Positions 1-64,000 of a DNA stretch of 64,000 nucleotides are shown in pieces. The DNA lies in contig JAIEMT010000003.1 of NCBI GenBank assembly GCA_019751945.1, forward strand, positions 34,993 through 98,992. Reading direction: 5' to 3'. This stretch comes from a bacterium (lineage in GTDB: Bacteria > Bdellovibrionota > UBA1018). Under the pieces are notes generated by a model. It was not told the DNA's origin, made no database searches, and worked only from the letters and a program-made list of their open reading frames with translations. The translations under genes and the position numbers were made by a program. Positions within the stretch are counted from its first letter, which is position 1, and each line of letters starts with the position of its first letter.

Positions 1-73
1 AGACAACAATACAGGTACTTTTTAAAGTATACCTAAAACCGAGGGTTTGTTGCACAGCATTAAATAAAAATTT

Positions 74-319
74 CTACTGTGCCGAACTATTTGACAGGTG
101 TTCAGCTTGTATAGCCTCGAGGTAGGCAATCATTGCAGCTCGCAGCTGTTCGAGCGTCAAACTCTCCTGATCGTGGCCAGAATTCTTGACTATTTGCTGG
201 AGTTCTTCCTGTAATTCCTGGCTCGGAAGCCCCGTCAAAGCAATCACTTCATTGATTAAGTCTGCACCCGAATTCTCGGGCGAGTTGGAGATATCCGTTC
301 TCCCTTTGTCCCCGCTCAT
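74..319 (-). CDS. small hypothetical protein, acidic and Gln/Glu-rich
   Basis: 81-aa ORF with no recognisable motif; convergent with nothing obvious, upstream of EamA gene. Confidence 0.35.
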   Translation of the reverse strand: MSGDKGRTDISNSPENSGADLINEVIALTGLPSQELQEELQQIVKNSGHDQESLTLEQLRAAMIAYLEAIQAEHLSNSSAQ

Positions 320-402
320 AGCGCCTCTCTCTGCCTTTTCCCCAAAAGCCTTTTAGCTCCCCAAATCCCCAAGGAGCACTATGAGGTCAAGTATAGAAAT
401 GT

Positions 403-1323
403 CTAAATTGGAACCGCAAGCTTTTTATTCAACTGAACGCTCACTCCGAGAAGAATTAACGCCGCCCCAATAAACTGGATGGGAGTCATTAAATCCCCCA
501 GGACCAAGTAGCCAATGAGCGATCCCACCACAGGCTGAATAAAGAGGGTCACCGTGATGCTGGCAATCGAGATTCGGGTCAGGGCAACCATCCAAAACAG
601 GTAGCAAATCCCAGTGCCCAAAACCCCGTTCCAGACCGAGCCAGCGGCGCTCTTCCAGGTAAACTGATGAAGTGGCGGCAGCCCTGGACCCAGCAGAGTA
701 ATGATAGTGAGAAACACCCCTCCAAAGAACAGGGCGGTACCGAAAATCTCGGTCGGCTCATTCCGTTTTAAGGCGCCCCGAGCCAAAAGGGAATAAGCCG
801 CCTCTCCCAAGAGCGAGCAGAAAATGAGGAGGTTCCCCATCAAGTGGGGATCAAAACCGGCTCTGATCTTGGCGGGGGTCAGTCCGCTCAAAAGCGAAAA
901 ACCGACGATGGAGAGGGAGAAAGAAACCACGTGGTTCCATTGCATCCGATCCCGAAAAATCACCCAGGCCAGCACCACCGTAATGATGGGTTCCATAGCA
1001 ATGATGAGAGCGTTGTCGGTGGCGCGCGAAGTGGAGAGCCCCTTGAGTTGAAGGATACCCACTCCACAAAAAGTGATGGCGCCGATGGCAATCACGGTGG
1101 CCCAGTCTTTCGGATGTTTTGATTTTAAAAAAGGAGGGCTCTTCGCTCGCTTTGTGACTATCAAGAAAACGGTCAGCATCACGTAGAAAGCAAATGCCGA
1201 AACATAGCGAAGCCACGCCCCTTGAATCGGTGTGAAATCTTGCAGCACCCAAACCCCACCGACTGGCGCTGCAGACCAAATGATGTTGCAGAGAATGAGG
1301 CCGAGTAGAATCGAGAGTGGCAT
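403..1323 (-). CDS. EamA/DMT-family drug/metabolite transporter, about 10 TM helices
   Basis: 306-aa polytopic membrane protein with two EamA-like halves and Gly-rich helices. Confidence 0.7.
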   Translation of the reverse strand: MPLSILLGLILCNIIWSAAPVGGVWVLQDFTPIQGAWLRYVSAFAFYVMLTVFLIVTKRAKSPPFLKSKHPKDWATVIAIGAITFCGVGILQLKGLSTSRATDNALIIAMEPIITVVLAWVIFRDRMQWNHVVSFSLSIVGFSLLSGLTPAKIRAGFDPHLMGNLLIFCSLLGEAAYSLLARGALKRNEPTEIFGTALFFGGVFLTIITLLGPGLPPLHQFTWKSAAGSVWNGVLGTGICYLFWMVALTRISIASITVTLFIQPVVGSLIGYLVLGDLMTPIQFIGAALILLGVSVQLNKKLAVPI

Positions 1324-1382
1324 TCCTCTTGGCTAGCACGATATAATGGTGGTCACCACCTTTTGGTAGAGGACCGCGTCAC

Positions 1383-1907
1383 ATGAGCAAAAAAAATTCA
1401 GCCCCAGGGAATTCGGCGCCCGGGAAAAAAGTCAGCGAATCTGTCGTCCAAATGACCGAACTGGTTCTTCCTTCCGACACCAATACTTTGGGAACGATCT
1501 TCGGGGGCAAGATCATGGCGTGGATCGATATTGCTGCTGCGATTGCAGCTGGTCGGCACGCTCGCAGAGTGGTGGTCACGGCTTCGATCGACGCGCTTCA
1601 TTTCGTCAGTGCGGTGAAGATGGGTCACTTTGTTCACATTCAAGCTTCGGTGAACTTTGCAGGACGGACTTCCATGGAAGTCGGCGTGCGTGTGGACGCA
1701 GAAAATCCTCTCACCGGCAAGCGGCAGCACACGGCGACTGCTTATACCACCTTTGTGGCGCTAGATGAAAACGGACAACCCACTCCAGTTCCTCCTCTCA
1801 ACCCTGAAACGCCTGAAGAAAAACGACGCTTCGCCGAAGCGCAAAAGCGCCGCCAATCCCGAATGCGTTTAGCTGAAGAACTCAAGGCCACCCGTAACGA
1901 CGACTGA
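1383..1907 (+). CDS. acyl-CoA thioesterase, hotdog fold, YciA-like
   Basis: Motif ELVLPSDTNTLGTIFGGKIMAWID typical of YciA/Acot7 hotdog thioesterases; basic C-terminal tail. Confidence 0.65.
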   Translation: MSKKNSAPGNSAPGKKVSESVVQMTELVLPSDTNTLGTIFGGKIMAWIDIAAAIAAGRHARRVVVTASIDALHFVSAVKMGHFVHIQASVNFAGRTSMEVGVRVDAENPLTGKRQHTATAYTTFVALDENGQPTPVPPLNPETPEEKRRFAEAQKRRQSRMRLAEELKATRNDD

Positions 1908-2518
1908 TGGAACTCTATTTTTTTCGCCACGGCGAAACCGACTGGAACGTTGAAGGTAGAATTCAAGGACACGTCGACGTTCCTTTGAACGACAAAGGCC
2001 GCGGACAAGCGCGCTCCCTCGTACCGATTTTAAAAAAACTGGGAATTCAGGCGCTGCTCAGTTCCGACCTTTGTCGCGCGAGTGAGACTGCCGAGCTCAT
2101 TGCAAAACCCCTAGGACTACCCGTTCATGTTTCAGAAGGACTGCGCGAAGTTCATTTCGGAAGAATTCAGGGACTCAATCGCGAAGAGATGGCGACACAG
2201 TTTGGATTTACCTTCGCTCGCGATGTCATGGCTCGCACTCTTTCCGATGCCGAGCTCGTTCAATATGGAACAGAGACCAGCGAAAAAGTGATCAACCGGG
2301 TGACTCATGCGTTTATCGATTTGTTAGCGAAGCATGGACAGGGGCAATACCAAAAACTGGCAGTCGTCACGCATGGAGGCGTCATTCGCCGCCTCATTAT
2401 ACAAGCCACCAAAGACGATCCGTTTTATTCCGCCATCCCGAATGGGACGCTCTATCCGATGACGTTCTCTTCGACTGAGAAGAAGTTCCAACTCCGAAAT
2501 TTTGTACCCTGGGGCTAG
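1907..2518 (+). CDS. histidine phosphatase family protein (phosphoglycerate mutase-like)
   Basis: N-terminal FFRHGETDWN RHG catalytic motif; start overlaps upstream stop (ATGA), so the two genes are likely coupled. Confidence 0.7.
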   Translation: MELYFFRHGETDWNVEGRIQGHVDVPLNDKGRGQARSLVPILKKLGIQALLSSDLCRASETAELIAKPLGLPVHVSEGLREVHFGRIQGLNREEMATQFGFTFARDVMARTLSDAELVQYGTETSEKVINRVTHAFIDLLAKHGQGQYQKLAVVTHGGVIRRLIIQATKDDPFYSAIPNGTLYPMTFSSTEKKFQLRNFVPWG

Positions 2519-3396
2519 TTACCTCGCTCGAGGTAGGAACGCACTTCCCAGAGATACGGAAACGCGCGCTTCGACGTTGTGGATTTCAAATATTCCGCGC
2601 CGGCTGAACCGCCAGTGCCGCGTCTGAAACCAATCACGCGCTCAACGACACGCACATGATGTTCGCGCCAAAGAGACAGAAACTCGTCAAACTCCACGAG
2701 CGATTCGCTGAGTAGGTAGAGCTCATAGTTTTTGGCCGGGGTTTTGTAGATGGGAAGCAGAGCTTTAATGATGGCTGCCTTCGCCTCTTCGTCGCCTTCC
2801 ACTTCGAGCTTCGAAGCGTTGTTGGGGATGGCGTAGCCCATCTTCTTCAACATCTCGTAGTAATGATGGCGCACATCGGGCTCACCTAGACGCTTCTTCA
2901 ACGCTTCGATCATTTCAGGGCGATCTTTGAAGTATTTCAAAAAGCGCTCGTCGCGCATTCCGGCAACGTATTCCAGCTCGCGAAATTGGAGTGATTGAAA
3001 TCCGCTGGCAGGTTCTAGGCGATAACGGAATTCCATGAAGTCTGCGGGAGTCATGGTTTCGAGAATGTGAATCTGATCCACCAAGAGGCGCATGATGGCT
3101 ACTACGCGCTTCATGAAATGGTGGGCTTGAAGCACTTCCTTTTGATCCATGCACTTGATGGCCGCGCCGATTTCATGCAGCACCAGCTTGAACCAAAGTT
3201 CGTAAGCTTGGTGAATGACGATGAAGAGCAATTCGTCGTGATGGGGCGGATCGGACTGAAGCTTCTGAAGCGTCAGCAGCTCAGGCACCTTCAAGTAATC
3301 ATTATACGTGAGGTGTCCCGGCGTGACCTGAACAAAGGCCTCGGGATTTCCGTGCCCCATGGGGCATCCACCAGTAGACTTCGGTTTCTCTGCCAT
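2515..3396 (-). CDS. kynA: tryptophan 2,3-dioxygenase
   Basis: HHDELLFIVIHQAYELWFKLVLHE matches the conserved TDO haem-pocket region; length 293 aa. Confidence 0.8.
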   Translation of the reverse strand: MAEKPKSTGGCPMGHGNPEAFVQVTPGHLTYNDYLKVPELLTLQKLQSDPPHHDELLFIVIHQAYELWFKLVLHEIGAAIKCMDQKEVLQAHHFMKRVVAIMRLLVDQIHILETMTPADFMEFRYRLEPASGFQSLQFRELEYVAGMRDERFLKYFKDRPEMIEALKKRLGEPDVRHHYYEMLKKMGYAIPNNASKLEVEGDEEAKAAIIKALLPIYKTPAKNYELYLLSESLVEFDEFLSLWREHHVRVVERVIGFRRGTGGSAGAEYLKSTTSKRAFPYLWEVRSYLERGN

Positions 3397-3397
3397 A

Positions 3398-3991
3398 CTA
3401 CTTTCCTATTTGGCTCAAAAGCTGAGCCAAGCTTTGGGCCGAAGAGGCCTCAATATCTTTATGAAGCGAATTTCCGTGCGCATCGATCGTCACTACCACA
3501 GGAAACTTCACTACACGCAATTGCCAAATCGCTTCGGGACTTCCAAACTGTTCTAAGCCGTAAACGTTTTCGACTTCTTGAATCGCTTCGGCCAAAACTT
3601 GGGCAGCACCGCCGACGGCATGGAAGTAAACACAACCAAACTTTTCACAGGCGACGCGAGTCTTTTCGCCCATTCCACCTTTGCCGATCACACCGCGCAC
3701 ACCGAACTTTTCGATGATGCCGGCCTGATACGGTTCTTCACGAGTCGAGGTTGTCGGGCCAGCTGCTGTCACCACCCACTTGCCCTTCTTCTTCATCACC
3801 ACTGGGCCACAGTGATAAATGATGGCGTCTTTCAAACTCACCGGCGGCTCGTTTCCTTCGTGCAGCCACTTATGAACTGCATCTCGCCCCGTGTAGACCA
3901 CGCCTTCGATCTCCACCATGTCACCCACTTTGAGGGCGCGAATCTTGTCTTCCGTAAAAGGTGCTTTGAGCGTCTTCATTAGTAGAGCCAC
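3398..3991 (-). CDS. class I (Fe-S) fumarate/tartrate hydro-lyase beta subunit
   Basis: 197-aa protein matching the FumA/TtdB C-terminal domain (GKGGMG, CGPVVM motifs); overlaps alpha subunit gene by 13 nt. Confidence 0.75.
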   Translation of the reverse strand: MALLMKTLKAPFTEDKIRALKVGDMVEIEGVVYTGRDAVHKWLHEGNEPPVSLKDAIIYHCGPVVMKKKGKWVVTAAGPTTSTREEPYQAGIIEKFGVRGVIGKGGMGEKTRVACEKFGCVYFHAVGGAAQVLAEAIQEVENVYGLEQFGSPEAIWQLRVVKFPVVVTIDAHGNSLHKDIEASSAQSLAQLLSQIGK

Positions 3992-4872
3992 CGTTTAATT
4001 TTGGCGCCGCCGTCGACGATGGCGCCATGTCGTCTGTAGGCCCAGCACATGTACGAGATACTGACGAAGAATGAGGCTGGGAGCCTGTTGAGGACTCCTA
4101 CCTTTACTCCCATCAGCGTCGTCTTACCACCAAATCCCATGGGGCCGATGCCCAGTTGATTGGCTTCGTTCAGGCACTCTTCTTCGAGTTGAGCGAGCAC
4201 GGGATTCGGGTTCTTATCCTTCATTTTTCGAAGAAACTGCTCTTTCGAAAGTGCGTATCCCGTCGCTCGGTCGCCGCCGATGATCACGCCCAACACGCCC
4301 GGCCCACAGCCCTTGCCTTGCGCTTGTTGAACGGCGTCCAAAATACATTTCTTCACCCCTTTGATGTCACGACCTGCGCCCACGCGTCCGTCCGGTAAAC
4401 TGTACTGAGCGCCGACGTTTTCACATCCGCCGCCCTTCAGAATCAGACGAATATCGAATTCATTTTTCTTCCAGGGATGCAAGTGAAGCGACGGAGTCCC
4501 CGGACCGACGTTCGTACCGTTATTCTTTCCGGTCAAACTATCCACACTGTTTTGACGAAGGTAGCCCTTCTTAGTCGCAGCAACGACGGCCTTCTTGATC
4601 ACTTTTTCAAGCGCTTCTGCTTCGAGCTTCATCGGGTAATGAACGTAGAAAAGAATACTGCCCGTATCTTGACAAAGCGGCTGGCTCTTCGTTTTAGCTA
4701 GGTCGATGTTCTTGCAAATAATCCCCATCGCGTAGTCGCCGCGCGACTCTGGGGCTTCGACCCTCTTTCCTGACTGAATTGCCTCGATAACGTCTTTCGG
4801 GAGTTCGGCCGAGGTCTTCCGAATCACCTCGATAAAGGTGTCGACTAACTTCTTTTGGAGAGCTGCATTCAT
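3979..4872 (-). CDS. class I (Fe-S) fumarate/tartrate hydro-lyase alpha subunit
   Basis: 297-aa protein with the LCQDTGS Fe-S cluster-binding motif of FumA/TtdA N-terminal domain. Confidence 0.75.
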   Translation of the reverse strand: MNAALQKKLVDTFIEVIRKTSAELPKDVIEAIQSGKRVEAPESRGDYAMGIICKNIDLAKTKSQPLCQDTGSILFYVHYPMKLEAEALEKVIKKAVVAATKKGYLRQNSVDSLTGKNNGTNVGPGTPSLHLHPWKKNEFDIRLILKGGGCENVGAQYSLPDGRVGAGRDIKGVKKCILDAVQQAQGKGCGPGVLGVIIGGDRATGYALSKEQFLRKMKDKNPNPVLAQLEEECLNEANQLGIGPMGFGGKTTLMGVKVGVLNRLPASFFVSISYMCWAYRRHGAIVDGGAKIKRWLY

Positions 4873-4902
4873 GCGAATACCTTAACGTGATATGAACAGA
4901 AT

Positions 4903-5364
4903 GTGAATCAGGACCCCAAGAACGCCCCGTTTTTTGTGGATAACGAAGTCATCACCCTCAATCGGGAAGGGATTTGGATTGCCGACGGGATGGAAATCAC
5001 CCACGAACCCACGCGCAAACTCTTTGCCCGAAGCCTGAAGAAAGACGGAGACGGCTATTACCTCCACATCGGACGCGAAACCAAACGCATCGGCGTGGAA
5101 GACACGGCTTACTTTGTCGAAGGCTTAGAAGGTTCAGCTAAGACCGGTTATGAAATCCGTCTGAGCGATCAATCTCAAGAGCGGCTCGATGTGAAATCCT
5201 TAAAATACAAACCCGGGCGCTTGTGCTGCCGAATCAAATCGGGCTCGGAAGAAGCCAAGTTTCTGCGGGTGACCTACCACCAGATTCTTCGGGATTTAAA
5301 AGAGGACGGCGAAGGGTATTTCTTGGTTCTCGAAAATCAGCGAGTACAATTAGCTAAGAAATGA
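4903..5364 (+). CDS. DUF1285-like conserved hypothetical protein
   Basis: 153 aa; PFFVDNE...GIWIADG...EITHE pattern recalled from the DUF1285 family. Confidence 0.45.
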   Translation: MNQDPKNAPFFVDNEVITLNREGIWIADGMEITHEPTRKLFARSLKKDGDGYYLHIGRETKRIGVEDTAYFVEGLEGSAKTGYEIRLSDQSQERLDVKSLKYKPGRLCCRIKSGSEEAKFLRVTYHQILRDLKEDGEGYFLVLENQRVQLAKK

Positions 5365-5577
5365 CCCCTTTCTAAAACTCTACCTACTGAGCTGGAGTGC
5401 GCTCGTCGTCGCTCTCGCGCTGACCTTTCGTCATAGAAAATCGCTGAGCTGTTTCCTTGATACTCTCCTTTTTGTTTCAGTAATGCTTAGGTTTTGCCTA
5501 TCACACTCATTGCTATTCCCAATTATCTCCTATGCCTGATTCGAGTTACTTGAATCTTAGAAAAGGGGATAACGAAA

Positions 5578-6120
5578 ATGAAAAAACTTTTAGGAATTTT
5601 AGTGATGGTGACAAGTCTCAATGCTGAGGCGATGGAGTTCAATCTAGGTGGAGGAGGTCCAACTCCGGAAAGTGAAACGGCCGTGCTTTCAGTTCGGGAT
5701 GAAGGCGCTGTGACGCGCATTCGAGTGATGGTTTCGAATGGACGTTGCGCTGAATTTCGAACCGAGCTCTGCGGAGTTGCCCGAGTGCAGATGGTAGAGT
5801 TTGTAACGCCATCGAAAACGTGCACGATTCTCAAAAGCACTTTATTGACCTGCTACATGGACTCCTTCCATCCTCAGTCTCAGTTCACGGTGTTCTTGGC
5901 TGACGGATCTCAGCTTCAACCGGGCGAACTCTCAGTCTACCTCGCCGTCGGAGAAACCAAGCGGGTTGAAAACGGTATAGCGAGAGATTCCATCTTCATC
6001 GACTTCAGCGCAATGGGTCATCGCGCGGACGGTCTCGATACACTGATCGAAGAGCATTACGGTTCGAGCGCCTTCTTGATTTCACACCTGCAGGAAGTTT
6101 CGAAATCGCTTTTTAAATAA
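5578..6120 (+). CDS. secreted hypothetical protein (signal peptide)
   Basis: N-terminal MKKLLGILVMVTSLNAEA signal peptide; RBS AAAAGGGGA upstream; no known domain. Confidence 0.45.
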   Translation: MKKLLGILVMVTSLNAEAMEFNLGGGGPTPESETAVLSVRDEGAVTRIRVMVSNGRCAEFRTELCGVARVQMVEFVTPSKTCTILKSTLLTCYMDSFHPQSQFTVFLADGSQLQPGELSVYLAVGETKRVENGIARDSIFIDFSAMGHRADGLDTLIEEHYGSSAFLISHLQEVSKSLFK

Positions 6121-6155
6121 AACTGAGTTAGCGCATGCCTCGGGGTATTTGGGGC

Positions 6156-6731
6156 ATGCGCTATTTCACTTTAGTTTGTTTATTTTTTTCTGGCTGCCAG
6201 TTGGTGGAGCTCGACAAGGGAAAGTTTTATCGAAGCCCGCAACCCTCTCGAAAAGACTTGGAACGCGCCATCACCTTCTTAAAAATTAAAACGGTGATCA
6301 ACCTGCGCGGCGCGAACCCCGGCGAAATCTGGTACGACGAAGAAAAAGCGGTCACAGATTTTCGAGGGGTAAAGCTAATCGACATTCCCATGTCCGCTGG
6401 AAGATTGCCCCACCGCAAAGACCTCCTTGCCCTACTCGACGCCTATCAAACTGCAGAACGCCCCATCTTGGTACACTGCCAAGCAGGGGTAGACCGAACC
6501 GGGGAAGCCAGCGCCATTTACGCCATGCTTTATCTGGGGATTTCGAAGGACTTAGCGCTGGAAATGCTCACTCCACAATTTGGATATATTGAGGAGATTT
6601 CAGCAGCTCGCGCAAAAATGTATTTTATTCGCGACCTTTGGCAGGGGGAAGAATGGGCTCGCACACAATACGATCCCTGCAAACAGAACTACCGCTACTA
6701 CGATAAAAACAATTACGCCGAGTGCAAGTGA
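6156..6731 (+). CDS. secreted lipoprotein with dual-specificity/tyrosine phosphatase fold
   Basis: Lipobox FFSGC followed by Cys-X5-Arg P-loop VHCQAGVDRTG; alternative upstream ATG at 6135. Confidence 0.65.
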   Translation: MRYFTLVCLFFSGCQLVELDKGKFYRSPQPSRKDLERAITFLKIKTVINLRGANPGEIWYDEEKAVTDFRGVKLIDIPMSAGRLPHRKDLLALLDAYQTAERPILVHCQAGVDRTGEASAIYAMLYLGISKDLALEMLTPQFGYIEEISAARAKMYFIRDLWQGEEWARTQYDPCKQNYRYYDKNNYAECK

Positions 6732-6792
6732 TCAAAACCTAGACAGTATTTTAGACAATAAATCCTATAAGCAGTTTTAATTCTTCTTAACC

Positions 6793-7530
6793 TTGGCTTG
6801 GGTTTTGCTTTCTCTGTGCTCGAGTATGAACCTCACGTCGGTCCTCTCGGATATTGTCCTCGCTGCATTGGTGGCCTCACCCTTCATCCTCATTTTTGTC
6901 TTGGGTGAGAAAAACATGCTTGCGCGCGCTGGAAGAATCGAACGCGTACGCCAATCGAAGTACACTACAAAGGATCTCCTATTTGGCTCAAGGTACACAG
7001 CTTCCACAGTTTTCATTTGGTTTCTCTTCGATAGACTAGATAGCATTTTTACTCAGCAAGGCTGGAGCCTGGTTTACCGTGATAACACCCAACATGGCTG
7101 GATCTATTTCACCCTTTCGTTTTTACTTTTTTTTCTAGTCTACGATCTTTGGACCTTCTCCTTTCATTTTTCTCTCCACCACTTCAAGTGCTTGAGAAAA
7201 TTCCATAGCGTGCATCACCAAAACGAGACCTCCCCCATGGGTGCGTTTGCTTTCCATCCTGTAGAAGCGGTTTTATTTCGCCTTCCTATTACTTTGGCAA
7301 AGCTGTTTGTCCCGTTACCTTATTCTGTCTTTGTTTGGTTCTACATTATTGTGATCGCCCATACCGTCTACATCCACATGGGCTACGACTTCAAAGGCTT
7401 GAGCACAAAGTTCATCCTGACCTCACGGTTTCATTCCCTTCATCATCGAAACCCTCATCACAACTTTGGTTTGTTTTTCGGAATCTGGGACACCTTTTTT
7501 GGGACAGCTACGGGAGTGAATAAGAAATGA
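6793..7530 (+). CDS. fatty acid hydroxylase / sterol desaturase superfamily membrane protein
   Basis: His boxes HSVHHQ and HSLHHRNPHHNFG in a 4-TM protein. Confidence 0.7.
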   Translation: MAWVLLSLCSSMNLTSVLSDIVLAALVASPFILIFVLGEKNMLARAGRIERVRQSKYTTKDLLFGSRYTASTVFIWFLFDRLDSIFTQQGWSLVYRDNTQHGWIYFTLSFLLFFLVYDLWTFSFHFSLHHFKCLRKFHSVHHQNETSPMGAFAFHPVEAVLFRLPITLAKLFVPLPYSVFVWFYIIVIAHTVYIHMGYDFKGLSTKFILTSRFHSLHHRNPHHNFGLFFGIWDTFFGTATGVNKK

Positions 7531-8558
7531 AGTCACTCGCCCTAAGAAATAGTCCACATATCTCTCTTTTAAAGCTGGTAATGGCCATCGCCGTAGTACT
7601 TGCTCACGTTCATTGCACTTATGCTTCGGCGGTAACAGAAATCTGGCCCCTCAAAGACCCATTCGATACAAGTGCCGTACTGAATGCCACGATCCTTCTG
7701 CACTATATTTTAATGCCCCTATTTTTCTTCATAAGTGGGCTGACTGCTAGAAATTCTTTCAATAAGAAAACTCCGGAAAGATTTTGGAAGGATGGCGCCA
7801 CCCGACTAGCTGTCCCTCTTGTTTTAGGTCTGCTCATCCTCGAACCCTGGGCGGCGTGGGGATTTTCAGTTCAAAGCGGTGGAAACATTCTAGCGAGTTT
7901 CAACCTGGGGCACCTTTGGTATCTTTATTTTCTAATTCTATTTTACGTGCTGGCTCCTTTAGTGCTTAAGAAAGTCAGTACTTCATTTCTGGCAGATCCT
8001 TTCAAAGGACCGATTACTTTTGCAGCAGCCTTTTTGATTTTTCTGAATGTGAAAAAGGGAATCATTCCAACATCCCAAGGTGCCATCCCAGATCTTTCCG
8101 CATTTTTAGTATACGGATTACTTTTTACTTACGGCTGGGGATTTGAAGGTAAGAAAACAAGTCGCGATACGACCTACGTGCTCTTAGGTCTCCTGAGCTG
8201 GGTTGTAACCATGATTCTTTTCTTGAACTCGGATCAGAATGCGAGCGTGGTTATTCAACTTGCAGCCTCTGCATTTGCCGGCGTGACAGTATGGTTCTTC
8301 GTCACCGGCTTTTTTTCACTTTTCACTTCAATCAAAAACAAAAAAATTCTGGCACTCAGTCGATTTCACCGATTGAGCTACCCCATCTATCTTCTCCATT
8401 TTCCGTTCGTGATTTGGATTCCCATTTTGATTGCTGAACCTTTGCAGGGATTTCTACTCACCAAGATTTTCATTACATTTTTCGCAAGCCTGTTATTTTC
8501 AGTGTTTCTGGGCAAGGCCCTCACACCTCGGTCAGGACTTTTGTCCAGACTTTCTTAA
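7527..8558 (+). CDS. acyltransferase family 3-like polytopic membrane protein
   Basis: 343 aa, about 10 TM helices, conserved early His (AHVHC); ATGA overlap with upstream hydroxylase gene. Confidence 0.45.
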   Translation: MKSLALRNSPHISLLKLVMAIAVVLAHVHCTYASAVTEIWPLKDPFDTSAVLNATILLHYILMPLFFFISGLTARNSFNKKTPERFWKDGATRLAVPLVLGLLILEPWAAWGFSVQSGGNILASFNLGHLWYLYFLILFYVLAPLVLKKVSTSFLADPFKGPITFAAAFLIFLNVKKGIIPTSQGAIPDLSAFLVYGLLFTYGWGFEGKKTSRDTTYVLLGLLSWVVTMILFLNSDQNASVVIQLAASAFAGVTVWFFVTGFFSLFTSIKNKKILALSRFHRLSYPIYLLHFPFVIWIPILIAEPLQGFLLTKIFITFFASLLFSVFLGKALTPRSGLLSRLS

Positions 8559-8640
8559 ATTCTAGTCCAGATTGAAATTGACTCCGACGCCCGGCGTTGC
8601 TACCTCGGTCTCGTTCAAATTTTAAACGAGGAGATTAGAG

Positions 8641-10161
8641 ATGAACGTTTTCAAAATCGGTATGGTTCTGATGTTCTTGGCCGGTACCCCTGCTTTCGCG
8701 AGCGGCGGAGGAAAAACAGGGGGAGGCTTACCCAAACACCCCTCCAAATTCATAACCACCCACATTCTTCCGGATCAGACTCTGGTACAGACTCGAGAGC
8801 TCCTGGCAAAAATGTCAGCTAATTTCCCATCTCTGGCTGCGACTTTCAACCTCATGCTCGAAAGGTTCCTTGACGCGAATCAGGCCAAATATCTCATTCT
8901 CCGCTATGAAGGTGTGAACACCGAAGATTGGGCACACTACTACGCAAGTCCTGAGCTTGGGCCCAAGGGTCTCCCCCTCGAAGCACAACTCTGGTTCTGG
9001 GAAGACTTCGAAACGCTCCCAATAACCAACGACAGCCCCGATCAACCCAGCCAAGTGAAAGCGGTTTTACACGAACTGATTCATGTGGGCTTCACCGGTG
9101 AAAACGAACTGAAAACCGCAATGCTGGCTGAGAAGCTTTATCTCCTCTCAAGAGGGGTAGATGAAAGTCTTGAGACTCAGAAATTTATTCAAAGCCTGCT
9201 GTTTGAAAAAATCTCAGCTATTAACGACAGGAGCTACGGAGTCGGAAAATATGAAAAAGACTACAATCCCGACTGGTTTCCGATGATTCAGTCGTTCTAC
9301 TTTGCGAGCCAAGGCCTCAGGTGTGAGGACCTGATTCTCACTGATGAAATGGTCATTGCCGGGAGAACCTACCGCGCTCCGCTATTGTCGGACCTTCTCA
9401 AAGAAAAGGTCAGTATTATCAGGGACGACTTTTTCTCAAACCTTCGCAATCACTGTGTGAGACAGGTCGGTGACGGAATTTATTTTTCGAGGTTACAACT
9501 TCACACATCCTCTAAAGGCGGCACTGAGCTATGGCCTTCTATCGACCACCCTTTATTTTGGGACCCTGCAATTCAATACGCCTACCTCACCAATGGAGGT
9601 AGAAAGAGTATCCATATTTCTCTAGGGGGAGATAATAACGAACTCTATTTAGGAGTCGGCGGGAGCGGGAGCTCTGTAAGCGAACAGCCATTAAAAAGAA
9701 GAGAAAAACAACAGTCTTCTCGGCCTCTTTATGACCGAATTGAAGGCTACTCGAACTGGACAAACCGGATGAAGGAGCTTTACGGCCCGGGAGTACTGAA
9801 TAAACTTTCAATTCACCTTCTGCCATACAGCGCATTGCTGCGATATTGGGCCGATAAAAATCTAGAGGGCAAGGGCTCTGTTACAATTTCCTCAGGCTCC
9901 TCGTTTCCTGGGAACATCAGAGTCGAAACTACACATGGAGAATGGAGCCCTGCAGTCACCTGCTCTTACGAGTTTCGCATACTGACCTGTACTTTTCCTA
10001 AAGTAGGAAGGAAACTCTGGTTTCCCAAGGAAGCTAAAACAGCAACGGTACGTCTAGCCGATCTAGAAACCGATCCCGGTATCGACCCACCCTATTACGT
10101 AAACGTAGCCGATCTAGAAACCGATCCCGGTATCGACCCACCCTATTACGTAAACGAATGA
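8641..10161 (+). CDS. secreted protein with HExxH motif and C-terminal tandem 17-aa repeat
   Basis: Signal peptide MNVFKIGMVLMFLAGTPAFA; HELIH at about aa 140; C-terminus ADLETDPGIDPPYYVNV duplicated exactly. Confidence 0.5.
   Translation: MNVFKIGMVLMFLAGTPAFASGGGKTGGGLPKHPSKFITTHILPDQTLVQTRELLAKMSANFPSLAATFNLMLERFLDANQAKYLILRYEGVNTEDWAHYYASPELGPKGLPLEAQLWFWEDFETLPITNDSPDQPSQVKAVLHELIHVGFTGENELKTAMLAEKLYLLSRGVDESLETQKFIQSLLFEKISAINDRSYGVGKYEKDYNPDWFPMIQSFYFASQGLRCEDLILTDEMVIAGRTYRAPLLSDLLKEKVSIIRDDFFSNLRNHCVRQVGDGIYFSRLQLHTSSKGGTELWPSIDHPLFWDPAIQYAYLTNGGRKSIHISLGGDNNELYLGVGGSGSSVSEQPLKRREKQQSSRPLYDRIEGYSNWTNRMKELYGPGVLNKLSIHLLPYSALLRYWADKNLEGKGSVTISSGSSFPGNIRVETTHGEWSPAVTCSYEFRILTCTFPKVGRKLWFPKEAKTATVRLADLETDPGIDPPYYVNVADLETDPGIDPPYYVNE
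10056..10157 (+). repeat. perfect 51-bp tandem duplication (2 units) at the 3' end of the 8641-10161 CDS
   Basis: Units 10056-10106 and 10107-10157 identical except the last base. Confidence 0.9.
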
Positions 10162-11000
10162 TACCCAACACTCCCTCCCTCAAGTGCGACATCTTCCGAT
10201 ACTCGGATTACCGGTCGTACTTGAGGGACTTCATCAGTTTGAAGAAGGCTTCCGGAAAAGGCTTCAGCGTTCGACAATTCTGTCTGAAGGCAGGGATTAC
10301 CACCGAAAACTATCTCAATCGAATCCTCCGCAAACAAAGAAACATCGGCCCTAGAACTGCGGAGCGGCTGATCGATGTGATGAAGTTGAACCGCGAGGAA
10401 AAGAATTTCTTTATCACCTTGGTGCTCAAAGAAAGCGCAAAGACGGTGGAGTCCAAGAGTTTTTACCTGGAAAAAATTAGCGCCGTACAACGGCGCAAAA
10501 AAATCCCGGATCGAATCACTGACAACTCAATGATGCGGAACTGGTACACGGTCGTGATCTGGGAATTAGCGACGTGCAAGGACTTCGATCTCACCATCGA
10601 GAATATTATTCGCTCTCTCAGGAAACCGATCTCCCCCGCGCAGGCCAGAGAGGCGCTAAAATACCTCGTGGAAAAAGGGTTTTTGAAACAGGTCGACGGT
10701 AGGTGGCGGCAAAGCGAGAAGGCCTACACGACTACGAATGAAATCGAAGACCCCCTAGTTCAGATGAATCACAAAATGGCTTTCGAATCCGCAATCGAAT
10801 CGATCAACGGCCCCTTGGCTGAAAGGGGAATGTATGGCCTCACCATCGCCATCAATCGCAATCGGATTCCGACCCTCAAGAAACACCTAGACCGCTTCAT
10901 CGACGAACTCAATGCCGAGTTTGCCTACGACAAAAGTTCGGATGTCGTACTGAGGGCTGGCGCCTTTTGTTTCATTCAAGCAGAAACACCAAAATGCTGA
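10158..11000 (+). CDS. TIGR02147-family protein (HTH-containing paralogous family of Bdellovibrio/Fibrobacter)
   Basis: N-terminal YSDYRSYLRDF...GFSVRQFCLKAGI...NYLNRILRKQRN pattern; ATG overlaps upstream stop (ATGA). Confidence 0.5.
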   Translation: MIPNTPSLKCDIFRYSDYRSYLRDFISLKKASGKGFSVRQFCLKAGITTENYLNRILRKQRNIGPRTAERLIDVMKLNREEKNFFITLVLKESAKTVESKSFYLEKISAVQRRKKIPDRITDNSMMRNWYTVVIWELATCKDFDLTIENIIRSLRKPISPAQAREALKYLVEKGFLKQVDGRWRQSEKAYTTTNEIEDPLVQMNHKMAFESAIESINGPLAERGMYGLTIAINRNRIPTLKKHLDRFIDELNAEFAYDKSSDVVLRAGAFCFIQAETPKC

Positions 11001-11001
11001 A

Positions 11002-12024
11002 CTAACCGTGACCGCCCATTAAGAAGGGCTCAGCCATAAATTTATAGTCGCGAAGAGATGCAGTGGCTCCGAAGAACTTGCGGGCTTCCGTCCAGAGTTC
11101 TTCGGGTTGAATTTCACTGAAAACTTTTTTGCGAAACTCTGCCGATCCTGGAAAACCGGCTGAGTACCAAGCCAGAAACTTTCGGACGTGAATGACGGCG
11201 GAGCGCTCATTATAGTCTTCGCTCAGGAACGCGCGCTGACGGTCCATTAAATCGACGTAGCGCTGGGGCTCGGGCTTCGTAAAGCTGCGACCCTCCCAGA
11301 GAGCGTATGCTTGTTCAAAGATAAAGGGATTTCGAAGCGCGCCTCGGCCGATCATCACCGCATCGACGCCGTAGGTTTTCATTTTCTGAACGGCGACTTC
11401 GGGAGTGGTGATATCGCCGTTTCCAATAATCGGGAGCGGACTTTTCGCCTTCACGTCCCCGATGAAATCCCAGTCCGCCAAACCGCTGTAACCTTGTGCG
11501 CGCGTGCGGCCATGAATGGCTACCCAGCGAACACCGGCATCGGCTGCGGCTTCCACCACAGCGAGGGCATTCTTGGTCGACTCATCCCAGCCCGTTCGAA
11601 TTTTAATGGTCACCGGAATTTTTACGGACTCGACCATCATTTTTAACGTCTTGCCAAGTTCAGAGGGATTACGACACATCGCTGAGCCGGCGCCCTTCTT
11701 CACTACTTTTGGAACAGGACAGCCCAAATTCAAATCGACAAAGTCGGCACCCAAACGCTCCACATGCTGGCAGGCTTTGACTAAGAATTCAGGAACCTCG
11801 CCAAAAATCTGGAGGCCCACGGTGCGTTCGTCATCTTTGAAGCGGAGGAGCTCGAGAGTTTTCGGACCACCGTATTCAATGCCATTGGCAGAAACGAGTT
11901 CCGATACGACCATCGAGCTATTCAATCCCCGCATGAGTCGACGAAACGGGGAATTGGTAATTCCCGCCATCGGCGCCAGAATGAAAGGATGATCGAGTTT
12001 GAAAGGGCCTAGTACTACAGCCAT
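11002..12024 (-). CDS. dusB: tRNA-dihydrouridine synthase
   Basis: FILAPMAGITNSPFRRL and GADFVDLNLGCP DUS motifs; 340 aa with C-terminal helical extension. Confidence 0.8.
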   Translation of the reverse strand: MAVVLGPFKLDHPFILAPMAGITNSPFRRLMRGLNSSMVVSELVSANGIEYGGPKTLELLRFKDDERTVGLQIFGEVPEFLVKACQHVERLGADFVDLNLGCPVPKVVKKGAGSAMCRNPSELGKTLKMMVESVKIPVTIKIRTGWDESTKNALAVVEAAADAGVRWVAIHGRTRAQGYSGLADWDFIGDVKAKSPLPIIGNGDITTPEVAVQKMKTYGVDAVMIGRGALRNPFIFEQAYALWEGRSFTKPEPQRYVDLMDRQRAFLSEDYNERSAVIHVRKFLAWYSAGFPGSAEFRKKVFSEIQPEELWTEARKFFGATASLRDYKFMAEPFLMGGHG

Positions 12025-12030
12025 GTCACA

Positions 12031-13350
12031 TTACTTCTTGAGCGCTTCGATTTCCTCACGCAGCTTGGGAACATCCTTGGTCAGGACTTCGCAGCCGGTG
12101 TCGGTGACGAGCACGTCATCTTCAATTCGAATGCCGATGTTGCGGTACTCTTCGGGGACTTCCTTGTCATACGACTGGAAGTAGAGTCCCGGCTCCACAG
12201 TGAAAATCATTCCGGCTTGAAGCGGACGCGATTCCCCAGCTGGATTTCGATACAAGCCGACATCATGAACGTCCATCCCCAACCAATGGCCAGTGCCATG
12301 AGGATAGAAACGCTTGAAGGCATCGGTCTTGAGTAAATCCGGAACCTTGCCCTTGAGAAGCCCGAGACCCACCAAGCCTTCCGTGAGTATTTCACAAGCC
12401 TTCATGTGCAGGTCGCCTAAGCGCGCTCCTGGACGAACCGACTTGATCACTTCCATTTGAGCTTTCAAAACTAAGTCATAGATAGTGGCTTGAGGTTTGG
12501 TAAAAGTTTTTCCGATTGGGAAAGTGCGGGTGATGTCTGCCGTATAGTAATTGTATTCGCCGCCCGCATCGATCAGAAGAAGTTCACCGTCACGAAGTTC
12601 GTCGTTGTTGGAACGATAGTGCAAGCAGCAAGCATTTTTTCCACCGGCCACGATGCTGTCGTAACCCAGACGCTTACAACCGTTTTTGCGGAAGTAGTAG
12701 TCGATCATGGCTTCGACTTCGCTCTCATTCATTCCGGGCTTCACTTCTCGAATGATTTGCTTGTGAGCCAATGCGGTGATCTGGCAAGCCTTGCGCTGAA
12801 ACTCGACTTCTTCAGCTGATTTGAACAAGCGCAACTCACCTAAAACTTCGTTGGGATCGAGGATGGGAAGAAGTCCGCGACCGCTACGACCCATGCTCTT
12901 TCTAGCCGTGTCGAGTCCCTTAAGAATGGTGCGGTCCATGTCTTCATTCATGCCGACGCGGTAGAAAACTTTCTGCGCGCTCATTAGAAAATCGGGCATG
13001 CGCTTTTCGAAGTCTTCGATTGGAAAAACTTCGTCGAATCCAAAAATCTTTTTTGCACCTTCAACGCCGTATCGTTCGCCATCCCAAAGTTCCCGATCCG
13101 GATCACGCTGACGAACAAACATCACGGATTTATAGGAACCACCCTTCATGGGACAGAGCATCAACACGGACTCGGGCTCTTCGAATCCCGTGAGGTAGAA
13201 AAGGTTGCTCTCCTGGCGGAAGGGGTAAGTCACATCCGGATTGCGCAAAGTCTCCGGATTGGCAGGGAATATGAACGCCGCCTCCGGATTGGACTTCATA
13301 GCTTTATTTCTTCTATCCTTAAAAAACTTTGGCACGCTGGTCAGCAACAT
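12031..13350 (-). CDS. pepP: Xaa-Pro aminopeptidase (M24B)
   Basis: YPFRQESNLFYLTGFEEPESVLML N-terminal domain and C-terminal HGTGHWLGMDVHD pita-bread motifs; AGGTGG RBS before ATG at 13350. Confidence 0.8.
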   Translation of the reverse strand: MLLTSVPKFFKDRRNKAMKSNPEAAFIFPANPETLRNPDVTYPFRQESNLFYLTGFEEPESVLMLCPMKGGSYKSVMFVRQRDPDRELWDGERYGVEGAKKIFGFDEVFPIEDFEKRMPDFLMSAQKVFYRVGMNEDMDRTILKGLDTARKSMGRSGRGLLPILDPNEVLGELRLFKSAEEVEFQRKACQITALAHKQIIREVKPGMNESEVEAMIDYYFRKNGCKRLGYDSIVAGGKNACCLHYRSNNDELRDGELLLIDAGGEYNYYTADITRTFPIGKTFTKPQATIYDLVLKAQMEVIKSVRPGARLGDLHMKACEILTEGLVGLGLLKGKVPDLLKTDAFKRFYPHGTGHWLGMDVHDVGLYRNPAGESRPLQAGMIFTVEPGLYFQSYDKEVPEEYRNIGIRIEDDVLVTDTGCEVLTKDVPKLREEIEALKK

Positions 13351-13432
13351 AGGAAACCCACCTTATATGAGTTTACCACCATTCCTCAAGCCCCTGATTT
13401 CATGTTATAGAAGTTGGAAAAGGGGATCCTCA

Positions 13433-14125
13433 ATGAACCCAGTCGAAACCACCAGCACTCCAGATACCCAAAACACCAACGAAACCGAATCTGTAAAACT
13501 GATCGGACTGACACCCAAGGCGGAAGAAATCATCGCCTACTGCGCTCGAGTCAGTAACCCTCAGAACCAAGACAACCCTAAGATTTCCAACTTATTGACC
13601 TATTGTGTAAAAAACGGCCACTGGTCGATCTTCGAGCAAGCCAGCATGGTGCTTGAAATCGTCACCTCCAGAGGGATTGCACCTCAGATTTTGAGACATC
13701 GATCCTTCTCGTTCCAAGAATTCTCACAACGCTACGCTGCCGCGAACTCCTACGTGGGCTACCAGCCTCGCCGACAGGACTTAAAGAACCGACAAAACTC
13801 GGTGGATGACCTGGACACTCAGACTAAGGATTGGTTTCAACAGGCTCAGTCCGAAGTTTGGGAGCTGGCTTACACCAAGTATCAACAGGCACTTGAGAAG
13901 GGCATCGCCAAAGAATGTGCGCGCTTCTTACTGCCGCTCAACACCCAGACCCGTCTTTATATGAACGGGACAGTCCGCAGCTGGATTCATTATATTGAAC
14001 TCCGCACCGGGCACGGCACTCAGCTCGAACACATGCAGATCGCCAATAAGTGTAAGCAGATTTTCTGCGAACAGCTGCCGACAGTTGCGCAATCGCTGGG
14101 TTGGTTGCCTCCTCCGGCAAGCTAG
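13433..14125 (+). CDS. thyX: flavin-dependent thymidylate synthase ThyX
   Basis: ThyX signature RHRSFSFQEFSQRY; ATG at 13433 preceded by GGAAAAGGGGA RBS; the longer ORF-track start would overlap pepP. Confidence 0.8.
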   Translation: MNPVETTSTPDTQNTNETESVKLIGLTPKAEEIIAYCARVSNPQNQDNPKISNLLTYCVKNGHWSIFEQASMVLEIVTSRGIAPQILRHRSFSFQEFSQRYAAANSYVGYQPRRQDLKNRQNSVDDLDTQTKDWFQQAQSEVWELAYTKYQQALEKGIAKECARFLLPLNTQTRLYMNGTVRSWIHYIELRTGHGTQLEHMQIANKCKQIFCEQLPTVAQSLGWLPPPAS

Positions 14126-14550
14126 CGGCAGCGAACCGTAGAGTCATCAATTTGCCCGATGATATTCGTGGTGTTTTTTTCAAAAATCAGGCCCACCGGA
14201 TTCCCACCGGGATAGAAAATTGCTGTGTCAACTTCAGTCGGATTTGGCTTTGTTTGAGCAATCTCGACATTCAAATACAAATCTTCGCCCTCACTGCCTT
14301 CCATCAAATATCTAACAGCTTCGCTGAGGGCATGGATCTCTTGGTCTTCAGGAATAGCCTTATTCACGTGACGAGCCAGTATGATGATCTGTCCGGCCTG
14401 AACTGAATCCAGGTCGGTAGAGCCCGTGACATGCAAGCTCTCTTTTTGCGAGTAGGAATCTTCATCATAGCCGTCGGGCAAATTGCACGTCCCCGCAGCG
14501 CTTGCTTGAATAGAAAAACCCAGACCTAAAATCATAATAAATTTTCTCAT
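14122..14550 (-). CDS. small secreted hypothetical protein
   Basis: Internal start MRKFIMILGLGFSIQASAAG gives a signal peptide; the upstream part of the ORF is unlikely to be coding. Confidence 0.4.
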   Translation of the reverse strand: MRKFIMILGLGFSIQASAAGTCNLPDGYDEDSYSQKESLHVTGSTDLDSVQAGQIIILARHVNKAIPEDQEIHALSEAVRYLMEGSEGEDLYLNVEIAQTKPNPTEVDTAIFYPGGNPVGLIFEKNTTNIIGQIDDSTVRCR

Positions 14551-14606
14551 CACAAACCCCTTATACAAGAAGCAACTAAAACAAAATGGCAAAGATTGTC
14601 TAGAAC

Positions 14607-14740
14607 GAAGCCCCTGGGCAATTTTCGGGGTTCTTCTGGTTTCCGGACAAATCGAAGCAAAGCGCCATGATTTCATAGGGTGCTGTATCAAAATTTATGT
14701 ACGAAAAGGCGAAGAAACCCGAAAATTGCCCAGGGGAGAG
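14607..14740. repeat. about 26-bp inverted repeat (GAAGCCCCTGGGCAATTTTCGGGG... / ...CCCGAAAATTGCCCAGGGGAGAG) flanking a 74-nt spacer
   Basis: 14607-14636 is the reverse complement of 14711-14740 with one indel; intergenic between two minus-strand secreted-protein genes. Confidence 0.6.
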
Positions 14741-14745
14741 AATGA

Positions 14746-15435
14746 CTAGGGGGTGGCGGGCGGTGGGGTCTGAGGATCCCACTTCAGCTCCGCCTTTGGG
14801 GCCTCGTGATCGAAGAGAGTTTGAACTCGGAGTTTGATTAGCGCACCGAGGTCCACGGCCTTCGCAGTACAAGCACGACCCGATTTCACAAAGTTGTAAC
14901 CATGCAGGTTTTCTAAATCTGGAACCTTCTCACCTTCTCCAACTCCATCGAAGGACAGGAGATGCTCCTTTCCTCGAGAAATCACCGCAAGCTTCCATTT
15001 TTTAAAGTAAGCGCCGTTCACGCTAAGACTAGCCAGCTTGATATTAAAACAGGTCCGACGCAGAAAACTTTCCCGAAGTGCGCGGTCGACACTGGTTCGA
15101 GCCAATGCTTCGTCGAGCCCCTTTTTCTTAGCAGCCGTGAATGCCACCGCCTCCACATAAGACCGAGTCAGTAGTGCCGCCTCCACATAATAAAACGAGT
15201 AAGCGTTGTGAGAACGAGTCGCTGTTTCCAAAATCTTTGGAGCCGGGGTTTTACCATCCCATCCCATGGAGAAGGGCTTCGGCACTACGGGCTTATGCGA
15301 CGCCGCTGCTGTTGCAGCCGCTGTAGTTTCAGTAGGAGCAGTTTCAGGCTTTGTAGCCTTTGAAGTCGCACAAGATTGAAAAACTAAAATTAGCGGAATC
15401 CAGAGGAGTGCGTGCTTAATCTTCAGATACCTCAT
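14746..15435 (-). CDS. lipoprotein, Ala/Thr/Pro-rich linker then globular domain
   Basis: Signal plus lipobox LILVFQSC; low-complexity TAPTETTAAATAAAS linker; no known domain. Confidence 0.5.
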   Translation of the reverse strand: MRYLKIKHALLWIPLILVFQSCATSKATKPETAPTETTAAATAAASHKPVVPKPFSMGWDGKTPAPKILETATRSHNAYSFYYVEAALLTRSYVEAVAFTAAKKKGLDEALARTSVDRALRESFLRRTCFNIKLASLSVNGAYFKKWKLAVISRGKEHLLSFDGVGEGEKVPDLENLHGYNFVKSGRACTAKAVDLGALIKLRVQTLFDHEAPKAELKWDPQTPPPATP

Positions 15436-15829
15436 CAGTCAGTTCGTTGGGATTAACCTGCCCGTCAGCAGGAAAATATTTGCGAAGCGGTTTTCCCATT
15501 TTGTTCACTGCCCAGGCGATGGCGTTCTCGTAATGAGTGGATTTCAATGCCTCACCCAGTTCTTTTGCAATCTGATCCCAATACCTCTGAGAAACCTTTT
15601 CATGAATTCCGGTATCGCCCACGATTGCGAACTTCTTTCGGGTCACATTCACGTAAAGCAAAATTCCATTTCGAGCCTGAGTCTTCTGCATGCCGAGCTG
15701 GTAAAAAATTTTCTTGGCCCGCAAAAGAGGATCGGGTTCAAAAAACCTTCGAGCGATGTGCACTCGAATTTCTCCGGTGGTGCCCTTCTCGGCGATTTGA
15801 ATGGCTTCAATAATTTTACCAACTGCCAC
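15416..15829 (-). CDS. TPM-domain protein (small, YgcG-partner type)
   Basis: GEIRVHI...GILLYVNVTRKKFAIVGDTGI TPM/DUF477 pattern; probable GTG start after GGAGGAGG RBS inside the 3' end of the upstream gene. Confidence 0.6.
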   Translation of the reverse strand: MAVGKIIEAIQIAEKGTTGEIRVHIARRFFEPDPLLRAKKIFYQLGMQKTQARNGILLYVNVTRKKFAIVGDTGIHEKVSQRYWDQIAKELGEALKSTHYENAIAWAVNKMGKPLRKYFPADGQVNPNELTDEVSED

Positions 15830-16595
15830 TCGCACCTCCTCCGCCGGACCGGCCCCCACCGCCGCTGAATCCTCCACCGCCAAAACCGCCTCCACCCCAC
15901 CCACCGGTGTTGCGAGGAAAGTTAAAACCACCCCACCCCGTACGTATTCTACCGCGAGAAGTAAGGTGCCTCTCGGACAAACGTTGAATCACCGAGATAA
16001 AAACAATGATCCCAAAAAGAATTAGGAAAGCGGCGGGAGAACTTTTTCTCCGTTTCGTTTTTTTAGGAACTTGGTTGGCAAGCTCATCTGCCTGTCCCGA
16101 CAGAACCAACGGAGAATCTAAAACCTGAAGGATGGAATAAGCGCCCATGGAAACAGCGCGCGGAACATTTCCATCTTTCAAATTGGGAATAAGAATGGTT
16201 TCAATGACCCGCTTGGATTTCGCATCCGTCAGCGTGGCTTCAAGCCCATAGCCCACTTCGATTCGAATTTTTCTATCTTTGAGATAGATCGCTAAGAGCG
16301 CTCCCTTATTAGAACCCTTCTGACCAATACCCCAGATGGTGAAAACTCGATTGGTGAAATCCACCAACTCTTCTGAGTCGAGGGAATTAAAAACAGCGAC
16401 AACGACCTGTTCGCCTGTGGCCTGACTGTGCTGATAAAGAGTGGAGTTCAGCGACTGAATCACTTTTTCAGGGACAACTCCAGCTTCGTCGTAGATGTAA
16501 TACTTGGGCGGAGGTGGAACGGACCGCGACGCCTCTACAAAAGGCGCGGCAAGAAGAGCCAACGCGAGGATCGGGAAAAACCTGCGTGCAATCAT
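15816..16595 (-). CDS. TPM-domain protein (YgcG-like) with TM segment and Gly-rich C-terminal tail
   Basis: Signal peptide, TPM domain, a TM helix, then a GGWGGGGFGGGGFSGGGG tail. Confidence 0.7.
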   Translation of the reverse strand: MIARRFFPILALALLAAPFVEASRSVPPPPKYYIYDEAGVVPEKVIQSLNSTLYQHSQATGEQVVVAVFNSLDSEELVDFTNRVFTIWGIGQKGSNKGALLAIYLKDRKIRIEVGYGLEATLTDAKSKRVIETILIPNLKDGNVPRAVSMGAYSILQVLDSPLVLSGQADELANQVPKKTKRRKSSPAAFLILFGIIVFISVIQRLSERHLTSRGRIRTGWGGFNFPRNTGGWGGGGFGGGGFSGGGGRSGGGGASGSW

Positions 16596-16601
16596 TCTTC
16601 C

Positions 16602-17183
16602 TTAGAATTTCACTTCGGGAGCTGTAGCGGCACCAGCAGCTGCCGAGAAATACGGTCTCTCTTTAAAGCCACGAATCATGGCGATCAGCATTTGTGGAAA
16701 GGACCGAACGTATACATTGTAGGTTTGAGAAGCTTCATTGAAGCGTTGACGCTCGATGGTGATTCGATTCTCAGATCCTTCCAGCTGAGATTGCAGCTCT
16801 TGGAAGTTTCGGTCAGCTTTCAAATCCGGATATTTTTCAGCCACTACCAAAAGGCGCGAAAGCGCGTGGGAAAGCCCGACTTGAGCTTGATCGTACTTTG
16901 CAAAGTCCTCGGGCTTGGCGGTGATGTTCACCTGGCCTGCCTGGGAGCGAGCCTTAGCCACACCCTCCAGCACTTCCGCTTCATGCTTGGCATAGGCGCG
17001 GACCGTATTCACCAGATTGGGAATCAAATCCAACCGACGTTGATAGACGTTTTCGACCTGAGCTTTGGCTCCATTGACGCCCTCATCCAGCCTCACCATG
17101 GAATTGCTCACTGACACAGTCCATCCGATAAACAGAAGAACTGCCACACCGATACCCGGCAAAACCCATTTAGATTTGTTCAT
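16602..17183 (-). CDS. lemA: LemA family protein
   Basis: N-terminal TM helix and conserved LemA core (ENVYQRRLDLIPNLVNTV...); first gene of the lemA-TPM-TPM operon. Confidence 0.8.
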   Translation of the reverse strand: MNKSKWVLPGIGVAVLLFIGWTVSVSNSMVRLDEGVNGAKAQVENVYQRRLDLIPNLVNTVRAYAKHEAEVLEGVAKARSQAGQVNITAKPEDFAKYDQAQVGLSHALSRLLVVAEKYPDLKADRNFQELQSQLEGSENRITIERQRFNEASQTYNVYVRSFPQMLIAMIRGFKERPYFSAAAGAATAPEVKF

Positions 17184-17469
17184 ACCTCCCTAAAATTACC
17201 TGAGAATTTGAAAAAAGCTCGGATTTTCCGGTTGCGACGCACCGGATAACCGGGTAATACAGTCCCCATTACACACACCCCCGTCTTTACTATTTTATAG
17301 GCGTGGTGCTTAAGGGCTTAGGCTCTTGGGTTTAGGGGGTGGAGGGGAGTTCCTAAGTCAGGAGAATAGTTTCCTGGCTGTACTAGGTTCTCCATTAACC
17401 GCGGCTCACCTCGATCGCTTCGCCTCTCGCGTCGTCTCGAAGTCCCGCAGATTTAAAACGGAGTATTTA
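17184..17469 (+). promoter_or_regulatory. rpsB promoter and long 5' leader (candidate S2 autoregulatory element)
   Basis: About 285-nt non-coding region upstream of rpsB, longer than usual in a compact genome; S2 operons often have structured leaders. Confidence 0.3.
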
Positions 17470-18312
17470 ATGCCTGCAGTTACTATGAAAGAACTCTTGG
17501 AGGCCGGCGTTCATTTCGGTCACCAAACCCGTCGTTGGAATCCTAAGATGAAGCCCTATGTCTTTGGCGCCCGCAACGGTATCTACATCATCGACCTTCA
17601 AAAGACGGTCGAACAAACTCGTGCAGCTTGCACCTTCGCCTCCAAGATTACTTCGGAAGGGAAGAAGGTTCTCTTCGTCGGCACCAAGAAACAAGCGAAG
17701 GAAGTCATCGAAGAAGAAGCAAAGCGCTCTGGCATGTACTACGTCACCAACCGCTGGTTGGGCGGCATGCTCACCAATTATCAAACTGTAAAAGCTTCGA
17801 TCGACCGCTTAAAGAAGATTGAAGCTCTCAAAAACTCTCCTGAGTGGGATGAAACCCCGAAGAAGATGCAATCTCGCTACGATCGCGAACTTGAAAAACT
17901 CAAGAGATCGCTCGGCGGCATCGAAGACATGAAGAAACTCCCCGGAGCTCTCTTCGTCATCGACACGGAAAAAGAACACATCGCTATTAAGGAAGCCAAG
18001 AAGCTTGGCATTCCGACGATCGCCGTCGTGGACACCAACTGTGATCCAGGCAACGTTCAGCACGTTATTCCGGGCAACGACGATGCTATTCGCAGCGTTC
18101 GTCTCTTTGCTCGCTTGATCGCTGACAGCTGCTTGGAGGGCGCTAAGACGTTCCAGGAAAAACTGCGCGCTCAAGAGATCTCGGACAATAAGGAAGAAGT
18201 CACCGAGAAGAAGGTTTCTCGCTTTGAAGGCGACATCGACCTGCAGGGGATCGACGAAGCTGATATCGCAGCTGAAGAAACCACTGAGACCACTGAAGAG
18301 GCATCCGAATAA
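17470..18312 (+). CDS. rpsB: 30S ribosomal protein S2
   Basis: [27 protein letters not shown] canonical S2 N-terminus; ATG at 17470; acidic C-terminal tail. Confidence 0.92.
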
Positions 18313-18935
18313 TGGAAATCTCAGCAAACTTAGTAAAAGAGCTTCGTGAAAAAACCGGGGCCGGGATGATGGACTGTAAAAAGGCCCTCTCCGAAACCTC
18401 GGGTGATTTCGAGAAAGCCATCGAATATCTGCGCAAAAAAGGAGTCGCTGCTGCTGCCAAAAAAGCGGGCCGCGCTACCAAAGAAGGCGCGGTTACTTCT
18501 TATATTCATGGAGAAGGAAAAGTTGGCGTACTCCTCGAAGTCAATTGCGAAACCGATTTCGTGGCTCGAACAGAGCAGTTCCGTCAGTTCGTAAAAGATG
18601 TGGCCATGCACGTGGCTGCAGCTAGCCCCCAATGGGTTTTCCCTGAAGAAGTTCCAGCAAACATCCTTGCGAAAGAAAAAGAAATCGCAGTGGAGCAAAT
18701 GAAAGCTTCCGGCAAGCCGGTGGCTGTTCTGGAAAAAATTGCCGAAGGGAAGATCAAGAAATTCTACGAAGACACCTGCCTCATGCAGCAATCCTTCGTG
18801 AAAGATCCAGCAAAGAGCATTGAGCAATTGCTCAAAGAAACAATCGCATTGCTGGGTGAGAATATCTCGATCCGACGCTTTACACGTTATGCTTTGGGCG
18901 ATGGCCTCAAAGAAACGCCAAGCGCTGAAGCCTAA
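18312..18935 (+). CDS. tsf: elongation factor Ts
   Basis: EISANLVKELREKTGAGMMDCKKAL canonical EF-Ts N-terminus; ATG overlaps rpsB stop. Confidence 0.92.
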   Translation: MEISANLVKELREKTGAGMMDCKKALSETSGDFEKAIEYLRKKGVAAAAKKAGRATKEGAVTSYIHGEGKVGVLLEVNCETDFVARTEQFRQFVKDVAMHVAAASPQWVFPEEVPANILAKEKEIAVEQMKASGKPVAVLEKIAEGKIKKFYEDTCLMQQSFVKDPAKSIEQLLKETIALLGENISIRRFTRYALGDGLKETPSAEA

Positions 18936-18961
18936 AAGCGTAAGCCTAACTGGGAGGCCCT

Positions 18962-19699
18962 ATGGCGGCCGATAAGAAACGCAGTCAGCCCTACAAGCGC
19001 ATTTTGTTGAAGCTTTCTGGAGAAGCGCTTGCTGGGAACACCGGATACGGAATCGACACGACTGTTTTGAAATCCATTGCCGAGGAATTGAAAGAAATTC
19101 ACGACAAGGGGATTCAAATCGGAATCGTGCTCGGCGGTGGAAATATTTTTCGCGGAATCAAAGGTGCGACCCAAGGGATGGATCGCGCTTCCGCAGATTA
19201 TATGGGGATGCTTGCAACGGTCTTGAACTGTTTAGCGCTTTCAGATGCTCTGGAGCGTGAAGGAGTTCAGACCCGCGTGCAGTCGGCAATTGAAATGAGA
19301 GAGCTTGCCGAGCCCTACATCCGCAGAAGAGCCGTTCGACACCTCGAGAAAAAACGAGTGGTCATCTTCGGTGGTGGTACTGGCAATCCTTATTTCACTA
19401 CCGATACGACTGCCGCGCTACGAGCCATGGAAATTGGCTCCGAAGTGGTGATCAAAGCTACCAAGGTGGATGGAATCTACGACGCCGACCCCGTTAAAAA
19501 CCCCAAGGCTAAAATGTTCCAAGAGATTTCTTACATTGATGTCCTTCAAAAAGGACTGTCAGTGATGGACTCGACCGCGATTTCGCTTTGTATGGATAAC
19601 AAACTTCCCATTATTGTTTTCAACCTCGGCAAAGCCGGCGAACTCAAGCGCCTGGTCGAAGGTCAGCAAGTGGGAACTCTCGTACGTCAGGAGAAATAA
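18962..19699 (+). CDS. pyrH: UMP kinase
   Basis: [13 protein letters not shown]...GGGNIFRG PyrH motifs. Confidence 0.92.
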
Positions 19700-19701
19700 C
19701 G

Positions 19702-20262
19702 ATGTCTGCAAAAGAACATATGGATGTCATGATCCAGCACATGGACAAGAGTATTCAGTCGTTGAAGGCGGAACTCGCCAAGCTTCGAACTGGGCGCGCT
19801 TCCACCGCTCTGGTCGATACCGTGCACGTGGACTACTACGGCTCGAACGTGCCGATCAATCAAGTAGCTAACGTCACGACGCCCGATGCGCGAACCATTC
19901 AGATTGCTCCTTGGGAGGCCAACACCCTCGGCGCTATTGAGAAAGCTATTCTCGCTGCCAACATTGGCCTCACTCCAAACAACGATGGCAAAGTGATTCG
20001 AATTCCCCTTCCTCAAATGACCGAAGAGCGCCGCAAGGACCTTGTAAAGATCGTGAAGAAGTTGGGAGAAGAATCTAAGGTTGCTGTTCGCAATCAGCGC
20101 CGCGATTCGAACGAAGAAATTAAGAAGCTCGAAAAAGCCAAGAGCATGTCTGAAGACGAGTTGAAGAAAACTTTGGACGTCATTCAGAAAAAAACGGACG
20201 AGAAGACTACCGAGATCGACAAGATTGTTCAGGCCAAAGAAAAAGAGATCATGACGATCTAG
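19702..20262 (+). CDS. frr: ribosome recycling factor
   Basis: 186 aa with RTGRASTALVD...PTPDARTI conserved RRF motifs. Confidence 0.92.
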   Translation: MSAKEHMDVMIQHMDKSIQSLKAELAKLRTGRASTALVDTVHVDYYGSNVPINQVANVTTPDARTIQIAPWEANTLGAIEKAILAANIGLTPNNDGKVIRIPLPQMTEERRKDLVKIVKKLGEESKVAVRNQRRDSNEEIKKLEKAKSMSEDELKKTLDVIQKKTDEKTTEIDKIVQAKEKEIMTI

Positions 20263-20273
20263 TCGGAACGCGA

Positions 20274-21026
20274 ATGACTTCCTCCACGAGCACACCACGA
20301 CATGTTGCAATCATCATGGACGGAAACGGCCGCTGGGCACAGTCTCGTGGTCACCGCCGAATCTACGGTCACGTCCGCGGCGCTTCCCGAGTAAAAGCCA
20401 TTGTTCGAGAAGCGGATCGCTTAGGAGTCAAAGCTCTGACGCTATTTGCCTTCTCTACTGAGAACTGGCTGAGGCCCGAACTGGAGCTCCAAGTTCTCTG
20501 GAAACTGCTTAAAAAATACCTAGTTCTTGAACAAGAAGAGCTGCTCAGAGAAAATGTAAGACTGAGGGTCATTGGTGAAGTGGATCGACTAAGTGCGGAT
20601 GTTCGCGCCGTGTTGGATCCAGCTGTAGAAAAACTCTCGGGCAACACTGGACTGCAACTTACCTTCGCAATTTCCTATGGATCGCGAAGAGAGTTAACGG
20701 TCGCAGCGAGCCGTTTTGCAAAAGACTGTGTAGAAGGAAAACGCAGTCCGGGTGAAATGAACGAGAAACTTCTCTCTCAGTACCTGTGGACTTCGTATTT
20801 AGGGGATTTAGCTGAAGTGGATCTCATGATTCGAACCAGCGGAGAACATCGCGTGAGCAATTTTCTTCTCTGGCAGTCAGCATATGCCGAGTTTGTTTTT
20901 ACGGATCTGTGCTGGCCGGACTTCCGGCCCTATCACTTGCGTGAGGCGGTCGAAAAGTATTCGCATCGAGAGCGTCGTTATGGAGCGATCAATGCAGCCA
21001 GCGCTGCAGGAGCACAGCCGATATGA
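20274..21026 (+). CDS. uppS: undecaprenyl diphosphate synthase
   Basis: HVAIIMDGNGRWA...ENW cis-prenyltransferase motifs. Confidence 0.88.
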   Translation: MTSSTSTPRHVAIIMDGNGRWAQSRGHRRIYGHVRGASRVKAIVREADRLGVKALTLFAFSTENWLRPELELQVLWKLLKKYLVLEQEELLRENVRLRVIGEVDRLSADVRAVLDPAVEKLSGNTGLQLTFAISYGSRRELTVAASRFAKDCVEGKRSPGEMNEKLLSQYLWTSYLGDLAEVDLMIRTSGEHRVSNFLLWQSAYAEFVFTDLCWPDFRPYHLREAVEKYSHRERRYGAINAASAAGAQPI

Positions 21027-21880
21027 GCAGCCTGACCAATTCTCTTTCGATCTCGCCCGAGTTGAGTAAACGCATACTCACCGGACTGGCGGGAATCGTC
21101 GTCTTCACCTTACTCATTGTTTATGCAGGCCGAGTGGGAGTAGCTGCGATCTCCGTCATTATGTCACTGGGCATGCTCTTCGAGTTCGTCGACATGGTTT
21201 TCACTTTGCACGATAAACGCGAGAAGCGACTGATCCTCTTGGGCAGCGCGTGGCTCATTGCTTTCATCAACTTCTGGATTCCAAGAATGGAATTCGAACT
21301 CCTGCTCTTCGCTTTCTTTCCCCTCTTTGCTTATTTTCTTTTCACAGTAGAACGCCATCATGGGGATGCCCTGGCCACCCATTTCTGGGAACTCATGGCG
21401 TCCTTGTTTGGGGTTCTCTACTTAGTTTTCTTGCCTCTTTTTCTCATTTCTTTACGCGACGTACCAAAGGGCATGCACTGGACTTTGATTTTCTTCATCG
21501 TGGTTTGGGCATCTGACTCGGCCGCCTATTTCGTAGGTCGCAAATATGGGAAAAGGAAGCTCTTTGCTGCAATTAGTCCAAACAAAACTGTAGAAGGTGC
21601 CGCAGGCGGTTTGGCAGCTGGTTTCATCCTCGTTCTCTTATATAAAGCTGCGATTTTTAGGCAGATTCCGTGGAGCGCTACGATTGCCATCCCCATTTTT
21701 GTCGGGATTTTTGCGCAGCTTGGCGACCTCAGTGAGAGTTTTTTAAAACGCGCATTCCACCGAAAAGACTCTGGGAGCATGATTCCAGGGCATGGGGGCT
21801 TCCTAGACCGGTTTGACGGTGTAGTCTTCGCCCTGCCCGTCATGTATGGTTGTGTTAAGTACCTCGGTGGCGTCATCTAA
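21023..21880 (+). CDS. cdsA: phosphatidate cytidylyltransferase
   Basis: Polytopic membrane protein with C-terminal SxxKRxxxxKDxxxxxPGHGGxxDRxD CdsA signature. Confidence 0.82.
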   Translation: MSSLTNSLSISPELSKRILTGLAGIVVFTLLIVYAGRVGVAAISVIMSLGMLFEFVDMVFTLHDKREKRLILLGSAWLIAFINFWIPRMEFELLLFAFFPLFAYFLFTVERHHGDALATHFWELMASLFGVLYLVFLPLFLISLRDVPKGMHWTLIFFIVVWASDSAAYFVGRKYGKRKLFAAISPNKTVEGAAGGLAAGFILVLLYKAAIFRQIPWSATIAIPIFVGIFAQLGDLSESFLKRAFHRKDSGSMIPGHGGFLDRFDGVVFALPVMYGCVKYLGGVI

Positions 21881-21915
21881 GTCGTCCGCTACAGAGATTC
21901 AACGAGGAGAGTTCC

Positions 21916-23544
21916 GTGCTCATTTCGATTCTTGGTTTCTTAGTAGTTCTGGGTCCCCTGGTCATCGTCCATGAATTTGGACATTTCACCTTCGCCAAGA
22001 TTTTTGGCGTCCGTGCTGACATCTTTTCAATCGGATTTGGTCCGCGGATGTGGAGCAAGCAGATCGGGGAAACGGAATTCCGCGTCTCCTGGATTCCGCT
22101 CGGGGGTTACGTAAAACTCTTTGGCGAAGATTCGGCCTCAAAGGGTTCCCCGGCCGAACAAAAACGTGCCCTTCACAAGCAGGAGGCCTGGAAGCGGTTC
22201 TTTATTTTCTTCGGCGGCCCGCTCTTCAATTTCATTTTCGCAGTGTTGATCTTCATGGCCATCTTGGTCATCGGCGAGCCCCAAATGGCCAGCTATGTGG
22301 GGCGTTCCGTTCAGGGTTCGGCAGCACAACGTGCGGGCTTCCAAAGTGGAGACCAAGTGGTTTCCATCAACGGCACCCCGGTTCGAAAGTTTGAAGAAGT
22401 TCTGACTCATATTAATGAGCATCCGGATCTTCCGATGACCTTCTTAGTGAAACATCCGGGTCAAACGACGCCAAAGGAAATTCGCATCACCCCGACCATT
22501 CAATCGGGATACAGCGTTTACGGCGAAGCAGTGAATGTTGGGGAAATCGAAGGATTGCTCCCTACCTCTCGCTCCATGACGATTGGGGTTTCGAACCCCA
22601 ACTCTCCAGCGGGTCGCGCTGGAATAAAAACCGGCGACATCGCCCTGACCTTGAACGGTGCTGAAATCAATGACTGGGAAACGCTCGAAAATGCGTACCG
22701 AAATCTGGCGCCATCCACGACTTTCCAGCTCCAAGTAAAAACAGGCAAGGCGACTCGAAACGTTCTGCTAAACAAGCCCGCTAAAGCAACAAACTTGGGC
22801 GAAGATTTAGGACTCTACTCTTCAGAACTCTTCATCGATAAAACCGTAAAAGCCGCACCCGCTGAAACTGCCGGTGTTCGCGCTGGCGACCGCATTGTCA
22901 CCATTCACGGTCACAAAGTGCAGAGCTTCTTTGAATTGAGAGACTCGGTTCAACGTGCCGGCGAAAAAGACGGCAAGGTCAACGTGTCTTGGGAAAGAAA
23001 TGGAAAGATCATGACTGCAGCGATCTCCCCCACTTCCACTACGGGGCGCGATCCGTCGTTGAGAAAAACCACTCAGTACACCATCGGCATCGTTCCGATG
23101 CTGACCTGGGCAGAACCCAAAATGATTTTAGAAAGAACCTGGAACCCCTTCGTCCTCGTTTACAAAGCGACGGAAAGAATGGCGGTCTACAGCTGGAGAA
23201 ATCTCGTCTCCATCAAGAAAATGTTCACGGGCGATGTTTCGGTCGGCACTTTAGGCGGCCCCATCCTGATTGCAAAAATCTCGGGTGAATCGCTCTCTCG
23301 CGGACTCATTGCATTTTTAACCACCATGGCCATTCTCTCGGTCGGCTTGGGAATTCTGAACGTCTTACCGGTTCCGGTATTAGACGGCGGACATCTCTTG
23401 CTCTTGGGAATTGAATCCATTCGAGGCAGACCGCTCACCTTGCGACAGATGGAAATCTTTCAGCAAGTGGGGCTCTCGCTGATCTTGCTCCTGATGATTG
23501 TCGTCATGAGAAACGATTTAGCGCGGCTCCCGATTTTCCAGTAA
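21916..23544 (+). CDS. rseP: RIP zinc metalloprotease RseP with tandem PDZ domains
   Basis: HEFGH zinc motif in the first TM helix, multiple PDZ-like segments, C-terminal LDGG motif. Confidence 0.85.
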   Translation: MLISILGFLVVLGPLVIVHEFGHFTFAKIFGVRADIFSIGFGPRMWSKQIGETEFRVSWIPLGGYVKLFGEDSASKGSPAEQKRALHKQEAWKRFFIFFGGPLFNFIFAVLIFMAILVIGEPQMASYVGRSVQGSAAQRAGFQSGDQVVSINGTPVRKFEEVLTHINEHPDLPMTFLVKHPGQTTPKEIRITPTIQSGYSVYGEAVNVGEIEGLLPTSRSMTIGVSNPNSPAGRAGIKTGDIALTLNGAEINDWETLENAYRNLAPSTTFQLQVKTGKATRNVLLNKPAKATNLGEDLGLYSSELFIDKTVKAAPAETAGVRAGDRIVTIHGHKVQSFFELRDSVQRAGEKDGKVNVSWERNGKIMTAAISPTSTTGRDPSLRKTTQYTIGIVPMLTWAEPKMILERTWNPFVLVYKATERMAVYSWRNLVSIKKMFTGDVSVGTLGGPILIAKISGESLSRGLIAFLTTMAILSVGLGILNVLPVPVLDGGHLLLLGIESIRGRPLTLRQMEIFQQVGLSLILLLMIVVMRNDLARLPIFQ

Positions 23545-23561
23545 GCGAGCACAAGAAGTTC

Positions 23562-24359
23562 ATGCGTTTTTTAACCTGGGATACCTCATCAAAGACGGGA
23601 GCCATTGCGGCCATCGAAACCGATGTCGACGGGCATCAAACCCGCTTGGTGAGCGAGTGGAGCCTCAACATCGAAATGAGCACCCACTCGGAACACCTGC
23701 TCTGGGCCATCGATCAAGTTCTGGATGCTTCGAAGTGGACGCTCAGTGATGTCGATGTCTTTGGCGTTGGCGTAGGTCCCGGAAGTTTTACGGGCCTTCG
23801 CATTGGGGTAGTTACCGCTCGCACTCTCGCTCACACCATGCAAAAACCCTTGGTCTCGGTTTCTAGTCTTTCAGTCTTAGCCAGACCGGCCGCCATTTGG
23901 GCTCAATCCCAAAAAGAACCCACTGTAATAGTGGCCACCACCGACGCTTGCAAAGGAGAGCTCTTTGCCCTTTGGGGAAAAGCGCAGGACGTGGCAAAAT
24001 CATTTTCTGGAACTCGAAAAGGAGTGGCCGAAAAAGTGATTCGCCCCGCAGACCTCATCTCCGAAATAAAATCAGCGCAGAAAAAAAGTCGCGGCACTCG
24101 TTGGCTCGCTGTGGGTGAAGGTCGCCAACGCTATTTAGAAGAGTGGAAGAAGCTTTCTGCGAAACAAGCCCGTCAGGCGGAGTATCCGTTTCCCGACCAG
24201 GTTCAGGGGCGCTACTTAGCCATGCTCACTCTCGAGTCCTATCAAGCCCTCGAAAAGAAGAAGGCTCTCTCCGAAGATGCTGATCCCTTGAAAGTGTTTC
24301 CGCACTACGTGCGCGCGTCCGATGCTGAAATGAAGTTGAAAGCAGGTTTGCTGAAATGA
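23562..24359 (+). CDS. tsaB: tRNA t6A biosynthesis protein TsaB (YeaZ)
   Basis: LTWDTSSKTGAIAA...GVGPGSFTGLRIG YeaZ N-terminal pattern; longer C-terminus than E. coli TsaB. Confidence 0.7.
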   Translation: MRFLTWDTSSKTGAIAAIETDVDGHQTRLVSEWSLNIEMSTHSEHLLWAIDQVLDASKWTLSDVDVFGVGVGPGSFTGLRIGVVTARTLAHTMQKPLVSVSSLSVLARPAAIWAQSQKEPTVIVATTDACKGELFALWGKAQDVAKSFSGTRKGVAEKVIRPADLISEIKSAQKKSRGTRWLAVGEGRQRYLEEWKKLSAKQARQAEYPFPDQVQGRYLAMLTLESYQALEKKKALSEDADPLKVFPHYVRASDAEMKLKAGLLK

Positions 24360-25270
24360 CCGATGTCGCATGGCTGGGTCCAGTCTGCGCCTTCATGTCA
24401 TCAGTCACTTGGGCAATCGGGAGCAGCGCTTACTCTCATCTTTCAAAAAACTATTCTCCCTTTGGTGTAAACTTTTCGCGCGCATGGTTGGCGCTGCCCG
24501 TTTTTATTCTGGCCGTTTTCATAACCGGCGGGTCTTTGAGTGGGGGGCTCGCCCTCTACCGAGAACTCACCCCGTATCATTGGGCTTGGCTCGCCACCTC
24601 CATGGTAGTCAGCTACGGAATTGGAGACGCCCTTTTTCTGTGGAGCACTCGCTATCTTGGGATTCCCGGTGCCCTAGCTATTTCATCGGCCTACCCCCTG
24701 CTGACCACTTTGTATGGAGTGCTGTTTCGCGAAGAAGTACTGTCCATGAAACAAGCGCTTGGAATTCTGGTGGCGATTGGGGGAATGGTCCTGGTCATTC
24801 TTTACGCTCCCCACACCGAGGTTTCTCGACACAAAAAGAGAAGCCACGCCCTGAAGGGCTTAGCGCTAGCTACGGGGGCTTGCCTGCTCTGGGCCATGAA
24901 TTCCATTGCTGTGAGTTATGGGGGTCAAGGCATCTCGCCTTTTGTTGGAAACTCCGTTCGCATGCTTTTGGCGCTTCCCATTAGTGCGGCGGCGGGCTTC
25001 CTTTTGGCGAGACGGCAGCCTCTACTCCTCCCCGTGCGGGAGTTCAAAAAGTACTGGTGGGCCATTTTGTTCGAGGCCTTTGGGGGCTCCACTTTCTTCA
25101 TGTATGGTTTAGCCCATTCCTCGCTGGCAATAGGCTCAACATTATCAGCACTTGCTCCCATCCTAGCGGTTCCCTTTGCCTGGGCAATTGGGGGCGAAAA
25201 GGTGTCTTACGTTCGAACTGGGGGAGTGGGGATGGCGGTCTGCGGTCTCTGGCTTCTGGTGGTTCCTTAA
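24356..25270 (+). CDS. EamA/DMT-family transporter
   Basis: 304 aa, 10 TM, duplicated EamA-like halves; ATGA-coupled to tsaB. Confidence 0.65.
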   Translation: MTDVAWLGPVCAFMSSVTWAIGSSAYSHLSKNYSPFGVNFSRAWLALPVFILAVFITGGSLSGGLALYRELTPYHWAWLATSMVVSYGIGDALFLWSTRYLGIPGALAISSAYPLLTTLYGVLFREEVLSMKQALGILVAIGGMVLVILYAPHTEVSRHKKRSHALKGLALATGACLLWAMNSIAVSYGGQGISPFVGNSVRMLLALPISAAAGFLLARRQPLLLPVREFKKYWWAILFEAFGGSTFFMYGLAHSSLAIGSTLSALAPILAVPFAWAIGGEKVSYVRTGGVGMAVCGLWLLVVP

Positions 25271-25287
25271 TTCCTGACTTTGGGTTA

Positions 25288-26028
25288 ATGATTAAGGACA
25301 TGGACGCGATCAACACTGAAGCCGTAAATGAACTCGTAAAATTCCCAAGCTCCCCCATTGCCTATGATGGTTGGGCCATTATTTTGGCCGGCCTCTTCGT
25401 GGCTTTCGGGTGCTGGATTGGCCTGCGCTATATGAACCCCGAACCTCAAAGCACCGCTTGGATGCTCTGGGTGAGCGGAACCGTTCTGGCCCTCGCCTTC
25501 ACCGTTTTTTCGATCTGGTTTTTCAGAGATCCGCAGCGGACTCCGCTTTCGCAAGCTGCGGAAGACGTGATCAGCGCCGCTGACGGCACTGTATTGAAGG
25601 TAGAGACGGTGAACGATCCCCGCTACGGGGGCACGGCTGAAAAGATCAGCATTTTCATGTCTCCACTGAACGTGCACGTCAACCGCGCACCCATTCGAGG
25701 AAAAGTAACCAAGGTCGAATACGTTCCTGGAAAATTTTTCGCAGCTAACCTGGACAAGGCTTCTACTGATAACGAACGCAACTGGGTCAGCATGCAGAAT
25801 GCGAAAGGTCAGCAAGTGGCCTTCTTGCAAATTGCAGGGTTCATCGCTCGACGAATTGTTTGCCGCACTCACGTCGGCGACCATCTGGGCGTGGGGCAAC
25901 GCTACGGCATGATTCGTTTTGGATCGCGAATGGAAATCTTTTTACCCAAGGGCAGTAAAATCAACGTGAAGCCGGGAGATAAACTCCAGGCCGGTGAAAC
26001 TGTGGTGGGGAAACTCCCGAATGCGTAA
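25288..26028 (+). CDS. psd: phosphatidylserine decarboxylase, short (archaeal-type) form
   Basis: Psd proenzyme self-cleavage region FGSRMEIFLP near the C-terminus; ATG at 25288 just after the EamA stop. Confidence 0.7.
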   Translation: MIKDMDAINTEAVNELVKFPSSPIAYDGWAIILAGLFVAFGCWIGLRYMNPEPQSTAWMLWVSGTVLALAFTVFSIWFFRDPQRTPLSQAAEDVISAADGTVLKVETVNDPRYGGTAEKISIFMSPLNVHVNRAPIRGKVTKVEYVPGKFFAANLDKASTDNERNWVSMQNAKGQQVAFLQIAGFIARRIVCRTHVGDHLGVGQRYGMIRFGSRMEIFLPKGSKINVKPGDKLQAGETVVGKLPNA

Positions 26029-26779
26029 GGTCTACTTGGTCCCAAACTTCGTCACAACGGCGAACATGTTTTGCGGATTTTATTCGATGATTGCATCCAT
26101 TCGACACGAATTTGTCGATGCCTGCTGGTTCATCGTCGCTGCGTCGGTCTTCGATATGCTCGACGGGCGTATTGCTCGCTTAGCTCGAGCCACCAGTCAG
26201 TTCGGTGTGGAGTATGACAGCCTCTCCGATCTGGTCTCCTTCGGAATCGCTCCGGGAATTCTTCTGTATCTTTGGGCGCTCGAACCCTTTGGACGATTGG
26301 GTTGGTTAGCGGCGTTCCTGTTTGTCGCCTGCGGGGGTCTTCGTCTCGCTCGGTTCAACGTTTTTTCGGGCAGCTTACCAAAAGCCTACTTTCAAGGGTT
26401 GCCCATTCCTATGGCCGCGGGAATGGTTTCTACCTTCATTATCTTTAACAAGACGTCGGGGTGGCCCGATGCAAGTTCCCTGGGTGTCGTGAGCTTGCTC
26501 CTGACACTGACATTGGCCAGCTTAATGGTCAGCACCATTCGATTCCCTTCCTTTAAGGAGTTGAATTGGAGATCCCGCGCGAGCTTTGGCTTCATGTTGG
26601 TGGGCGTGTTGGCCATGATCCTCATCGCCACACAGCCAGAAGTAACGCTGTTCCTTCTGATTTCGACCTACATTGTTTTCAGCCTTCTCTGGAATGCAGC
26701 CCGATGGTTGGGAGTTCCGATCTTACAAGGCAAACCGAAAGTCGTTCACGCCTCTGCTCCAGATCCGGACGGGAGATAG
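26021..26779 (+). CDS. pssA: CDP-diacylglycerol--serine O-phosphatidyltransferase
   Basis: CDP-alcohol phosphotransferase motif DMLDGRIARL...G...D in a membrane protein; 8-nt overlap with psd. Confidence 0.8.
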   Translation: MRKVYLVPNFVTTANMFCGFYSMIASIRHEFVDACWFIVAASVFDMLDGRIARLARATSQFGVEYDSLSDLVSFGIAPGILLYLWALEPFGRLGWLAAFLFVACGGLRLARFNVFSGSLPKAYFQGLPIPMAAGMVSTFIIFNKTSGWPDASSLGVVSLLLTLTLASLMVSTIRFPSFKELNWRSRASFGFMLVGVLAMILIATQPEVTLFLLISTYIVFSLLWNAARWLGVPILQGKPKVVHASAPDPDGR

Positions 26780-26789
26780 TTTTACACTC

Positions 26790-27860
26790 ATGACAACGAA
26801 GTCTTCAAAACGGGGTTTAAAAGTCGCAGTCGTGGGCGTCACCGGCGCGGTCGGCCGTGAAATGCTCGCAGTGATGGAAGGCCGAAAGTTTCCAGTTCAA
26901 GATTTTGTGGGTTTTGCTTCAGCCCGCTCTGAAGGCAAAAATATTCGTCTCAACGACAAAACGTATCGTTGCCAATCCTTGAAGAAGGGCTGCTTTGAGG
27001 GAGTCGATCTGGCCTTCTTCGACGCATCAGACAGCATTTCAAACGAATGGGTGCCTGAAGCGTTGAATGCTGGGGCTTGGGTTGTCGACAATTCTTCTGC
27101 GCATCGAATGAAGCCCGATGTTCCCCTCATTGTTCCAGAAGTAAACGGCCACGCTCTAGAGAAATCCTTAAAAACTTCTCCGTCGAGTCGCTTGGTGGCT
27201 GGTCCGAATTGCTCGGTGGCTCAACTCGTCGTGGCGCTGAAACCCTTGCACGAAAAATGGGGCATTAAACGAGTGGTCGTATCGACTTATCAGAGCACGA
27301 GCGGGGCAGGCACTGCTGCCATGGATGAACTCTCTCGACAAACTGTGGCCATGTTCAACCAGGGATCTATTGAGCCGAAATTTTTTCCGCATCAGATTGC
27401 GTTTAATTGCATTCCCCAAATTGGAAGCTTTAAGGAAAACGGAAACACCTCGGAAGAAAATAAGATGATTGAAGAGGCGCGAAAGCTTCTCGAAATTCCC
27501 GGATTAAAAATCTCTGTGACGGCCGTTCGCGTTCCTACCTTTTCCTGTCATGCAGAGAGTGTGAATGTGGAATTTGAAAAAAGCCTGACTCCCGAAGAAG
27601 CTCGGGAGGTTCTCAATAGTGCCGATGGAATTCAGGTTTTGGACGACCCTTCGAAGAATATTTACCCCATGGGCTTTACCCATTCTGGAGGGAGCGTGGA
27701 GGCCGCTACGGGGCGGGACGCAGTCTACGTGGGGCGAATTCGACGAGACGAATCCACCGAAAATGGTTTAAACTTCTGGGTAGTGTCAGATAACTTGAGA
27801 AAGGGAGCCGCACTCAATGCCATCCAAATTGGCGAAGTTTTGCTTCGCGCTCTCGTTTAG
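26790..27860 (+). CDS. asd: aspartate-semialdehyde dehydrogenase
   Basis: LKVAVVGVTGAVGREML NAD-binding N-terminus; active-site Cys region GPNCSVAQLVVALKPL. Confidence 0.85.
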   Translation: MTTKSSKRGLKVAVVGVTGAVGREMLAVMEGRKFPVQDFVGFASARSEGKNIRLNDKTYRCQSLKKGCFEGVDLAFFDASDSISNEWVPEALNAGAWVVDNSSAHRMKPDVPLIVPEVNGHALEKSLKTSPSSRLVAGPNCSVAQLVVALKPLHEKWGIKRVVVSTYQSTSGAGTAAMDELSRQTVAMFNQGSIEPKFFPHQIAFNCIPQIGSFKENGNTSEENKMIEEARKLLEIPGLKISVTAVRVPTFSCHAESVNVEFEKSLTPEEAREVLNSADGIQVLDDPSKNIYPMGFTHSGGSVEAATGRDAVYVGRIRRDESTENGLNFWVVSDNLRKGAALNAIQIGEVLLRALV

Positions 27861-29277
27861 CTTACTTCTGACTTCGTGGAGCTGGGCGACGACAAACGTC
27901 TATCCCATTTCTCCTTGGTCTCGTTCGGTCGGGACTTCTGCTGTCGCCTACTCCGTCACACCCACCGCTTATGCGGGCGACACGAATTATAAAATCAATT
28001 ACGATTTCACGGTTCTTTCAACAGCTGCGGGAGAAGTTAGTGCTCGAAGCGGCGCCGGTCAACAAAGCCTGATCGACAATACGAACATGCTGTTGTTCAC
28101 GGTTTATTCCAGCAAAACAGATATCGGAGATCCTGCTAGAAATTACATCCTCACTGTGACCATGAACGCCAACAGTGCAGATAGCCGAGTCCCGATCGCC
28201 TTTTTTGGGAACCTCTCAACCGAAACCACAGGAACAGACTGTAACTCTACCGATTGCATCACGGAAACTTTAGCCGACGGAACTTCTTTCTTCGCCGCCG
28301 TTCCTCTCGCCACCAAGGGAATGCCCGCTACGATTGGCATTTATGTTGCCGACATCTGCAAATTCGCGCTCAGTCACTATGGAGCGCCAGAAACGGCCGC
28401 CACTCTTTGTTCCTCTGCGGGAACGAACAACGTCGCAACCGTCGATGCCACATCCGGATACAAAACACTCCCCCTCAAATTTAATATTTACCAAACTACA
28501 GGTGGCAGCACGAATGTCACGGCAGCCAGCGGTTCCACCACTGAAACCGATTCCATCACCATCAAAGCTCAGCTTTCTCAGCCGACCCTGACTTGCCCTG
28601 CAAATCTTTACGCCTCCTATTTTCCGGGAGATGAACAAATCTACGTCGACACCGGTCTTTTCGGTGGAGGTACTGCTATCAGCGGAAATGCAGTAGGCAC
28701 CACCCTGGTAGGCCTGGCTAGTCGGACGGCGACGCCGACGCCGTCGTCCTATCAAGCCATTGGCCGTATGCCCATTCAGTCCGGCCAGCAACCTTTCGGT
28801 GGTTTTGTGAACACCACCGACGGAACGGACAATGCCTACAACATCAGTTATCGGCTTCGCGACGACTCGGGAGTATTTTCCAACGCGGACCCCCTTTGCG
28901 AATTCACCGGCGTTAAAACTTCTGCCATCTACGGATTTCTGAAACAAGGTCAGTGCTTCATTGCTACGGCAGCATTTCAATCTGATAAGGCAGCGCCCGT
29001 CAGTCTCTTGCGAGAATTTCGAGGAGAGGTGCTGCTCAAGTCCGTCTTAGGTCGCGCTTTTGTCCGTTGGTATTATTCTTGGTCGCCCGATGCTGCGCTC
29101 TGGCTCTTAGAAAATCCGGACTTTAGGCAACCCGTTTTATCCTTGCTCTTACCACTTCAGATCTTCGCTTGGATCTGCTTGCGTCCCTTACTGCTAGCTG
29201 CGTTGGTGCTTGCGGGGATTGCGGCTCTCTTAGGGTCTCGGTTCCTAGTTCCGCGAACCTTGCGGGAGGTCGAATGA
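27817..29277 (+). CDS. secreted Thr/Ser-rich protein with conserved C-terminal CFIATAAF-hydrophobic domain
   Basis: Signal peptide; C-terminus CFIATAAFQSD...LREFRGEVLL...GRAFVRWYYSWSP followed by TM-like tail (see finding). Confidence 0.5.
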   Translation: MPSKLAKFCFALSFSLLLTSWSWATTNVYPISPWSRSVGTSAVAYSVTPTAYAGDTNYKINYDFTVLSTAAGEVSARSGAGQQSLIDNTNMLLFTVYSSKTDIGDPARNYILTVTMNANSADSRVPIAFFGNLSTETTGTDCNSTDCITETLADGTSFFAAVPLATKGMPATIGIYVADICKFALSHYGAPETAATLCSSAGTNNVATVDATSGYKTLPLKFNIYQTTGGSTNVTAASGSTTETDSITIKAQLSQPTLTCPANLYASYFPGDEQIYVDTGLFGGGTAISGNAVGTTLVGLASRTATPTPSSYQAIGRMPIQSGQQPFGGFVNTTDGTDNAYNISYRLRDDSGVFSNADPLCEFTGVKTSAIYGFLKQGQCFIATAAFQSDKAAPVSLLREFRGEVLLKSVLGRAFVRWYYSWSPDAALWLLENPDFRQPVLSLLLPLQIFAWICLRPLLLAALVLAGIAALLGSRFLVPRTLREVE

Positions 29278-30278
29278 GAATTCGAACTCTGAGCTTCGTG
29301 AGTCTGACCTTGATCTCGCTTTCGGCCTTTGCCGAACCAGAACTTCAACCCTACATCGATCAGCTGAAGAGCACTCTCCCCGAAGAGAAGCGAGTGCCTG
29401 ATCCAACAGATAGCAACCCGTCTCCATTCATCGACTCCATCAATGCCCAGGCAAAAGATAAGAAAACGGAAACCGATGAAGAATCCTACACCGAACACTT
29501 GAAGAAGACGGATCCGAAGCTCCGTGAAAATGAAGACGCCAAGCCCTTCACTGAAGAAGCGAAGAAAACACTGGGTCCAGGTGAACCCACTGACGGAGCG
29601 ATTGCAGCGGTCACTCAGGGAAAATCGGAACTTCACCCCCGATTGGATGGCGAAATTCACAACGCCTTTGGATTCTCTGTCGGCGGTGGTGGAACTAGAA
29701 ACCTAAGCGCTCCTTCGGATGTTCAAGGCGCAAATTTCAACACCCTTTACGGCAGCGGCTGGGCCCCCGACCTGAGATTCTTTTACGAGTACCAACCCTT
29801 TCACAGCGAATGGTTTGGAAACTTCGGCATCATTGCATCCGGTGCAGTGGCCATTCATACGGGAACGGGCGCCTTCGATCAGAACGTCGATGTGGGTGCT
29901 TCCACTAATTTTGGGAGCTCGTCACAAACCCAGTTTCGATTCCTCACCCTTCCGGCAACAGTCGGCGTAATTTATCGATTCAATCTGCTCCGAGTTATCC
30001 GCCCCTTTGTCTCCGTGAGCGCTGCCGCGGTTGGCTTCATTGAAAGCCGCTCGGACCGAGAAGCGACGATGTCGGGATACTCTTTGGGTTACCAAGCCGT
30101 TGGCGGCGTGAATATTTTGCTCAACGGCGTCAGTAAGGGCGCTCTTTGGGAGCTTTACTCCAGCGCCGATGTGAAGAAATATTACCTCACCGTAGACTTT
30201 ACCCGCCTACAAACCATTATTCGTCCCGTACGATTTGAAATTTCTGCAGTAAACATTGGCTTCACTTTCGAGTATTAA
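29274..30278 (+). CDS. putative outer-membrane beta-barrel protein
   Basis: Signal peptide MRIRTLSFVSLTLISLSAFA; alternating amphipathic strands; C-terminal ...NIGFTFEY aromatic terminus; ATGA overlap with upstream gene. Confidence 0.45.
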   Translation: MRIRTLSFVSLTLISLSAFAEPELQPYIDQLKSTLPEEKRVPDPTDSNPSPFIDSINAQAKDKKTETDEESYTEHLKKTDPKLRENEDAKPFTEEAKKTLGPGEPTDGAIAAVTQGKSELHPRLDGEIHNAFGFSVGGGGTRNLSAPSDVQGANFNTLYGSGWAPDLRFFYEYQPFHSEWFGNFGIIASGAVAIHTGTGAFDQNVDVGASTNFGSSSQTQFRFLTLPATVGVIYRFNLLRVIRPFVSVSAAAVGFIESRSDREATMSGYSLGYQAVGGVNILLNGVSKGALWELYSSADVKKYYLTVDFTRLQTIIRPVRFEISAVNIGFTFEY

Positions 30279-30289
30279 CTCAACAGACC

Positions 30290-31120
30290 ATGTGGAAATA
30301 CGCTTTACTCCTTTCTTACCGCGGCACCGATTTCTGCGGCTGGCAGAAACAACGGGGCGTCGCCGCTGAAGGCCTCCCCAGCATTCAGGCCACGATCGAA
30401 GCGGCTTTGAAAAGGATTACGCAAGAACCGGTCTCCGTTGTGGGAAGTGGTCGAACCGACTCGGGTGTGCATGCCCTGGGGCAGGTGGCCCACTTTGTTT
30501 TAAAAGGGGAACGTCACTGGGAATGCGAAATCCTTCGCCGCGGATTGAACGCCATTCTCTCCCCCCAGCAAATTCAAGTACGAGCAGTGATAGAAGCCCC
30601 GATGGATTTTCATGCGCAGCGCGGAGCGGAAAAAAAACAATACAGCTATTACTTTCAACAAGGCACCGCACCCCTCCCCCATCTGGAGCCTTTCAGCTGG
30701 TGGATTCGAAAGCCCCTCGACGTGAAAGCCATGCAAGAGGGCATTGCCCATTTGCTCGGTCGACATGACTTCAAACCCTTCCAAGCCTCCGGAGCCAAGC
30801 CGGGCGAAACGGTCCGTGAAATTTTAGAAGCCGAGGTGATTCAGGGACCGATCGGTTATCCCGTCTACCACGACAGTGTCATGGAGCACGAAAACCTAGG
30901 CCTGGTTCGCGTCCGAATCGTGGGAACGGGATTCTTGAAACAGATGGTTCGAGGCATTGCGGGCACCCTCCTTCAAGTGGGGGAAGGTCGCCGCCCAGCT
31001 AGCGACTTTGCCAAGATTCTTAGTACCGGGAAACGGGCTCTGGTAGGGCCTACAGCGCCATCCCGTGCCCTCTGGTTAGAGCGGGTTTGGTACCCCGATT
31101 TGGACTGGAGGAAAAGTTGA
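30290..31120 (+). CDS. truA: tRNA pseudouridine(38-40) synthase
   Basis: YRGTDFCGWQKQ and GSGRTDSGVHALGQVAHF catalytic-Asp motif. Confidence 0.85.
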   Translation: MWKYALLLSYRGTDFCGWQKQRGVAAEGLPSIQATIEAALKRITQEPVSVVGSGRTDSGVHALGQVAHFVLKGERHWECEILRRGLNAILSPQQIQVRAVIEAPMDFHAQRGAEKKQYSYYFQQGTAPLPHLEPFSWWIRKPLDVKAMQEGIAHLLGRHDFKPFQASGAKPGETVREILEAEVIQGPIGYPVYHDSVMEHENLGLVRVRIVGTGFLKQMVRGIAGTLLQVGEGRRPASDFAKILSTGKRALVGPTAPSRALWLERVWYPDLDWRKS

Positions 31121-31155
31121 CTTTTGCACTGCTGGTCGCATAAGAATAAGGCACA

Positions 31156-32517
31156 ATGAATCTTACAGTCGATGTCGAAAAGTCGTCCAATGTTGTCCGC
31201 AAACTCACCGTCAAGGTCCCAGCTGCCACCGTCGCCGAACACTTCGAGCGCGGGCTTGCTGAAGTTCAAAAGACCGCCAACGTCAAAGGCTTCCGCCAAG
31301 GGCATGTCCCGATTACCGTCATCAAGCAGATGTACGGCGATGACGTTCGTCACAAAGTTTTTCACAATTTAATCGAGGAGTCCTATCGCCAAGCCGTGCG
31401 GCAGAGCAACCTCATGCCCGTGGGCAATCCCAAGATTGAAACTCCGGATCACAAGACCGGCGAAGGCGCTCACGACCACTCCTTAAAAGAAGATCAGGAT
31501 CTCAACTACACCGCCACTGTTGAAATCATGCCTGAGATTCAAGTGAAGTCTTACAAGGGCATCGCGCTGAAAAAAGATTCCGTTGCCATCACCGATCAAG
31601 ACGTTGAACTCATCATTAAAAATCTCCGCGACTCTCAAGCCGAACTCATTCCAGTAGCAGGCGGATTGATCTTGGCAGACGGACAGCAATCGTCCCGTGC
31701 AGTGAAGACCGGCGATTACGTTGACATGGAATTTGAAGGCGGCGTCGTTACCGAAACCGGAATCAATAAGCTGGAGGGCATGAAGGGCTCCCGCATGATT
31801 GAAGTCGGCGGCAACACCCTCATTCCAGGATTTGAATCCAACATCGAAGGAATGAAACGCGGAGAAACCAAAACCTTCCGCATCAAATTTCCAGAAGATT
31901 ACGGCGATGCTCAACTCTCGGGCAAGGATGCAGAATTCACCGTAAAGGTGAACGAGCTGAAGGAAAAGAAACTTCCCGAGCTGAACGACGAGTTCGTCAA
32001 GACCATGGGTTATGAAAACCTCACCGACTTGATGACGAAAGCTCGCGACCATCTCACGAAGGAACGTGCGCAAGAAGTGGAACGCAAATTGAAGAGCGAT
32101 CTTCTTCAGGCATTGATCGACAAGAACCCCTTCGAAGTTCCGATGGTCTTGGTTCAAACTCAGACCCGAGCGCTAGCCCAAGACATTGCTGAAAACTTAA
32201 AGAACCAGGGCTACACCGAACAGCTGATCCAAGAGATGCTGGGTTCTGAATTCGAAAATTTAAAGAAACGCGCTGAAACCCAGGTTCGTTCCAGCCTCTT
32301 GCTCGAAGCGATTTCGAAGAAAGAAAACATCGAACTCGAACAAGGTGCGGTCGATTCTGAAATCGACAAGATTGCTGCCTCCATGAAAGTGGAAGTGGAT
32401 CGCTTGAAGGACTACTACAATAAGAATCCGAAGTTCTTGGAAGACCTGGAATACAAGCTGCGCGAAGAACAGACGGTGAAGTTCTTGCTCGGCCAATCCA
32501 AGGTCAGCGAAAAGTAA
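31156..32517 (+). CDS. tig: trigger factor
   Basis: 453 aa; ribosome-binding GFRQGHVP (GFRxGxxP) motif; FKBP-type middle domain. Confidence 0.9.
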   Translation: MNLTVDVEKSSNVVRKLTVKVPAATVAEHFERGLAEVQKTANVKGFRQGHVPITVIKQMYGDDVRHKVFHNLIEESYRQAVRQSNLMPVGNPKIETPDHKTGEGAHDHSLKEDQDLNYTATVEIMPEIQVKSYKGIALKKDSVAITDQDVELIIKNLRDSQAELIPVAGGLILADGQQSSRAVKTGDYVDMEFEGGVVTETGINKLEGMKGSRMIEVGGNTLIPGFESNIEGMKRGETKTFRIKFPEDYGDAQLSGKDAEFTVKVNELKEKKLPELNDEFVKTMGYENLTDLMTKARDHLTKERAQEVERKLKSDLLQALIDKNPFEVPMVLVQTQTRALAQDIAENLKNQGYTEQLIQEMLGSEFENLKKRAETQVRSSLLLEAISKKENIELEQGAVDSEIDKIAASMKVEVDRLKDYYNKNPKFLEDLEYKLREEQTVKFLLGQSKVSEK

Positions 32518-32535
32518 AATAGGGTTCGATCAGCT

Positions 32536-33372
32536 CTATTTCTTTCGCGCCGGAATATTTAACGCCGATACCGAAGTCAAATTGCCGTAACGGGCTGCCA
32601 CTTTAATCTGAGTATCGTCTTTGCGGGTGGCCTCGAGCAGATGGAGATGCCCACACCCCGTCTGTTTCACATCGTTACTATCGGTTTCCCAATCCGCAGC
32701 GCAGCTCACGTCTTCTTTCGTGCCGTCTTCACAGGAAGCAATCGCTTCGTACTTCAGATACTCGCTGTGTGCCGAACCCACGGAGGCCGGGGCCAAGCGA
32801 ACATCTAACCGAGTGAGCGCCTTTCTCAGACGAATGACTCGCGTCCCTTTTCGTGCTCCCATCCAATCGGCCTCCACACCCACATCGGCATGTACGCATC
32901 CAAACGTCAAAGTGTTGTCGCTGAGTCGAGCGCGATGAGGAACCACGACCCAAGTCACTTCGTCAGTGACATCGGTCTTCCGACCATCCGCATATTTCAA
33001 AACTGCACGCAGCTTGGCCTTCTTTCCTCGGTAGATCGGGTCTTCTGGGTCCGACAAAATCTCGACGGTCTGAACGCTGTGATTTTCTGGGAGCCCTCGA
33101 TAATAAGGAGCTGAGCCACCTTGACGTTGATAGAAGCGCGTCTCCATTCCCCATTCTCGAAGCAACGGATAGAAGCTACCTTGAGTTTCCAAAAGCTCTT
33201 TACGCTGTGCGCGAGTGAGATCGGGAAAGTACGCGACGTAGACTTTCTTCTGATCCGCGTCGAGCATGCGATAGAGTTCTGGCGCCTCTTTCACGAACGA
33301 TGTCGCGCAGCTGCTCACTACCCCACCGACTGCTGCTGTCAAAAAAAAGAACAGTAACTGTAAAGTTTTCAT
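32536..33372 (-). CDS. lipoprotein, hypothetical
   Basis: Signal plus lipobox VVSSC; several Cys pairs; no known domain. Confidence 0.45.
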   Translation of the reverse strand: MKTLQLLFFFLTAAVGGVVSSCATSFVKEAPELYRMLDADQKKVYVAYFPDLTRAQRKELLETQGSFYPLLREWGMETRFYQRQGGSAPYYRGLPENHSVQTVEILSDPEDPIYRGKKAKLRAVLKYADGRKTDVTDEVTWVVVPHRARLSDNTLTFGCVHADVGVEADWMGARKGTRVIRLRKALTRLDVRLAPASVGSAHSEYLKYEAIASCEDGTKEDVSCAADWETDSNDVKQTGCGHLHLLEATRKDDTQIKVAARYGNLTSVSALNIPARKK

Positions 33373-33412
33373 TCAACCGTCCCGATAGCGTCCTTAGGAC
33401 GGTAAAATTACC

Positions 33413-34456
33413 ATGAAAGCAAAAAAGACCAAAGTTCGAAGAAAGACACTGAAGTCGAAAGCTCGCCGGAAATCGGTTTCGCGCACGTGGCGCGGACTCA
33501 CCTCGACCGTGACTTCTACAGTCGCCTCGATGATGACACCCAAAATGAAAAAATTCTTCAAAGACCCCCGCAATGTTTTCGGTACGGCGTCAGCTGCACT
33601 AGTCGCGATGGTCTTCGCGTTCCACTTCGGAACTTCGAAGGGCGTATCGATTCAGGCCCCCGCCTTCACCGGAAAAATGCCGGCGGAATTTGCGAAAACC
33701 ATGGGAATGAACATGGGCGACCGTGTGGCTCACTGGACTCGCGCATTGGCAAACACCGATGGCATGAGAGCCAAGATCATGAAATATGGAACGGCTCCAA
33801 AGATCGGCGATACCGCCGCGTTGGTTCCCTCCAAGTTTGATTGCACCACTTTTGTTGAAACGGTTGTCGCTCTTTCCCGCAGCAAAAATCCGAATGAGTT
33901 CTATCCGAATCTCTTGGCAGTTCGTTACAAGAACTCGGAGCCGACCTTCTTGACCCGCAATCATTTTCCGGAAGCGGACTGGCTCCCGAACAATATGAAC
34001 GCAGGCATTCTTCGCGACATCACGGCTCAAGTCGGCCGTGCAGCCGGTGTTTCCTACCAAACGGAAGGAAAAGAAGTTCACAAAGCAGCTTGGCTGAACG
34101 CGCAAGTGAAACAAGGCAAAGTTTCTCGAAGCATCGCTTCGTCGACCGACAAATCTTGGTCACAAACCACGTACGCTGAAGTTCGCTACATTCCGGTTGC
34201 TGATGTTGACAAAGTGTTGAACTCCATTCCGAACGGAACGGTGATCAACATGGTTCGCAAGAACAACCCGAAATGGCCGGTGATCATCACTCACCAAGGT
34301 TTCGTGGTTCGCGTCGACGGTAAAGTTTATCTGCGACACGCTCTCGAAGGCGGCGCCATGAAAGTAGTTCCTCTGTCGGACTACATCCATTCATTAGCGA
34401 AGCAACGCGGAACGTGGCCGCTCATCGGTATCAATCTGAACGAAGTCCAGGGGTAA
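33413..34456 (+). CDS. membrane-anchored hypothetical protein with Lys/Arg-rich N-terminus
   Basis: Basic N-terminal 40 aa, one TM helix, then globular domain with conserved Cys (FDCTTFVETV); possible hydrolase fold, unverified. Confidence 0.4.
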   Translation: MKAKKTKVRRKTLKSKARRKSVSRTWRGLTSTVTSTVASMMTPKMKKFFKDPRNVFGTASAALVAMVFAFHFGTSKGVSIQAPAFTGKMPAEFAKTMGMNMGDRVAHWTRALANTDGMRAKIMKYGTAPKIGDTAALVPSKFDCTTFVETVVALSRSKNPNEFYPNLLAVRYKNSEPTFLTRNHFPEADWLPNNMNAGILRDITAQVGRAAGVSYQTEGKEVHKAAWLNAQVKQGKVSRSIASSTDKSWSQTTYAEVRYIPVADVDKVLNSIPNGTVINMVRKNNPKWPVIITHQGFVVRVDGKVYLRHALEGGAMKVVPLSDYIHSLAKQRGTWPLIGINLNEVQG

Positions 34457-34457
34457 G

Positions 34458-36437
34458 TCACTGCGGGGCGGCCAGGCCTAAAATCTTGGCCGCCTTCGCA
34501 TACGCTTGATCCATCATCGTCTCCGGATCAAACACTCTCACCTGAATCTCAATCCCACCTGTTGAATTCAATTCTCGCTTCAGCAGCTTCTTAGTCACAG
34601 CCGATTCTAATAACACCTGTCGAACCTGTTCTTCGGTCAGAGCGGGGTACTTTGCCAAAATCAAAGTGGCAGCAGCAGAAATCGCTGGAGTGGAACACGA
34701 CGTTCCTCCCACGCAACGTTTGTCATAAGATTCGTACGCATAGATATCCACCGGCGATCCGTAGTTCGAGTAAGAAGCAACCTCATCAAAGCCCGAGAGC
34801 GATTGCGACGCTCTTCTCAGAGCCCCCACACAGAGAATTCTGGAGAGCGGCCGATTCTGCGCCGGTACATCCAACATACAACTCGGCAGCTTATTGCTGT
34901 CCAAACTCAAACCACTGTTCCCTGCACTCATTACCCAGAGCCACGGGGTATTTTGAAAGAACTGGTCGTCTTTTATGGAGCGAAGAAGGGGCTGCATCAT
35001 GAAGGACATCGAAAGGGATACGATGCGCGGTTTTACCGGCGCATCCATTGCCGAAACCATGGCATCCCAAGTGCCAGCAAAAACCCCACGCCAAGTTCCA
35101 CGACCCTCGTGATTTCCGGAATTTTGTTGGCCCGCTAAGATCTGTCGAAGCGACTGCACCTTCCACATCGCCACATCGACTTTACGTTGTTCCAACGTTT
35201 CTTTGGAAAGCGAACCCACCAACGTGAGCAAGCTGGCCATCGTTCCCGTTCCGTGACCAAAAAGACCACCCGAATCTCCAGGCAACCAAGCGTTGCTGTC
35301 GTGATCGGTGGCATCAATCGAAGAAATTTCTCCGCTCTTCCCCTGACCCATGAACATTCCGAGCTCTGGAAAAGTTTGGAAGTCGACACCGGAATCCATG
35401 AACGCCACTCGGACAGCATCAGAAGCCGCTGCGGGGTGTACCGGCAACTCCGGATTATCACTGTCGCGCGCTTTTTTATAATCCGCGACCGCCGAAGCGA
35501 AAACCGTGTTCCCTAGAACAAAGCGATCGAGATATTCTTCGACCAGGGAGAAAAGCGGGTGCCGCTTTTGAAAATCAATCGGTGTAAAAATTTCGTCCGG
35601 CGTGGCGGGCAAGAGCGCTCCCCAGAGCAGGTAGCCCGTGTGAGCCGAAATATCTGGAATAGTATACGGCGTGGGGAGCGAGAAGTTCTTCTGAACTTCC
35701 GGCATTCCCGCAACGGTTTCAAACCAGAGTCGATCGGGCTCGGTAACATCGAGAGCACGCAGAAGCGCTTTCACTCTATCCAAATGAGCAAAGGCTTCCA
35801 GCGTAGCCCGATTCTGCTTTAAATAATCCACCACGCGAGCGCTGGCCTCTTTCAATGCCTTTTGGCGCTGAACGGACAAGGCATGAAGCTCGTCTAGTTC
35901 GGAGTCTTCATAGCGGGCGCGAGCCAGCTGACTTAAATCCTGCCGCATCCGACTCAGAAGCGAATTGTCTGGCTGATGCCCACCCAGGTACTCCGCCAGT
36001 TCTTTTAAACTCAGCCGAGAAAGCGGTTTCTGATCTTCCGGTAATCTAAAAAACTGAAAATGCTGGAAAGCCAGCCGAGTAACGTCATCGGCTGGCTCCA
36101 GCAAGTCGTGTGTGCAAAACAGTAATGAGACTAGTGCAGCTTGCTTCTGTCGAGTGCTTGCCGCCGGATCAAACGGAATCAAAGATCGGCACTCAGACGG
36201 GGTCTTTACCCCCATACTGGGCGCCTGCGGAGTCACGACCTCAAACCGGTCACTTCCCGGTACGTAGTCCGTAGCTCTCCACTTTTGGTTGATTTCGTTG
36301 AGTCGACGAATGGTTTCGCCTGAGACCAGTTCATCCACCGCCTTCTGCGTTGGATTGCCCTGCCCACAGGCCGATAATACAAATAATCCTACAGCAACGG
36401 CGATGCCGCCGCTGTACTTCCCCCTGGATTCCTTCAA
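34458..36437 (-). CDS. subtilisin-like (S8) serine peptidase lipoprotein with long N-terminal extension
   Basis: Lipobox LSAC; catalytic triad motifs AFMDSGVD (Asp), HGTGTMAS (His), GTSCSTP (Ser); about 350-aa N-terminal region of unknown function. Confidence 0.7.
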   Translation of the reverse strand: MKESRGKYSGGIAVAVGLFVLSACGQGNPTQKAVDELVSGETIRRLNEINQKWRATDYVPGSDRFEVVTPQAPSMGVKTPSECRSLIPFDPAASTRQKQAALVSLLFCTHDLLEPADDVTRLAFQHFQFFRLPEDQKPLSRLSLKELAEYLGGHQPDNSLLSRMRQDLSQLARARYEDSELDELHALSVQRQKALKEASARVVDYLKQNRATLEAFAHLDRVKALLRALDVTEPDRLWFETVAGMPEVQKNFSLPTPYTIPDISAHTGYLLWGALLPATPDEIFTPIDFQKRHPLFSLVEEYLDRFVLGNTVFASAVADYKKARDSDNPELPVHPAAASDAVRVAFMDSGVDFQTFPELGMFMGQGKSGEISSIDATDHDSNAWLPGDSGGLFGHGTGTMASLLTLVGSLSKETLEQRKVDVAMWKVQSLRQILAGQQNSGNHEGRGTWRGVFAGTWDAMVSAMDAPVKPRIVSLSMSFMMQPLLRSIKDDQFFQNTPWLWVMSAGNSGLSLDSNKLPSCMLDVPAQNRPLSRILCVGALRRASQSLSGFDEVASYSNYGSPVDIYAYESYDKRCVGGTSCSTPAISAAATLILAKYPALTEEQVRQVLLESAVTKKLLKRELNSTGGIEIQVRVFDPETMMDQAYAKAAKILGLAAPQ

Positions 36438-36613
36438 GAAAGTTCCCCCCCGGAAATTTTCCTGGGCGCCGATTATCCCGCCCCCAATTCAAATACAAGG
36501 CACACCGTCCCAATAGCCGCTCCAGGACTCTGGCGGGGAGCGCAAGAATTTGCTTGTCCCGAGCCCCCTCTCTTGTTAGCTAAGGATTTCAATCCAATGT
36601 GACTATGTGAGGT

Positions 36614-36688
36614 TGGGGTGTCGACAAGCGGTAAGTCACTGGATTTTGATTCCAGTATTCCTAGGTTCGAATCCTAGCACCCCAGCCA
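36614..36688 (+). tRNA. tRNA-Gln (anticodon TTG)
   Basis: Manual fold: acceptor TGGGGTG/CACCCCA with U1:A72; D-arm GACA-AGCGGTA-AGTC; anticodon stem CTGGA/TCCAG with loop TTTTGAT; T-arm CTAGG-TTCGAAT-CCTAG; discriminator G; CCA encoded. Confidence 0.85.
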
Positions 36689-37259
36689 ACTTTTCATCTC
36701 CTCTTATTTTTATTAGAGTTTTTTCAGGACTTACATTTTTGCGATCAATTGCGATCACCTCAGCCTCCCACTTTCGGTCGGAGACTTTTGTCAGCGCGCT
36801 TGCTTGGCGTTTTGCATACACATACGCTGACTGTGCCGATGAATTGCCAAGAAGCTGCTTTGCAACTTCGAGGTCAGAGGTTTCGTTATAGAGATTTCGA
36901 GTCCCTCCATGCCTCAAAACATGAGTGCCTGTATACGGCAGTCCCGCACTTCTGAAGGCTTGGTCATAGGCGTATTGAATCTGCCTATACTCAAAATGTC
37001 TTCCTCCTGATTCAAAGATCAGTCCTTTGGCTCCTGAAACATGCAAAGCCTCTAAGGCACGGTAGGTCTGTGGAAACATCGGATGTTCCTTAATCCCTTT
37101 ATTGGAATAGGAATTTTTGAAACCTGATTTTACCGCAGACAAGAGCCCCTTCTTTCTGGGCCATGAGACATATCGCACAACTTTGAGTCGAGACCTCTTA
37201 GGGTCGGACTGCAACAAAGTGTCCCGCTTTTTTGTTAACCGGACTTTTGACGCGATCAT
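36636..37259 (-). pseudogene. int: tyrosine recombinase (phage integrase) C-terminal catalytic fragment, separated from its N-terminal part by an IS insertion
   Basis: HVLRHGGTR (HxxR) box and downstream Tyr region; 3' end overlaps the tRNA-Gln 3' end; the first about 13 codons are IS-derived. Confidence 0.7.
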
Positions 37260-37297
37260 TTAAAGGATGATTTAATCTTTTAAACCGCGTCAAAGGA

Positions 37298-37639
37298 GTG
37301 AAGCGAATGGACCAACAAAATCAGAATACCCCACGTAAAAAGTTATCGCCAGACCAGAAGTTTAAAGTCATCAAAGAGCAAATGACGACGAAGACTTCGA
37401 TAAGCGATATTTGCAAAAAGTACGACATTGTTCCGTCGCAGTTTTACAAGTGGCAGGAGAAGTTTCTGAGTGGAGCTTTGGAGGGTTTCAAAAAATCTGA
37501 TGATGGCCCCACCAAGGCAGAACTTCGTAAAATTGATGAGCAGGAAAAAAGAATTCAGAAAATGCAGTCTGCAATCACCGAAATTATCCAGGAAAATATT
37601 GAGTTAAAAAAAAATCTTGGGGCTTCGGGACTTTTGTAG
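37298..37639 (+). CDS. IS3-family transposase OrfA (HTH)
   Basis: Matches IS3/IS911 OrfA pattern (KFKVIKEQMTTKTSISDICKKYDIVPSQFYKWQEKF, leucine-zipper tail); likely ATG at 37307 after GGAG. Confidence 0.8.
   Translation: MKRMDQQNQNTPRKKLSPDQKFKVIKEQMTTKTSISDICKKYDIVPSQFYKWQEKFLSGALEGFKKSDDGPTKAELRKIDEQEKRIQKMQSAITEIIQENIELKKNLGASGLL
37606..37614 (+). other. A9 slippery run, candidate programmed -1 frameshift site for OrfAB fusion
   Basis: A-run at the end of orfA where the orfB frame overlaps; typical of the IS3 family. Confidence 0.5.
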
Positions 37640-37668
37640 AAGTTCCCCCGGCAATCAGACCGCAAATC

Positions 37669-38604
37669 GTGGCTGATGTTGTTTTGCAACAGGATAGGTG
37701 TGAGCTGCAGCTTGAAGATTTGCTGCTTTGGTATGGGGTTAAAAAATCCACGTTTTATGACTGGCAAAAAGAGCCCACGATGGATGCAGAAAAGCCCCCG
37801 TTTGTAAGCGCCGCCTCGGTTCGTCCCGATGAGATTGCAGCAGTGCTGGCATATCGGGATCTTTACCCAGACATCGGGTACCGCAAGTTCACCTGGCAGA
37901 TGGTGGATGCGAACGTAGCGTTTTTATCGGAAAGCAAGGTCTACGATATTTTATCTGCCCACAATCGGCTTCAGGGATGGAACAAAGTCGACAACGGCGA
38001 AACTGGAAAAGAATATCGTCACAAACCCAGGTACGTTCACTATCACTGGCACACGGATATTGCGTACATCAAAGTGGGTGGAATCTTTTATTTTTTGATT
38101 ATGATGTTGGATGGCTACTCCCGGTATCTGCTGGATTGGGAGCTGATGACGGACATGCTTGGCGGGTCAGTTGAAAATTTTGTTCAACGTGTGAAAGAAA
38201 AATATCCACATGCACGGCCACGGCTGATCAACGACAATGGATCTCAGTTTATCAGTCACGATTTTAAACGACTTTTGCAAAAACTGGAAATCCAACAAAT
38301 ATTTACGCGCAGAAACCACCCGCAAACCAACGGGAAGATCGAACGAATGAATGGCACCGTCAAACAAGAAGCGCTTCGTCCCGGTCAACCTTGCGACTTT
38401 AGCGAGGCGTGGGAAATCTTGAACAAGTACAGTTACGAATACAATCACCAACGGCTGCATGCTGGGATCAATTTTTTGCGACCAGCGGATATGTTTTTTG
38501 GGCGTGGTGGGCAGGTGCTCAACGAACGTCGGGAAAAAATCGAAAATGCCCGCGCCGATCGAAAATCGCTCAACCGCGAGGAACGAATGAAAAATCTCCA
38601 CTAA
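37669..38604 (+). CDS. IS3-family transposase OrfB (DDE integrase core)
   Basis: HTDIAY...LIMMLDGYSR...NDNGSQFIS...HPQTNGKIER rve-domain motifs with D, D, E. Confidence 0.8.
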   Translation: MADVVLQQDRCELQLEDLLLWYGVKKSTFYDWQKEPTMDAEKPPFVSAASVRPDEIAAVLAYRDLYPDIGYRKFTWQMVDANVAFLSESKVYDILSAHNRLQGWNKVDNGETGKEYRHKPRYVHYHWHTDIAYIKVGGIFYFLIMMLDGYSRYLLDWELMTDMLGGSVENFVQRVKEKYPHARPRLINDNGSQFISHDFKRLLQKLEIQQIFTRRNHPQTNGKIERMNGTVKQEALRPGQPCDFSEAWEILNKYSYEYNHQRLHAGINFLRPADMFFGRGGQVLNERREKIENARADRKSLNREERMKNLH

Positions 38605-38636
38605 ATTTTTGCGTCAAAAGTCCGGATAGAAAAAAG

Positions 38637-39455
38637 CTAGACAAAAGATACGTCCTCCCAAAAAAGCCCTGCTACCTCAGAAATTCTCAAAGCCTGAAAA
38701 TATTGAACAGTTGCCATTGCCGAAAAGATCTCTCCATTTGGCTGCTCTCGAAGCTTTTCACAAAATCCCGAGAACTCTTCGACGGTAAGATCTCTAGATT
38801 TAGGTTTCGATTCACGGTTCAGCTTAACGGCCTTCTGGTGTCTCTCCTTGATCGGGTACCTGTATCTGGAGTCGTCATAGTACTCGCCATAGTATTTGAG
38901 AATCGTCCCTAATAACGAAAGCTCGTGATCAAATGACTTTCTGCGAACAGATTTCATAAAGGATCCTCTTGGGTCCTTCAAGGAATCAATCCATCGATCT
39001 ATTGCTGCTGAATCAGTTTTGAGAACTGGCAAATCCATCAACTGCTGAAAGTAAAGATTCACAATCTTTTCGTAGGCTACTCTTGTACTTTCCGCGAGCG
39101 TCGGAAATATTCTCGTTTTCCATTCTTCAATCAGCGTACCGAGAACAGGTCCTAAATCAGTTAAAACCCCGTCTGCCTTTATTTGAGTTTCCTGCGAAGC
39201 CTGCCACTTTCTGGCTTCCTCTAAAGTTGAAAAATACTCACTGATACGAATTGGTTTGCCATTAGCATCAGGTTCATACTTTTTAGCTAAATAATACTTT
39301 CCAGAAATTGGAAGAAGGTATTCTTTCCTGTCATTGTTCCAGACATATAAACGAGAGATCCTCGGCGCTCCGATGACTGCTCTATAAATACGATTCTTTC
39401 CTTCGTATTGTTTTGGATTTAGTTTCTTCACGGTTTGCTCCTTTTTTTGAGCCAC
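38637..39455 (-). pseudogene. int: tyrosine recombinase (phage integrase) N-terminal fragment: SAM-like domain plus box I
   Basis: Ends ...ALRISEVAGLFWEDV (box I Arg region) immediately before the IS end; continues in 36636-37259. Confidence 0.7.
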
Positions 39456-39616
39456 TCCGTGACTTCTCTTACCGAAAATCTTACGGCTCTACCGATCTTG
39501 AAATGAGGAAGTCCCTCGTAACGCATCAGTTTACTGATATAGCTGGGACAAACAGACAAGAGTTCGGCAAGCCGCTTCCTGGTTACATAGTGTTGGTTTT
39601 CAAAGAACGGCCCCAT
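39428..39616 (-). CDS. AlpA-family excisionase / phage transcriptional regulator (HTH)
   Basis: 62 aa; RLAELLSVCPSYISKLMRYEGLPHFKIGRAVRFSVREVTEWL matches the AlpA/Xis HTH_17 pattern; sits immediately upstream of int. Confidence 0.7.
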   Translation of the reverse strand: MGPFFENQHYVTRKRLAELLSVCPSYISKLMRYEGLPHFKIGRAVRFSVREVTEWLKKRSKP

Positions 39617-39618
39617 GG

Positions 39619-40044
39619 TTAGCCACCCTTCTTGTTTTTTTCAAGAGGTATGGTCGCAAAATCCAAGGTAAGTCCAACCCGTCCTCCTTCAAGAAGATAG
39701 TCTATGAGGAGGTTGTCCGGCGGGACCGATTCGCCCTTCCCTTTTAGAGGGCTACCAGAAGGGGGGGCGGGGGTTCTTTTTGGGTCAGGTTTCTCCAACA
39801 ATTTCAACAACAATTCATTCGAGTAACAATATCGACGAGACATTCTAAGCTGCCTCTTAGTTTCCAAAGGAACTTCCAAGTACTGAACCATGAAATCCAG
39901 GCCTGATTTTTTTAAAACAATCTTTTGAGGAAATGGCAGTAGATCAGAAAATTTAGAATCCGCGAGCTTCCTACTCTCGTTAAAAATATAAGCTACAAAA
40001 AGGTCGGGTCCTCTTTTTCTGATAAGACCGTACTTTCCAAACAA
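39619..40044 (-). CDS. hypothetical protein (island-encoded)
   Basis: 141-aa ORF, AT-rich, no recognisable motif; ATG-TGA-coupled to alpA. Confidence 0.3.
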   Translation of the reverse strand: MFGKYGLIRKRGPDLFVAYIFNESRKLADSKFSDLLPFPQKIVLKKSGLDFMVQYLEVPLETKRQLRMSRRYCYSNELLLKLLEKPDPKRTPAPPSGSPLKGKGESVPPDNLLIDYLLEGGRVGLTLDFATIPLEKNKKGG

Positions 40045-40077
40045 CCTCAGATCTTGTGAATTGACGTCGTCTTAAGG

Positions 40078-41533
40078 TCAGTTGAAATTTGAAGTTGAGT
40101 GGTTCACTCTTTCGGCAACTACGCTGTCAGAGAAACTCAACCGGTTGGATCGTAAAATCCGGCCAGACAAGGAACCACTCAACATGTCTATCCAAATATA
40201 TTTAGCCAATAAAAAGCGCAAGCCCCGTCGTCCAGTCGTCGCGATTAGTTGCCAGGAACTGGAGGCGGGACAAGTCCCAGGGTTCGAGCCTGGCGTGATG
40301 ATCGACTCCCAGCACTTGCTCATCTCGACATTGCTACCGCCAGCGGTGAAGGAGTTTCTCGCTCAATGCGAGAGGGAGGTCGCGAGCATCTGCGGAAAGC
40401 CTCACGCTCGTGAGGAGGGACTACTGTCGCGCTGGGGCACCCAGGCGGGATCGATCTATCTGGGAGGCCAGAAAGTCGCAGTGCAAAAGCCGCGCGTCAG
40501 GGGTAGCGAGGGCGAGCACACGCTCTCGACCTACGAGAGGTTTCAAGACCCCGCTCTTTTTGATCAGCAGGTATTCCAGGAGGGGATCCGCCGCGTCAGT
40601 CAGCGCGATTACGAGAAGGGGCTTCCGAAGATTGCTGCGAGCTTTGGAATGAGTAAAAGCAAAGTTTCAAAAAGCTGGGTAAAAGCAACGGAAAATCAGC
40701 TCGAAAAACTTCGTACTCGAAGCCTCAAAGAATTTGGAATCATAGCCGTCTTCATCGACGGCAAACGTTTCTCCAAACTCGGCGCCATCGTCGCGCTGGG
40801 AGTGGGAGCGGATGGGCGAAAACATGTGATCGGGCTTTATCAGAGTTCGACTGAGAACTCGGCTGCCTGCCGGGAACTTCTGGACGATCTGGAGCGGCGT
40901 GGATTGCCCGAAAGTGAGTTGCTGTTTGTCGTCGACGGCGGCAGCGGCTTGAACAAAGCCTTGGATGAAAAATATCAGTTGCACGATCCAAAGCAGAGCC
41001 GGGCCGTGCGAGTCCGTTGCCATATTCACAAATGGCGAAATATCACGGACGTGCTGACGCCGAAACAGAGCGAAGAGGCGTCAGGATTGTTCTGGGCCAT
41101 TCGGGAGGCCAGAGATCTGACTCAAGCCCTGGAGTGTGCGGCCTCACTGGAGCAGCTGCTCGGGAAGTTTAACGCCTCTGCGTTAGCCAGCTTTTTAGAG
41201 GCCAAGAATGACCTCCTGGCGCTTCATCGTCTGGGGCTCTCGGCTGAACTCCGGAAATTTTTCTCTACAACAAACCCGATCGAGAGTTTAAATTCTCTGC
41301 TCGAAGAGGACCTGAGGCGAGTGAAACGTTGGCAGGACTCGGCGCACTTCCAGCGCTGGCTTGCTACGGCATGTTTGCAGAACGAAAAGCGAATGCGACG
41401 GATCCGGGGCTTCCGATCTCTGCCAGCCGTCGTTGTGAGACTACAGTCGTTGTGTAATCAGGAAAAATCCGTTGACAAAGATACTCGAGCTGCGTGATGA
41501 ACTGCGAGCCACTCAACCGAGAGTTTCAACTGA
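40078..41533 (+). mobile_element. IS256-family (Mutator-type) insertion sequence, about 1.46 kb
   Basis: About 28-bp imperfect terminal inverted repeats TCAGTTGAAAYTY...GTTGAGTGG at 40078-40105 and 41506-41533 (rc); GC content higher than flanks; no clear 8-bp TSD. Confidence 0.65.
40082..41497 (+). CDS. IS256-family transposase
   Basis: C-terminal TTNPIESLNSLLEEDLRRVKRW matches the Mutator/IS256 TTNxIExxNxxhRRR signature; the ORF-track start lies within IRL, so the true start is probably internal (e.g. around 40184). Confidence 0.7.
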   Translation: MKFEVEWFTLSATTLSEKLNRLDRKIRPDKEPLNMSIQIYLANKKRKPRRPVVAISCQELEAGQVPGFEPGVMIDSQHLLISTLLPPAVKEFLAQCEREVASICGKPHAREEGLLSRWGTQAGSIYLGGQKVAVQKPRVRGSEGEHTLSTYERFQDPALFDQQVFQEGIRRVSQRDYEKGLPKIAASFGMSKSKVSKSWVKATENQLEKLRTRSLKEFGIIAVFIDGKRFSKLGAIVALGVGADGRKHVIGLYQSSTENSAACRELLDDLERRGLPESELLFVVDGGSGLNKALDEKYQLHDPKQSRAVRVRCHIHKWRNITDVLTPKQSEEASGLFWAIREARDLTQALECAASLEQLLGKFNASALASFLEAKNDLLALHRLGLSAELRKFFSTTNPIESLNSLLEEDLRRVKRWQDSAHFQRWLATACLQNEKRMRRIRGFRSLPAVVVRLQSLCNQEKSVDKDTRAA

Positions 41534-41630
41534 GTGAAGGACAAGGTCTGTGAATTAATTTTATTTTCAACAGCCCTATAGGAGCCAATATACTTAAGAC
41601 TCGTTTTAAAGCCGCTTATTTTTCTGGGTT

Positions 41631-42587
41631 TCATGCAGGCCTCCTTTCGGAGGCTCTTAGACCAAGAAAACGATTAATACGTTTTTTCCAAATCTTATTA
41701 AGATCTATATCTAATTTGCCAATGTAAGGAGCAATCGTCTTCGAAAAGTTACTACTAGAGTTGAATTCCTTTTTCGCAGGAGCAAAACCTATTTCAGCAG
41801 ATCTTTTTAAAAAATGCTGAACTACATGTGAACTCTTCAAACTCTTAAGCTGTACCTGCGACACCTGTTGAAATCTCAACCGCTCAAAAGGACTAATTGT
41901 CTGTAGCTTGTCGACTTCAGACAATGTCTTGATTGGTATTTTTTTTCCGTGAAGCTCAATTTCAATTCTAACCGCGTCAATATGACCGAAATCTGCTGGA
42001 CTATTCTTTGGAATGCAGTCGACGTCCTCTATTGGGACGCCACTTTTTTCGTACAATCTAACTAGGAAGGGCCGGCTTCCCATATAGAGGGTGCGTCCCC
42101 CGTCGCTTGACCACCGCTCGAAAGTTCTACATCCTGGCAAACTAATGCTCTGTGAAATTGTCGGATACGGAATGGCAAGGTTGACGCACAAATCTAATCG
42201 ATCGATCCTACCCTGTTCGATAATTTGACTGGAGAGGGAACCGAAGAGATCGGCGCTCCATTGTTTGAATTGGGAAATCGTCGAGAATTGGGACATGTGA
42301 AACTGGAGTAGACCTGGTGGTAGTGTTCCTCTCCTCGGCTCGAAACTAAAAAATACGTGATGATCATCTAAGTATCCCTCCAAACCATGACCAAGAAGGA
42401 AAACCACGCTTCGATACCATAGTTTTAACTCCAACTCAGTAATGGAACCACCCAAGTCTTGAACAAAATCCCTCGTTTTTTTGATAGCCGTGTTCTCTCT
42501 AAATTTCTCTCTTAGAATATGCAGGTTTTTGAGCGAGCTAGGATGGCGAAAACCGGCAAGTCCAGTGGGTGTGGAGGCAAATCCCAC
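41631..42587 (-). CDS. rep: rolling-circle replication initiator, Rep_trans (pT181 RepC-like) family
   Basis: Collinear matches to RepC motifs: RIDRLDLCVNLAI (cf. FTRLDLAFDFED), TLYMGSRPFLVRLYEK (cf. KYFGVRDSNRFIRIYNK), HIDAVRIEIELHGK (cf. HLWRVEIELKRD); similar length (318 vs 314 aa). Confidence 0.6.
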   Translation of the reverse strand: MGFASTPTGLAGFRHPSSLKNLHILREKFRENTAIKKTRDFVQDLGGSITELELKLWYRSVVFLLGHGLEGYLDDHHVFFSFEPRRGTLPPGLLQFHMSQFSTISQFKQWSADLFGSLSSQIIEQGRIDRLDLCVNLAIPYPTISQSISLPGCRTFERWSSDGGRTLYMGSRPFLVRLYEKSGVPIEDVDCIPKNSPADFGHIDAVRIEIELHGKKIPIKTLSEVDKLQTISPFERLRFQQVSQVQLKSLKSSHVVQHFLKRSAEIGFAPAKKEFNSSSNFSKTIAPYIGKLDIDLNKIWKKRINRFLGLRASERRPA

Positions 42588-42591
42588 TCCG

Positions 42592-45276
42592 CTATTGATA
42601 CTCCCTTGAAAGATAACCTAAGAAATTATCGACAGTACGATAAAAAACTAACGGCAAACCCGATGAGTTTAGGAGAAGCTTGGGGTATTGCCCTGCCAAA
42701 GAAGTGAAAGATCCACCGGAAGTGTTCTGATCGAGGTATTCGGCAGTCCAAGCTGCCTCTGTGACTAGCCGAGATTGTAAGGCGAGGCCCTGGAAGGCAG
42801 CTGAATAGTGAGAGATGTAGATTCTTCCTGAAGAGGTCACCTGAATACTCGGTGAAGTCACAATGTTTGAAGACGTTCCGGATGCTGCAACCACTTCTCC
42901 CGTAAATGCACCGGATCCTTGAGAAACACACCCAGCCACAGGTCCAGAGCATCCAACATACCTTATTTGTCCTGCGGTCATATCAAAGTGAGCAATGTGG
43001 GGAGAGTCGCTTGAGTCTAAGACCATTGAAATTCCCTCTCCTCGGGTGTTTCCTGAACTATCTAAAGATAAACAAGTCCATGAATAAGTAGACGATGTTA
43101 ACGCCTCGCTCGCGTAAGCTAGTTTAAGTGCACCATCCGACTGGTATACGATTACTGGTCGTCCAGTCGAAGTTAAAGCAAGGGTGGCATACTTCCCTGC
43201 ATCATTAGCTACGTTCCCGCAGGAACCTGTTCCTGTCATTCCATCGACGCTAAACCTCTTCCATCCCCCGCCGGGAGAAAAACGCGAAAACTTTAAACCA
43301 GTAGCACTGGCATCATAGTAGGCGACCCCTAAAGAAGTGCCTGACGAAGCGACCGAAGGGTATTGCCCTACATTGGCACTCGTGTCATCGACGACGGTGA
43401 CGGAAAATCCGGACTCATCATTCACTGATCTAGCTACATGAAGAGCCTGCGAAGCCGCTAGTCCGTTATAAAATGCGATAACTGGAGAATTATTAGAGTC
43501 ATAGGCTAAGCTCGGATAAGAACCAACGAACTGACCTGCTACACTCTCTGCCATGTTTACCACTGAAATTTGAGAAAAGGTTGGACTCCCAGCCGAGCCC
43601 CCCCTGACACCGTAATAAAGCTTCATATCGCCTGCAGTAGAGTCTTGAAAAAAGTATGTGTATCCTACTGTCCCCGAATTTGATTTTGCTGCCGCAAAAA
43701 CAGGTAAAGCTGTAGTGGGAAATAAGGATACTAAATTGTCGACATAGTCGAGTACAAAAGAACCAGCTGCGCCTCCGTTGGTAATGTCTGCCGCGATGCC
43801 AGAAGAAAGAACAATGTCATTTCCTGTTGCTCCTGCTCCTGCTGCTGGTAGTTGAGCGAAGGAACCATAAAGGGCATCAGAATTAAAATCATAAACAGCC
43901 CCCACTCCCTCAGCGCCTACAGTGGTCGTGGCAATCGTGGTGCCAGTAGCAAGCCATGCGCCAGCCGGCCCCGTCGATTTGTTTGCCAAAATCGTTGTCG
44001 TGCTATCCAAATAAAAAATGAAGTTTAAATTAATTGATGAACTCGAAGAAGCTAGCCTGAAACCGTTTTGCCCTTCATTTGATGCTCCTACCGATAAAGG
44101 TGCTCCCCAGGATCCCGATGCTCCTGTTTGTGAGTTTCCACAAGTTTGCGGAGCAGTTGCGGTGTACAAAGTGTTCGCAGGCGTAGCAGTCGTGTATAAA
44201 CCCACGATGGGGCGCTGAGTTGCTGCATCAATAGTGATGTCCATCCGGGTCGCTGCATTGGTGGTTGTTGTTATTCCTGCGGAAAAGCAGCTGGTTGCAC
44301 CTGTGCACCCATTAGAGAGCGACAAGGGACTCCAGGTCGAGCAGCTCCCGTTCGCATTCAAAGCTGTGCATCGAATTAAATAGGGTTTACCCGACCCAGC
44401 CGCCGCATCTACCGATGGCGTAGCTAAGAGCAACATGCCGTTTGCTGGACACATCACCGCTCCAGCTTGCATTGCACCTTGGGTCAACCCAGTAATGGTA
44501 CCGGCCCCGGAAACGGAGGCCATTACATCAGAGACAGACCAACTACCGGATGTGCTTCTAAATGCGTACTTTATAAAACTGTTTCCCACTAAGGTCTGCG
44601 CATAAAAAGAAAAAGTAAGATGAGGACGATTAGAAGAATCGAAGTTCAGTGTAAGCCCTTTGATTGCATCCACAGTGGCAGTGTTGGCGGCATTTGTGGC
44701 GCCTGCCGTAGCTGACGAAGCAAATGGTACCGTGATAGTCCATTCCCCGCTGGTTGAGCGCTCGGCATATCTCACTTGTTTATTCCCGGATCCGTTGAGA
44801 CTCATGCCATAGACATAGGCAATTGAAGGTCGCCCATCTGTGGTAAATGCGAGGCGAATAATACTCGCAGTTCCAGCGGCAGCAGCATTAGGCGCTCCGA
44901 GACAATAACTTCCTGCTATGCCACACACCACTGTCCCATAGTTGGCGTCCACCAGTTCGATGTTCCATCGTCCAAAAGTATCCAAGTAAGCATATTTGAG
45001 ACCCCCAACTGCTGCGGTTCCCGAGAATGAAGAATTCTTATCGTAGTAGGACACCGCGGGCCGCAGAGAAATCGGGTCGAGAGCCATATCATTTACTCCA
45101 CCGGTAAATGAATTAAAACTAAGAGAAGGTCCCGCCGCTACAATTCGTCGAATATCACTAGTGCCCCCACTATTGGTGGTGTCAGGTACCCCACTTATCT
45201 CAGTCTCGCAACCCAGCAGGAAGAGAACTAGTAGGACCGTCATTCCTGAACGGAAATTATTTTTCTGACTCAACAT
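42592..45276 (-). CDS. large (about 894 aa) Thr/Ser/Gly/Ala-rich surface lipoprotein, probable beta-rich adhesin/fibre
   Basis: Lipobox LLGC after MLSQKNNFRSGMTVLLVLF; very low-complexity Gly/Ala/Ser/Thr composition with repeated S/T-G-S motifs; GAGGGG RBS; 4 nt upstream of rep. Confidence 0.55.
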   Translation of the reverse strand: MLSQKNNFRSGMTVLLVLFLLGCETEISGVPDTTNSGGTSDIRRIVAAGPSLSFNSFTGGVNDMALDPISLRPAVSYYDKNSSFSGTAAVGGLKYAYLDTFGRWNIELVDANYGTVVCGIAGSYCLGAPNAAAAGTASIIRLAFTTDGRPSIAYVYGMSLNGSGNKQVRYAERSTSGEWTITVPFASSATAGATNAANTATVDAIKGLTLNFDSSNRPHLTFSFYAQTLVGNSFIKYAFRSTSGSWSVSDVMASVSGAGTITGLTQGAMQAGAVMCPANGMLLLATPSVDAAAGSGKPYLIRCTALNANGSCSTWSPLSLSNGCTGATSCFSAGITTTTNAATRMDITIDAATQRPIVGLYTTATPANTLYTATAPQTCGNSQTGASGSWGAPLSVGASNEGQNGFRLASSSSSINLNFIFYLDSTTTILANKSTGPAGAWLATGTTIATTTVGAEGVGAVYDFNSDALYGSFAQLPAAGAGATGNDIVLSSGIAADITNGGAAGSFVLDYVDNLVSLFPTTALPVFAAAKSNSGTVGYTYFFQDSTAGDMKLYYGVRGGSAGSPTFSQISVVNMAESVAGQFVGSYPSLAYDSNNSPVIAFYNGLAASQALHVARSVNDESGFSVTVVDDTSANVGQYPSVASSGTSLGVAYYDASATGLKFSRFSPGGGWKRFSVDGMTGTGSCGNVANDAGKYATLALTSTGRPVIVYQSDGALKLAYASEALTSSTYSWTCLSLDSSGNTRGEGISMVLDSSDSPHIAHFDMTAGQIRYVGCSGPVAGCVSQGSGAFTGEVVAASGTSSNIVTSPSIQVTSSGRIYISHYSAAFQGLALQSRLVTEAAWTAEYLDQNTSGGSFTSLAGQYPKLLLNSSGLPLVFYRTVDNFLGYLSREYQ

Positions 45277-45286
45277 AGAATCCCCT

Positions 45287-46090
45287 CTAAAAATTAAAAC
45301 GCACCTCGAATGGAACCGAGATTGGCAAAATTCGTTCGGAGGCTGACTGGGTACCCCTGGAACCTGCACCGGAAAAAAACTTTTGTTCCCATGTCGCGTT
45401 TGCAGATACACCGACCTGAAGGACTTCAGTAATACTGTATGTAAGAGCTACTTCTGGTTCGATAAAATATCCGAAATTATAAAACCCCGTATTTTGGTTC
45501 TTCTCGTAGTGAGAAATTGGGAAGCCAAATGAAATGCGAAACTCAAAACGAAAGTCACTCTTAAGTGAATTTATGTACTCTGTGAGAAAAAGAAGCCTCG
45601 TACTGCTCAGAGAGCTCATGACCTCACTCGGTGACGTTGGGGGGGTTGACTGCTGAAGAAGCTCTGCGCCTAAACCGAGCGATAATTTATCCACCACGGA
45701 AGAGCCACTGTCGGACTGAAAAAGATACCCGCTTAACAAAAAGCGTACTTTGGTGACCTCCTGGTTTACGCTGGACGGAGAAAGGCCACTGACTTTTAAC
45801 GTTACAGCTGTTTTCAGAAAAGTGGCTCGAATATAAGTCCCTGATTCACTCAGACGTCGTCGCAGCTCAGCTCCATAGACAGCGCCCGAACCATTAGGTA
45901 CCGACAAGCTCAGGCCAGAGCTATTCAAAGAATAGTTTAGTAAGCTCATACCCCCGAAAACTCGCGCGATCCACTTAGAGTTTTCGCCTGACAGATTTAG
46001 GCTATCCATATTCACTTTTTGTGGATTCTCTGCCCATGCAACCGTTCCGAAAGCTAAAATTGCGACAAGGCTAGCGGCAATCGCTTTCAT
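45287..46090 (-). CDS. outer-membrane beta-barrel protein
   Basis: Signal peptide MKAIAASLVAILAFGTVAWA; alternating-hydrophobic strands; C-terminal ...VPFEVRFNF with terminal Phe. Confidence 0.5.
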   Translation of the reverse strand: MKAIAASLVAILAFGTVAWAENPQKVNMDSLNLSGENSKWIARVFGGMSLLNYSLNSSGLSLSVPNGSGAVYGAELRRRLSESGTYIRATFLKTAVTLKVSGLSPSSVNQEVTKVRFLLSGYLFQSDSGSSVVDKLSLGLGAELLQQSTPPTSPSEVMSSLSSTRLLFLTEYINSLKSDFRFEFRISFGFPISHYEKNQNTGFYNFGYFIEPEVALTYSITEVLQVGVSANATWEQKFFSGAGSRGTQSASERILPISVPFEVRFNF

Positions 46091-46710
46091 CGGGGAAGCT
46101 CCTGCTCTCTAAATCCTTCGAATAGATAATTCGGATTCTTGGTGGCAGAAGGGCTAGTCTGCAATGAAGGTGGTGGTCCGACTGCAACCGTATTGCTCAA
46201 AGCAGGTCCAAAAGGTGCAAAGGCAACGGTATTTTTCGCTAATCTTTCAGATCCAGGAAGCAATATTTGCCGCGATCTCTCACGGGGTGAGGAATCGCCA
46301 ACTGTAGCAATGTCTCTTTCAGGCTGTGGGGGAACTATTGCCTCGAACTGAGAAGTAGCAGTGTCTAAGAGCCGACGAATTCCGTTTTTGACTTCTTCAA
46401 TTGTAGAAACTTTTAAAACGTACCGAAGCCTCTTTTTTGACAAACCCATTTCCTGGAGCTCTGGAATTCGAAGCTTTGTACCTAACGACACCACATCAGG
46501 ACTAGTAAGTCTATTTTTGTTTGCATCATAAATCTCACGCCAAAGTTGATGCGTTCCAAAAATACGATACGAAAAAGTTGCCAGTGTTTCGCCCGAAAGG
46601 ATGGTCTCCTCACGTACGGTGTCGGCGGAGTATCCAAGTTCTAAAAAAAAGAAAAAAGCAAACATTACCCAAATACAAATACGCATCCATTTACCGATCA
46701 TTAGGGGCAC
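46087..46710 (-). CDS. LysM domain-containing secreted protein
   Basis: TVREETILSGETLATFSYRIFGTHQLWREIYDANKNRLTSPDVVSLGTKLRIPEL is a canonical LysM; N-terminal TM/signal; Pro-rich C-terminus. Confidence 0.65.
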   Translation of the reverse strand: MPLMIGKWMRICIWVMFAFFFFLELGYSADTVREETILSGETLATFSYRIFGTHQLWREIYDANKNRLTSPDVVSLGTKLRIPELQEMGLSKKRLRYVLKVSTIEEVKNGIRRLLDTATSQFEAIVPPQPERDIATVGDSSPRERSRQILLPGSERLAKNTVAFAPFGPALSNTVAVGPPPSLQTSPSATKNPNYLFEGFREQELPR

Positions 46711-48169
46711 CTCCTAATGATCCAGCAAGCTTGCGTTTTAGTGAGTTCAGTTTTCTCGATGTCGATAACTCTAGGTGCGTTGGAACCTTGGCTCGTTCTA
46801 AAATGCTGATAGCCTCGTTAACTTTTCCAGTTTTTTCCATTAATAGTGCCAGGTTGACGCTCGCCTTAGGTCCAAACTCGGCATGATTCACTATTTTTCG
46901 GTATCTCGCTTCTGCTTCTTCATTTGCACCGGCAGATTCTAGAGTTAGAGCCAAATTAAAAGAGATAACAGGGTTCTCAGGATATCTTTTCTCAGCACCA
47001 AGGAGAATTTCAGCCGATTCTTTATATTTTTTCTGTTGATAAAATGTAATCGCTTTAAGGACAGCCACCTCGGGGTCAGTCTCTTCACTGGTTCTTATTT
47101 TCTTAATTTTATCGTAGGCCTGTTCGGGCAGATTGAAAGACAAGTAAAGTTTTGCCAATGCAATTGAGGCCCAGGACTGGTCCGGAGCCCTCTCATTATA
47201 AACAGCAACTAAGGAACCCGCTGCCTCCAGCTTTTTTTGGCTGATATAAAGATCAAATAGCAATCGGGTCGCCTGGTCAGAGGCAGGTTCTATTTTCAAC
47301 ACCTCTCGCAATGAATCTTCGGCTTTGTCGGGTTGCTTCAACTGAAGGTAAATCTCTGCTAAGCGCAAGCGCGGACTAGTTATCAAAGGTTCCAGTTCAA
47401 CAATTTTCGTTCCAACAGTTTGCGCTTCGCCTAAGCGTCCCAATGCCACCAATGCTTCCATCTTCCCATTCCAACCAGCCAAATTGGAGGGGTGGCTCGT
47501 CACGATACGTTCGAAAATGCGAAGACTTTCTTTTGCCTGATGGGTTTTAAGGTAAATATTTCCCAGACTTTCAAGTGCGGCTAAATTGTTGGGATCAGAT
47601 AAAAGCACTCGTAAGTAATCACTAATGGCGAATGTGGTCTTGCCCAACGCCTCGGCATTCCTAGCCGCTAAAAGGATTAAGTCTAAACTCTTACCTTTCT
47701 GTTTGCGTGAAGCCAAGAGTTCTTCAAGTTCAATATGTCTTGATAAACTGAAGAGGAGCTCGGCCCGTAGGATAAGAGCCTCTGGGTAGTCCCCCCGCAA
47801 CTTTTCAGCACGGCTTACTTCGACAAGAGCATCTTCCGATTTTCCGAAAGCCTTTAGACACTTGGCTTTAAGAAACCGTGCCTCTGCCCTAAACGGATTC
47901 TGATCTTCCAATAACTCATTGACCATAGCCAGAGCTTGATCTGGGTTGCCTACCGCTAATAGTACGCGAACCTGGCCTGTAATCGCTTCTTCCCGATACT
48001 CGCTTCTCTGAGCGAGCCGACGGTAAATTGAAAGAGCTGTGCGGAAATCATTGGAGCGTTCGGCGCTCTTAGCCAAAGAAATGTAATCAACGACGTCGAT
48101 ACCCTGCGCCCTTGGCTCTCCAATAAAAATTAAGCTAAATAAGCAAAGGACCCTAATGCAGTTCCCCAT
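46691..48169 (-). CDS. tetratricopeptide-repeat (TPR) protein, secreted
   Basis: Signal peptide then more than 10 consecutive TPR-like 34-aa helical repeats (A/L/Y-rich, W-LG-Y pattern). Confidence 0.7.
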   Translation of the reverse strand: MGNCIRVLCLFSLIFIGEPRAQGIDVVDYISLAKSAERSNDFRTALSIYRRLAQRSEYREEAITGQVRVLLAVGNPDQALAMVNELLEDQNPFRAEARFLKAKCLKAFGKSEDALVEVSRAEKLRGDYPEALILRAELLFSLSRHIELEELLASRKQKGKSLDLILLAARNAEALGKTTFAISDYLRVLLSDPNNLAALESLGNIYLKTHQAKESLRIFERIVTSHPSNLAGWNGKMEALVALGRLGEAQTVGTKIVELEPLITSPRLRLAEIYLQLKQPDKAEDSLREVLKIEPASDQATRLLFDLYISQKKLEAAGSLVAVYNERAPDQSWASIALAKLYLSFNLPEQAYDKIKKIRTSEETDPEVAVLKAITFYQQKKYKESAEILLGAEKRYPENPVISFNLALTLESAGANEEAEARYRKIVNHAEFGPKASVNLALLMEKTGKVNEAISILERAKVPTHLELSTSRKLNSLKRKLAGSLGGAPNDR

Positions 48170-48265
48170 GCATTAGTTATCGGGATCTTTTGTAAAGTAT
48201 TAAAAAAAAAAAGAAGGCAATCTTTTGACTGTGATGGAGCCGGCCCCAGGGCCGTGAAATGAGTT

Positions 48266-49303
48266 CTAATTTGTAGAAACCATCATACTCGTTACGCAAC
48301 GAGTATAAATTTGGGACGGGATATACGGACTAGTTCCAACGCGAGTTAAGGCGCCCGAGGCATAAGTAAACTTTTCAATGGTATTCGAGGTACTCAACGC
48401 ATTCGCGACATAGACATTGCCGGATGACGAATCAAGAGCCATAGCGGAGGGACCATTGATGATGGTCGAGTCCGAAAATGCAACTGCGGTATTAGAGATC
48501 GCGTTAGTCGTCGGATTGATGTCGTAAGAGTAAACATAATTTGATCCTGCAGTCGTGCTTCCATAGGCAACCAGTATTTTTCCGCTCGTATGCATCATGA
48601 TCCCAGTGGGCAGAGCCGTAGTACTAGGAGCCGTTTGCGAGGAGAGACAATCAGCAGACACGCTGTATCCGGTGGCTGCAATGACACCAAATTTGTTGTT
48701 CGGAGTTGCTGCCGCGTGGGCGTAGAGAATCTTTCCATTTGAGAGCGTGGTCATGCTGGAGATTAATGTGGTCGAGGTGGCACAGGAACCTGCCGGTGCG
48801 CTAACAAAAGGATTGGCCCCAGAGGTGATGCGAGATTTGTTAGAAGAAAATTTCTCAAGAGCCGTACCTTTGCTAACCAATAAACCTCCATCCGGCGACA
48901 TAAATATGCCTCGAAGCTGTGCGCTCATGGCCGTACTATTCACCAAATAGGTCGTTACCGTGTTGTAATAGGTCTTATCTACAAGATCAATTCTGCGACC
49001 ACTTGCGTTTTCAACCAAAACCAAAATTTGAGATGAGCTATAGTTGACCATGCCCACTGGCGAGTCGGATGGAGAAAATGAGTTGTAATCTACCAGTAGA
49101 GTATCATAGGCCCCCGTGGCCAAATCAAACTTAGTAATCGTGTTAGAGGCAGTGCTCACGGCGACGCCTCCACCGTAACAGGTCCCGCTTGCGACGTAGA
49201 GGAATGGGCCACTGGTTCCGGAAGGGGTGAGTACGTCCAAATTACCGCAGCTAAAGGCGACAGAACTAAGAGTCAAAACCAAAAAAAATCTTGACCTGGG
49301 CAT
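48266..49303 (-). CDS. lipoprotein, Ser/Thr-rich, probable beta-propeller-like repeats
   Basis: Lipobox AFSCG after MPRSRFFLVLTLSSV; repeated hydrophobic-strand/S-T-G segments; first gene of the five-gene minus-strand operon; the ORF-track start at 49321 is probably too far upstream. Confidence 0.45.
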   Translation of the reverse strand: MPRSRFFLVLTLSSVAFSCGNLDVLTPSGTSGPFLYVASGTCYGGGVAVSTASNTITKFDLATGAYDTLLVDYNSFSPSDSPVGMVNYSSSQILVLVENASGRRIDLVDKTYYNTVTTYLVNSTAMSAQLRGIFMSPDGGLLVSKGTALEKFSSNKSRITSGANPFVSAPAGSCATSTTLISSMTTLSNGKILYAHAAATPNNKFGVIAATGYSVSADCLSSQTAPSTTALPTGIMMHTSGKILVAYGSTTAGSNYVYSYDINPTTNAISNTAVAFSDSTIINGPSAMALDSSSGNVYVANALSTSNTIEKFTYASGALTRVGTSPYIPSQIYTRCVTSMMVSTN

Positions 49304-49492
49304 TTTACTTCCTCCGCGCATTTCGATACCACCAATATTATATCGTAATTATTTAGTTAATAGTTAAGGGCGGAATACGACATAGGGCGTTATATCTCTC
49401 ATAACAGCTTGTTAAATATTCTAAATGTAATAAATTGTTAACCTTTTGTTTTTTGTCAACTCACAAGTTCGTTCTGCCGAACGGTAATAGTA

Positions 49493-50098
49493 ATGAGGTG
49501 TCTTCAAACTCTCCCGTTATTGGTGTCCGCTGTTCTCGTGACGCTGTGTCCCGTTATGGGTTTTGCATTTACCAAAGAGCGGGCTGCGGCCATCGTGATG
49601 GGCGGAGCAACTTTTTACGGCGGAGGAACAACTGGTAGTTTAGCGGGAACGACAGGTTTTTCGTTTAGCCTGCAGGCGCAGCCCAAAAAAGGACTTCTCC
49701 GCCCCACTTTAGGAATATTTGGCGAAGCCGCTTCTGGCGTAGCTCCAATCTCTGGCACTCAGACTTCCTACAGCCTCTATGGAGGGGGATTCGCAGTTGG
49801 CGTGCAAATTTCTCCCTTCGCAGAAGGAAACATTACTCCTTACATTTCTGCAGACGGAATTTTGGGATGGAACTTACTCAAACTCGGAAGCAGTTCGACG
49901 ACGACCAATAACACGAATTCCCTGATGTATGGCTACGTCATTGGAGCAGGCGCAGATATTCGGTTAGCGCGAACCAAAGGAAATGCGATTCGATTGCAAA
50001 CTGGTTACCTTTACAAAGTTGGCAGATTAGCCGGGATTAATAGTTTTGCGATCCAGGGATTTGTCGTTTCCATCGGGTACTGCTTCTCGCCTCAATGA
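49493..50098 (+). CDS. small outer-membrane beta-barrel protein (OmpW/OmpA-N-like)
   Basis: Signal peptide; Gly/Thr-rich amphipathic strands; C-terminal ...SIGYCFSPQ; divergent from the island operon across an AT-rich promoter region. Confidence 0.5.
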   Translation: MRCLQTLPLLVSAVLVTLCPVMGFAFTKERAAAIVMGGATFYGGGTTGSLAGTTGFSFSLQAQPKKGLLRPTLGIFGEAASGVAPISGTQTSYSLYGGGFAVGVQISPFAEGNITPYISADGILGWNLLKLGSSSTTTNNTNSLMYGYVIGAGADIRLARTKGNAIRLQTGYLYKVGRLAGINSFAIQGFVVSIGYCFSPQ

Positions 50099-50505
50099 AA
50101 AAGCTGCTCCAACTCCTTGAAGGGCCCGGCGTACTAAAGATGAAGCGCGAGAACCGGAAGGCGAATCCTAATCCACGTACACGAGTTCAGATTTCAAAAA
50201 AGGCATTTCGCCCACCATTCTCAAATCCCGCCAGGGTATAAAGTCAGCGATGTGCAACCAACATTGAAGTGAAAAGTAGATCAAATCCTGCTGACACTGG
50301 AGTTGGAACCCTCTATCCATTTTGGATTAAGGTCAGAAAAGTGAGCCGATTTTGCAAAGAAAAAAGCAGCTCGAATGACCCTCTTTTGTTGCCCAACGGA
50401 GTAGCAATGCCAAGTCAAGATCGGGAAGCAGGAGTTCCCCTTTAAGACTTTTAGAATCCTTGTAAATTAAATCATTCTTATAGTTAGCGAGGGGGTCCGT
50501 ATTTT

Positions 50506-50805
50506 TCACGCGGCTCTTATTTTGACGTGCTTGGCGAGAATCTCATTGATGAGCGATTGATAGCCCGTGCGCTTCTCTTTGGCCTCACGGCGAATACCCT
50601 TAAGTGTTTCCTGGTCAATTCTCACGGCGATAAGTTTTCGCGGCGCGCTCCCAAGTAGGGGGCGACCCAAGCGCTTCATTGCATCAAGCTGCTTCCCGGA
50701 TAGTTCCGGAATGTCCGAAAAATCGATCTTACGATCGAGGATAGACTTTGCGCTCTTTTTTGCTGGCACACCGCGAGCTGATGATGCGGAATTTTTCTTT
50801 GCCAT
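50506..50805 (-). CDS. brnA: BrnA antitoxin (RHH/CopG-like) of type II BrnT/BrnA toxin-antitoxin system
   Basis: IDFSDIPELS...GRP...KLIAVRIDQETLKGIRREAKEKRTGYQSLINEIL matches the BrnA consensus. Confidence 0.65.
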   Translation of the reverse strand: MAKKNSASSARGVPAKKSAKSILDRKIDFSDIPELSGKQLDAMKRLGRPLLGSAPRKLIAVRIDQETLKGIRREAKEKRTGYQSLINEILAKHVKIRAA

Positions 50806-50977
50806 CTTTGCTTCTCCTCACTGTAAAAATAAAAGTCAGAATTCGACCTCGCTCTGACTTCGCGATTGCAACATACCGGTCTTCTGATTTTGAGTGAGAG
50901 CAGCTCATCGTCTCTTCAAAGCTCACGCCATGCTTTTCAAGGTTCCTGGCTGCTTTACGACTTTCCCGCTCAAACAC
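50729..50977 (-). CDS. brnT: BrnT toxin (DUF497 ribonuclease)
   Basis: ARNLEKHGVSFEE...HSKSEDRYVAIA...RILTFIFTVRR...FRIISSRCASKKERKVY matches the BrnT consensus; 82 aa. Confidence 0.65.
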   Translation of the reverse strand: MFERESRKAARNLEKHGVSFEETMSCSHSKSEDRYVAIAKSERGRILTFIFTVRRSKDGKEKFRIISSRCASKKERKVYPRS

Positions 50978-51114
50978 CTATTTAAGTATATACAAAAGTA
51001 GAGCATTCGCAAGAAGAAGTAGGTCATTGCCTAAAACAGGGCAGCCGAATAGGCCTTGCATGACGCAAATGCTTGTCCTACTGGGCCGATGTAAAGGGAA
51101 TTTGTCTTGTGTCG

Positions 51115-51834
51115 TCAGCCACGAATGAGAAAGTTTAGCCCCGCAAGAACTAGGGTCGCTTCCACGAGAACGAGGAAAACACGCTCTGGCAGCTTCTTTA
51201 CGATTTGCTTCCCAAGCCAGGATCCCAGAATCATGACCGGTCCCACAGCGAGCCCGACATAGACCATCTTCTCGGTCAGAAGTGAGGTCTGATGGTAGGC
51301 GGCGATCTTAAAGACGTGCATGACAACGGTGCAGAGGGCTTCGGTCCCAATGAACGCACCTTTTACAAGACCGTAGGCAAGAAAGAACGGCACAATAAAG
51401 GGACCAACACTTCCGACTAGGGCTGAGAGAAAACTAAAGCCTAGTCCAACGCCGATGAATCCCCGTACAGGCATCCTCTTAACCCGCTTGGTTCCAACCC
51501 AGCGCCAAAGGACAGTCAGCAGAAGAAATGGCCCGAGGAACCGAATGAGGACAGGAGCGGGAGCTTTTGCGAAGAAAAATCCGCCGATCAGAGCACTAGG
51601 AATTGCGCTGACTGAAAAATAGCGGACCACTTTCCAATCCAGCTCGTGGCGGTGAAAGAAAACTCGGCTTCCGTTTCCAATGAGTTGAGCGACCGCGAGG
51701 ATCGGAATGGCGTCCCTAACGCCGAAAATCGCAACGAGAACCGGAAGAAGAACAGCAGCGCCGCCGAACCCAGTGATGCCAGCAAGCGTGGAACCACCGA
51801 GCGCAGCTCCGGCAAGGAGAATCCACTGCATCAT
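51115..51834 (-). CDS. TauE/SafE family sulfite/anion exporter
   Basis: 239 aa, 8 TM, two internal repeats with Gly-rich helices typical of TauE/SafE. Confidence 0.75.
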   Translation of the reverse strand: MMQWILLAGAALGGSTLAGITGFGGAAVLLPVLVAIFGVRDAIPILAVAQLIGNGSRVFFHRHELDWKVVRYFSVSAIPSALIGGFFFAKAPAPVLIRFLGPFLLLTVLWRWVGTKRVKRMPVRGFIGVGLGFSFLSALVGSVGPFIVPFFLAYGLVKGAFIGTEALCTVVMHVFKIAAYHQTSLLTEKMVYVGLAVGPVMILGSWLGKQIVKKLPERVFLVLVEATLVLAGLNFLIRG

Positions 51835-52203
51835 GCGTTGCCCACTCGTATCGTTACAGTCTGAAGGTCTTCCAAGGATTTTGAGATCAAATCTTTATCC
51901 GACGACTTTTTATCAAGCGGAGTTCCTTACTTCTGAAAGGGGATGTTGCTCCTTCAAGGGCTTCGTCACAAATTTTCTTCACTGCTATTTCCTGACATTT
52001 CGCGAGTTGTCCTATTTTGCTGAAAATTTAAAAAAACCCCACGAAATAGGCGTTGTTTAACGCAGGTGCTTGTCCTACAATAGGACAAAACGGGCAGTAA
52101 GTAATGGATTTTATTCAGTCCCAATCAAACCAGCCATTTAAAAAAGATTAAACTCCCTCAAAATAAAAAATCTCCGACAAACCAATCGACTATTCGAAGC
52201 ACG

Positions 52204-52223
52204 CTGGGGTGCTAGGATTCGAA
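52204..52223 (-). repeat. exact 20-bp inverted copy of the tRNA-Gln 3' end (TTCGAATCCTAGCACCCCAG)
   Basis: 52204-52223 is the reverse complement of 36666-36685; candidate att remnant or island boundary; pairs 13/14 with 52360-52373. Confidence 0.7.
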
Positions 52224-52429
52224 GCGAAGGACGCGACCCGCGGACGACTCCAAAGGAGTCGGACGAGGGGCGGCGCAGTGAGGGAGCGTGAAGCGACCGA
52301 ACGTAGTGGCCGAATCTCGCCCGAGGCACGCGCGTGCCGAGCCTCTAAGCAAGAAGACAAATCCTAGCCCCCCTTGTCCTCCATTGCCTTTGTTTGCTTT
52401 TCTAAGCAAAAAATTGAATCTGATATACT

Positions 52430-53032
52430 TTGACGGTGAGATTCGAACTCATCCTAACCATCGGAATTCTACTCAGCAGCGGTCTTCCCACTCACGCCGC
52501 CGAAGACGACTGCGACCACCACTACGCCGATCTTCAAGCCTATCTCAAGCAGCATACAGAATTGAACAGCGAGGTTCTCGACATTCAAGATGGAAAAATA
52601 TCCGTGCAAACGGTGCTACTAGAATCACGGCAGGGGAAATTTCTGCAACTCCTAGGGGCTGCCATAAAAAACGGCCGAGTAACCGAGATTCAAGCTGGCA
52701 ATGTCGTCGCTCCTAAGATCCTCTCCTTCTTTGTGAACGCAAAACGATACGCCCCTCAAGAGGGCTCATGCAAAGTCAAAGGACTCCTAAACCCCACGTT
52801 TTTGAAAACGATGGCCCAAGCAGAAAAGAAGCTCAAAAGCCCATTGAAACCCGACGGCACTCGCAACCCGAACTACTGGAGTGATGCCGACAAAAAGAGA
52901 TTCGACGCAGCCTGGAAAAATCTCAAGATTGAGGAAGCTTGCCGGAAGTTCTATCCAGCGGAGCCTTGCGACGACCTAGTCTTTGAGTTTGACGTCCGTG
53001 ATCCCACTCAAATTCAATGGCGACGTCCCTAA
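52430..53032 (+). CDS. secreted hypothetical protein
   Basis: Signal peptide MTVRFELILTIGILLSSGLPTHAA; several Cys; no known domain. Confidence 0.4.
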   Translation: MTVRFELILTIGILLSSGLPTHAAEDDCDHHYADLQAYLKQHTELNSEVLDIQDGKISVQTVLLESRQGKFLQLLGAAIKNGRVTEIQAGNVVAPKILSFFVNAKRYAPQEGSCKVKGLLNPTFLKTMAQAEKKLKSPLKPDGTRNPNYWSDADKKRFDAAWKNLKIEEACRKFYPAEPCDDLVFEFDVRDPTQIQWRRP

Positions 53033-53052
53033 GTTTCAGCTACACTCCCTTT

Positions 53053-53415
53053 ATGGCAAAAAACTATTACGTTGATGGATTCCTGGCTCCTGTTCCCCGC
53101 AAAAAACTGAAAGAGTACCAGCGCAATGCTGCTGTCTTAGGCAAGATCTGGCGCAAGTACGGTGCTTTGAAATATGTGGAATGCGTGGGCGACGACACCC
53201 CCAAAGGAAAAATCACTTCTTTTCCCCGAAGCGTGAAACTCAAATCGGGTGAAGTCGTGATCTACTCTTGGATTCAATACAAATCCCGCGCGCATCGCGA
53301 TGCTGTGATGAAGAAAATCCACAAAGACGCGAAGGTCGCCGAGATTTTTGAGAACATGCCCTTCGACGGAATGCGCATGGTTTGGGGCGGATTTAAGCCG
53401 TTCGTCAGCCTCTAA
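53053..53415 (+). CDS. DUF1428 family protein
   Basis: MAKNYYVDGFLAPVPRKKLKEYQRNAAVLGKIWRKYGALKYVECVGDD matches the DUF1428 N-terminus. Confidence 0.6.
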   Translation: MAKNYYVDGFLAPVPRKKLKEYQRNAAVLGKIWRKYGALKYVECVGDDTPKGKITSFPRSVKLKSGEVVIYSWIQYKSRAHRDAVMKKIHKDAKVAEIFENMPFDGMRMVWGGFKPFVSL

Positions 53416-53663
53416 TCAAACAGCTCTTCAAAAATCGATTTCTTCCGCTTGTAAGGCTTTTGGTAATACTCGCCCTGCGACTGCGGGTGGTGTTTGTCGT
53501 CTCGATGAGAAGGCGGTTGATCTGCCTCTTTTGATTTTTCTAAAATCTTGTCGAGCTCTCCTCGGTCTAACCAAACACCGCGGCAGTCTGGACAGTAATC
53601 AATCTCCACACCTTTTCTTTCGGACATCACCAGTTTAGATTCTTTGCAGTTTGGACACTTCAT
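53412..53663 (-). CDS. zinc-ribbon (TFIIB-type) domain protein
   Basis: MKCPNCKESKL...DYCPDCRGVWLDRGELDKI has two CxxC pairs; strong AAAGGGG RBS before the internal ATG; upstream in-frame ATG at 53714 also possible. Confidence 0.55.
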   Translation of the reverse strand: MKCPNCKESKLVMSERKGVEIDYCPDCRGVWLDRGELDKILEKSKEADQPPSHRDDKHHPQSQGEYYQKPYKRKKSIFEELFD

Positions 53664-53722
53664 ACACGCCCCTTTTGCAAGAATACTAAACCCAGATTCC
53701 CTCGAAATCCACATTCCCTGAC

Positions 53723-54064
53723 ATGAACATTCGTGCTACGAGTGGCCGCATGAATTCACATTTCTTAACAGCTGCAGTTGCCCTTTCATTAGTGATGCTC
53801 ACTTCATCTGAAATTCACGCGAAAGAAAAAAAGAAGACTCCGACACCTGCGGGCTTCAAAATTGTGAGCGTGGAATCGGGGAGTATTTTTGAAAAGCTGA
53901 ACTTCAAGAAGGGTGACGTCATCACGACTGTGAATGGTCAATCGATGGCCACTGTGCCGAATCCTTCAGCCATGCTCGAGTACCTCAACAAACCTGGAAA
54001 TATGGAAATTCAATTCGTAAGAAACGGGCAGCCTCAGACGCTGACGTTTCACTTCAAAGAATAA
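53723..54064 (+). CDS. small periplasmic PDZ-domain protein
   Basis: Signal peptide then a single PDZ-like fold (GFKIVSVESGSIFEKLNFKKGDVITTVNGQ). Confidence 0.5.
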   Translation: MNIRATSGRMNSHFLTAAVALSLVMLTSSEIHAKEKKKTPTPAGFKIVSVESGSIFEKLNFKKGDVITTVNGQSMATVPNPSAMLEYLNKPGNMEIQFVRNGQPQTLTFHFKE

Positions 54065-54065
54065 T

Positions 54066-54887
54066 TTATTGCGAATCTGCAGGAAGCACGGTGATTTCAA
54101 TTCGCCGATTTGTCGCTCGACCCGTGGTGGTCGAGTTATCGCCAATCGGATGGTAGTAAGAAGCGCCGGCGAGTTGAATTCGGCGCGGATCCCACTGTTC
54201 ATTTCTCTGTAACCAGAACTGCACCACAGACTGCGCTCTTGCAGTGGAAAGCTTCCAACCGACCGACGGATCGGATTCCGATTCTTCAGTGGGTTCCGTA
54301 TGACCTTCAATACGAATCTTATGCTTCTTATACTTGGCCAATAGGTTTCCTAGCTTAGAGAGAACCGGTGACATGTCCGGAATGATTTCCGATTTTCCAT
54401 GAGCAAAGAACTCTGGCGTGACGATTCTGAGAACCACACCCTTTTTCTCATAACGAGATTCAAAATGAGTGGGGCTTTCAGGAGTCATTCCAAGCTGAAC
54501 TGAAATACTGTTTTCAATCTCATCCACGATAGCGAGCAAGTCGACTTCCGGAGAAGTAGGCGGAACGAATCGGCCAACGGGTAAATCCACCGTGCGTCCG
54601 GATACCGTTTGAGTTTGAACGAAGGGCTCGAGCTGACTTCCACCCTTGGGCTGATCCATGGGAATCTTCAAGGGGCTAATCTCGGCTTGCGAAGTTCCAT
54701 TAAAATGGCCGGCGATTTCGGCTTTGGTTTCTTCGTCGACACCCATGAGCCACATCACCAAGAAAAAAGCCATCATCGCGGTAACGAAGTCGGCGTAAGC
54801 AACTTTCCAAGCGCCGCCGTGGTGTCCCCCATGGCCGCCGCCCTTTTTCTTTCTAACGATAATGACTGCACCTTTAGGAGCCGCCAT
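54066..54887 (-). CDS. motB: flagellar motor stator protein MotB (OmpA-like C-terminus)
   Basis: N-terminal TM with conserved Asp (AYADFVTAMMAFF), C-terminal OmpA-like peptidoglycan-binding domain (RIEGHTE...NRRIEITV). Confidence 0.75.
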   Translation of the reverse strand: MAAPKGAVIIVRKKKGGGHGGHHGGAWKVAYADFVTAMMAFFLVMWLMGVDEETKAEIAGHFNGTSQAEISPLKIPMDQPKGGSQLEPFVQTQTVSGRTVDLPVGRFVPPTSPEVDLLAIVDEIENSISVQLGMTPESPTHFESRYEKKGVVLRIVTPEFFAHGKSEIIPDMSPVLSKLGNLLAKYKKHKIRIEGHTEPTEESESDPSVGWKLSTARAQSVVQFWLQRNEQWDPRRIQLAGASYYHPIGDNSTTTGRATNRRIEITVLPADSQ

Positions 54888-54890
54888 GAA

Positions 54891-55697
54891 TTATGCCGCC
54901 TTCTTTCCAGCTGAAGAAGTTTGAGAATCGATTTCCTTGAAGCTGGGTCTCAAGTGCATAGGAATCGATCGGCGAGCAAATTCGACGCAGACCTTGGGAG
55001 GAGCTTCCCGAGCCAGTGCGATCAGAGCCACTTTGATGACATTATACATCTTCGTGTGCCCTTCGAGATTCGCTTCCATCTTTGCGGCTAACGGCTGCAT
55101 GAATCCGTACGATGCCAAAATCCCCAAAAACGTTCCGACCAACGCTGCAGCGACGCTATGACCGATGACTTCTTTACCTTGGGTCAGCTTACCCATGGTG
55201 ATCACGACCCCCAAGACGGCGGCGACGATCCCCAAACCAGGCATCGCATCCCCGATTCGTGTGACCGTGGCAGGAGCTTGAGCATCATCGTGATGAACCG
55301 TCGCGATGTCGGTATCCAAAAGTTCTTCAAGATCGAAGGGGGTCATCGGCGAGCTGACTTGCATTTTCAAAGTGTCGCAGATGAAGTCGACCATGTGAGG
55401 GTCGTGGAGCACAAACGGATAGCGTTTGAAAATTTCGTTGTCTTTCGGATTTTCTGCGATGGGTTCTAGAGCAAGTGGATTTGCTTTACCGATTTTGAAT
55501 ATCTCATACAAGCAAAGCAGAACTTGTGTGTATTCATCGCGACTGGCAGAATGTCCCGCGATAGTTCCGATTGCTTGCGAAATAATTTTTTTGATTAAAG
55601 TCACAGGCGCAGAAATCAAGAGAGAGCCCAACGCTGCCCCACCAATGATCAACAACTCGACCGGTTGGAAAAGGACGTGGATCTTCCCTCCCTCCAT
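54891..55697 (-). CDS. motA: flagellar motor stator protein MotA
   Basis: 268 aa, 4 TM, MotA/TolQ/ExbB proton-channel C-terminal helices (TFLGILASYGF). Confidence 0.8.
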   Translation of the reverse strand: MEGGKIHVLFQPVELLIIGGAALGSLLISAPVTLIKKIISQAIGTIAGHSASRDEYTQVLLCLYEIFKIGKANPLALEPIAENPKDNEIFKRYPFVLHDPHMVDFICDTLKMQVSSPMTPFDLEELLDTDIATVHHDDAQAPATVTRIGDAMPGLGIVAAVLGVVITMGKLTQGKEVIGHSVAAALVGTFLGILASYGFMQPLAAKMEANLEGHTKMYNVIKVALIALAREAPPKVCVEFARRSIPMHLRPSFKEIDSQTSSAGKKAA

Positions 55698-56021
55698 GAG
55701 GTAGCCCCCGAATACCGAAACAATAACTACGACTACGCCAATGATGACTAGCAGGTGTGTAGCTCCAGTATTCTTATCGCCGGATCCCTATGAATTCCTG
55801 AAAGATTCTTGGGGGTTTGGGCAGATAATTCTGCTGTCAAAAACCCGGCGAGCCTGCCAAAAAGAAGCTCGGCGTCACTGACTCAGCTCAACAATAAAAG
55901 TCGCCAGGCAGCGAACCCCCTCCATTTATTACACAAACTTTACATCTCACCCGCGGAATCCCCCTTCTCTCTTTTGACTCAATGTGTTACGAGCCTTCAA
56001 GCTTTCTGAAAGAGGTGTTCC

Positions 56022-56384
56022 ATGAAGCTGATTTCCGTCATTTTACTGGCTGTTGCCACCACCGTCCGAGCTGCTGAAACGGATTCCCAAGATCCACCGA
56101 CATGCTACTTGCGCAGTGCAGGCAATTCCCTCCGCGCTCCGAAAACTCACTGTAAAGTCACTATCGCTTGTCCCATCGCAGGAACAGACATTCTGGGAAC
56201 GATGTCTTTTGATTGCGAAGCCGACAAACAGGGCTGCCTCTACATCGACGAACCTCGGTCCAGCGATCGCACCGAGCTCACCCAAGATGCGTCCAGCAAA
56301 GTTAGAAAATCTATCGACGGCGGTAAAGCCTATGAAGCCGCCTCCACCTTGGCTTGCGAGAAACTGAAAGCCCTTCAACAGTGA
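56022..56384 (+). CDS. small secreted Cys-rich protein (7 Cys)
   Basis: Signal peptide MKLISVILLAVATTVRA; 120 aa; no known family. Confidence 0.45.
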   Translation: MKLISVILLAVATTVRAAETDSQDPPTCYLRSAGNSLRAPKTHCKVTIACPIAGTDILGTMSFDCEADKQGCLYIDEPRSSDRTELTQDASSKVRKSIDGGKAYEAASTLACEKLKALQQ

Positions 56385-56812
56385 CACTCTATCCCGTTGC
56401 GCTTGCCGCACTTTTCTTCTCTCTCCCCTCTTTCGCCCAAGACCAAGCCGCTCTCTGTGAAACCCACGACGGCATGGCCATTGGAAAAATCACGGAACGC
56501 TTTATTGAAAATGGAGTTCCTAGCGCGAATTTCGCCGGCCACTTCTTTCAAGACGTGGCCTCTGGATCCGGCTTTGATTTGAAGCCCACTCTCGACGGCG
56601 AAGTGGTTTACGGAGTGAAACAAGACAACTGCTATCCCGCCAAACAGGGCGATACGCGAAGCAACTCGAAGGCCGTGTGTAACGGCGTCGCGGGGTCCAT
56701 CAAAGAAATCTACGTTTTGGCAAATGCCTATTTAGGAGAGTTGAGTGAGTTCACTTCTCAAGACCAGAAAACCCACCGACTCGTTCGCGTGAAAGACTGT
56801 CGCTTCAACTAG
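56381..56812 (+). CDS. small secreted Cys-containing protein, GTG start overlapping upstream stop
   Basis: GTG at 56381 overlaps the upstream TGA (GTGA); N-terminus VTLYPVALAALFFSLPSFA is signal-like. Confidence 0.4.
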   Translation: MTLYPVALAALFFSLPSFAQDQAALCETHDGMAIGKITERFIENGVPSANFAGHFFQDVASGSGFDLKPTLDGEVVYGVKQDNCYPAKQGDTRSNSKAVCNGVAGSIKEIYVLANAYLGELSEFTSQDQKTHRLVRVKDCRFN

Positions 56813-57329
56813 CCTTCTTAAACACGCACCGATAATTCTTCGGAAAAGATTTGCTGTAAGGGGCAATCATCAAGTCATCGGGCCGCTCTTCGGATTCATA
56901 TCCATACTTCTCATAGATCAGTGTCGAAACATCTTGAAGTTTGTAAACACCCATAATGATCGAAAGCCCGCCCGTGCCCGGTTTCTTGTCGCCTTCTTTT
57001 TTCCAAATACTGCCGACCACAATCTGCCTTCCTTGATTGTAGGATTCTGGCAATCGAATGGTCCTATAGGTCACACCTTCTCCATCTTTTTCAACGACTT
57101 CGTTGGCGGTGTTCAAATCAGAGATCACTTTTCCGCGAGTGACCTGAAAAATACCCGCTAAGGTTTTAGAGATCGTCAACTCACTGGGCCAGCTGGGGTG
57201 TTTTTCGCAATCTTCGGTCGCAACCCACTTTCCTAGCATTTCTGGAGAGACCTGAACGGGAGCAGGTGCTTTATTTGCCGCAAATGCCGCCGGGACAAAA
57301 ACGAACATCAACAGAAATGGAAACCTCAT
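56805..57329 (-). CDS. secreted hypothetical protein
   Basis: Internal start MRFPFLLMFVFVPAAFA is a signal peptide; ATGA-coupled to the upstream desaturase. Confidence 0.4.
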   Translation of the reverse strand: MRFPFLLMFVFVPAAFAANKAPAPVQVSPEMLGKWVATEDCEKHPSWPSELTISKTLAGIFQVTRGKVISDLNTANEVVEKDGEGVTYRTIRLPESYNQGRQIVVGSIWKKEGDKKPGTGGLSIIMGVYKLQDVSTLIYEKYGYESEERPDDLMIAPYSKSFPKNYRCVFKKAS

Positions 57330-58078
57330 CCGCCCTCCGGCACTCTTCGCACTGAAGCCAAGCGCAAAATTTCTAAAGTACGAATATAAAACCAACCCAA
57401 ATCAAACTCGTACCATTTATGAGAAAGCTTTGCTGAAGCGGGTTGCGCGTGATGGTTGTTGTGCAACTCTTCCCCGCCGATGAACCACGCCCAGGGCACA
57501 ATGTTGCGGCTCGTGTCTTTCAAAACATGATTGCGATAACCCCAGTGGTGGCCAATTCCATTGATCACGCCAGCCGCCCAAAACGGAATCCAAACCATCT
57601 GGACTACAAAAATCAAAGTCCCCGGAACGAGGCCGAACAAGAGGAGATCAATCACGGCCATTGTCACAGGCCCCTTGAAACTATGCGGAGTGTAGAGATG
57701 GTGTTCGATCCAATCGTCCGGAGTACCCTGGCCGTAGCGCTCTAAAGTTTCTGGCTTGGCCGCTTCCCGCGTATAGAGCAAAGCCCCCGTCCAAAGCACG
57801 CGATTGATTCCCAAAACATAGGGACTGTGCGGATCTTCAACGGTGTCGCACTTTGCGTGATGCTTGCGGTGAACCGCAGTCCACTCTTTCGTCACCATCC
57901 CGGTGGTGAGCCAACCCCAGAATCGAAAAAAATGACTGACGATGGGATGCAACTCCAGCGAGCGGTGCGCTTGATGGCGATGTAAAAAAATCGTGACCGT
58001 CGCAATGGTGATATGAGTTAGACCGAGTGCGACAAAGACATACCCCCAAAAGCTTAGTTGGATGAGTCCCTGAAACAT
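57326..58078 (-). CDS. membrane fatty-acid (acyl-CoA/acyl-lipid delta-9-like) desaturase
   Basis: Three His boxes HRHQAHRS, HRKHHA, HNNHHA with the spacing and TM layout of the stearoyl-CoA desaturase family. Confidence 0.75.
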   Translation of the reverse strand: MFQGLIQLSFWGYVFVALGLTHITIATVTIFLHRHQAHRSLELHPIVSHFFRFWGWLTTGMVTKEWTAVHRKHHAKCDTVEDPHSPYVLGINRVLWTGALLYTREAAKPETLERYGQGTPDDWIEHHLYTPHSFKGPVTMAVIDLLLFGLVPGTLIFVVQMVWIPFWAAGVINGIGHHWGYRNHVLKDTSRNIVPWAWFIGGEELHNNHHAQPASAKLSHKWYEFDLGWFYIRTLEILRLASVRRVPEGG

Positions 58079-58118
58079 TCTTTCCGTCTATCACGGAATG
58101 AAGAAAGGGGGGAGAGAG

Positions 58119-58445
58119 CTATCCTTCTGCAGAATCCGCCTGCTTCTCAGCTTCTTCAGCGGAAACAGGAACGCCACGATTCAGAGAGGGGCGCTTGATC
58201 TCGGCGAGGTACGCGTCGAGAATCTTTTTTTCCATGGTGGTGCGGGTGGATTGATTGAGGGGGTGCGCGATATCCTTGAACGCTCCGTCTTTACGGCGCT
58301 TGCTTGGCATCGCAACAAAGAGGCCCGTGTTGCCACTAATGATCTTCAAATCTCGGATAACGAAACAGTTATCCAAGACGATCGTAATATAGGCTTTCAG
58401 CTTCTCTTCGTTCACAGGGAAGACTTTGACTTCAGTGATGTCCAT
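58119..58445 (-). CDS. spoVG: SpoVG family protein
   Basis: MDITEVKVFPVNEEKLKAYITIVLDNCFVIRDLKIISGNTGLFVAMPSKRRKDGAFKDIAHPLN matches SpoVG nearly throughout; GAGGAAG RBS. Confidence 0.78.
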   Translation of the reverse strand: MDITEVKVFPVNEEKLKAYITIVLDNCFVIRDLKIISGNTGLFVAMPSKRRKDGAFKDIAHPLNQSTRTTMEKKILDAYLAEIKRPSLNRGVPVSAEEAEKQADSAEG

Positions 58446-58712
58446 CCGGGCTACTTCCTCCCAATCAGCTCGTGTGGTAACACTCTGAATCACTTAAATC
58501 GGCACAGAAATCAAATATATTAGAGCCCACACCCAATTCCCCTACAGTGTAATGAATTCACTTCTACTTTACTATGGGGGAGTTGACGGAACTCGAGAAA
58601 TAACCCTAAGTGATTGATTTTTAGCTCGTTTGATAGGAAGCGCCAAAATCGTAAGTGGCTTAAATGACTTGGTTCTGCGCAAAAACCAACCAAAGTCCTT
58701 AATATAAACTTA

Positions 58713-61295
58713 TCAATCAAACACGATTTGACCACCCCGCGCATCAACCAATACAGTCGAACCTGGAGCGAACTTACCCTTCAAAAGCTCCATAGCTAAG
58801 GGATTTTGGACTTCTTTCTGAAAGACTCGCTTCATGGGTCGAGCCCCGTAATCCCGATCGTAACCCTTCTCACTCAGGAGGGTGAGCGCCTTTTCAGTGA
58901 ACTCTAACTGCAGATTCTTCTCTTTCAACATACGATTGAGCGAATCCACATAGTGACCCACAATCGAGCGTAGGTCTGACGGCTCGAGATGAGAGAAAAT
59001 TAAAATCTCATCGATTCGATTTAAAAACTCGGGACGGAAATGTTGGCGAACTAGTTCCATCACTCCCGCTTCTCGCTTCTTCGTGTCGCTTTCTTCCAGA
59101 ATCAAACGACTACCAATGTTTGAAGTCATGATGATAATGGCGTTCGTGAAATTCACCGTACGACCTTGCCCATCTGTGGCGCGACCATCATCTAAAATCT
59201 GCAAGAAGACGTTGAAGACATCGGGATGCGCCTTTTCGATCTCATCTAAAAGAATGACCGCGTAGGGCCGACGACGAACCGCTTCTGTGAGCGCTCCCCC
59301 CTCTTCGTAACCGACGTAGCCCGGAGGCGCGCCGATCAGTCGGGCAACGGAATGTTTTTCCATGTACTCACTCATATCGATGCGAACCATGGCTTGCGGA
59401 TCGTCGAAAAGAAATTCGGCTAGTGCCTTGGCGGTTTCGGTTTTACCCACTCCGGTAGGACCTAAGAACAAAAAAGAACCCATGGGCCGATGGCGCTCTT
59501 GCAAACCTAGACGCGAACGTCGCACAGCATTCGAAATAGCAGAGATCGCCTCTTTCTGACCGACCACTCGCTTCGCCAATCGCTCTTCCATATGAACCAG
59601 CTTCTGCTGTTCGCCTTCCATCATCTTGGCAACGGGCACACCAGTCCACTTGGCCACGACTTCAGCAATGTCGTTCTCGGTCACTTCTTGCCGCAACAGA
59701 GAAGCCTTCGAGGTGTGTGCAGCTTCTTCCTTCAACTTCGCATCGAGTTGTTTTTGAAGCGCCAGCAACTTCCCGTAGCGGAGCTCCGCTGCCTTTTCGA
59801 GGTTGCCTTGTCGCTCGGCTTGCTCCGATTCGAGGCGAACTTTTTCAATCTGTTCCTTGACTTCCTGAACGGCAGTTACTTCGGCCTTTTCACGCTCCCA
59901 CTGCGCCTTGAGACCAGAGCTTTCAGATTTCAACTCCGTCAAATCCTGCTCGATCTGCTTGAGGCGAGATTGAGACCCAGAATCGCGTTCCTTCTTCAAA
60001 GCTTGGCGCTCCACCTCTAGCTGCAGAATTTTTCGCTCGAGTTGGTCAATGACTTCAGGACGGGAATCAATTGCCATTCGAAGTTTTGAAGCCGCCTCAT
60101 CGACCAAGTCGATTGCTTTATCGGGAAGAAATCGATCCGAAATATAGCGATGTGAAAGAGTCGCCGCCGCTACCAGTGCCGCGTCGCGAATGGACACCCC
60201 ATGGTGCAACTCGTATTTCTCTTTCAGACCTCGCAAAATGCTGACCGTATCTTCGACGGAAGATTCGCGCACGTAGACCGGTTGGAAACGCCGTTCGAGA
60301 GCCGCATCTTTTTCGATATGCTTTCGATATTCATCTAAGGTAGTGGCACCGATGCAGCGAAGCTCTCCGCGAGCTAAAGCGGGCTTCAACATATTCGATG
60401 CATCCATGGCACCCTCTGCGGCACCCGCACCTACTAAAGTGTGAAGTTCGTCAACAAAGAGGATGACTTCCCCTTCGGCCTTGCTCACTTCTTTCAAAAC
60501 TGTCTTGAGACGCTCTTCAAATTCACCGCGAAATTTCGCACCCGCCAAAAGGGCCCCTAAGTCTAAAGTGAGAAGTCTCTTTTCTTTCAGTCCTTCCGGA
60601 ACGTCGCCCGCAATGATTCGAAGAGCCAGGCCTTCCACGATGGCCGTCTTGCCGACGCCAGGCTCCCCAATGAGAACGGGATTGTTTTTAGTTCGACGAG
60701 AGAGCACTTGAATCACCCGACGAATTTCTTCATCCCGTCCAATGACGGGATCCAACTTTTGTTTTCGAGCGGCATCGGTGAGATCACGGCAATACTTTTC
60801 TAAGGCTCGGTATTTTCCTTCCGGTTCGGGATCTTGAATTTTTTCTCCTCCCCGAGTTTTTTGGATGGCCTGAGTGAGCGAAGCTCTTGTCACGCCACTC
60901 TCTGAAAGCGCGCGCGCTGCTTCGGTGTCTTTGGATTGAGAAGAAAAGAGTGCGAGGAGAAAGTGTTCGCCCGATATGTATTCATCGCCGAGCTTCTTGG
61001 CCTCATCTTCGGCCATGACTAAAACCCGGTTTAATTTCCCAGACGCGTAGACTTGATCGTTTCCGCCGGAAACGCGGGGTTGCTTGGTTAGAGCCGACTG
61101 TAAGCGCGCTTTAAGCGCCTGAAGGTTGGCACCGGCAACTTGAAGAATATTCGAAACAACGCCCTGGCCGTCGTCCTGGTTCAGCAGCGCTAAGAACACA
61201 TGTTCCGCGCTGAGTTCCTGATGCTCGCGTCGAATCGCCTCAGCCTGACCCTGTTGAACTGCCTCTTGGAAACTGTTTGTTAGCTTTAAACTCAT
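58713..61295 (-). CDS. clpB: ATP-dependent chaperone ClpB
   Basis: 860 aa; two AAA+ modules with Walker A GEPGVGKT and GPTGVGKT, long middle coiled-coil. Confidence 0.92.
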
Positions 61296-61341
61296 ATCTA
61301 AAAGATGAGTTCAAAGTAGTCCGAGTCAAGGCCGGGACCGA

Positions 61342-62922
61342 TTATTTCTTATTGAAGTCCAGCACAACCACTTGAAATACTTCGGTTCCTCGGGGGTCTA
61401 CCCGGCGCACACGAAGGAGGTAACTCTTCTTTTCCTTTACAACGGAATAGAAGTCGTCTTCATCCTTAATAGTCTTAGTGTCGACCTCAATGATGACATC
61501 CCCACGCATGAGGCCCGAGCGGTCGGCAGCCCCACCGTAGGCAACATTCGTCACCACGATGCCGGTGGCACTGTCCTTCATGCCCAACTCTTTTTTGGTT
61601 TGGGAGTCGAGGGTTTCGACTTCCATGCCGGTGTCGACATGGGCCTTCTTAGGATCTTTCTTATTCTTCTTCGGTTCTTTGTTTGCAGCCTGCTGACCAT
61701 TCGGACGCTGACTGATCTTAATGGTGAGATTTTGTTCCCCACCCTTACGCCAAACCTTGATGGGAACCGATTGGTCTATTCCAGTCGCGGTCACCTTACT
61801 CACCAGCTCCGCTCCGTTTTTCACGGGCTTGCCGTTGAACTCTAAAATCACGTCGTAGGGTTTCAAGCCCGCCTTATCTGCTGGTTCACCCGGACGAATT
61901 TCAGTAACGATCGGACCGCGGAGATTCTTCGGCAAATTGAGCTTAGTCGTAATCTGCGGGGTGAGTTCTTGAATTCCCACGCCGATATAGCCACGACTGA
62001 CTGAACCCTTGCTTCGCAGCTGGGGGAGTACGGTCTTCACTAGGCTAATCGGAATTGCAAAACCAATTCCCTGAGCACCTTGGTGAATGGCGTTGTTGAT
62101 GCCAATCACTTCGCCCTTCAGGTTCACGAGCGGTCCTCCCGAGTTTCCAGGATTAATGGGAGCATCGGTTTGTAAATAATTTGCAAGCTGGAAGTCCGGC
62201 GCGCGGCGCTGCTTCGCCGAAATAATTCCATGAGTAACGGAGTGCCCTTGGCCGAACGGATTTCCCACGGCCATGACGTATTCGCCTACTTCCAAGGTAT
62301 CGGAATCACCCAGCGGGAGCGGCACGAGCTGCCTGTTCGTTTTTACGCGAATGAGAGCTAAATCCAGCTCGGGGTCGCGGCCCACCACTTGGCCGTCAGT
62401 CGGTTTCTCGTCTTCATCTTCAGTAAAAATAATTTTGATTTCTTCTGCCTCTGCCACGACATGGTTGTTAGTGAGAATCAAACCTGTACTGTCGATGATG
62501 AAGCCGGTACCGAGAGACATCGCGCGTGGAGCATTCTTCGGAGCAGGGCCCGGACGAGGAGCATCTTCCTCATCGCCCTCGTCATCGTCTCCTCCGCCGC
62601 GAGGACCGGGGTATCCCCCTGCTCCACCACGATTTCTAAACATATCTTCAAAGAATCGGAAAAAATCATCCGGCGTTCCTGGACGGTATTGACCGCCGCG
62701 CGCGGACGAAAAAGTCGAAATGTTCACCACGGAAGGCACAGCTTTCTTTGCTAAGCCCACAAAAATATTTGCGGCATTCGGCGTGACCGAAGAAGCAAAG
62801 GCCGTAGTCGCTTCAGGAGTCTTCGAAAAATTCCCCGATAGTAAAAAAACTCCAGACAGAATGACGATCACATTCACTGCCAGAATGAACTGAACAATAG
62901 GATTAGACTTGGTGTGGTTCAT
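61342..62922 (-). CDS. degP: periplasmic serine endoprotease DegP/HtrA (Do family) with PDZ domains
   Basis: Trypsin-like triad with GNSGGPL active-site Ser motif, two PDZ segments, N-terminal signal/TM, Gly-rich linker. Confidence 0.85.
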   Translation of the reverse strand: MNHTKSNPIVQFILAVNVIVILSGVFLLSGNFSKTPEATTAFASSVTPNAANIFVGLAKKAVPSVVNISTFSSARGGQYRPGTPDDFFRFFEDMFRNRGGAGGYPGPRGGGDDDEGDEEDAPRPGPAPKNAPRAMSLGTGFIIDSTGLILTNNHVVAEAEEIKIIFTEDEDEKPTDGQVVGRDPELDLALIRVKTNRQLVPLPLGDSDTLEVGEYVMAVGNPFGQGHSVTHGIISAKQRRAPDFQLANYLQTDAPINPGNSGGPLVNLKGEVIGINNAIHQGAQGIGFAIPISLVKTVLPQLRSKGSVSRGYIGVGIQELTPQITTKLNLPKNLRGPIVTEIRPGEPADKAGLKPYDVILEFNGKPVKNGAELVSKVTATGIDQSVPIKVWRKGGEQNLTIKISQRPNGQQAANKEPKKNKKDPKKAHVDTGMEVETLDSQTKKELGMKDSATGIVVTNVAYGGAADRSGLMRGDVIIEVDTKTIKDEDDFYSVVKEKKSYLLRVRRVDPRGTEVFQVVVLDFNKK

Positions 62923-63200
62923 TTTTTTCCCGCTTTCTTTTGAATCTCTACGAATCTCATTCGCGTTTCAAAAAGCAGCTGATCGAGCAGTTTGTCTTCT
63001 TCAGGAGTGCGATTACCCTTGGTCTTTTCCCAAATCAATTCGAGCAAATCGATGTTGTGACGGGCCAGTTCCAAATTTTGCTGAGGCTTCTCTCCTTCTC
63101 CGGCTGGTAAAATTCCCAGGCCCATGAAAGCAGCCGAAGAAACCGACAGCATGAAAGTGGTGAGATCAATCTTTGGTAACTGAGTAGAATCGGTTCCCAT
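62919..63200 (-). CDS. DUF1844 domain protein
   Basis: 93 aa; IDLTTFMLSVSSAAFMGLG...NLELARHNIDLLELIWEKTKGN matches the DUF1844 pattern; ATGA-coupled downstream of degP. Confidence 0.55.
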   Translation of the reverse strand: MGTDSTQLPKIDLTTFMLSVSSAAFMGLGILPAGEGEKPQQNLELARHNIDLLELIWEKTKGNRTPEEDKLLDQLLFETRMRFVEIQKKAGKK

Positions 63201-63236
63201 ATAAGGACGAGATTTACCTTAGATTTCCGAAGAGAA

Positions 63237-63992
63237 CTAGCCTGGAATCAGGGAAAGCGGGTGACGGATGGGGGCAGGATGGAAGATATAGTGGTAAAGA
63301 GAAGTCGGATACCAAATCTGGCCAGAACCATAGATTTGAGTGTCTCGAATTTTCTGCACCGCATTGAACAATGCCTGAGACCGACTCAAAGCCTGGTTTT
63401 GAGAAACAAAACCGTAGCGCCCCCCGATGAAGAGTAAGAACTTCACCCAAGGAACAAGCACGCAGAACCAGAGGAAGGTCACGATCGAGAAGTCTTCTCC
63501 CGGCACAGTCGGTTCAGAAATTCGATCATTTGAGAAAAAGAAGCGCACCCATCCGGCAGGAGCCAAGCTCAAAAGAGCCCCGGCCATGAGCGAACAGAGC
63601 CCTTGGAGCACCAAACCGGGACGACGAGTTTCAGGAGCCGCTTCGGCAATCACGGATTCGATTTCACTCTCATTTAAGAGAGCAATCAAACCCCGGTTAA
63701 GAAAGAGGCTGCCCTTCCCGAACAAGGATCGCACCACCAATAAATTGGGATTCGGATCGTCGATCACAAAGAGGCGCACGTTTTTCGAAAGACGATACTT
63801 TGCCGATTCTTCCGGAATGGCTTTGAATTTTTTAATGTAGATACGCTCGATCTGGGTACAGAACAACCACGTCGCGGCGACTGCAATAGCCACGCCTACC
63901 CACGCCAGCTGCGGCTGGAATGAAACCAACACAATTGGAAACGAGATGCAGAGAGAGAGAAATGTCTCCAACACCAAAACTCGAAACCACAC
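63237..63992 (-). CDS. polytopic membrane protein, hypothetical
   Basis: 251-aa ORF with several TM helices; start codon within 8 nt of the window end; no motif recognised. Confidence 0.35.
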   Translation of the reverse strand: MWFRVLVLETFLSLCISFPIVLVSFQPQLAWVGVAIAVAATWLFCTQIERIYIKKFKAIPEESAKYRLSKNVRLFVIDDPNPNLLVVRSLFGKGSLFLNRGLIALLNESEIESVIAEAAPETRRPGLVLQGLCSLMAGALLSLAPAGWVRFFFSNDRISEPTVPGEDFSIVTFLWFCVLVPWVKFLLFIGGRYGFVSQNQALSRSQALFNAVQKIRDTQIYGSGQIWYPTSLYHYIFHPAPIRHPLSLIPG

Positions 63993-64000
63993 GAACAGTG

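Follow-up and report, generated by a model that had tools for sequence, protein, structure and literature searches.

A gene for a putatively exported, zincin-like HExxH protein and the TIGR02147/DUF4423 gene that overlaps its stop codon appear to constitute a self-contained operon, in which the exported zincin is placed under its own co-translated, putative regulator; we put the probability of this reading at about 0.6. The pair is located in the window, that is, the whole stretch of 64,000 nucleotides of bacterial DNA that was analyzed, and is preceded by a conserved upstream element. These observations point to a new zincin-like family with an HExxH-x7-E site, missed by every Pfam, NCBIfam, PHROG and PDB profile, and provide the first concrete, testable context for TIGR02147/DUF4423, namely, a constant partner gene together with a putative DNA target. 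The features involved are as follows.

8529..8584, +, conserved element of about 56 nt, candidate operator together with a -35 box (seven-locus alignment A6; nhmmer)
8535-8546, +, palindrome GGACTTTTGTCC (GGAC-N4-GTCC), occurring once in the window
8565-8568, +, third GTCC half-site, about two helical turns downstream of the palindrome, next to the -35 box
8578-8582, +, TTGAC, the -35 box part of the element
8601..8606, +, weak -10-like hexamer TACCTC, 17 nt after TTGACT
8628..8633, +, Shine-Dalgarno-like GAGGAG, 7 nt 5' of the ATG (direct sequence reading)
8641..10161, +, HExxH protein gene, 506 aa (NCBI MBY0469707.1, 'hypothetical protein')
8641..8703, +, putative Sec signal peptide spanning aa 1-21, with cleavage predicted after AFA (inspection and alignment A3)
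8734..9495, +, predicted zincin-like catalytic domain, aa 32-285 (model pLDDT ~75-96 per 10-residue block)
9070..9108, +, putative metal site HELIHVGFTGENE, with H144, E145, H148 and E156 (invariant columns of alignment A3)
9618..9627, +, second in-frame length polymorphism (allele 494 has an extra 15 bp between 9617 and 9618)
10055..10156, +, 51-bp unit duplicated exactly in tandem, with copies at 10055-10105 and 10106-10156 (Tandem Repeats Finder)
10158..11000, +, TIGR02147/DUF4423 protein gene, 280 aa (DUF4423 region aa 125-258; probable XRE-type HTH aa ~27-80)

The first-pass annotation had described a 506-aa open reading frame with HELIH (residues 144-148, nt 9070-9084) and an exact 2 x 51-bp repeat at its end, and both are present, at 8641-10161 and 10055-10156, respectively. 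By inspection, the N-terminus of the protein (MNVFK-IGMVLMFLAG-TPAFA, followed by SGGG) is organized like a Sec signal peptide, with n/h/c regions and an A-x-A site, and the mature protein starts with the motif GGGxxTG[DN]G[YF]P, in which G23 and G29 are invariant, and G27 and P31 nearly so, in alignment A3. There were no matches to this protein in Pfam, NCBIfam, PHROG, PADLOC or PDB sequences; the best PADLOC and PHROG profiles reached non-significant E-values of 0.016 (SoFic) and 0.005, so that there is no sign of membership in an anti-phage defense or phage family. Word-indexed searches, with a single sequence or with a profile, recovered a near-identical allele alone, and an exhaustive HMMER search of 1.84 billion representatives yielded, in total, 14 distant relatives besides the near-identical allele P0001. 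A narrower family alignment found zero confirmed relatives among GTDB genomes, so the species of the window, or at least the HExxH gene, is apparently missing from that collection. Neither family profile, that of the HExxH protein or that of its TIGR02147 partner, gave a positive result against PDB sequences, and tblastn detected no paralogues of either gene elsewhere in the 64-kb window.

Across the 14 distant homologues, H144, E145, H148, E156, C228, D262 and C272 are invariant; the homologues encoded in 11 loci have ~17-37% identity. The HExxH protein is, in this analysis, the founding member of an unnamed zincin-like family, so far known solely from uncultured bacteria, and is predicted to be Sec-exported and disulfide-containing. 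The match to P0009 (E 1.4e-10), a multicystatin with seven repeats, each of which weakly fits aa 202-245, was judged spurious or convergent; its score is inflated by the repetition, and the window protein has no Pfam cystatin match.

Structure prediction extends the case for a metalloprotease fold. A usable AlphaFold2 model required the 14-sequence alignment, the single-sequence AlphaFold2 model (pLDDT 34) being useless. In the modeled domain, three beta-strands lead into the HExxH helix (aa 138-152), after which another helix (aa 156-170) starts at E156; the family-conserved HExxH is thus predicted to occupy an active-site helix after a small beta-sheet, the arrangement that characterizes the zincin superfamily. 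The earlier suggestion that HELIH could bind zinc has therefore gained ground, the HExxH being conserved in 14 of 14 distant homologues and located on a helix of a confident zincin-like model. The best structural matches of the domain are zincin metallopeptidases, topped by secreted M35 enzymes; a Foldseek search of the PDB yielded nothing significant (best E 0.77). In thermolysin-like gluzincins, the third zinc ligand is a Glu on a downstream glutamate helix; invariant E156 opens the helix that follows HExxH, but only eight residues past H148, and may be a candidate for this role. The metzincin motif HExxHxxGxxH, which is followed by a Met-turn in that group, is absent, HELIHVGFTGE having no third His at the required position, and so is the GTxDxxYG motif of M35, the sequence after HExxH being VGFTGENELKT (family consensus IxxTxxxExxT). 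Pfam Aspzincin_M35 produced non-significant matches in two of the 14 members (E 0.13).

The closest structures, at 11-13% identity, belong to the MEROPS M35 aspzincins (deuterolysin, 1eb6; Grifola peptidyl-Lys metalloendopeptidase, 1g12/1ge6; AsaP1, 2x3a). In M35, the third ligand is the Asp of GTxDxxYG, whereas the consensus of the window family, HELxHIxxTxxxExxT, has Glu in its place; the C-terminal half of the window protein (aa 290-506, ~220 residues), which lies outside the modeled domain, has no M35 counterpart, and M35 is mostly fungal whereas the window family is bacterial. Also among the closest known systems are the minigluzincins (selecase, 4qhf; proabylysin, 4jiu; projannalysin, 4jix), Wss1/WLM and SprT, but the minigluzincins and small zincins comprise ~100-130 residues, are cytoplasmic or archaeal, and show no significant sequence relationship to the window protein. 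The HExxH protein is most likely an extracytoplasmic zinc peptidase; zinc binding and peptidase activity are predicted, the activity and the third metal ligand on the model derived from 14 sequences.

TIGR02147 is a 20-year-old family of unknown function. As the first-pass annotation stated, the gene that follows the HExxH protein gene overlaps its stop codon and belongs to this family: the ATG (10158-10160) and the stop TGA (10159-10161) share the ATGA at 10158-10161, and the product scores 171.8 bits (E 2e-50) against NCBIfam TIGR02147 'Fsuc_second', exceeding the curated cut-off of 50 more than threefold, with residues 11-266 aligned to profile positions 3-261 of 272. The Pfam DUF4423 profile (PF14394) matches residues 125-258 with 86.9 bits (cut-off 30) and is matched by all 10 aligned partner proteins; the identical protein MBY0469708.1 is named 'TIGR02147 family protein' by NCBI. 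No signal peptide was found in this protein. Its N-terminal region resembles known DNA-binding domains: Pfam HTH_3 matches aa 34-80 with 16.9 bits, below the threshold of 23 (E 0.0068; 2 of 10 partners match), and aa 27-80 weakly match the XRE-type PDB chain 3kxa (E ~1) and, in an hhalign comparison, SinR (E 0.022). The three weak XRE-type matches, all sub-threshold, fall on one segment, which resembles the XRE/Cro-C1-type HTH and is a putative member of that family. The TIGR02147 protein probably binds DNA.

A full-text search found no published function for TIGR02147/DUF4423, the only mention being a Bdellovibrio bacteriovorus proteome table that includes Bd3700, a DUF4423 protein upregulated during growth within prey. 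Neither the pairing with an exported zincin nor a common upstream element was found in the literature searched on TIGR02147/DUF4423. The asserted expansion of the family in Bdellovibrio and Fibrobacter has partial support: the 'Fsuc_second' profile is of the paralog kind, Bd3700 is a DUF4423 protein, and there are TIGR02147/DUF4423 relatives in Bacteriovoracaceae and Oligoflexia MAGs.

Genomic context also links the two genes. In each of the 11 loci that encode an HExxH homologue, a DUF4423/TIGR02147 gene lies directly downstream on the same strand, and the neighborhoods of these loci are otherwise unrelated. The spacing of the pair ranges from -37 to +160 nt, and the 4-nt overlap recurs in L013. 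This arrangement strongly supports the earlier hint at a co-functioning pair. We also observed two HExxH-TIGR02147 pairs in a single MAG.

A conserved DNA element accompanies the pair. At its 5' end it overlaps the final codons of an acyltransferase ORF that lies upstream (stop 8556-8558), and it is kept in all eight loci for which sufficient upstream sequence exists. When the window was left out of the nhmmer profile, 8529-8584 was still matched at E 6.3e-11, the next best match in the 64 kb over which uniqueness was scanned having an E-value of 0.3. In the -10-like hexamer, T, A and the fifth-position T are invariant (columns T77, A78 and T81 of alignment A6). A generic sigma-70 promoter scan did not call this conserved promoter, so the promoter is weak on its own. 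The half-sites vary, GTCT being found in L016 and L019 and a mixture in L012; the variants loosely track the putative recognition helix, a relationship confounded by phylogeny. Another palindrome, CTCGTTCAAA-T-TTTAAACGAG (8610-8630), might have formed a hairpin in the 5'-UTR that masks the ribosome-binding site; this idea was rejected, the RNA fold being no better than those of shuffled sequences (z -0.17); the palindrome was not seen in the other loci.

These features can be assembled into a tentative scheme, in which an uncultured, probably Bdellovibrionota-type bacterium would carry a small operon module made up of three parts. A promoter of sigma-70-like type, whose -10 box is weak and which is preceded by the conserved GTCC half-sites, would drive expression of a Sec-exported, disulfide-containing protein with an N-terminal zincin fold and an HExxH-x7-E metal site, which would act extracytoplasmically as a zinc peptidase. 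The translationally coupled, cytoplasmic TIGR02147 protein (XRE-like HTH plus DUF4423) would then bind the upstream half-sites and set expression of the operon, including that of its own gene. We infer control of the operon by the TIGR02147 protein, as an activator or a repressor; local control is the simplest account of the tight translational coupling at all 11 loci. Activation would be expected, given that the -10 box is weak and that the half-sites are positioned upstream.

It could be that the pairing is real but that the upstream element is a promoter plus a site for another, global factor, the TIGR02147 protein having other targets or a non-DNA role. The sub-threshold HTH matches, the loose correlation between half-sites and helix, and the genome scan for the element being limited to 64 kb all leave room for this explanation, which we regard as unlikely. 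It is countered by the persistence of the element alongside the gene pair through unrelated neighborhoods at ~17-30% protein identity, by its uniqueness within the 64-kb window, and by the coupling to a regulator-type gene at every locus, for which local control is the simplest account.

Two other alternatives concern what the HExxH protein does. BlaR1-BlaI/MecR1-MecI and ImmA(IrrE)-ImmR are likewise two-gene units of an HExxH protein and an HTH protein, and the window pair might operate on the model of BlaR1-BlaI or of ImmA/IrrE-ImmR as a protease-repressor switch, in which the HExxH protein cleaves its HTH partner and thereby turns genes on. In those systems, however, the metalloprotease domain faces the cytoplasm, where it cleaves the repressor, whereas the window protein looks exported: given the signal-peptide-like segment with A-x-A and the invariant C228 and C272, its bulk should be extracytoplasmic, no further membrane segment would put the zincin domain inside, and the partner has no signal peptide, so that, by sequence-predicted localization, the two proteins would be in different compartments. 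The best structural matches, moreover, are to secreted M35 enzymes rather than to M56 or M78, neither of which is matched in Pfam. We consider such a switch highly improbable. Scarcely more probable is that the HExxH protein binds metal without being catalytic, or scavenges zinc in the manner of fungal Pra1, and that the TIGR02147 protein is a metal-responsive regulator. The catalytic-type E145 is invariant in all 14 homologues, as expected for a hydrolase, a metal-transport gene is a neighbor in one of the 11 loci only, and sister modules have true peptidases (S8) in the same position.

The sister modules are of the form Peptidase_S8 - DUF4423 - small secreted protein. TIGR02147 paralogues follow Peptidase_S8 genes in L011, L021 and L025-L028. 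Like the window module, these modules have a TIGR02147 paralogue directly after one or two exported-peptidase genes, on the same strand. They differ in that the peptidase is a subtilase as opposed to a zincin, that a third gene, for an exported protein of 163-166 aa, overlaps the end of the TIGR02147 gene, and that the upstream DNA motif, compared by eye, looks unlike that of the window module. A GG-x-x-x-G-[DN]-G motif directly after the signal peptide is common to the zincins and to the small exported proteins that the S8 cassettes encode. Conceivably, this motif is a new sorting or maturation tag.

A broader proposal, which we offer as speculation and regard as rather doubtful, is that, in predatory bacteria of the Bdellovibrionota type, TIGR02147/DUF4423 proteins serve specifically to regulate self-contained 'secreted-hydrolase cassettes'. 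A cassette would bring together an operator of its own, at least one exported peptidase (an HExxH-x7-E zincin or an S8 subtilase) and a co-translated regulator, and the cassettes would have multiplied as paralogues, with the half-sites (GTCC/GTCT) drifting along with the recognition helix. If true, this would assign a role in secretome control to a family of unknown function and, if the link between regulator and operator holds, would help to explain how predatory bacteria time the individual hydrolases that they secrete.

For the C-terminal repeat, Tandem Repeats Finder reports a period of 51, 2.0 copies and 100% matches, and chance identity across 51 bp is negligible. The last 34 residues had been described as two identical 17-aa units. 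The peptide units are ADLETDPGIDPPYYVNV and ADLETDPGIDPPYYVNE, shifted from that description because the DNA repeat is out of register with the codons; 33 of the 34 residues fit into two identical units, and the final one is E, not V. The repeat encodes the extreme C-terminal tail, which has a pLDDT of ~28-38 in the model. Seven metagenome or MAG contigs with zero SNPs in the gene, from independent assemblies of different samples, contain three in-frame alleles: the 489-aa and 494-aa forms have a single copy of the unit, the latter with an additional 15 bp, and the 506-aa form has two. One copy is present in L001-L003 and L022, and two copies in the window, L004 and L005, and all six of these loci are at least 99.8% identical to the window over shared upstream DNA. 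The 15-bp insert of allele 494, TTCTCTAGGGAGCTA, encodes the peptide SLGSY and creates a 10-bp direct repeat of TTCTCTAGGG.

The first-pass annotation offered two explanations for the exact identity of the units, a very recent duplication or active expansion and contraction. The copy number is not invariant across strains, and its difference among SNP-free contigs supports a very recent duplication; the copy numbers seen, one or two and always in frame, give no sign of active expansion and contraction. A contingency locus for phase or antigenic variation would be in keeping with three length alleles and no SNPs in the gene, indels being the sole variation observed. The unit, however, is 51 bp long (17 codons) and in frame, and hence unable to switch the gene off; there are one or two copies only (8 sequences), and the downstream start codon is unaffected. 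The other indel, of 15 bp, arose separately between direct repeats of 10 bp, and each change requires no more than one ordinary slippage event. As for an assembly artefact, three assemblies from different pipelines (NCBI MAG, JGI 3300038435 and ENA ERZ1079237) all contain two copies, and the 102-bp array is shorter than typical reads. We consider it very unlikely that the repeat is either a contingency locus or an artefact. The duplication is a recent in-frame event, via replication slippage or unequal crossing-over, and one event accounts for the observed copy numbers; it lies in a poorly modeled, probably disordered tail and is probably near-neutral. The SNP-rich tract does not begin at the repeat, as had been considered: its first SNP is at 10466, and the two-copy L005 has the tract in common with one-copy contigs. 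The repeat is of minor importance and presents a clean case of a very young in-frame duplication segregating between near-identical strains.

The 506-aa protein of the window and the 280-aa protein encoded directly downstream occupy the following stretch.

8529-8584: conserved upstream element
8641-10161 (+): ORF of the 506-aa protein, HELIH at residues 144-148
10055-10156: tandem duplication, unit 51 bp, 2.0 copies, 100% identity (Tandem Repeats Finder)
10158-11000 (+): ORF of the TIGR02147 protein, its ATG overlapping the stop of the 506-aa ORF (ATGA)

The tandem duplication and the ATGA coupling reported in the first-pass annotation are thus both real; the two 17-aa units, described there as identical, are so except at the last residue (...YYVNV in unit 1, ...YYVNE and then the stop in unit 2), because the DNA repeat is not in register with the codons. 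As assigned there, the downstream product belongs to TIGR02147: it scored 171.8 bits against NCBIfam TIGR02147 (cut-off 50) and 86.9 bits against Pfam DUF4423 (cut-off 30), and an identical protein carries the NCBI name 'TIGR02147 family protein [bacterium]'. In the JGI annotation of contig L004, this gene (6590-7351) starts 27 codons later, yielding 253 aa and losing the ATGA coupling; the longer, overlapping start is the right one, because the 280-aa form already matches the TIGR02147 profile from residue 11 on and an N-terminal DYRxYL motif is conserved.

No match to the 506-aa protein was found in Pfam, NCBIfam, PHROGs, PADLOC or PDB sequences. By inspection, its N-terminus (MNVFK-IGMVLMFLAG-TPAFA/SGGG) reads as a putative Sec signal peptide. 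A word-indexed search of 5.8 billion proteins returned a near-identical allele alone, and exhaustive HMMER comparison with 1.84 billion cluster representatives yielded 14 distant relatives (24-37% identity over the matched stretches, E 3.5e-36 to 3e-5), aligned mainly across residues ~10-330; all ten that were looked up are metagenome or MAG proteins without a given name, nine of them single-member clusters. One of the 14, P0009, a multicystatin of 1337 aa, was set aside as spurious, its score probably inflated by repetition: it was matched seven times by residues 202-245 (window 9244-9375, ...FYFASQGLRCEDLILTDEMVIAGRTYR), a segment with a weak likeness to the helix and QVVAG hairpin of cystatin domains, and Pfam cystatin has no match in the window protein.

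In the alignment of the window protein with the 13 other relatives, G23, G29, P63, L126, H144, E145, H148, E156, C228, D262 and C272 are invariant. The HExxH that had been flagged as possibly zinc-binding is therefore a genuine motif and not a chance pentapeptide, and the conserved core of the family is HExxH-x7-E; the conserved cysteine pair fits an exported protein. An AlphaFold2 model built with this alignment places residues 32-285 at pLDDT ~90, in the order three beta-strands, the HExxH helix (138-152) and a helix beginning at E156. The nearest structural matches of the modelled domain are to M35, followed by minigluzincins, BlaR1, Wss1, Pra1, GtgA, MMPs and other zincins. The M35 enzyme of Grifola binds zinc through His117, His121 and Asp130 (PMC3268031), the acidic third ligand lying 9 residues past the second His, whereas E156 lies 8 residues past it in the 506-aa protein. 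Because the aspzincin signature GTxDxxYG of M35 is absent from the family, and Pfam Aspzincin_M35 and WLM gave only non-significant matches to it, the protein is outside every described family. On the model, it is zincin-like, structurally closest to M35, and is predicted to bind zinc and to be catalytic.

The suggestion that the two genes form a co-functioning pair gained considerable substance from inspection of all loci encoding a relative (P0005, P0006, P0007, P0008, P0010, P0011, P0012, P0013, P0017 and a new member in locus L019): counting the window, a DUF4423/TIGR02147 gene lies directly 3' of the zincin-like gene on the same strand in 11 of 11 loci, amid differing neighborhoods. Intergenic spacing is -37 to +160 nt, and the 4-nt overlap recurs in L013. 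The surrounding genes vary by locus and in several include toxin-antitoxin genes; the flanks in L008, L011, L014 and L016 contain toxin-antitoxin and abortive-infection-type genes (HicA/HTH, AbiEi, PIN/RHH, PhdYeFM/PIN, BrnT/CopG, MazE), which suggests that the pair is located in variable, island-like regions of other genomes. One MAG, GCA_964507905.1, encodes two such pairs. Because the named relatives come from MAGs of Bacteriovoracaceae, Oligoflexia and 'Deltaproteobacteria bacterium GWA2_38_16', the lineage is probably Bdellovibrionota. In L030, the pair of P0011 has a second DUF4423 gene (5521-6530, -) at a distance of 3.6 kb, and a 142-aa ORF follows that gene with a 4-nt overlap, a further case of clustering of TIGR02147 paralogues.

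For TIGR02147 paralogues that are more distant, the preceding genes are of Peptidase_S8 instead, so that the link of this family to exported peptidases extends past the zincins.

S8 modules
L011 6028-9457 (-)
L021 2953-5301
L025-L028

In these modules, one or two Peptidase_S8 genes are followed by the DUF4423/TIGR02147 gene and, overlapping the stop of that gene, a conserved exported protein of 163-166 aa. By eye, the S8-module upstream regions have TCTATGAT[CT][CT]AG and, ahead of the ribosome-binding site, GTTAACAAAAA in common. Directly after the signal peptide, the zincin family has a glycine-rich motif, GGGxxTG[DN]G[YF]P (window 8704-8736, residues 22-32, including the invariant G23 and G29), and the small exported S8-module proteins (L021 4813-5301; L028 1597-2085), which are otherwise unrelated to that family, have GGE[IL]GN[GA] at the same place. 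It may be a common sorting or maturation tag; hhalign of the two groups aligned just this short stretch, at a probability of 2.7%.

Comparison of the regions upstream of the pairs revealed a common element of roughly 56 nt, which in the window reads TCA GGAC TTTT GTCC AGACTTTCTTAAATTCTA GTCC AGATTGAAA TTGAC, with TAnnTn 17 nt on. It is present in the window, L007, L008, L011, L012, L014/L018 and L016 (variant AGAC-TATA-GTCT), and in L019 stands, with GTCT half-sites, ahead of an extra exported-protein gene heading the operon; L006, L013 and L030 were left out of the count because their upstream sequence is too short. A leave-window-out profile recovered 8529-8584 at E 6.3e-11 (runner-up in the 64 kb, E 0.3), and the exact palindrome GGACTTTTGTCC occurs once within the window. 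As DNA that is kept at ~17-30% protein identity and travels with the pair, the element points to a candidate protein-binding site. The obvious candidate binder is the TIGR02147 protein of the pair, which gives weak but repeated matches to XRE-type HTH domains at residues 27-80; a less probable alternative is binding by some other factor. Regulators of the GTCC-site loci have a common helix, ...NY[LF][LN]R[IV]L[RT]xQ[RK]N, and those of the two loci with GTCT sites only have K, E or K-rich variants in it, a hint of co-variation between half-sites and helix that is confounded by relatedness, with L012 mixed. An activator would suit the weak -10 box (TACCTC in the window) and the upstream position of the half-sites. 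A 21-bp near-perfect palindrome (8610-8630, CTCGTTCAAA-T-TTTAAACGAG) is located after the putative -10 box and ahead of the ribosome-binding site; it is not significant as an RNA hairpin (z -0.17), was not seen in the other loci and could be an operator specific to the lineage, or due to chance.

We favor, at a probability of about 0.6, an operon that is self-contained: its dedicated TIGR02147 regulator would control the expression of an exported zincin peptidase and be co-translated with it. A BlaR1/ImmA-like switch, in which the protease cleaves the repressor, is disfavored: the two proteins are expected in different compartments, and the M56 or M78 signature is absent. Zinc scavenging of the Pra1 type is disfavored as well, given that the catalytic Glu is invariant and S8 peptidases hold the same slot in the sister modules. 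Arrangements in which an exported zincin has a local regulator, as in the operon we favor, are familiar. The novelty lies in a zincin-like family undetected by every profile library used, whose HExxH-x7-E site is distinctive; in the obligatory partnership of this family with TIGR02147/DUF4423, a group on which full-text literature searching found no functional study; and in the operator-like element common to these loci. The finding is useful and directly testable, above all for Bdellovibrio biology.

The tandem duplication, though real, is the least important part of the finding. Seven further contigs, taken from metagenomes or MAGs that differ in sample and assembler, also carry the HExxH gene, with zero SNPs in it and three in-frame length alleles.

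Length alleles of the HExxH gene
506 aa: two repeat copies, without extra 15 bp (window, L004, L005)
494 aa: one repeat copy, with extra 15 bp (L001-L003)
489 aa: one repeat copy, without extra 15 bp (L022)

The extra 15 bp is flanked on both sides by copies of TTCTCTAGGG, and its loss looks like a textbook slippage deletion; the most economical candidate history is 494 to 489 by this deletion, then to 506 by the 51-bp duplication. The duplication encodes a tail modelled at pLDDT ~28-38 and ends 1 nt before the downstream ATG, which is unchanged. Exact identity of the units had been taken to imply either very recent duplication or active expansion and contraction. Differing copy number between contigs that are SNP-free in the gene agrees with the former; phase-variation-like activity is not supported, and a contingency repeat is disfavored, since one or two copies, always in frame, are accounted for by a single recent event. 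Nor is the two-copy form an assembly artefact, being present in three independent assemblies.

Across strains, window 1-10465, which takes in the entire HExxH gene, has 0-2 SNPs. The window and L004 then diverge by ~1.3-1.5% from the other contigs over 10466 to ~14355, a tract beginning within the TIGR02147 gene; in L005 the divergent tract is shorter (10466-12541). The tract looks like mosaic recombination and has no linkage to repeat copy number. Nucleotides 1-127 of L005 correspond to window 41422-41548, ~36 kb from where the rest of it aligns; either that strain has undergone a rearrangement or the contig was assembled as a chimera.

The module has housekeeping genes for neighbors in the window (Dus, M24 peptidase, ThyX). 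The genes directly 5' on the same strand (6135-8558) encode a DSP/PTP-like phosphatase with a signal peptide, a member of the fatty-acid hydroxylase family and a membrane acyltransferase (Acyl_transf_3); they may form a lipid or envelope-modification cluster and are not conserved beside the module in other lineages. In L001, an IS630-type element (8273-9918; DDE_3 transposase and HTH domains) splits the acyltransferase gene (window ORF 7527-8558) at window 7967-7968; L022 terminates at exactly this position, which suggests that it carries the same insertion.

What the first reader, a model, noticed from the sequence alone, without database searches (positions are those of the whole stretch)
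27817..30278. Two-gene surface module: secreted Thr-rich protein with a CFIATAAF-type C-terminal domain translationally coupled (ATGA) to an OM beta-barrel
The 486-aa protein ends with CFIATAAFQSDKAAPVSLLREFRGEVLLKSVLGRAFVRWYYSWSPDAALWLL plus a hydrophobic tail. This Cys-Phe-Ile-Ala-Thr-Ala-Ala block followed by LR-FR and a YY-SP segment recurs at the C-termini of otherwise unrelated secreted proteins in several phyla. Its role is unknown, though it could be a sorting or anchoring domain. The downstream gene (ATG at 29274 overlapping the stop) encodes a signal-peptide protein that ends in ...FTFEY like an OM barrel. It may be a dedicated partner or anchor.
Basis: partly seen in the sequence, partly recalled or inferred. 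Interest (0 to 1): 0.55.

Follow-up and report, generated by a model that had tools for sequence, protein, structure and literature searches.

The report
Cysteine-tagged envelope protein plus barrel partner
A gene pair conserved across relatives of predatory Bdellovibrio bacteria encodes an exported protein ending in a widespread but unstudied cysteine-bearing membrane tag (the CFI-box), overlapped by a small outer-membrane barrel that always accompanies it and is sometimes fused to it, which points to a dedicated surface-anchoring module.

Summary
Gene A (27817-29277, 486 aa) and gene B (29274-30278, 334 aa) overlap by ATGA.

- **Gene A:** it has a signal peptide, a Thr-rich beta-rich domain with six conserved Cys, and a C-terminal domain that passes the curated NCBIfam model NF041770, CFI-box-CTERM. 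I found no paper on this domain.
- **Gene B:** it has a signal peptide, a roughly 105-aa extension carrying repeated PYIDxLK-like motifs, and a confidently predicted 8-stranded outer-membrane barrel. The barrel is distantly related to the Bd0486 and MXAN_2562 barrel families.
- **The pairing is real:** all 26 Bdellovibrionota loci that include upstream DNA carry a CFI-box gene directly before the barrel, in the same housekeeping synteny. About 15% of family representatives are natural A-B fusions.
- **The pairing recurs elsewhere:** unrelated beta-helix/FN3 CFI-box proteins are also followed by MXAN_2562-family barrels. Most other CFI-box proteins, such as subtilases, have no adjacent barrel, and a few sit inside type II secretion operons.
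- **Closest precedents:** the Myxococcus pairs TraA/TraB and SgmI/MXAN_2562, which combine a Cys-containing MYXO-CTERM tag with a barrel partner.

Most likely reading: a sorting or anchoring tag plus a dedicated outer-membrane partner. Processing and surface exposure are inferred, not shown. I rate it a new variant of a known kind.

The parts
27803..27807 (+). Shine-Dalgarno-like GGGAG, 9 nt before the ATG of gene A. It lies inside the 3' end of asd, which ends at 27860.
   Evidence: Read from the sequence. asd and A overlap by 44 nt.
27817..29277 (+). Gene A: an exported, Thr-rich, Cys-containing protein of 486 aa with a CFI-box-CTERM domain.
   Evidence: ORF. NCBIfam NF041770 scores 69.4 bits against a cutoff of 40. 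Orthologues are present in all 26 related loci that include upstream DNA.
27817..27888 (+). Signal peptide of A, aa 1-24: MPSKLAKFCFALSFSLLLTSWSWA|TT.
   Evidence: Sequence inspection. The N-terminus MP.KL.K plus a hydrophobic core is conserved in orthologues. No dedicated signal-peptide predictor was run.
27889..28953 (+). Passenger region of A, aa 25-379. It is beta-rich, 14.4% Thr, and has six conserved Cys (142, 147, 181, 198, 260, 361). Its last part is FN3-like, and it ends in a low-confidence linker (aa 369-379).
28954..29154 (+). CFI-box domain, aa 380-446. It holds the invariant motif C380-F-I-A-T-A, then LREFRG, GRAFV..YY.WSP..A.W, and the start of the first hydrophobic helix.
   Evidence: NF041770 matches positions 1-67 of 69. 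Invariant columns are listed. Cys is present in 152 of 152 A-family domains found by HMMER. AF2 gives pLDDT 87-95, all helical.
29116..29181 (+). Conserved hydrophobic helix H1, aa 434-455 (P.VL..L.P.[EQ]..AW..L[HN]P). It is probably interfacial or re-entrant.
   Evidence: AF2 helix 434-455 and conservation. In other CFI-box proteins this segment carries Arg residues.
29185..29274 (+). Poorly conserved transmembrane helix H2 (aa 457-477) plus a short basic tail (aa 478-486).
   Evidence: Kyte-Doolittle windows reach or exceed 1.6 only across aa 440-479. AF2 gives a helix at 457-477. In natural fusions the tail is followed by a basic loop and then the signal peptide of B, so the tail is inferred to be cytoplasmic.
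29264..29277 (+). Translational-coupling junction: GGGAGG, 4 nt, then ATGA (start of B overlapping the stop of A).
   Evidence: Sequence. An NTGA overlap occurs in 12 of 25 unfused related loci, most others overlap by 1-17 nt, and 5 are fused.
29274..30278 (+). Gene B: a 334-aa outer-membrane beta-barrel protein with a periplasmic N-terminal extension.
   Evidence: 48 homologues at 35-45% identity in Bdellovibrionota. It gives sub-threshold hits to NF053801 OM_Bd0486 and NF040596 MXAN_2562_fam.
29274..29333 (+). Signal peptide of B, aa 1-20: MRIRTLSFVSLTLISLSAFA|EPEL.
   Evidence: Sequence and alignment. No dedicated predictor was run.
29334..29660 (+). N-terminal extension of B, aa 21-129. 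It holds the invariant QPYIDQLK motif at the mature N-terminus, further [PS][YF][IT][DE]x[LI][KR] repeats separated by charged linkers, and a GAI..V..GKSEL motif.
   Evidence: Alignment. Repeat count has a median of 3 per protein against 0.05 in shuffles. AF2 predicts short helices at low confidence.
29661..30275 (+). Eight-stranded beta-barrel, aa 130-334. Conserved motifs lie at the inferred periplasmic turns (FHSEWFGN, YRFNLLR..RP), and the protein ends in the beta-signal-like GFTFEY.
   Evidence: AF2 strands at 130-145, 165-178, 182-200, 216-235, 242-259, 266-282, 302-316 and 320-333, with pLDDT about 85-97. Foldseek matches Ail, OmpX, OmpA and NspA.

Best explanation
A and B form one envelope module: a C-terminally tagged exported protein and its dedicated outer-membrane partner.

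**Shown:**
- A has a signal peptide, a disulfide-capable beta-rich (Ig/FN3-like) passenger, and a roughly 100-aa CFI-box C-terminus.
- That C-terminus contains an invariant Cys directly after a flexible linker, about 55 residues of conserved helices, one conserved hydrophobic helix, one generic transmembrane helix and a basic tail.
- B is an 8-stranded outer-membrane barrel.
- The two genes are translationally coupled, always co-occur, and are repeatedly fused.

**Inferred mechanism:**
1. A is exported by Sec and held at the outer face of the inner membrane by the CFI-box transmembrane helix, with the basic tail in the cytoplasm.
2. The unpaired invariant Cys at the linker/tag junction is the site of processing or lipid attachment, as proposed for MYXO-CTERM.
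3. The passenger is then moved to the outer membrane, possibly by a type II secretion-like route.
4. There it is held or positioned by barrel B.
5. B would do this through its conserved periplasmic turns and its PYIDxLK-repeat extension, acting as an anchor or dock rather than as a pore.

The function of the passenger is probably adhesion or envelope structure. This rests only on its fold class and on the Myxococcus analogues.
For: - **Tag identity:** NF041770 scores 69.4 against a cutoff of 40.
- **Tag structure:** all helical, pLDDT 87-95, preceded by a disordered linker.
- **Invariant Cys:** present in 152 of 152 domains. The six other conserved Cys of A make an even number, so C380 is left unpaired.
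- **Barrel:**
- **Co-conservation:** 26 of 26 loci, plus the more distant pair P0008/L028, all in the synteny tsaB-eamA-pssA-asd-A-B-truA-tig.
- **Coupling:** start and stop overlap in most loci.
- **Fusions:** 5 of 27 genome loci and 22 of 148 cluster representatives encode one polypeptide. Its order is CFI-box, transmembrane helix, basic loop, signal peptide of B with an AxA-like site, then barrel. This fixes the topology of the tail and shows functional linkage.
- **Independent recurrence:** beta-helix/FN3 CFI-box proteins P0003, P0004 and P0021 are followed by barrels that pass NF040596 MXAN_2562_fam at 134, 103 and 123 bits, two of them with a 4-nt overlap.
- **Position of the barrel:** in 80 metagenome CFI-box loci, all 14 barrel hits lie immediately downstream or are fused, and none lies elsewhere. 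A fusion of the MXAN_2562 type also exists (L106).
- **Myxococcus parallel (SgmI):** the homologous barrel MXAN_2562 is co-transcribed with SgmI/MXAN_2561, a MYXO-CTERM protein. Mutants in the two genes share fitness profiles (bioRxiv 10.64898/2026.08.28.747804; NCBIfam name NF045522).
- **Myxococcus parallel (TraA/TraB):** MYXO-CTERM has an invariant Cys, a transmembrane helix and an Arg tail. It is cleaved by myxosortase and its proteins reach the surface by T2SS. traA and traB overlap by 4 bases. MXAN_5598 is a natural tag-plus-barrel fusion (PMC11980579; PMC3325183).
- **T2SS link:** CFI-box genes sit inside T2SS operons in L055, L069 and L111.
Against: - No cleavage, lipidation or surface exposure is shown for any CFI-box protein, and I found no publication.
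- The CFI motif lies more than 50 residues from the hydrophobic helices and 77 from the transmembrane helix. About 70 residues are conserved, which looks more like a folded functional domain than a disposable tripartite signal.
- No candidate sorting enzyme was found in the window.
- About 80% of the sampled CFI-box proteins have no adjacent barrel, so the barrel is not part of a general CFI-box pathway.
- The T2SS link rests on 5 of 87 loci from other lineages, none of them Bdellovibrionota.
- The AF2 model of the passenger has low confidence, so 'adhesin-like' is weak.
Confidence: 0.5

Rival explanations
1. Trans-envelope tether. The CFI-box is a permanent inner-membrane anchor domain and is never cleaved. 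A stays in the inner membrane with its passenger in the periplasm. It binds the periplasmic extension or turns of barrel B, forming a bridge between the inner and outer membranes.
For: - The CFI-box is a long, strongly conserved, confidently folded helical domain.
- The most conserved motifs of B lie at the inferred periplasmic turns and in a periplasmic repeat extension.
- The pair sits in a core housekeeping array next to phospholipid-synthesis genes.
- The fusions are equally compatible with this reading.
Against: - MXAN_2562-type partners have no periplasmic extension, being 212-221 aa in all.
- Passengers of other CFI-box proteins are subtilases, a C1 peptidase, propellers and PKD domains, which suit surface or secreted roles.
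- Some CFI-box genes lie inside T2SS operons.
- The homologous Myxococcus barrel pairs with a tag known to be cleaved and sorted.
- An invariant Cys directly after a disordered linker is not explained by simple anchoring.
Confidence: 0.25
2. Self-processing attachment domain. The CFI-box catalyses its own N-to-S acyl shift at the X-Cys bond (often Gly-Cys-Phe, as at the Hedgehog cleavage site). It then transfers the passenger's new C-terminus to a lipid or envelope polymer without a separate sortase. B would serve as receptor or acceptor site.
For: - The Cys is invariant and directly preceded by Gly-rich linkers in many members (GGGGGG-CFIATAA).
- Conservation over about 70 residues is unusually strong for a sorting signal.
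- No recurrent enzyme gene lies next to CFI-box genes in 87 loci.
Against: - The resemblance to the Hedgehog G|CF site comes from memory and covers three residues only.
- The domain is helical, not a Hint fold.
- In the window protein the residue before Cys is Gln, not Gly.
- There is no evidence that any cleavage occurs.
Confidence: 0.1
3. B is the translocator (a two-partner or autotransporter-like pore) that exports A across the outer membrane.
For: The gene order of passenger then barrel, and the fusions, superficially resemble autotransporters.
Against: - The barrel has only 8 strands and resembles OmpX, Ail and OmpA-TM. From general knowledge of these folds, they have no pore able to pass a polypeptide.
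- In the fusions a transmembrane helix, a cytoplasmic loop and an internal signal peptide separate passenger and barrel. This is incompatible with autotransporter topology.
Confidence: 0.05
4. There is no functional link. A and B are neighbours only because the whole housekeeping array is syntenic.
For: The entire tsaB...tig array is conserved, not only A-B.
Against: - Fusions arose repeatedly, in 22 of 148 representatives.
- Overlap of start and stop is conserved.
- The same tag-barrel adjacency occurs with an unrelated passenger family in quite different gene neighbourhoods.
- Myxococcus mutants in the homologous pair share phenotypes.
Confidence: 0.03

Closest known systems
NCBIfam NF041770, CFI-box-CTERM domain
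   Same: The C-terminus of the window protein passes the curated cutoff over 67 of 69 model positions. It has the invariant CFIATAA motif, and the domain is followed by hydrophobic helices and a basic tail.
   Different: The family exists only as an annotation model. I found no paper, no mechanism and no processing enzyme for it. GenBank still calls this protein 'hypothetical protein'.
MYXO-CTERM / myxosortase (MrtX) / T2SS sorting in Myxococcus (TraA; PMC11980579)
   Same: - Exported protein with a disordered linker, an invariant Cys, a transmembrane helix and a basic cytoplasmic tail.
- The homologous barrel family (MXAN_2562) sits downstream of a MYXO-CTERM protein.
- Some CFI-box genes lie in T2SS operons.
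   Different: - MYXO-CTERM is a short tripartite signal with the Cys next to the transmembrane helix.
- The CFI-box is a conserved helical domain of about 70 aa, with the Cys more than 50 residues before the hydrophobic helices.
- No myxosortase-like gene is seen here, and processing is untested.
TraA/TraB operon and the MXAN_5598 fusion (PMC3325183, PMC11980579)
   Same: - A tagged cell-surface protein whose ORF overlaps a downstream outer-membrane partner gene by 4 bases.
- Natural fusions exist in which the tag becomes internal and is followed by an outer-membrane barrel.
   Different: - TraB and MXAN_5598 carry an OmpA-like peptidoglycan-binding domain. B has none (Pfam gives no hit) and instead has a PYIDxLK-repeat extension.
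- The passengers are unrelated.
SgmI (MXAN_2561) - MXAN_2562 pair of M. xanthus; NCBIfam NF045522 and NF040596
   Same: - A FN3-containing, C-terminally tagged protein is co-transcribed with a small outer-membrane barrel homologous to B.
- Transposon mutants in the two genes share a fitness profile.
- CFI-box beta-helix/FN3 proteins in metagenomes are followed by true MXAN_2562-family barrels.
   Different: - Window B scores 34 bits against a cutoff of 100, so it is not a family member.
- B has an extra N-terminal extension of about 105 aa.
- SgmI carries MYXO-CTERM, not a CFI-box.
NCBIfam NF053801, Bd0486 family outer membrane beta-barrel protein
   Same: It is the best-scoring family for B (E 4.8e-19, barrel region). 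A more distant syntenic pair (L028) scores 353 bits, showing that the Bd0486 lineage is the same gene at the same locus.
   Different: Window B scores 68.7 bits against a cutoff of 370, so it is a distant relative only. I found nothing relevant published on Bd0486: the five full-text hits are chance character strings in unrelated papers.
Eight-stranded outer-membrane barrels OmpX, Ail, OmpA-TM, NspA, OmpW
   Same: The fold matches: Foldseek E 5e-9 to 1e-5, TM-score 0.6-0.7 on the target. B also has a signal peptide and a C-terminal aromatic residue.
   Different: - Sequence identity is 6-13%.
- B's conserved motifs are at the inferred periplasmic turns rather than in the surface loops.
- B is obligately paired with an upstream tagged protein.

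Membership tests
CFI-box-CTERM domain (NCBIfam NF041770) | HMM score at or above the curated cutoff of 40 bits | tested here: met
   69.4 bits, E 1.7e-19, aa 380-446 matched to model positions 1-67 of 69.
CFI-box-CTERM domain (NCBIfam NF041770) | Invariant Cys-Phe-Ile motif at the start of the domain | tested here: met
   C380-F381-I382-A383-T384-A385 are invariant in alignments A2, A3 and A4. Cys is present in 152 of 152 domains found by HMMER.
CFI-box-CTERM domain (NCBIfam NF041770) | Located at the C-terminus of an exported protein and followed by a hydrophobic segment | tested here: met
   The domain starts 107 aa from the end. The only strongly hydrophobic windows cover aa 440-479. The N-terminal signal peptide was judged by inspection.
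Bd0486 family OM beta-barrel (NCBIfam NF053801) | HMM score at or above the curated cutoff of 370 bits | tested here: not met
   68.7 bits over aa 153-334. B is a distant relative, not a member.
MXAN_2562 family OM beta-barrel (NCBIfam NF040596) | HMM score at or above the curated cutoff of 100 bits | tested here: not met
   34.2 bits, E 1.9e-8. Barrels next to beta-helix/FN3 CFI-box proteins do pass, at 103-134 bits.
Small (8-stranded) outer-membrane beta-barrel fold | Signal peptide, eight antiparallel membrane-spanning strands, and a C-terminal aromatic beta-signal | tested here: met
   AF2 predicts 8 strands at pLDDT about 85-97. Foldseek matches Ail, OmpX, OmpA-TM and NspA. The protein ends in FTFEY.
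Tripartite C-terminal sorting signals (LPXTG, PEP-CTERM, GlyGly-CTERM, MYXO-CTERM) | A short signature motif immediately followed by the transmembrane helix | tested here: not met
   The CFI motif (aa 380) is separated by about 55 conserved residues from the first hydrophobic helix (434) and by 77 from the transmembrane helix (457).
Tripartite C-terminal sorting signals (LPXTG, PEP-CTERM, GlyGly-CTERM, MYXO-CTERM) | A transmembrane helix followed by a basic cytoplasmic tail | tested here: met
   H2 spans aa 457-477 and is followed by SRFLVPRTLREVE. Orthologues have Arg/Lys-rich tails. In the fusions the tail leads into the signal peptide of B, which implies a cytoplasmic location.
Tripartite C-terminal sorting signals (LPXTG, PEP-CTERM, GlyGly-CTERM, MYXO-CTERM) | A dedicated processing enzyme (sortase, exosortase, rhombosortase or myxosortase) co-occurring in the genome | not testable with these tools
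   Only 64 kb of the genome is available. Pfam scans of membrane proteins in the window found no CPBP, rhomboid or exosortase, only RseP. No recurrent enzyme gene lies next to 87 CFI-box genes.
Tripartite C-terminal sorting signals (LPXTG, PEP-CTERM, GlyGly-CTERM, MYXO-CTERM) | Proteolytic removal of the tag and covalent anchoring of the passenger | not testable with these tools
   This needs biochemistry. No publication on the CFI-box was found.
T2SS-dependent surface proteins (MYXO-CTERM, GlyGly-CTERM type) | Dependence on, or genomic association with, type II secretion | tested here: inconclusive
   5 of 87 CFI-box loci adjoin T2SS or prepilin genes, and 3 lie inside gspF/gspG operons. None of them is of the A-B type, and no T2SS genes are in the window.
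TraA/TraB-like 'tagged protein + OM partner' operons | Overlapping ORFs of the tagged protein and its OM partner, with natural fusions | tested here: met
   ATGA overlap here. An NTGA overlap occurs in 12 of 25 unfused loci. Fusions occur in 5 of 27 loci and 22 of 148 representatives.
TraA/TraB-like 'tagged protein + OM partner' operons | The partner carries an OmpA-like peptidoglycan-binding domain | tested here: not met
   B gives no significant Pfam hit: its only match is PETase at E 0.12, far below threshold. The extension consists of short repeats and helices.

The most novel reading that the evidence does not exclude
The CFI-box may be a new class of C-terminal attachment domain rather than a variant of the short sortase-type signals. 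In this reading it is a folded helical module of about 70 residues at the membrane surface. It would use its invariant Cys to process itself or to be processed, and so hand very diverse passengers to the outer membrane or cell surface. In two passenger families it would have acquired its own dedicated 8-stranded barrel receptor. That would amount to an uncharacterised two-component surface-anchoring system present in tens of thousands of protein clusters.
Probability: 0.17. Interest if true: 0.8.

Novelty: new variant of a known kind. Interest (0 to 1): 0.55.

Why it matters
The CFI-box is very common: 22,568 clusters at 50% identity reach E<=1e-10. It ends subtilases, propellers, PKD proteins and adhesin-like proteins, yet no function, enzyme or publication is attached to it.

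This locus, its roughly 15% natural fusions and the parallel MXAN_2562-type pairs give three things:

- **A topology:** the tail is cytoplasmic.
- **A specific partner:** a small outer-membrane barrel.
- **A tractable test bed:** the Bdellovibrio Bd0486 locus and Myxococcus sgmI/MXAN_2562.

With these one can ask how Cys-tagged proteins are anchored in the envelopes of diderm bacteria. The result also extends the 'tag plus barrel partner' design, known from TraA/TraB, beyond Myxococcota.

Tried and rejected
- **Pfam:** no significant family for A or B.
- **Literature:** no papers for 'CFI-box-CTERM' or 'CFIATAA'. 'Bd0486' gave only chance character strings in unrelated papers, and 'Bd0485' and 'sgmI' added nothing beyond one preprint. 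The 2023 Haft preprint on Cys-containing sorting signals does not mention the CFI-box.
- **Third homologue search:** the candidate list was saturated by CFI-box words, and it added only one orthologue.
- **AFDB fold library:** unavailable.
- **Sorting enzyme in the window:** none found.
- **Promoter and terminator scan:** it found nothing that separates A-B from asd or truA.
- **B as a protein-conducting pore:** rejected on strand number and on the topology of the fusions.
- **The barrel as a universal CFI-box partner:** rejected, because the subtilase, C1-peptidase and other CFI-box loci lack it.
- **Antisense ORFs:** the ORFs at 28270-28980 and 29157-29660 on the - strand were treated as spurious, since they overlap conserved + strand genes.

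Full report
**Observation.** The window holds two same-strand ORFs exactly as described.
- Gene A runs 27817-29277 and encodes 486 aa. Gene B starts at the ATG at 29274, inside the ATGA that also holds A's stop codon, and ends at 30278 (334 aa).
- A GGGAGG lies 4 nt before B's ATG, and a GGGAG lies 9 nt before A's ATG. A's start is 44 nt inside the end of asd.
- The ORF listing offers a longer TTG start for B at 29169. The ATG gives a canonical signal peptide and is where the homologues begin.
- A begins with a signal-peptide-like segment (MPSKLAKFCFALSFSLLLTSWSWA|TT). Its mature N-domain is 14.4% Thr. The only strongly hydrophobic stretch apart from the signal peptide covers aa 440-479.

**What the C-terminal block is.**
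- A aa 380-446 match NCBIfam NF041770 'CFI-box-CTERM domain-containing protein' at 69.4 bits against a cutoff of 40. Pfam has nothing.
- The same block ends subtilases, beta-helix/FN3 proteins, YVTN propellers, PKD and FG-GAP proteins and a C1 peptidase. It is often preceded by a poly-Gly linker.
- A profile containing the domain finds 28,543 cluster representatives at E<=1e-3 and 22,568 at E<=1e-10.
- One member is labelled 'CFI-box-CTERM domain-containing protein [Syntrophales bacterium]', which places it in Thermodesulfobacteriota.
- Full-text searches for 'CFI-box-CTERM' and 'CFIATAA' return no paper. The preprint on Cys-containing sorting signals does not mention the domain.
- AlphaFold2 predicts aa 380-477 as five helices at pLDDT 87-95, preceded by a disordered linker at aa 369-379.
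- C380, F381, I382, A383, T384 and A385 are invariant, and F401, R402, L406, G412, Y419, A427 and P446 are also invariant. The Cys is present in 152 of 152 domains that HMMER found without any motif filter.

**What B is.**
- AlphaFold2 on 27 homologues gives eight long antiparallel strands over aa 130-334, with pLDDT mostly 85-97. The extension at aa 21-129 forms short helices at low confidence.
- Foldseek against the PDB returns Ail, OmpA-TM, OmpX, NspA, OmpW and OprG at E 5e-9 to 1e-5.
- NCBIfam gives sub-threshold hits to NF053801 'Bd0486 family outer membrane beta-barrel protein' (68.7 bits, cutoff 370) and NF040596 'MXAN_2562 family' (34.2 bits, cutoff 100). B is therefore a distant relative of both families and a member of neither.
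- The family ends in GLTFE[YF]. Assuming the standard topology with both termini periplasmic, its most conserved motifs (FHSEWFGN and YRFNLLR..RP) fall at periplasmic turns.
- The extension starts with the invariant QPYIDQLK motif. It contains a median of three [PS][YF][IT][DE]x[LI][KR] motifs per protein, against 0.05 in shuffles.

**Co-conservation.**
- A scan of one genome per species with the B alignment returned 27 loci. All are labelled Bdellovibrionota except one 'Lysobacteraceae' MAG.
- All 26 loci that include upstream DNA have a CFI-box ORF ending at the start of the barrel gene.
- The upstream proteins are orthologues of A. They share a signal peptide, have similar lengths, are 21-30% identical in the N-domain, and conserve Cys142, 147, 181, 198, 260 and 361.
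- The wider order tsaB-eamA-(psd)-pssA-(asd)-A-B-truA-tig is conserved. It also holds in a more distant pair (P0008/L028), whose barrel scores 353 bits on the Bd0486 model.
- Among 25 unfused junctions, 12 are NTGA overlaps and most of the rest overlap by 1-17 nt.

**Fusions.**
- In 5 of the 27 loci, and in 22 of the 148 newly retrieved top-ranked A-family cluster representatives, A and B form one ORF of 706-874 aa.
- The order in these fusions is CFI-box, two hydrophobic segments, a basic loop, a hydrophobic segment with an AxA-like site that corresponds to B's signal peptide, QPYID..., and then the barrel.
- The number and diversity of these fusions argue against assembly error.
- They show functional linkage. 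They also imply that A's basic tail is cytoplasmic, so an odd number of membrane crossings follows the exported passenger. In this reading the generic helix H2 is the membrane span, and the conserved H1 is interfacial or re-entrant. This last point is an inference.

**Generality.**
- CFI-box proteins of a different passenger type (beta-helix plus FN3: P0003, P0004, P0021) are followed by barrels of 212-221 aa. These pass the MXAN_2562 family cutoff at 134, 103 and 123 bits. Two overlap the upstream gene by 4 nt, and one has a CBS gene in between.
- Among the 80 metagenome loci that best match the window's CFI-box, 14 have such a barrel. It is always directly downstream or fused (L038, L095, L106) and never elsewhere within +-4 kb. 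This sample is biased towards relatives of the query.
- CFI-box subtilases, a C1 peptidase and others have no adjacent barrel.
- Clustering all neighbours of 87 CFI-box genes gave the barrel as the only widespread partner. The next most frequent neighbours were type II secretion genes.
- In L055 the CFI-box gene lies between T2SSF and T2SSG/J. In L111 a CFI-box subtilase precedes T2SSF and pseudopilins. In L069 the CFI-box gene precedes T2SSG. In L041 the CFI-box protein itself has a prepilin N-terminus.
- Profile-profile comparison of the A family with the beta-helix/FN3 family aligns the CFI-box plus about 50 columns upstream, which look like FN3 strands (probability 99.8).

**Comparison with known systems.**
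- In M. xanthus the barrel MXAN_2562 is co-transcribed with sgmI (MXAN_2561). SgmI is a two-FN3 protein with a C-terminal sorting tag, and insertions in both genes share fitness profiles (bioRxiv 10.64898/2026.08.28.747804). NCBIfam names the upstream family 'MXAN_2561 family MXYO-CTERM-anchored protein'.
- MYXO-CTERM consists of a motif with an invariant Cys, a transmembrane helix and an Arg-rich cytoplasmic tail. It is cleaved by the CPBP protease myxosortase, is proposed to be lipidated on the Cys, and its proteins reach the surface through the T2SS (PMC11980579).
- The same paper notes that traA and traB ORFs overlap. It also notes that MXAN_5598 is a natural fusion of an adhesin, an internal MYXO-CTERM and an outer-membrane barrel with an OmpA domain (PMC3325183).
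- The module here has the same design with a different tag. The CFI-box is a folded domain of about 70 aa whose Cys lies more than 50 residues from the hydrophobic helices. It has no known enzyme. B lacks an OmpA domain.

**Mechanism.**
- I commit, at about 0.5, to a sorting or anchoring tag plus a dedicated outer-membrane partner. The steps would be Sec export, transient inner-membrane anchoring by the CFI-box helix, processing or lipidation at the unpaired invariant Cys, transfer to the outer membrane, and docking to B.
- The anatomy, the coupling, the co-conservation, the fusions and the fold of B are shown. Processing, surface exposure and the docking role of B are inferred.
- The main rival, at about 0.25, is a permanent bridge between the inner and outer membranes in which the CFI-box is never removed. 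The strong conservation of the tag and of B's periplasmic face favours this rival.
- A self-processing domain (about 0.1) is not excluded. A translocator role for B and mere synteny are both unlikely.

**Verdict.** Both gene families already have curated NCBIfam models, and the design has Myxococcus precedents. What appears unreported is the obligate pairing and fusion of CFI-box proteins with barrels of the Bd0486/MXAN_2562 superfamily, together with the topology this implies. I rate it a new variant of a known kind, with interest 0.55.

Noticed in passing
window 29334-29660 (B aa 21-129); same region in P0026-P0069: The periplasmic extension of B carries 3-4 spaced copies of a short motif, [PS][YF][IT][DE]x[LI][KR] (QPYIDQLK, SYTEHLK, PFTEEAK). 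The first copy is invariant at the mature N-terminus. The median is 3 per protein against 0.05 in shuffles. Its binding target is unknown.
   Followed up: partly
L055:843-6409, L111:2627-7761, L069:1-2400, L117: CFI-box genes with DUF5122-propeller or subtilase passengers lie inside type II secretion operons, between or next to T2SSF, T2SSG and pseudopilin genes. This suggests that CFI-box proteins are T2SS-linked cargo in some lineages.
   Followed up: partly
L041:3371-4363: A 331-aa protein combines a prepilin-type N-terminal methylation motif (Pfam N_methyl) with a C-terminal CFI-box. It sits next to a T2SSE/PilT-type ATPase and two pilin-like genes. This is an unusual pilin-like protein with anchors at both ends.
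   Followed up: no
P0017 (826 aa) and P0159 (789 aa): Two atypical layouts turned up. In P0017 the CFI-box is followed by a soluble extension of about 110 aa instead of a transmembrane helix. In the A-B fusion P0159 the second transmembrane helix, the basic loop and B's signal peptide are replaced by one short hydrophobic stretch. Either could be a real variant or an assembly error.
   Followed up: no
L033:3614-3973, L034:3581-3973, L035:1889-2356: CFI-box subtilases (P0076, P0078) and a C1 peptidase (P0077) each have a small ORF of 119-155 aa about 30-120 nt upstream with no family match. The two next to the subtilases are homologous to each other. They may be an inhibitor or chaperone partner.
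   Followed up: partly
L026 (JAGTJX010000001.1, labelled Lysobacteraceae MAG): This locus carries the full Bdellovibrionota-type array tsaB-pssA-asd...A-B-truA-tig. The taxonomic label or the binning of this contig looks doubtful.
   Followed up: no
window 23562-32517: A and B are embedded, with overlaps or gaps of 12 nt or less, in a same-strand housekeeping array: tsaB, an EamA transporter, psd, pssA, asd, A, B, truA and tig. asd and A overlap by 44 nt. No sigma-70-like promoter was found in 23000-33000. The adjacency to the genes for phosphatidylethanolamine synthesis is conserved and may be coincidental.
   Followed up: partly
window 37298-38604 and 40082-41497: An IS3-type transposase pair (HTH_Tnp_1 plus rve) and a Mutator-family transposase lie about 8-11 kb downstream of the module.
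   Followed up: partly
window 42592-45411 (-): A 939-aa ORF has no Pfam match and lies next to the transposases. It is uncharacterised.
   Followed up: no
window 34458-36437 (-): A 659-aa protein has a lipoprotein-like N-terminus and a Peptidase_S8 domain but no CFI-box. This genome's subtilase therefore uses a different anchoring mode from the CFI-box subtilases seen elsewhere.
   Followed up: no

Follow-up and report, generated by a model that had tools for sequence, protein, structure and literature searches.

A probable remnant of an integrative element carrying a divergent Rep_trans-fold nickase at a tRNA-Gln gene in an uncultured bacterium

Described elements and the present locus

The combination of an integrase, an excisionase, and a Rep_trans protein is well documented for Firmicutes ICEs and IMEs (PMC6499999, PMC5704250). 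Elements with Rep_trans/MOBT proteins include IMESag-rpsI, IME_Sga2069_rpmE, ICESt3, Tn916, and ICEBs1 (PMC5704250, PMC6499999, PMC7563843). The locus described here shares with them a tyrosine integrase, an excisionase, and a Rep_trans-fold tyrosine nickase with Asp / Tyr-x-Lys / Glu motifs. The Firmicutes elements likewise often carry a toxin-antitoxin pair and cargo, and their integration site is the 3' end of a conserved gene. The sequence-only reading called such a class rarely described in predatory Bdellovibrionota, but the class as such is not; the unusual points are the host lineage and how far the Rep subfamily has diverged. The host is from an uncultured lineage of Gram-negative type, as the outer-membrane-like proteins encoded by the cargo indicate, and the target is a tRNA, not a ribosomal-protein gene or oriT. 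Contrary to the Firmicutes elements, this copy appears inactivated, and no gene for a coupling protein or type IV secretion is found here.

Other known systems resemble the locus in part. The pT181-family proteins RepC, RepD, and RepDE and the related RepSTK1 (PDB 4cwc, 4cwe, 4cij) belong to small plasmids, whereas the present gene is chromosomal and lies by xis and int. Classical tRNA islands with P4-like or other tyrosine integrases have an integrase gene that reads towards and overlaps the tRNA 3' end, an att core from the T-loop to the acceptor end, atypical GC3, and accumulated IS elements, as does this region, and its relatives L039 and L041 have the canonical direct repeats. In contrast to such islands, the exact repeat here is inverted and the direct copy is degenerate, a tandem arm-type motif is particular to the integrase family, and a replication-type module lies by xis-int. 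As in phage-inducible chromosomal islands and satellites, an int-xis block adjoins a replication gene; relatives L035, L036, and L042 also have a divergent HTH_3 regulator and L037 has a helicase-type replication module. However, genes for packaging, capsid redirection, or other phage-related functions are absent here, and PHROG matches among the backbone genes are limited to int and xis.

We consider, with a probability of about 0.75, that an integrative element inserted into the 3' end of tRNA-Gln through tyrosine-integrase recombination and that the region is its remnant, now rearranged and immobilised. The features in the window, the whole 64,000-nt stretch analysed, are as follows.

36614..36688, +: tRNA-Gln(ttg), integration target (ARAGORN; Rfam RF00005, 61.9 bits)
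36636..37219, −: tyrosine integrase, C-terminal fragment, which includes the catalytic H-x-x-R-H...Y region (Phage_integrase, PHROG integrase families)
36739..36757, +: tandem motif TTGCGATCA-A-TTGCGATCA within the 3' end of the integrase gene, candidate site of the arm type for Int binding (P' arm)
37220..38643, +: IS3-family element, orfA 37298-37639 and orfB 37669-38604 (Pfam HTH_Tnp_1, rve, rve_3)
38644..39455, −: tyrosine integrase, N-terminal fragment (PHROG phrog_1, E = 1.6e-18)
39428..39616, −: excisionase-family HTH protein, 62 aa, candidate recombination directionality factor (HTH_17, TIGR01764, PHROG excisionase families)
39619..40044, −: hypothetical ORF between rep and xis, 141 aa (90 aa in some assemblies)
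40063..41548, +: IS256-family element between rep and the hypothetical ORF-xis-int block (Transposase_mut, 93.5 bits)
41631..42587, −: divergent nickase of the Rep_trans fold, 318 aa, candidate initiator of rolling-circle replication and/or relaxase
42592..48169, −: four-gene envelope array, tightly spaced, directly upstream of rep (GC3 0.37-0.45, backbone-like), comprising the next four entries
46691-48169, −: TPR protein, first transcribed (Pfam TPR families)
46087-46710, −: LysM-type protein, second (LysM NF008399, PHROG)
45287-46090, −: OMP-like protein with C-terminal Phe, third
42592-45276/45411, −: large Ser/Thr/Gly-rich lipoprotein, fourth
48266-49321, −: lipoprotein, 351 aa, weak NHL/beta-propeller hints (GC3 0.50)
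49493-50098, +: OMP-like protein, 201 aa (GC3 0.47)
50506-50805, −: BrnA antitoxin (Pfam BrnA_antitoxin, 31 bits, above cut-off)
50729-50977, −: BrnT toxin (Pfam BrnT_toxin, 52.5 bits, above cut-off)
51115..51834, −: TauE/SafE-family membrane protein (Pfam TauE, 110.7 bits, above cut-off; GC3 0.562, host-like)
52203..52223, −: C2, exact 21-nt copy of the tRNA-Gln 3' end, inverted relative to the tRNA
52224..52359: spacer between the inverted and direct att-like copies, 136 bp, 67% GC
52360..52373, +: C3, AATCCTAGCcCCCC, degenerate direct copy, 13/14 identical to the tRNA

The integration module and its interruptions

Both ARAGORN and Rfam identify the tRNA-Gln gene at the position given by the sequence-only reading. 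The att core copy within it (C1, 36666-36686) consists of the last 21 encoded nucleotides before the terminal CA, from the T-loop TTCGAA to ...CCCCAGC. The integrase ORF on the opposite strand overlaps the tRNA, as had been described, and runs 53 nt into it; this minus-strand ORF (36636-37259) matches Pfam Phage_integrase with 28.5 bits and represents the C-terminal part of the gene only. An N-terminal ORF is called at 38637-39455(−). The gene is cleanly split by the IS3 element, which has terminal inverted repeats TGTC...GACA and a 4-bp target duplication AAAG (37216-37219 / 38644-38647). Excision of IS3 in silico restores an ORF of 463 aa. Across the junction it aligns colinearly with five intact homologues, and R257, H369, R372, H373, and Y404 are invariant in this alignment. 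Each contig covering the int region either contains IS3 or breaks off at its left boundary; L001-L004, L028, and L029 span the element, and L006 terminates 30 nt inside it. In every sampled population the integrase is IS3-interrupted.

The 62-aa HTH protein matches Pfam HTH_17 with 36 bits, above the cut-off, and TIGR01764 with 29.2 bits (cut-off 28.8). Its earlier assignment as an AlpA-type excisionase is accordingly kept at the level of the excisionase family, but no AlpA family match is found. The hypothetical ORF beside it has no match in Pfam, PHROG, NCBIfam, or PADLOC. The IS256 element (NF033543, 176 bits; cut-off 150) has an 8-bp target duplication, TGTGAATT, at 40055-40062 / 41549-41556; its ends were set from k-mer overlaps of contigs L002, L003, L007, L010, and L030. 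Both of the IS elements reported earlier are therefore real. In other strains, an IS256 is inserted at 48144-48152.

The tandem TTGCGATCA motif is a candidate arm site by analogy with ACTGGTTGCAAGTGRTTRCA, which is found in both arms of L039, L040, and L041. Its sole copy in the 64,000-nt window adjoins the tRNA, and the element-side sequence of C2 does not have the expected motif. The arm-type site pair of the relatives is thus incomplete here.

The Rep_trans-fold protein and the mobile backbone

The Rep ORF was claimed to be a RepC-like initiator. Profile and structure searches confirm the Rep_trans relationship, although the Pfam Rep_trans score (17.7 bits) is below the cut-off of 29.6. The profile matches RepSTK1 (4cij) with the RLDxxxD and YEK motifs aligned. 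Within its family, which comprises 195 clusters in the representative library, R130, D132, R207, and E209 are invariant, and at least 90% of the members retain Y179, with which the YEK motif begins. RelSt3 and Rep_trans proteins depend on the corresponding motifs, which have been shown to be essential (PMC6499999). Of the three acidic metal ligands of Rep_trans, only two are assignable, and Pfam Rep_trans is matched by 9 of 79 family members. At about 12–15% identity to solved Rep_trans proteins, below the Pfam threshold, and with no HTH match from Pfam or NCBIfam, the protein differs from its Firmicutes counterparts and is of a poorly known, very divergent type. Searches of 72,556 plasmid and 50,697 phage records with tblastn give no match, and there is none in IMG/VR contigs or viral structure predictions either, in contrast to the pT181 family and to satellites, respectively. 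We infer a role in replication or transfer. The window yielded neither an origin nor a nick site, and no pT181-type origin was recognised. A non-coding motif upstream of rep is conserved in four relatives and absent from the window, where rep starts 5 nt behind the cargo array.

The linkage of rep and int recurs in three independent elements: L035 and L042 have the order rep-(small ORF)-HTH_17-int, and L036 has rep-int. Rep therefore belongs to the mobile backbone. The small ORFs in the rep-xis slot of L035 are unrelated to the hypothetical ORF. At the other end, all three elements have the divergently transcribed HTH_3 regulator with small ORFs. An excisionase-type HTH adjoins int at the equivalent place in L035, L037, L038, and L042. 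In L037, the closest intact integrase locus, the rep slot holds a DnaB_C helicase module, which argues that this slot has a replication function. The int gene of L039 abuts tRNA-Pro with 18-19-nt direct repeats. In the syntenic relative L041, tRNA-Gln is adjoined by xis and int, and a direct repeat of 17 nt lies 11 kb away; the position of its xis is suggested by tblastx similarity only.

The ancestral backbone on the minus strand would have been rep, the small ORF, the excisionase-type HTH, the integrase, and then the tRNA. In the intact ancestor, Int and the HTH_17 directionality factor would recombine the core between the T-loop and the tRNA 3' end, assisted by arm-type sites on either side. 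After excision, the nickase would cut its cognate origin with the Y-x-K tyrosine and start rolling-circle replication of the circle; it may also serve as a relaxase for mobilisation, and the envelope-protein array would be cargo. This cycle is probably broken here. IS3 splits int, IS256 separates rep from xis-int, and rep lies fused 5 nt behind the array without the upstream motif of the relatives. The distal end appears rearranged: its one exact att copy is inverted and the arm-type sites of the second set are gone, and an inversion or deletion after integration is the probable cause. Mobility therefore seems lost from the sequence of the region, though an Int supplied in trans could still act on it. 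Hence, of the proposed rolling-circle integrative element, the tRNA-Gln-sited backbone with its xis-type HTH and Rep_trans protein stands, but a working replicon does not.

Cargo, distal end, and alternative readings

Third-position GC marks 36.7-48.2 kb as foreign: GC3 is 0.37-0.45, against 0.552 ± 0.045 in the flanks (Mann-Whitney p = 2.7e-5). From 48.2 to 52.2 kb the shift is weaker or absent, and the genes are host-like or intermediate; the mosaic composition described earlier is supported. The envelope-protein cluster, brnTA, and tauE are all present as reported; the signal and lipobox sequences of the array were read from translations. The 351-aa lipoprotein gene, followed on its own strand by a terminator-like GC-rich hairpin and T-run, and the 201-aa OMP-like gene are of uncertain membership because of their intermediate composition. 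TauE is flanked by 34-nt direct repeats (51048-51081 / 52045-52078) and may be native flank rather than cargo. Besides Rep, no transfer or replication genes were found in the island with Pfam, PHROG, or NCBIfam. As TauE and BrnA (GC3 0.54) equal the flanks, the claimed extent of 15.6 kb is uncertain.

The copies of the tRNA end should be noted. The inverted match proposed as 20 bp is real and 21 nt long, 100% complementary to 36666-36686, with 0 such matches expected in shuffled sequence. C3 is a third copy, in direct orientation, that the sequence-only reading did not mention. In total, 3 tRNA-end-like sites are observed against 0.03 expected. The spacer has no match in an RNA-family search and no other copy. 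A tyrosine recombinase acting on inverted sites produces inversion, not excision, and the far boundary has no proper direct repeat.

One alternative, to which we give somewhat less than even odds, is that only 36.7-42.6 kb, or up to about 48.2 kb, is foreign and that 48.2-52.2 kb (the 351-aa lipoprotein, OMP, BrnTA, and TauE genes) is native chromosome, moved between the island and the att copies by an inversion that also flipped the original attR. The composition of TauE, BrnA, and the two intermediate genes agrees with this, though composition alone places no boundary for single short genes, and the IS256 of the other strains lies close to the composition change. On its own strand, C2 precedes a weak hairpin with a T-run, beyond which TauE follows, an arrangement expected behind a tRNA gene; however, the terminator scan does not call this hairpin (fold z-score 0.14), and the missing arm-type motif beside C2 also speaks against this alternative. 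Compared with L041, the tRNA-int block is inverted relative to the SpoVG-ClpB flank, whereas no core-like or repeated sequence marks a left end-point of the inversion, which was not located. It is improbable that C2 is instead a decayed second tRNA-Gln gene unrelated to the element. The tRNA-Gln of L041 does lie on the minus strand on the SpoVG side, the orientation of C2, but it directly adjoins SpoVG, while 11 genes intervene here. ARAGORN and Rfam find no tRNA at C2, the T-stem 5' half is absent, no other tRNA sequence follows, and the match breaks off precisely at the T-loop, the limit of att cores in this integrase family; 21 perfect bases beside complete loss are unlike a decaying gene. 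A further alternative, essentially the intact island of the sequence-only reading, is that 36687-52373 is still excisable; C3 would then be attR and the inverted 21-mer a P-arm accessory site. In SRR15085121, 36657-52400 is exactly one k=31 contig and flanking contigs end at 36686 and 52372, as if an alternative allele joined the flanks; right-flank contigs end at 52372 in four short-k samples and left contigs at 52400 in five. Nevertheless, longer-k assemblies read through both points (L001, L007, L008, L010, L028), and the predicted C1xC3 junction misfits the exact contig end-points. An empty-site pattern was not found in JGI metagenome contigs or GTDB genomes, among whose representatives there is no close relative; the trigger factor of the nearest is only 33% identical, and the placement of the host in Bdellovibrionota is tentative. 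C3 lacks the terminal AGCCA of the tRNA and cannot be the original tRNA end. Together with the interruption of the integrase in every contig, these points make an excisable island very improbable.

A different question is whether the element was mobilisable, with the Rep_trans-fold protein mainly a MOBT-like relaxase nicking an oriT for helper-mediated transfer and not an initiator. ICE/IME MOBT proteins are Rep_trans proteins with equal motifs (PMC6499999), streptococcal IMEs join a tyrosine integrase, Rep_Trans, and a toxin-antitoxin pair (PMC5704250), the island has no other transfer or replication gene, and the motif upstream of rep in the four relatives could be an oriT. This role seems rather unlikely as the main one, because genes for a coupling protein or type IV secretion are missing from the contigs of the relatives as well, no HTH of the kind usual in RelSt3-type relaxases is detected, and the slot in L037 carries a replication gene; moreover, both roles are compatible in Tn916 and ICEBs1 (PMC5704250).

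Under the preferred reading, an immobilised remnant at tRNA-Gln, the element is of an ordinary kind but encodes a divergent Rep nickase that accompanies an excisionase and an integrase in several related elements.

The tRNA-Gln end, the split integrase and the insertion sequences

The left part of the island, from the tRNA to the Rep-like gene, contains the following features.

Features of the left part of the island (coordinates, strand where assigned, description)
36614-36688, +, tRNA-Gln(ttg), called by ARAGORN as the sole tRNA in the window; Rfam 61.9 bits
36636-37259, -, C-terminal catalytic part of the integrase gene (int); Phage_integrase 28.5 bits
37220-38643, IS3-family element inside int, with orfA, orfB, inverted repeats and a 4-bp duplication (AAAG)
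37298-37639, orfA of the IS3 element; HTH_Tnp_1 43.3 bits
37669-38604, orfB of the IS3 element; rve 58.6 bits, rve_3 48.8 bits
38637-39455, -, N-terminal part of int; PHROG integrase phrog_1, E = 1.6e-18
39428-39616, -, excisionase-family HTH protein (xis), 62 aa; HTH_17 36 bits (cut-off 27), TIGR01764 29.2 bits (cut-off 28.8)
39619-40044, -, ORF without family assignment, between xis and the IS256 element
40063-41548, IS256-family element; NF033543 176 bits (cut-off 150), 8-bp duplication TGTGAATT
41631-42587, -, Rep-like gene (rep), 318 aa; Pfam Rep_trans 17.7 bits (cut-off 29.6)

The int ORF ends at 36636 within tRNA-Gln, giving an overlap of 53 nt. The gene adjoins the 3' end of the tRNA and points towards it, which is the layout of a tRNA island and is also found in two loci of relatives, L039 and L041. 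The ARAGORN, Rfam and Phage_integrase matches bear out the sequence-only reading of a tRNA-Gln overlapped by a tyrosine integrase on the opposite strand. Integrase ORFs of this family extend into the tRNA (36636-36700 in the window, protein P0154). The att core encodes the C-terminal tails of these integrases (...GFEP, from the TTCGAA T-loop), which would differ in sequence between the integrated and excised states.

The integrase is not intact, since int is divided by the IS3-family element. Removal of the element and one copy of the duplication in silico gives an in-frame 463-aa integrase, which aligns without a gap across the junction with five intact homologues. The catalytic residues R257, H369-x-x-R372-H373 and Y404 are invariant in the restored integrase and all five. 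Every metagenome contig reaching int either carries the IS3 element or stops at its left edge; contigs L001-L004, L028 and L029 run through it, and L006 stops 30 nt into it.

Both insertion sequences proposed from sequence alone were recovered by family profiles (NF033543 at 176 bits; rve and HTH_Tnp_1). The element in int has all the features of the IS3 family, namely an orfA with an HTH, an orfB with a DDE rve domain, terminal inverted repeats of the TG...CA type (TGTCCCGCTTTTTT.../TGTCTAGCTTTTTT..., beginning with TGTC) and a target duplication in the 3-4-bp range (AAAG). The IS256 element, whose ends were defined by k-mer-length overlaps between contig ends, has a Mutator-type transposase and the 8-9-bp target duplication of its family. 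A second IS256 copy is found at 48144-48152 in ERZ1079237, ERZ27314198 and ERR2163669 (loci L007, L010, L020 and L030), with a 9-bp target duplication and in the same orientation as the copy at 40063-41548. IS256 is active in the population. In the strains with the extra copy, rep and the envelope array lie between two IS256 copies in a composite-transposon-like arrangement.

The 62-aa HTH protein may function as an excisionase, judging from its position. The label "AlpA-type" given to it earlier is wrong, because HTH_17 was the sole Pfam family returned, with no match to AlpA.

The Rep-like protein and its relatives

The Rep-like protein stays below the gathering score of Pfam Rep_trans (PF02486; 17.7 against 29.6 bits) and has no NCBIfam match, and its NCBI record is named "replication initiation factor domain-containing protein". 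A word-indexed search returned two relatives, and scanning 1.84 billion cluster representatives in full with HMMER gave 195 at E <= 1e-3. Pfam Rep_trans matches 9 of 79 family members (E <= 0.01, best 1.6e-5). All 79 aligned members share R130, D132, R207 and E209, and at least 90% of them have Y179; among the eight closest sequences, Y179-E180-K181 is invariant. Rep_trans initiators have three acidic metal-binding residues (motifs N', I and IV). Invariant in the family are D132, in the RLDxCxD of motif I, and E209, in the RIExE of motif IV; D136 is nearly so, and no N-terminal acidic residue could be assigned to motif N'.

The family profile matches RepSTK1 (PDB 4cij, E = 0.0056), with RLDxxxD aligned to ITRLDVAVD and the tyrosine motif aligned to RFYEKN, which places Y179 as the catalytic tyrosine of a Y-x-K motif. 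An AlphaFold model built from the family alignment (pLDDT 85.9, pTM 0.84) has the two-lobed Rep_trans fold, and its only significant PDB matches by Foldseek are staphylococcal RepDE (4cwc and 4cwe, E ~1e-6, probability 1.0). Nicking by Rep_trans and MOBT proteins requires the motif I Asp, the motif III Tyr-x-Lys and the motif IV Glu (PMC6499999), and the conserved residues of the window Rep correspond to them. Because of the profile match, the model and this agreement of motifs, the call of a "RepC-like" initiator made from the sequence is correct as to fold and active site, but the Pfam cut-off is not reached and the protein is a distant, uncharacterised branch. No match was obtained by tblastn against plasmid and phage records, or for the model against the BFVD viral structure predictions. 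Alignments A2 and A3 of the family were too divergent for locus scans; a scan with alignment A4 gave one short JGI locus and no relatives in IMG/VR contigs.

The gene order around rep in relatives is informative. In L035, rep is followed by a 74-aa ORF, an HTH_17 gene and a 398-aa tyrosine integrase; in L042 by an HTH_17 gene and a tyrosine integrase; and in L036 by a 381-aa integrase-like protein (phrog_1, E = 3.8e-12). Three independent elements thus pair rep with int, two of them via an excisionase-type HTH, and rep is part of a mobile backbone. All three also have an HTH_3 regulator that is transcribed divergently, and their cargo consists of secreted proteins or lipoproteins. The intact integrase closest to that of the window (59% identity) is at L037; there, an HTH_36 protein and a DnaB_C helicase fill the position beside xis-int, which suggests that this position houses a replication module.

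L033 (~3300), L035 (~4456), L036 (~5820) and L042 (~2352), whose Rep proteins are only 31-50% identical, share a conserved non-coding motif, TATTAYAY-N12-CGTWYTSWSTACGA, at 59-76 nt upstream of rep. The motif is a candidate for an origin or nick region. The window lacks it, and no cognate double-strand origin with a nick site was recognised near its rep gene, which begins 5 nt after the stop codon of a 939/894-aa lipoprotein gene.

A viral origin was weighed for both the window and the relatives. The PHROG matches in the island are restricted to the integrase, the excisionase and a LysM domain, and no structural, packaging or satellite-specific genes of prophages or satellites were found by PHROG, with IMG/VR and BFVD blank for Rep. 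The relatives' elements have neither phage structural genes nor conjugation genes, and an inovirus or satellite reading of them was rejected, as they have no Walker-A/Zot-like gene and no structural match in PHROG.

A more far-reaching reading, given a probability of about 0.35, is that the 318-aa protein may belong to an uncharacterised, deeply divergent Rep_trans branch (~195 clusters at 50% identity). This branch would define a family of small rolling-circle replicons that integrate (gene order rep, small ORF, excisionase, integrase), found in uncultured Gram-negative-type bacteria outside Firmicutes. TATTAYAY-N12-CGTWYTSWSTACGA would be their own origin-like motif, secreted proteins or lipoproteins would be their cargo, and the window copy would be a dead member.

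Extent and far end of the island

Three groups of genes are distinguished by GC3. The int gene, the hypothetical ORF, rep and the four-gene envelope array (TPR, LysM, OMP-like and large lipoprotein) have values of 0.37-0.45 (mean 0.417), against 0.552 +/- 0.045 in 47 flank genes (Mann-Whitney p = 2.7e-5). A 351-aa lipoprotein (0.497), a 201-aa OMP-like protein (0.47) and BrnT (0.48) are intermediate, and TauE (0.562) and BrnA (0.54) are host-like. Because of these groups, the segment at 36.7-48.2 kb is securely foreign, whereas the foreign status of 48.2-52.2 kb is uncertain. The shift away from host composition applies to the first segment and not to TauE and BrnA.

The brnTA module reported earlier was confirmed, with adjacent genes above the Pfam cut-offs (BrnT_toxin 52.5 bits, cut-off 34.5; BrnA_antitoxin 31 bits, cut-off 26.1). 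The two ORFs as listed overlap by 77 nt (50729-50805). The gene callers of public assemblies call BrnA and never BrnT, which covers positions 3-77 of the 77 in the Pfam profile. A PADLOC "PrimPol" match of the TPR protein at 46691-48169 (E = 2.9e-7) is confined to the TPR stretch and is best taken as spurious; PADLOC gave no other match. No paralogues of the island proteins were found elsewhere in the window.

The att sites of relatives provide the reference for the far end. In L039 (integrase 50% identical), int adjoins tRNA-Pro, and 18-19 nt of the 3' end of this tRNA recur as direct repeats at a distance of 3.8 kb. In L041 (integrase 52% identical), xis and int adjoin tRNA-Gln(ttg), with a 17-nt direct repeat 11 kb away. 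A 20-nt motif, ACTGGTTGCAAGTGRTTRCA, occurs in L039, L040 and L041, one copy ~70 nt from the tRNA and one ~115 nt inside the distal repeat. This placement is an arm-type pattern, and the motif is a candidate arm-type binding site.

Copies of ACTGGTTGCAAGTGRTTRCA in relatives
L039: 7679-7698, 11267-11286
L040: 3671-3690, 7259-7278
L041: 429-448, 2485-2504, 11264-11283

The extra copy in L041 adjoins an integrase fragment. The window counterpart is a tandem motif, TTGCGATCA-A-TTGCGATCA, at 36739-36757 beside the tRNA; no second copy of it, or of ACTGGTTGCAAGTGRTTRCA, was found in the window.

L041 is a genuine relative of the window's organism, with the same gene order and protein identities of 84% for SpoVG and 73-79% for ClpB. 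This 384,764-bp contig (JGI 3300076649) shares the order SpoVG-ClpB-HtrA-DUF1844-T2SSE-GAF, and its tRNA-Gln lies directly at SpoVG. It carries a different 11-kb island (299-11410) with IS66, a second-integrase fragment, xis and the 52%-identical integrase, and a RES-domain gene just past the distal repeat. Compared with L041, the window has its tRNA-int block in the reverse orientation, with 11 genes (52.4-58.1 kb, MotAB among them) in between. In L039, the tRNA-Pro end has two direct repeats on the distal side, 229 bp apart (7318-7565), enclosing a GC-rich segment and a terminator-like hairpin; the pair is probably the scar of an earlier tandem element.

At the far end of the window, the tRNA-end copy proposed from the sequence is exact and inverted as stated, but measures 21 nt (52203-52223) rather than 20. 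It is directly followed by a 136-bp spacer of 67% GC and then by a degenerate direct copy, AATCCTAGCcCCCC, at 52360-52373 (13/14 identical). With the tRNA itself, three tRNA-end sites are observed in the window against 0.03 expected. A clean distal direct repeat is lacking, the exact copy being inverted and the direct copy imperfect, whereas the relatives have clean direct repeats of 17-19 nt. The inverted copy retains the tRNA end except for its final two bases (CA). The direct copy does not have the terminal AGCCA of the tRNA, which rules it out as the original tRNA end. Pairing between the two copies is possible. From these att-like copies, 52.2-52.37 kb is the boundary of some event.

The possibility that the match is an unrelated second tRNA gene is contradicted by ARAGORN and Rfam, both blank at 52.2 kb. 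The 170-bp inverted-repeat unit has no RNA family, tRNA or tmRNA match and no other copy, and it is not a known RNA, since Rfam at E <= 1 returned the tRNA alone over 35.5-54 kb. A tmRNA-like or minihelix reading was rejected, as the unit has no 5' half of a T-stem and no ARAGORN call, and the GC-rich spacer shows no homology to the GC-rich segment beside the orphan repeat of L039.

Between cores in inverted orientation, a tyrosine recombinase produces inversion, not excision. This and the missing arm sites point to a rearrangement of the distal end that followed integration. Our best guess is that an inversion may have flipped the original attR together with native flank, in keeping with the host-like GC3 of TauE and BrnA and with the sequence beyond the inverted copy, where, read on the strand of that copy, a weak hairpin with a T-run comes first and TauE next. 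A search for a left end-point, or for repeats shared between 47.9-51.2 kb and 52.2-52.4 kb, gave only chance-level 9-mers. TauE lies between 34-nt direct repeats (51048-51081 and 52045-52078, 82% identical), the second of which runs into a perfect 8-bp palindrome, TTGTCCTA-CAA-TAGGACAA; a similar CTTGTCCTCC is found at 52373, a break point of short-k contigs.

The window's organism is known from metagenomes only, and all contigs of 99-100% identity carry the island. The empty tRNA-Gln site that was sought as a check (tRNA 3' end, 0-30 nt, right flank) was not found in JGI metagenome contigs or GTDB genomes. GTDB holds no close relative; the best trigger factor match is 33% identical, with no nearby tRNA-Gln, and a search with the S8 peptidase for a relative's empty site returned its own cluster only. 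In SRR15085121, 36657-52400 is exactly one k=31 contig, and the flank contigs stop at 36686 and 52372. Among Logan assemblies (k=31), right-flank contigs stop at 52372 in four samples and left-side ones at 52400 in five, while the 36686/36657 stops occur in one sample. Longer-k assemblies (Megahit, JGI) read through both break points. These exact end-points do not agree with a simple empty junction between the tRNA 3' end (36666-36686) and the degenerate direct copy. The short-k breaks are a hint, not proof, of another allele or of a short (30-nt) repeat elsewhere in the genome.

Comparison with known elements and meaning

Many streptococcal IMEs and the ICESt3/Tn916/ICEBs1 superfamily are documented to combine an excisionase and a Rep_trans protein with a tyrosine integrase, and a toxin-antitoxin module is often present as well. 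Their Rep_trans protein is the relaxase; that of Tn916 and ICEBs1 also initiates rolling-circle replication of the excised circle (PMC5704250, PMC6499999, PMC7563843). By analogy, the window element would work like these Firmicutes elements. However, it differs from them in its host lineage, its very divergent Rep, its tRNA target and its inactivation, and it has no conjugation genes, none being found in the window region or in the relatives' contigs. MOBT relaxases have an N-terminal HTH in addition to PF02486, and are accompanied by a coupling protein and a T4SS, or by an oriT on an IME, whereas no HTH family was matched in the window Rep with Pfam or NCBIfam.

The window element is a dead example of this known kind. 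The sequence-only reading of an integrative element that still works and replicates by rolling circle does not hold, with int split by IS3 and both the upstream motif and the arm sites missing. The region at 36.7-52.4 kb is best read as a dead island, with two IS families that look active, rather than as a working replicon, and is itself ordinary and decayed. Its inverted att copy and missing arm sites show that repeat-based delimitation of islands can mislead after rearrangement.

The part worth follow-up is the Rep subfamily. This divergent family, with its conserved rep-int module and its upstream motif, offers a lead that is modest but real; it is sizeable, and current domain libraries mostly miss it. 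Because three independent elements link Rep to an integrase, two via an excisionase-type HTH, our observations suggest that elements combining an integrase with a rolling-circle nickase are not confined to Firmicutes, where they have been studied so far, but exist in little-known lineages of Gram-negative type as well. The Rep family and its conserved upstream motif provide a set of sequences for asking whether such islands replicate after excision.
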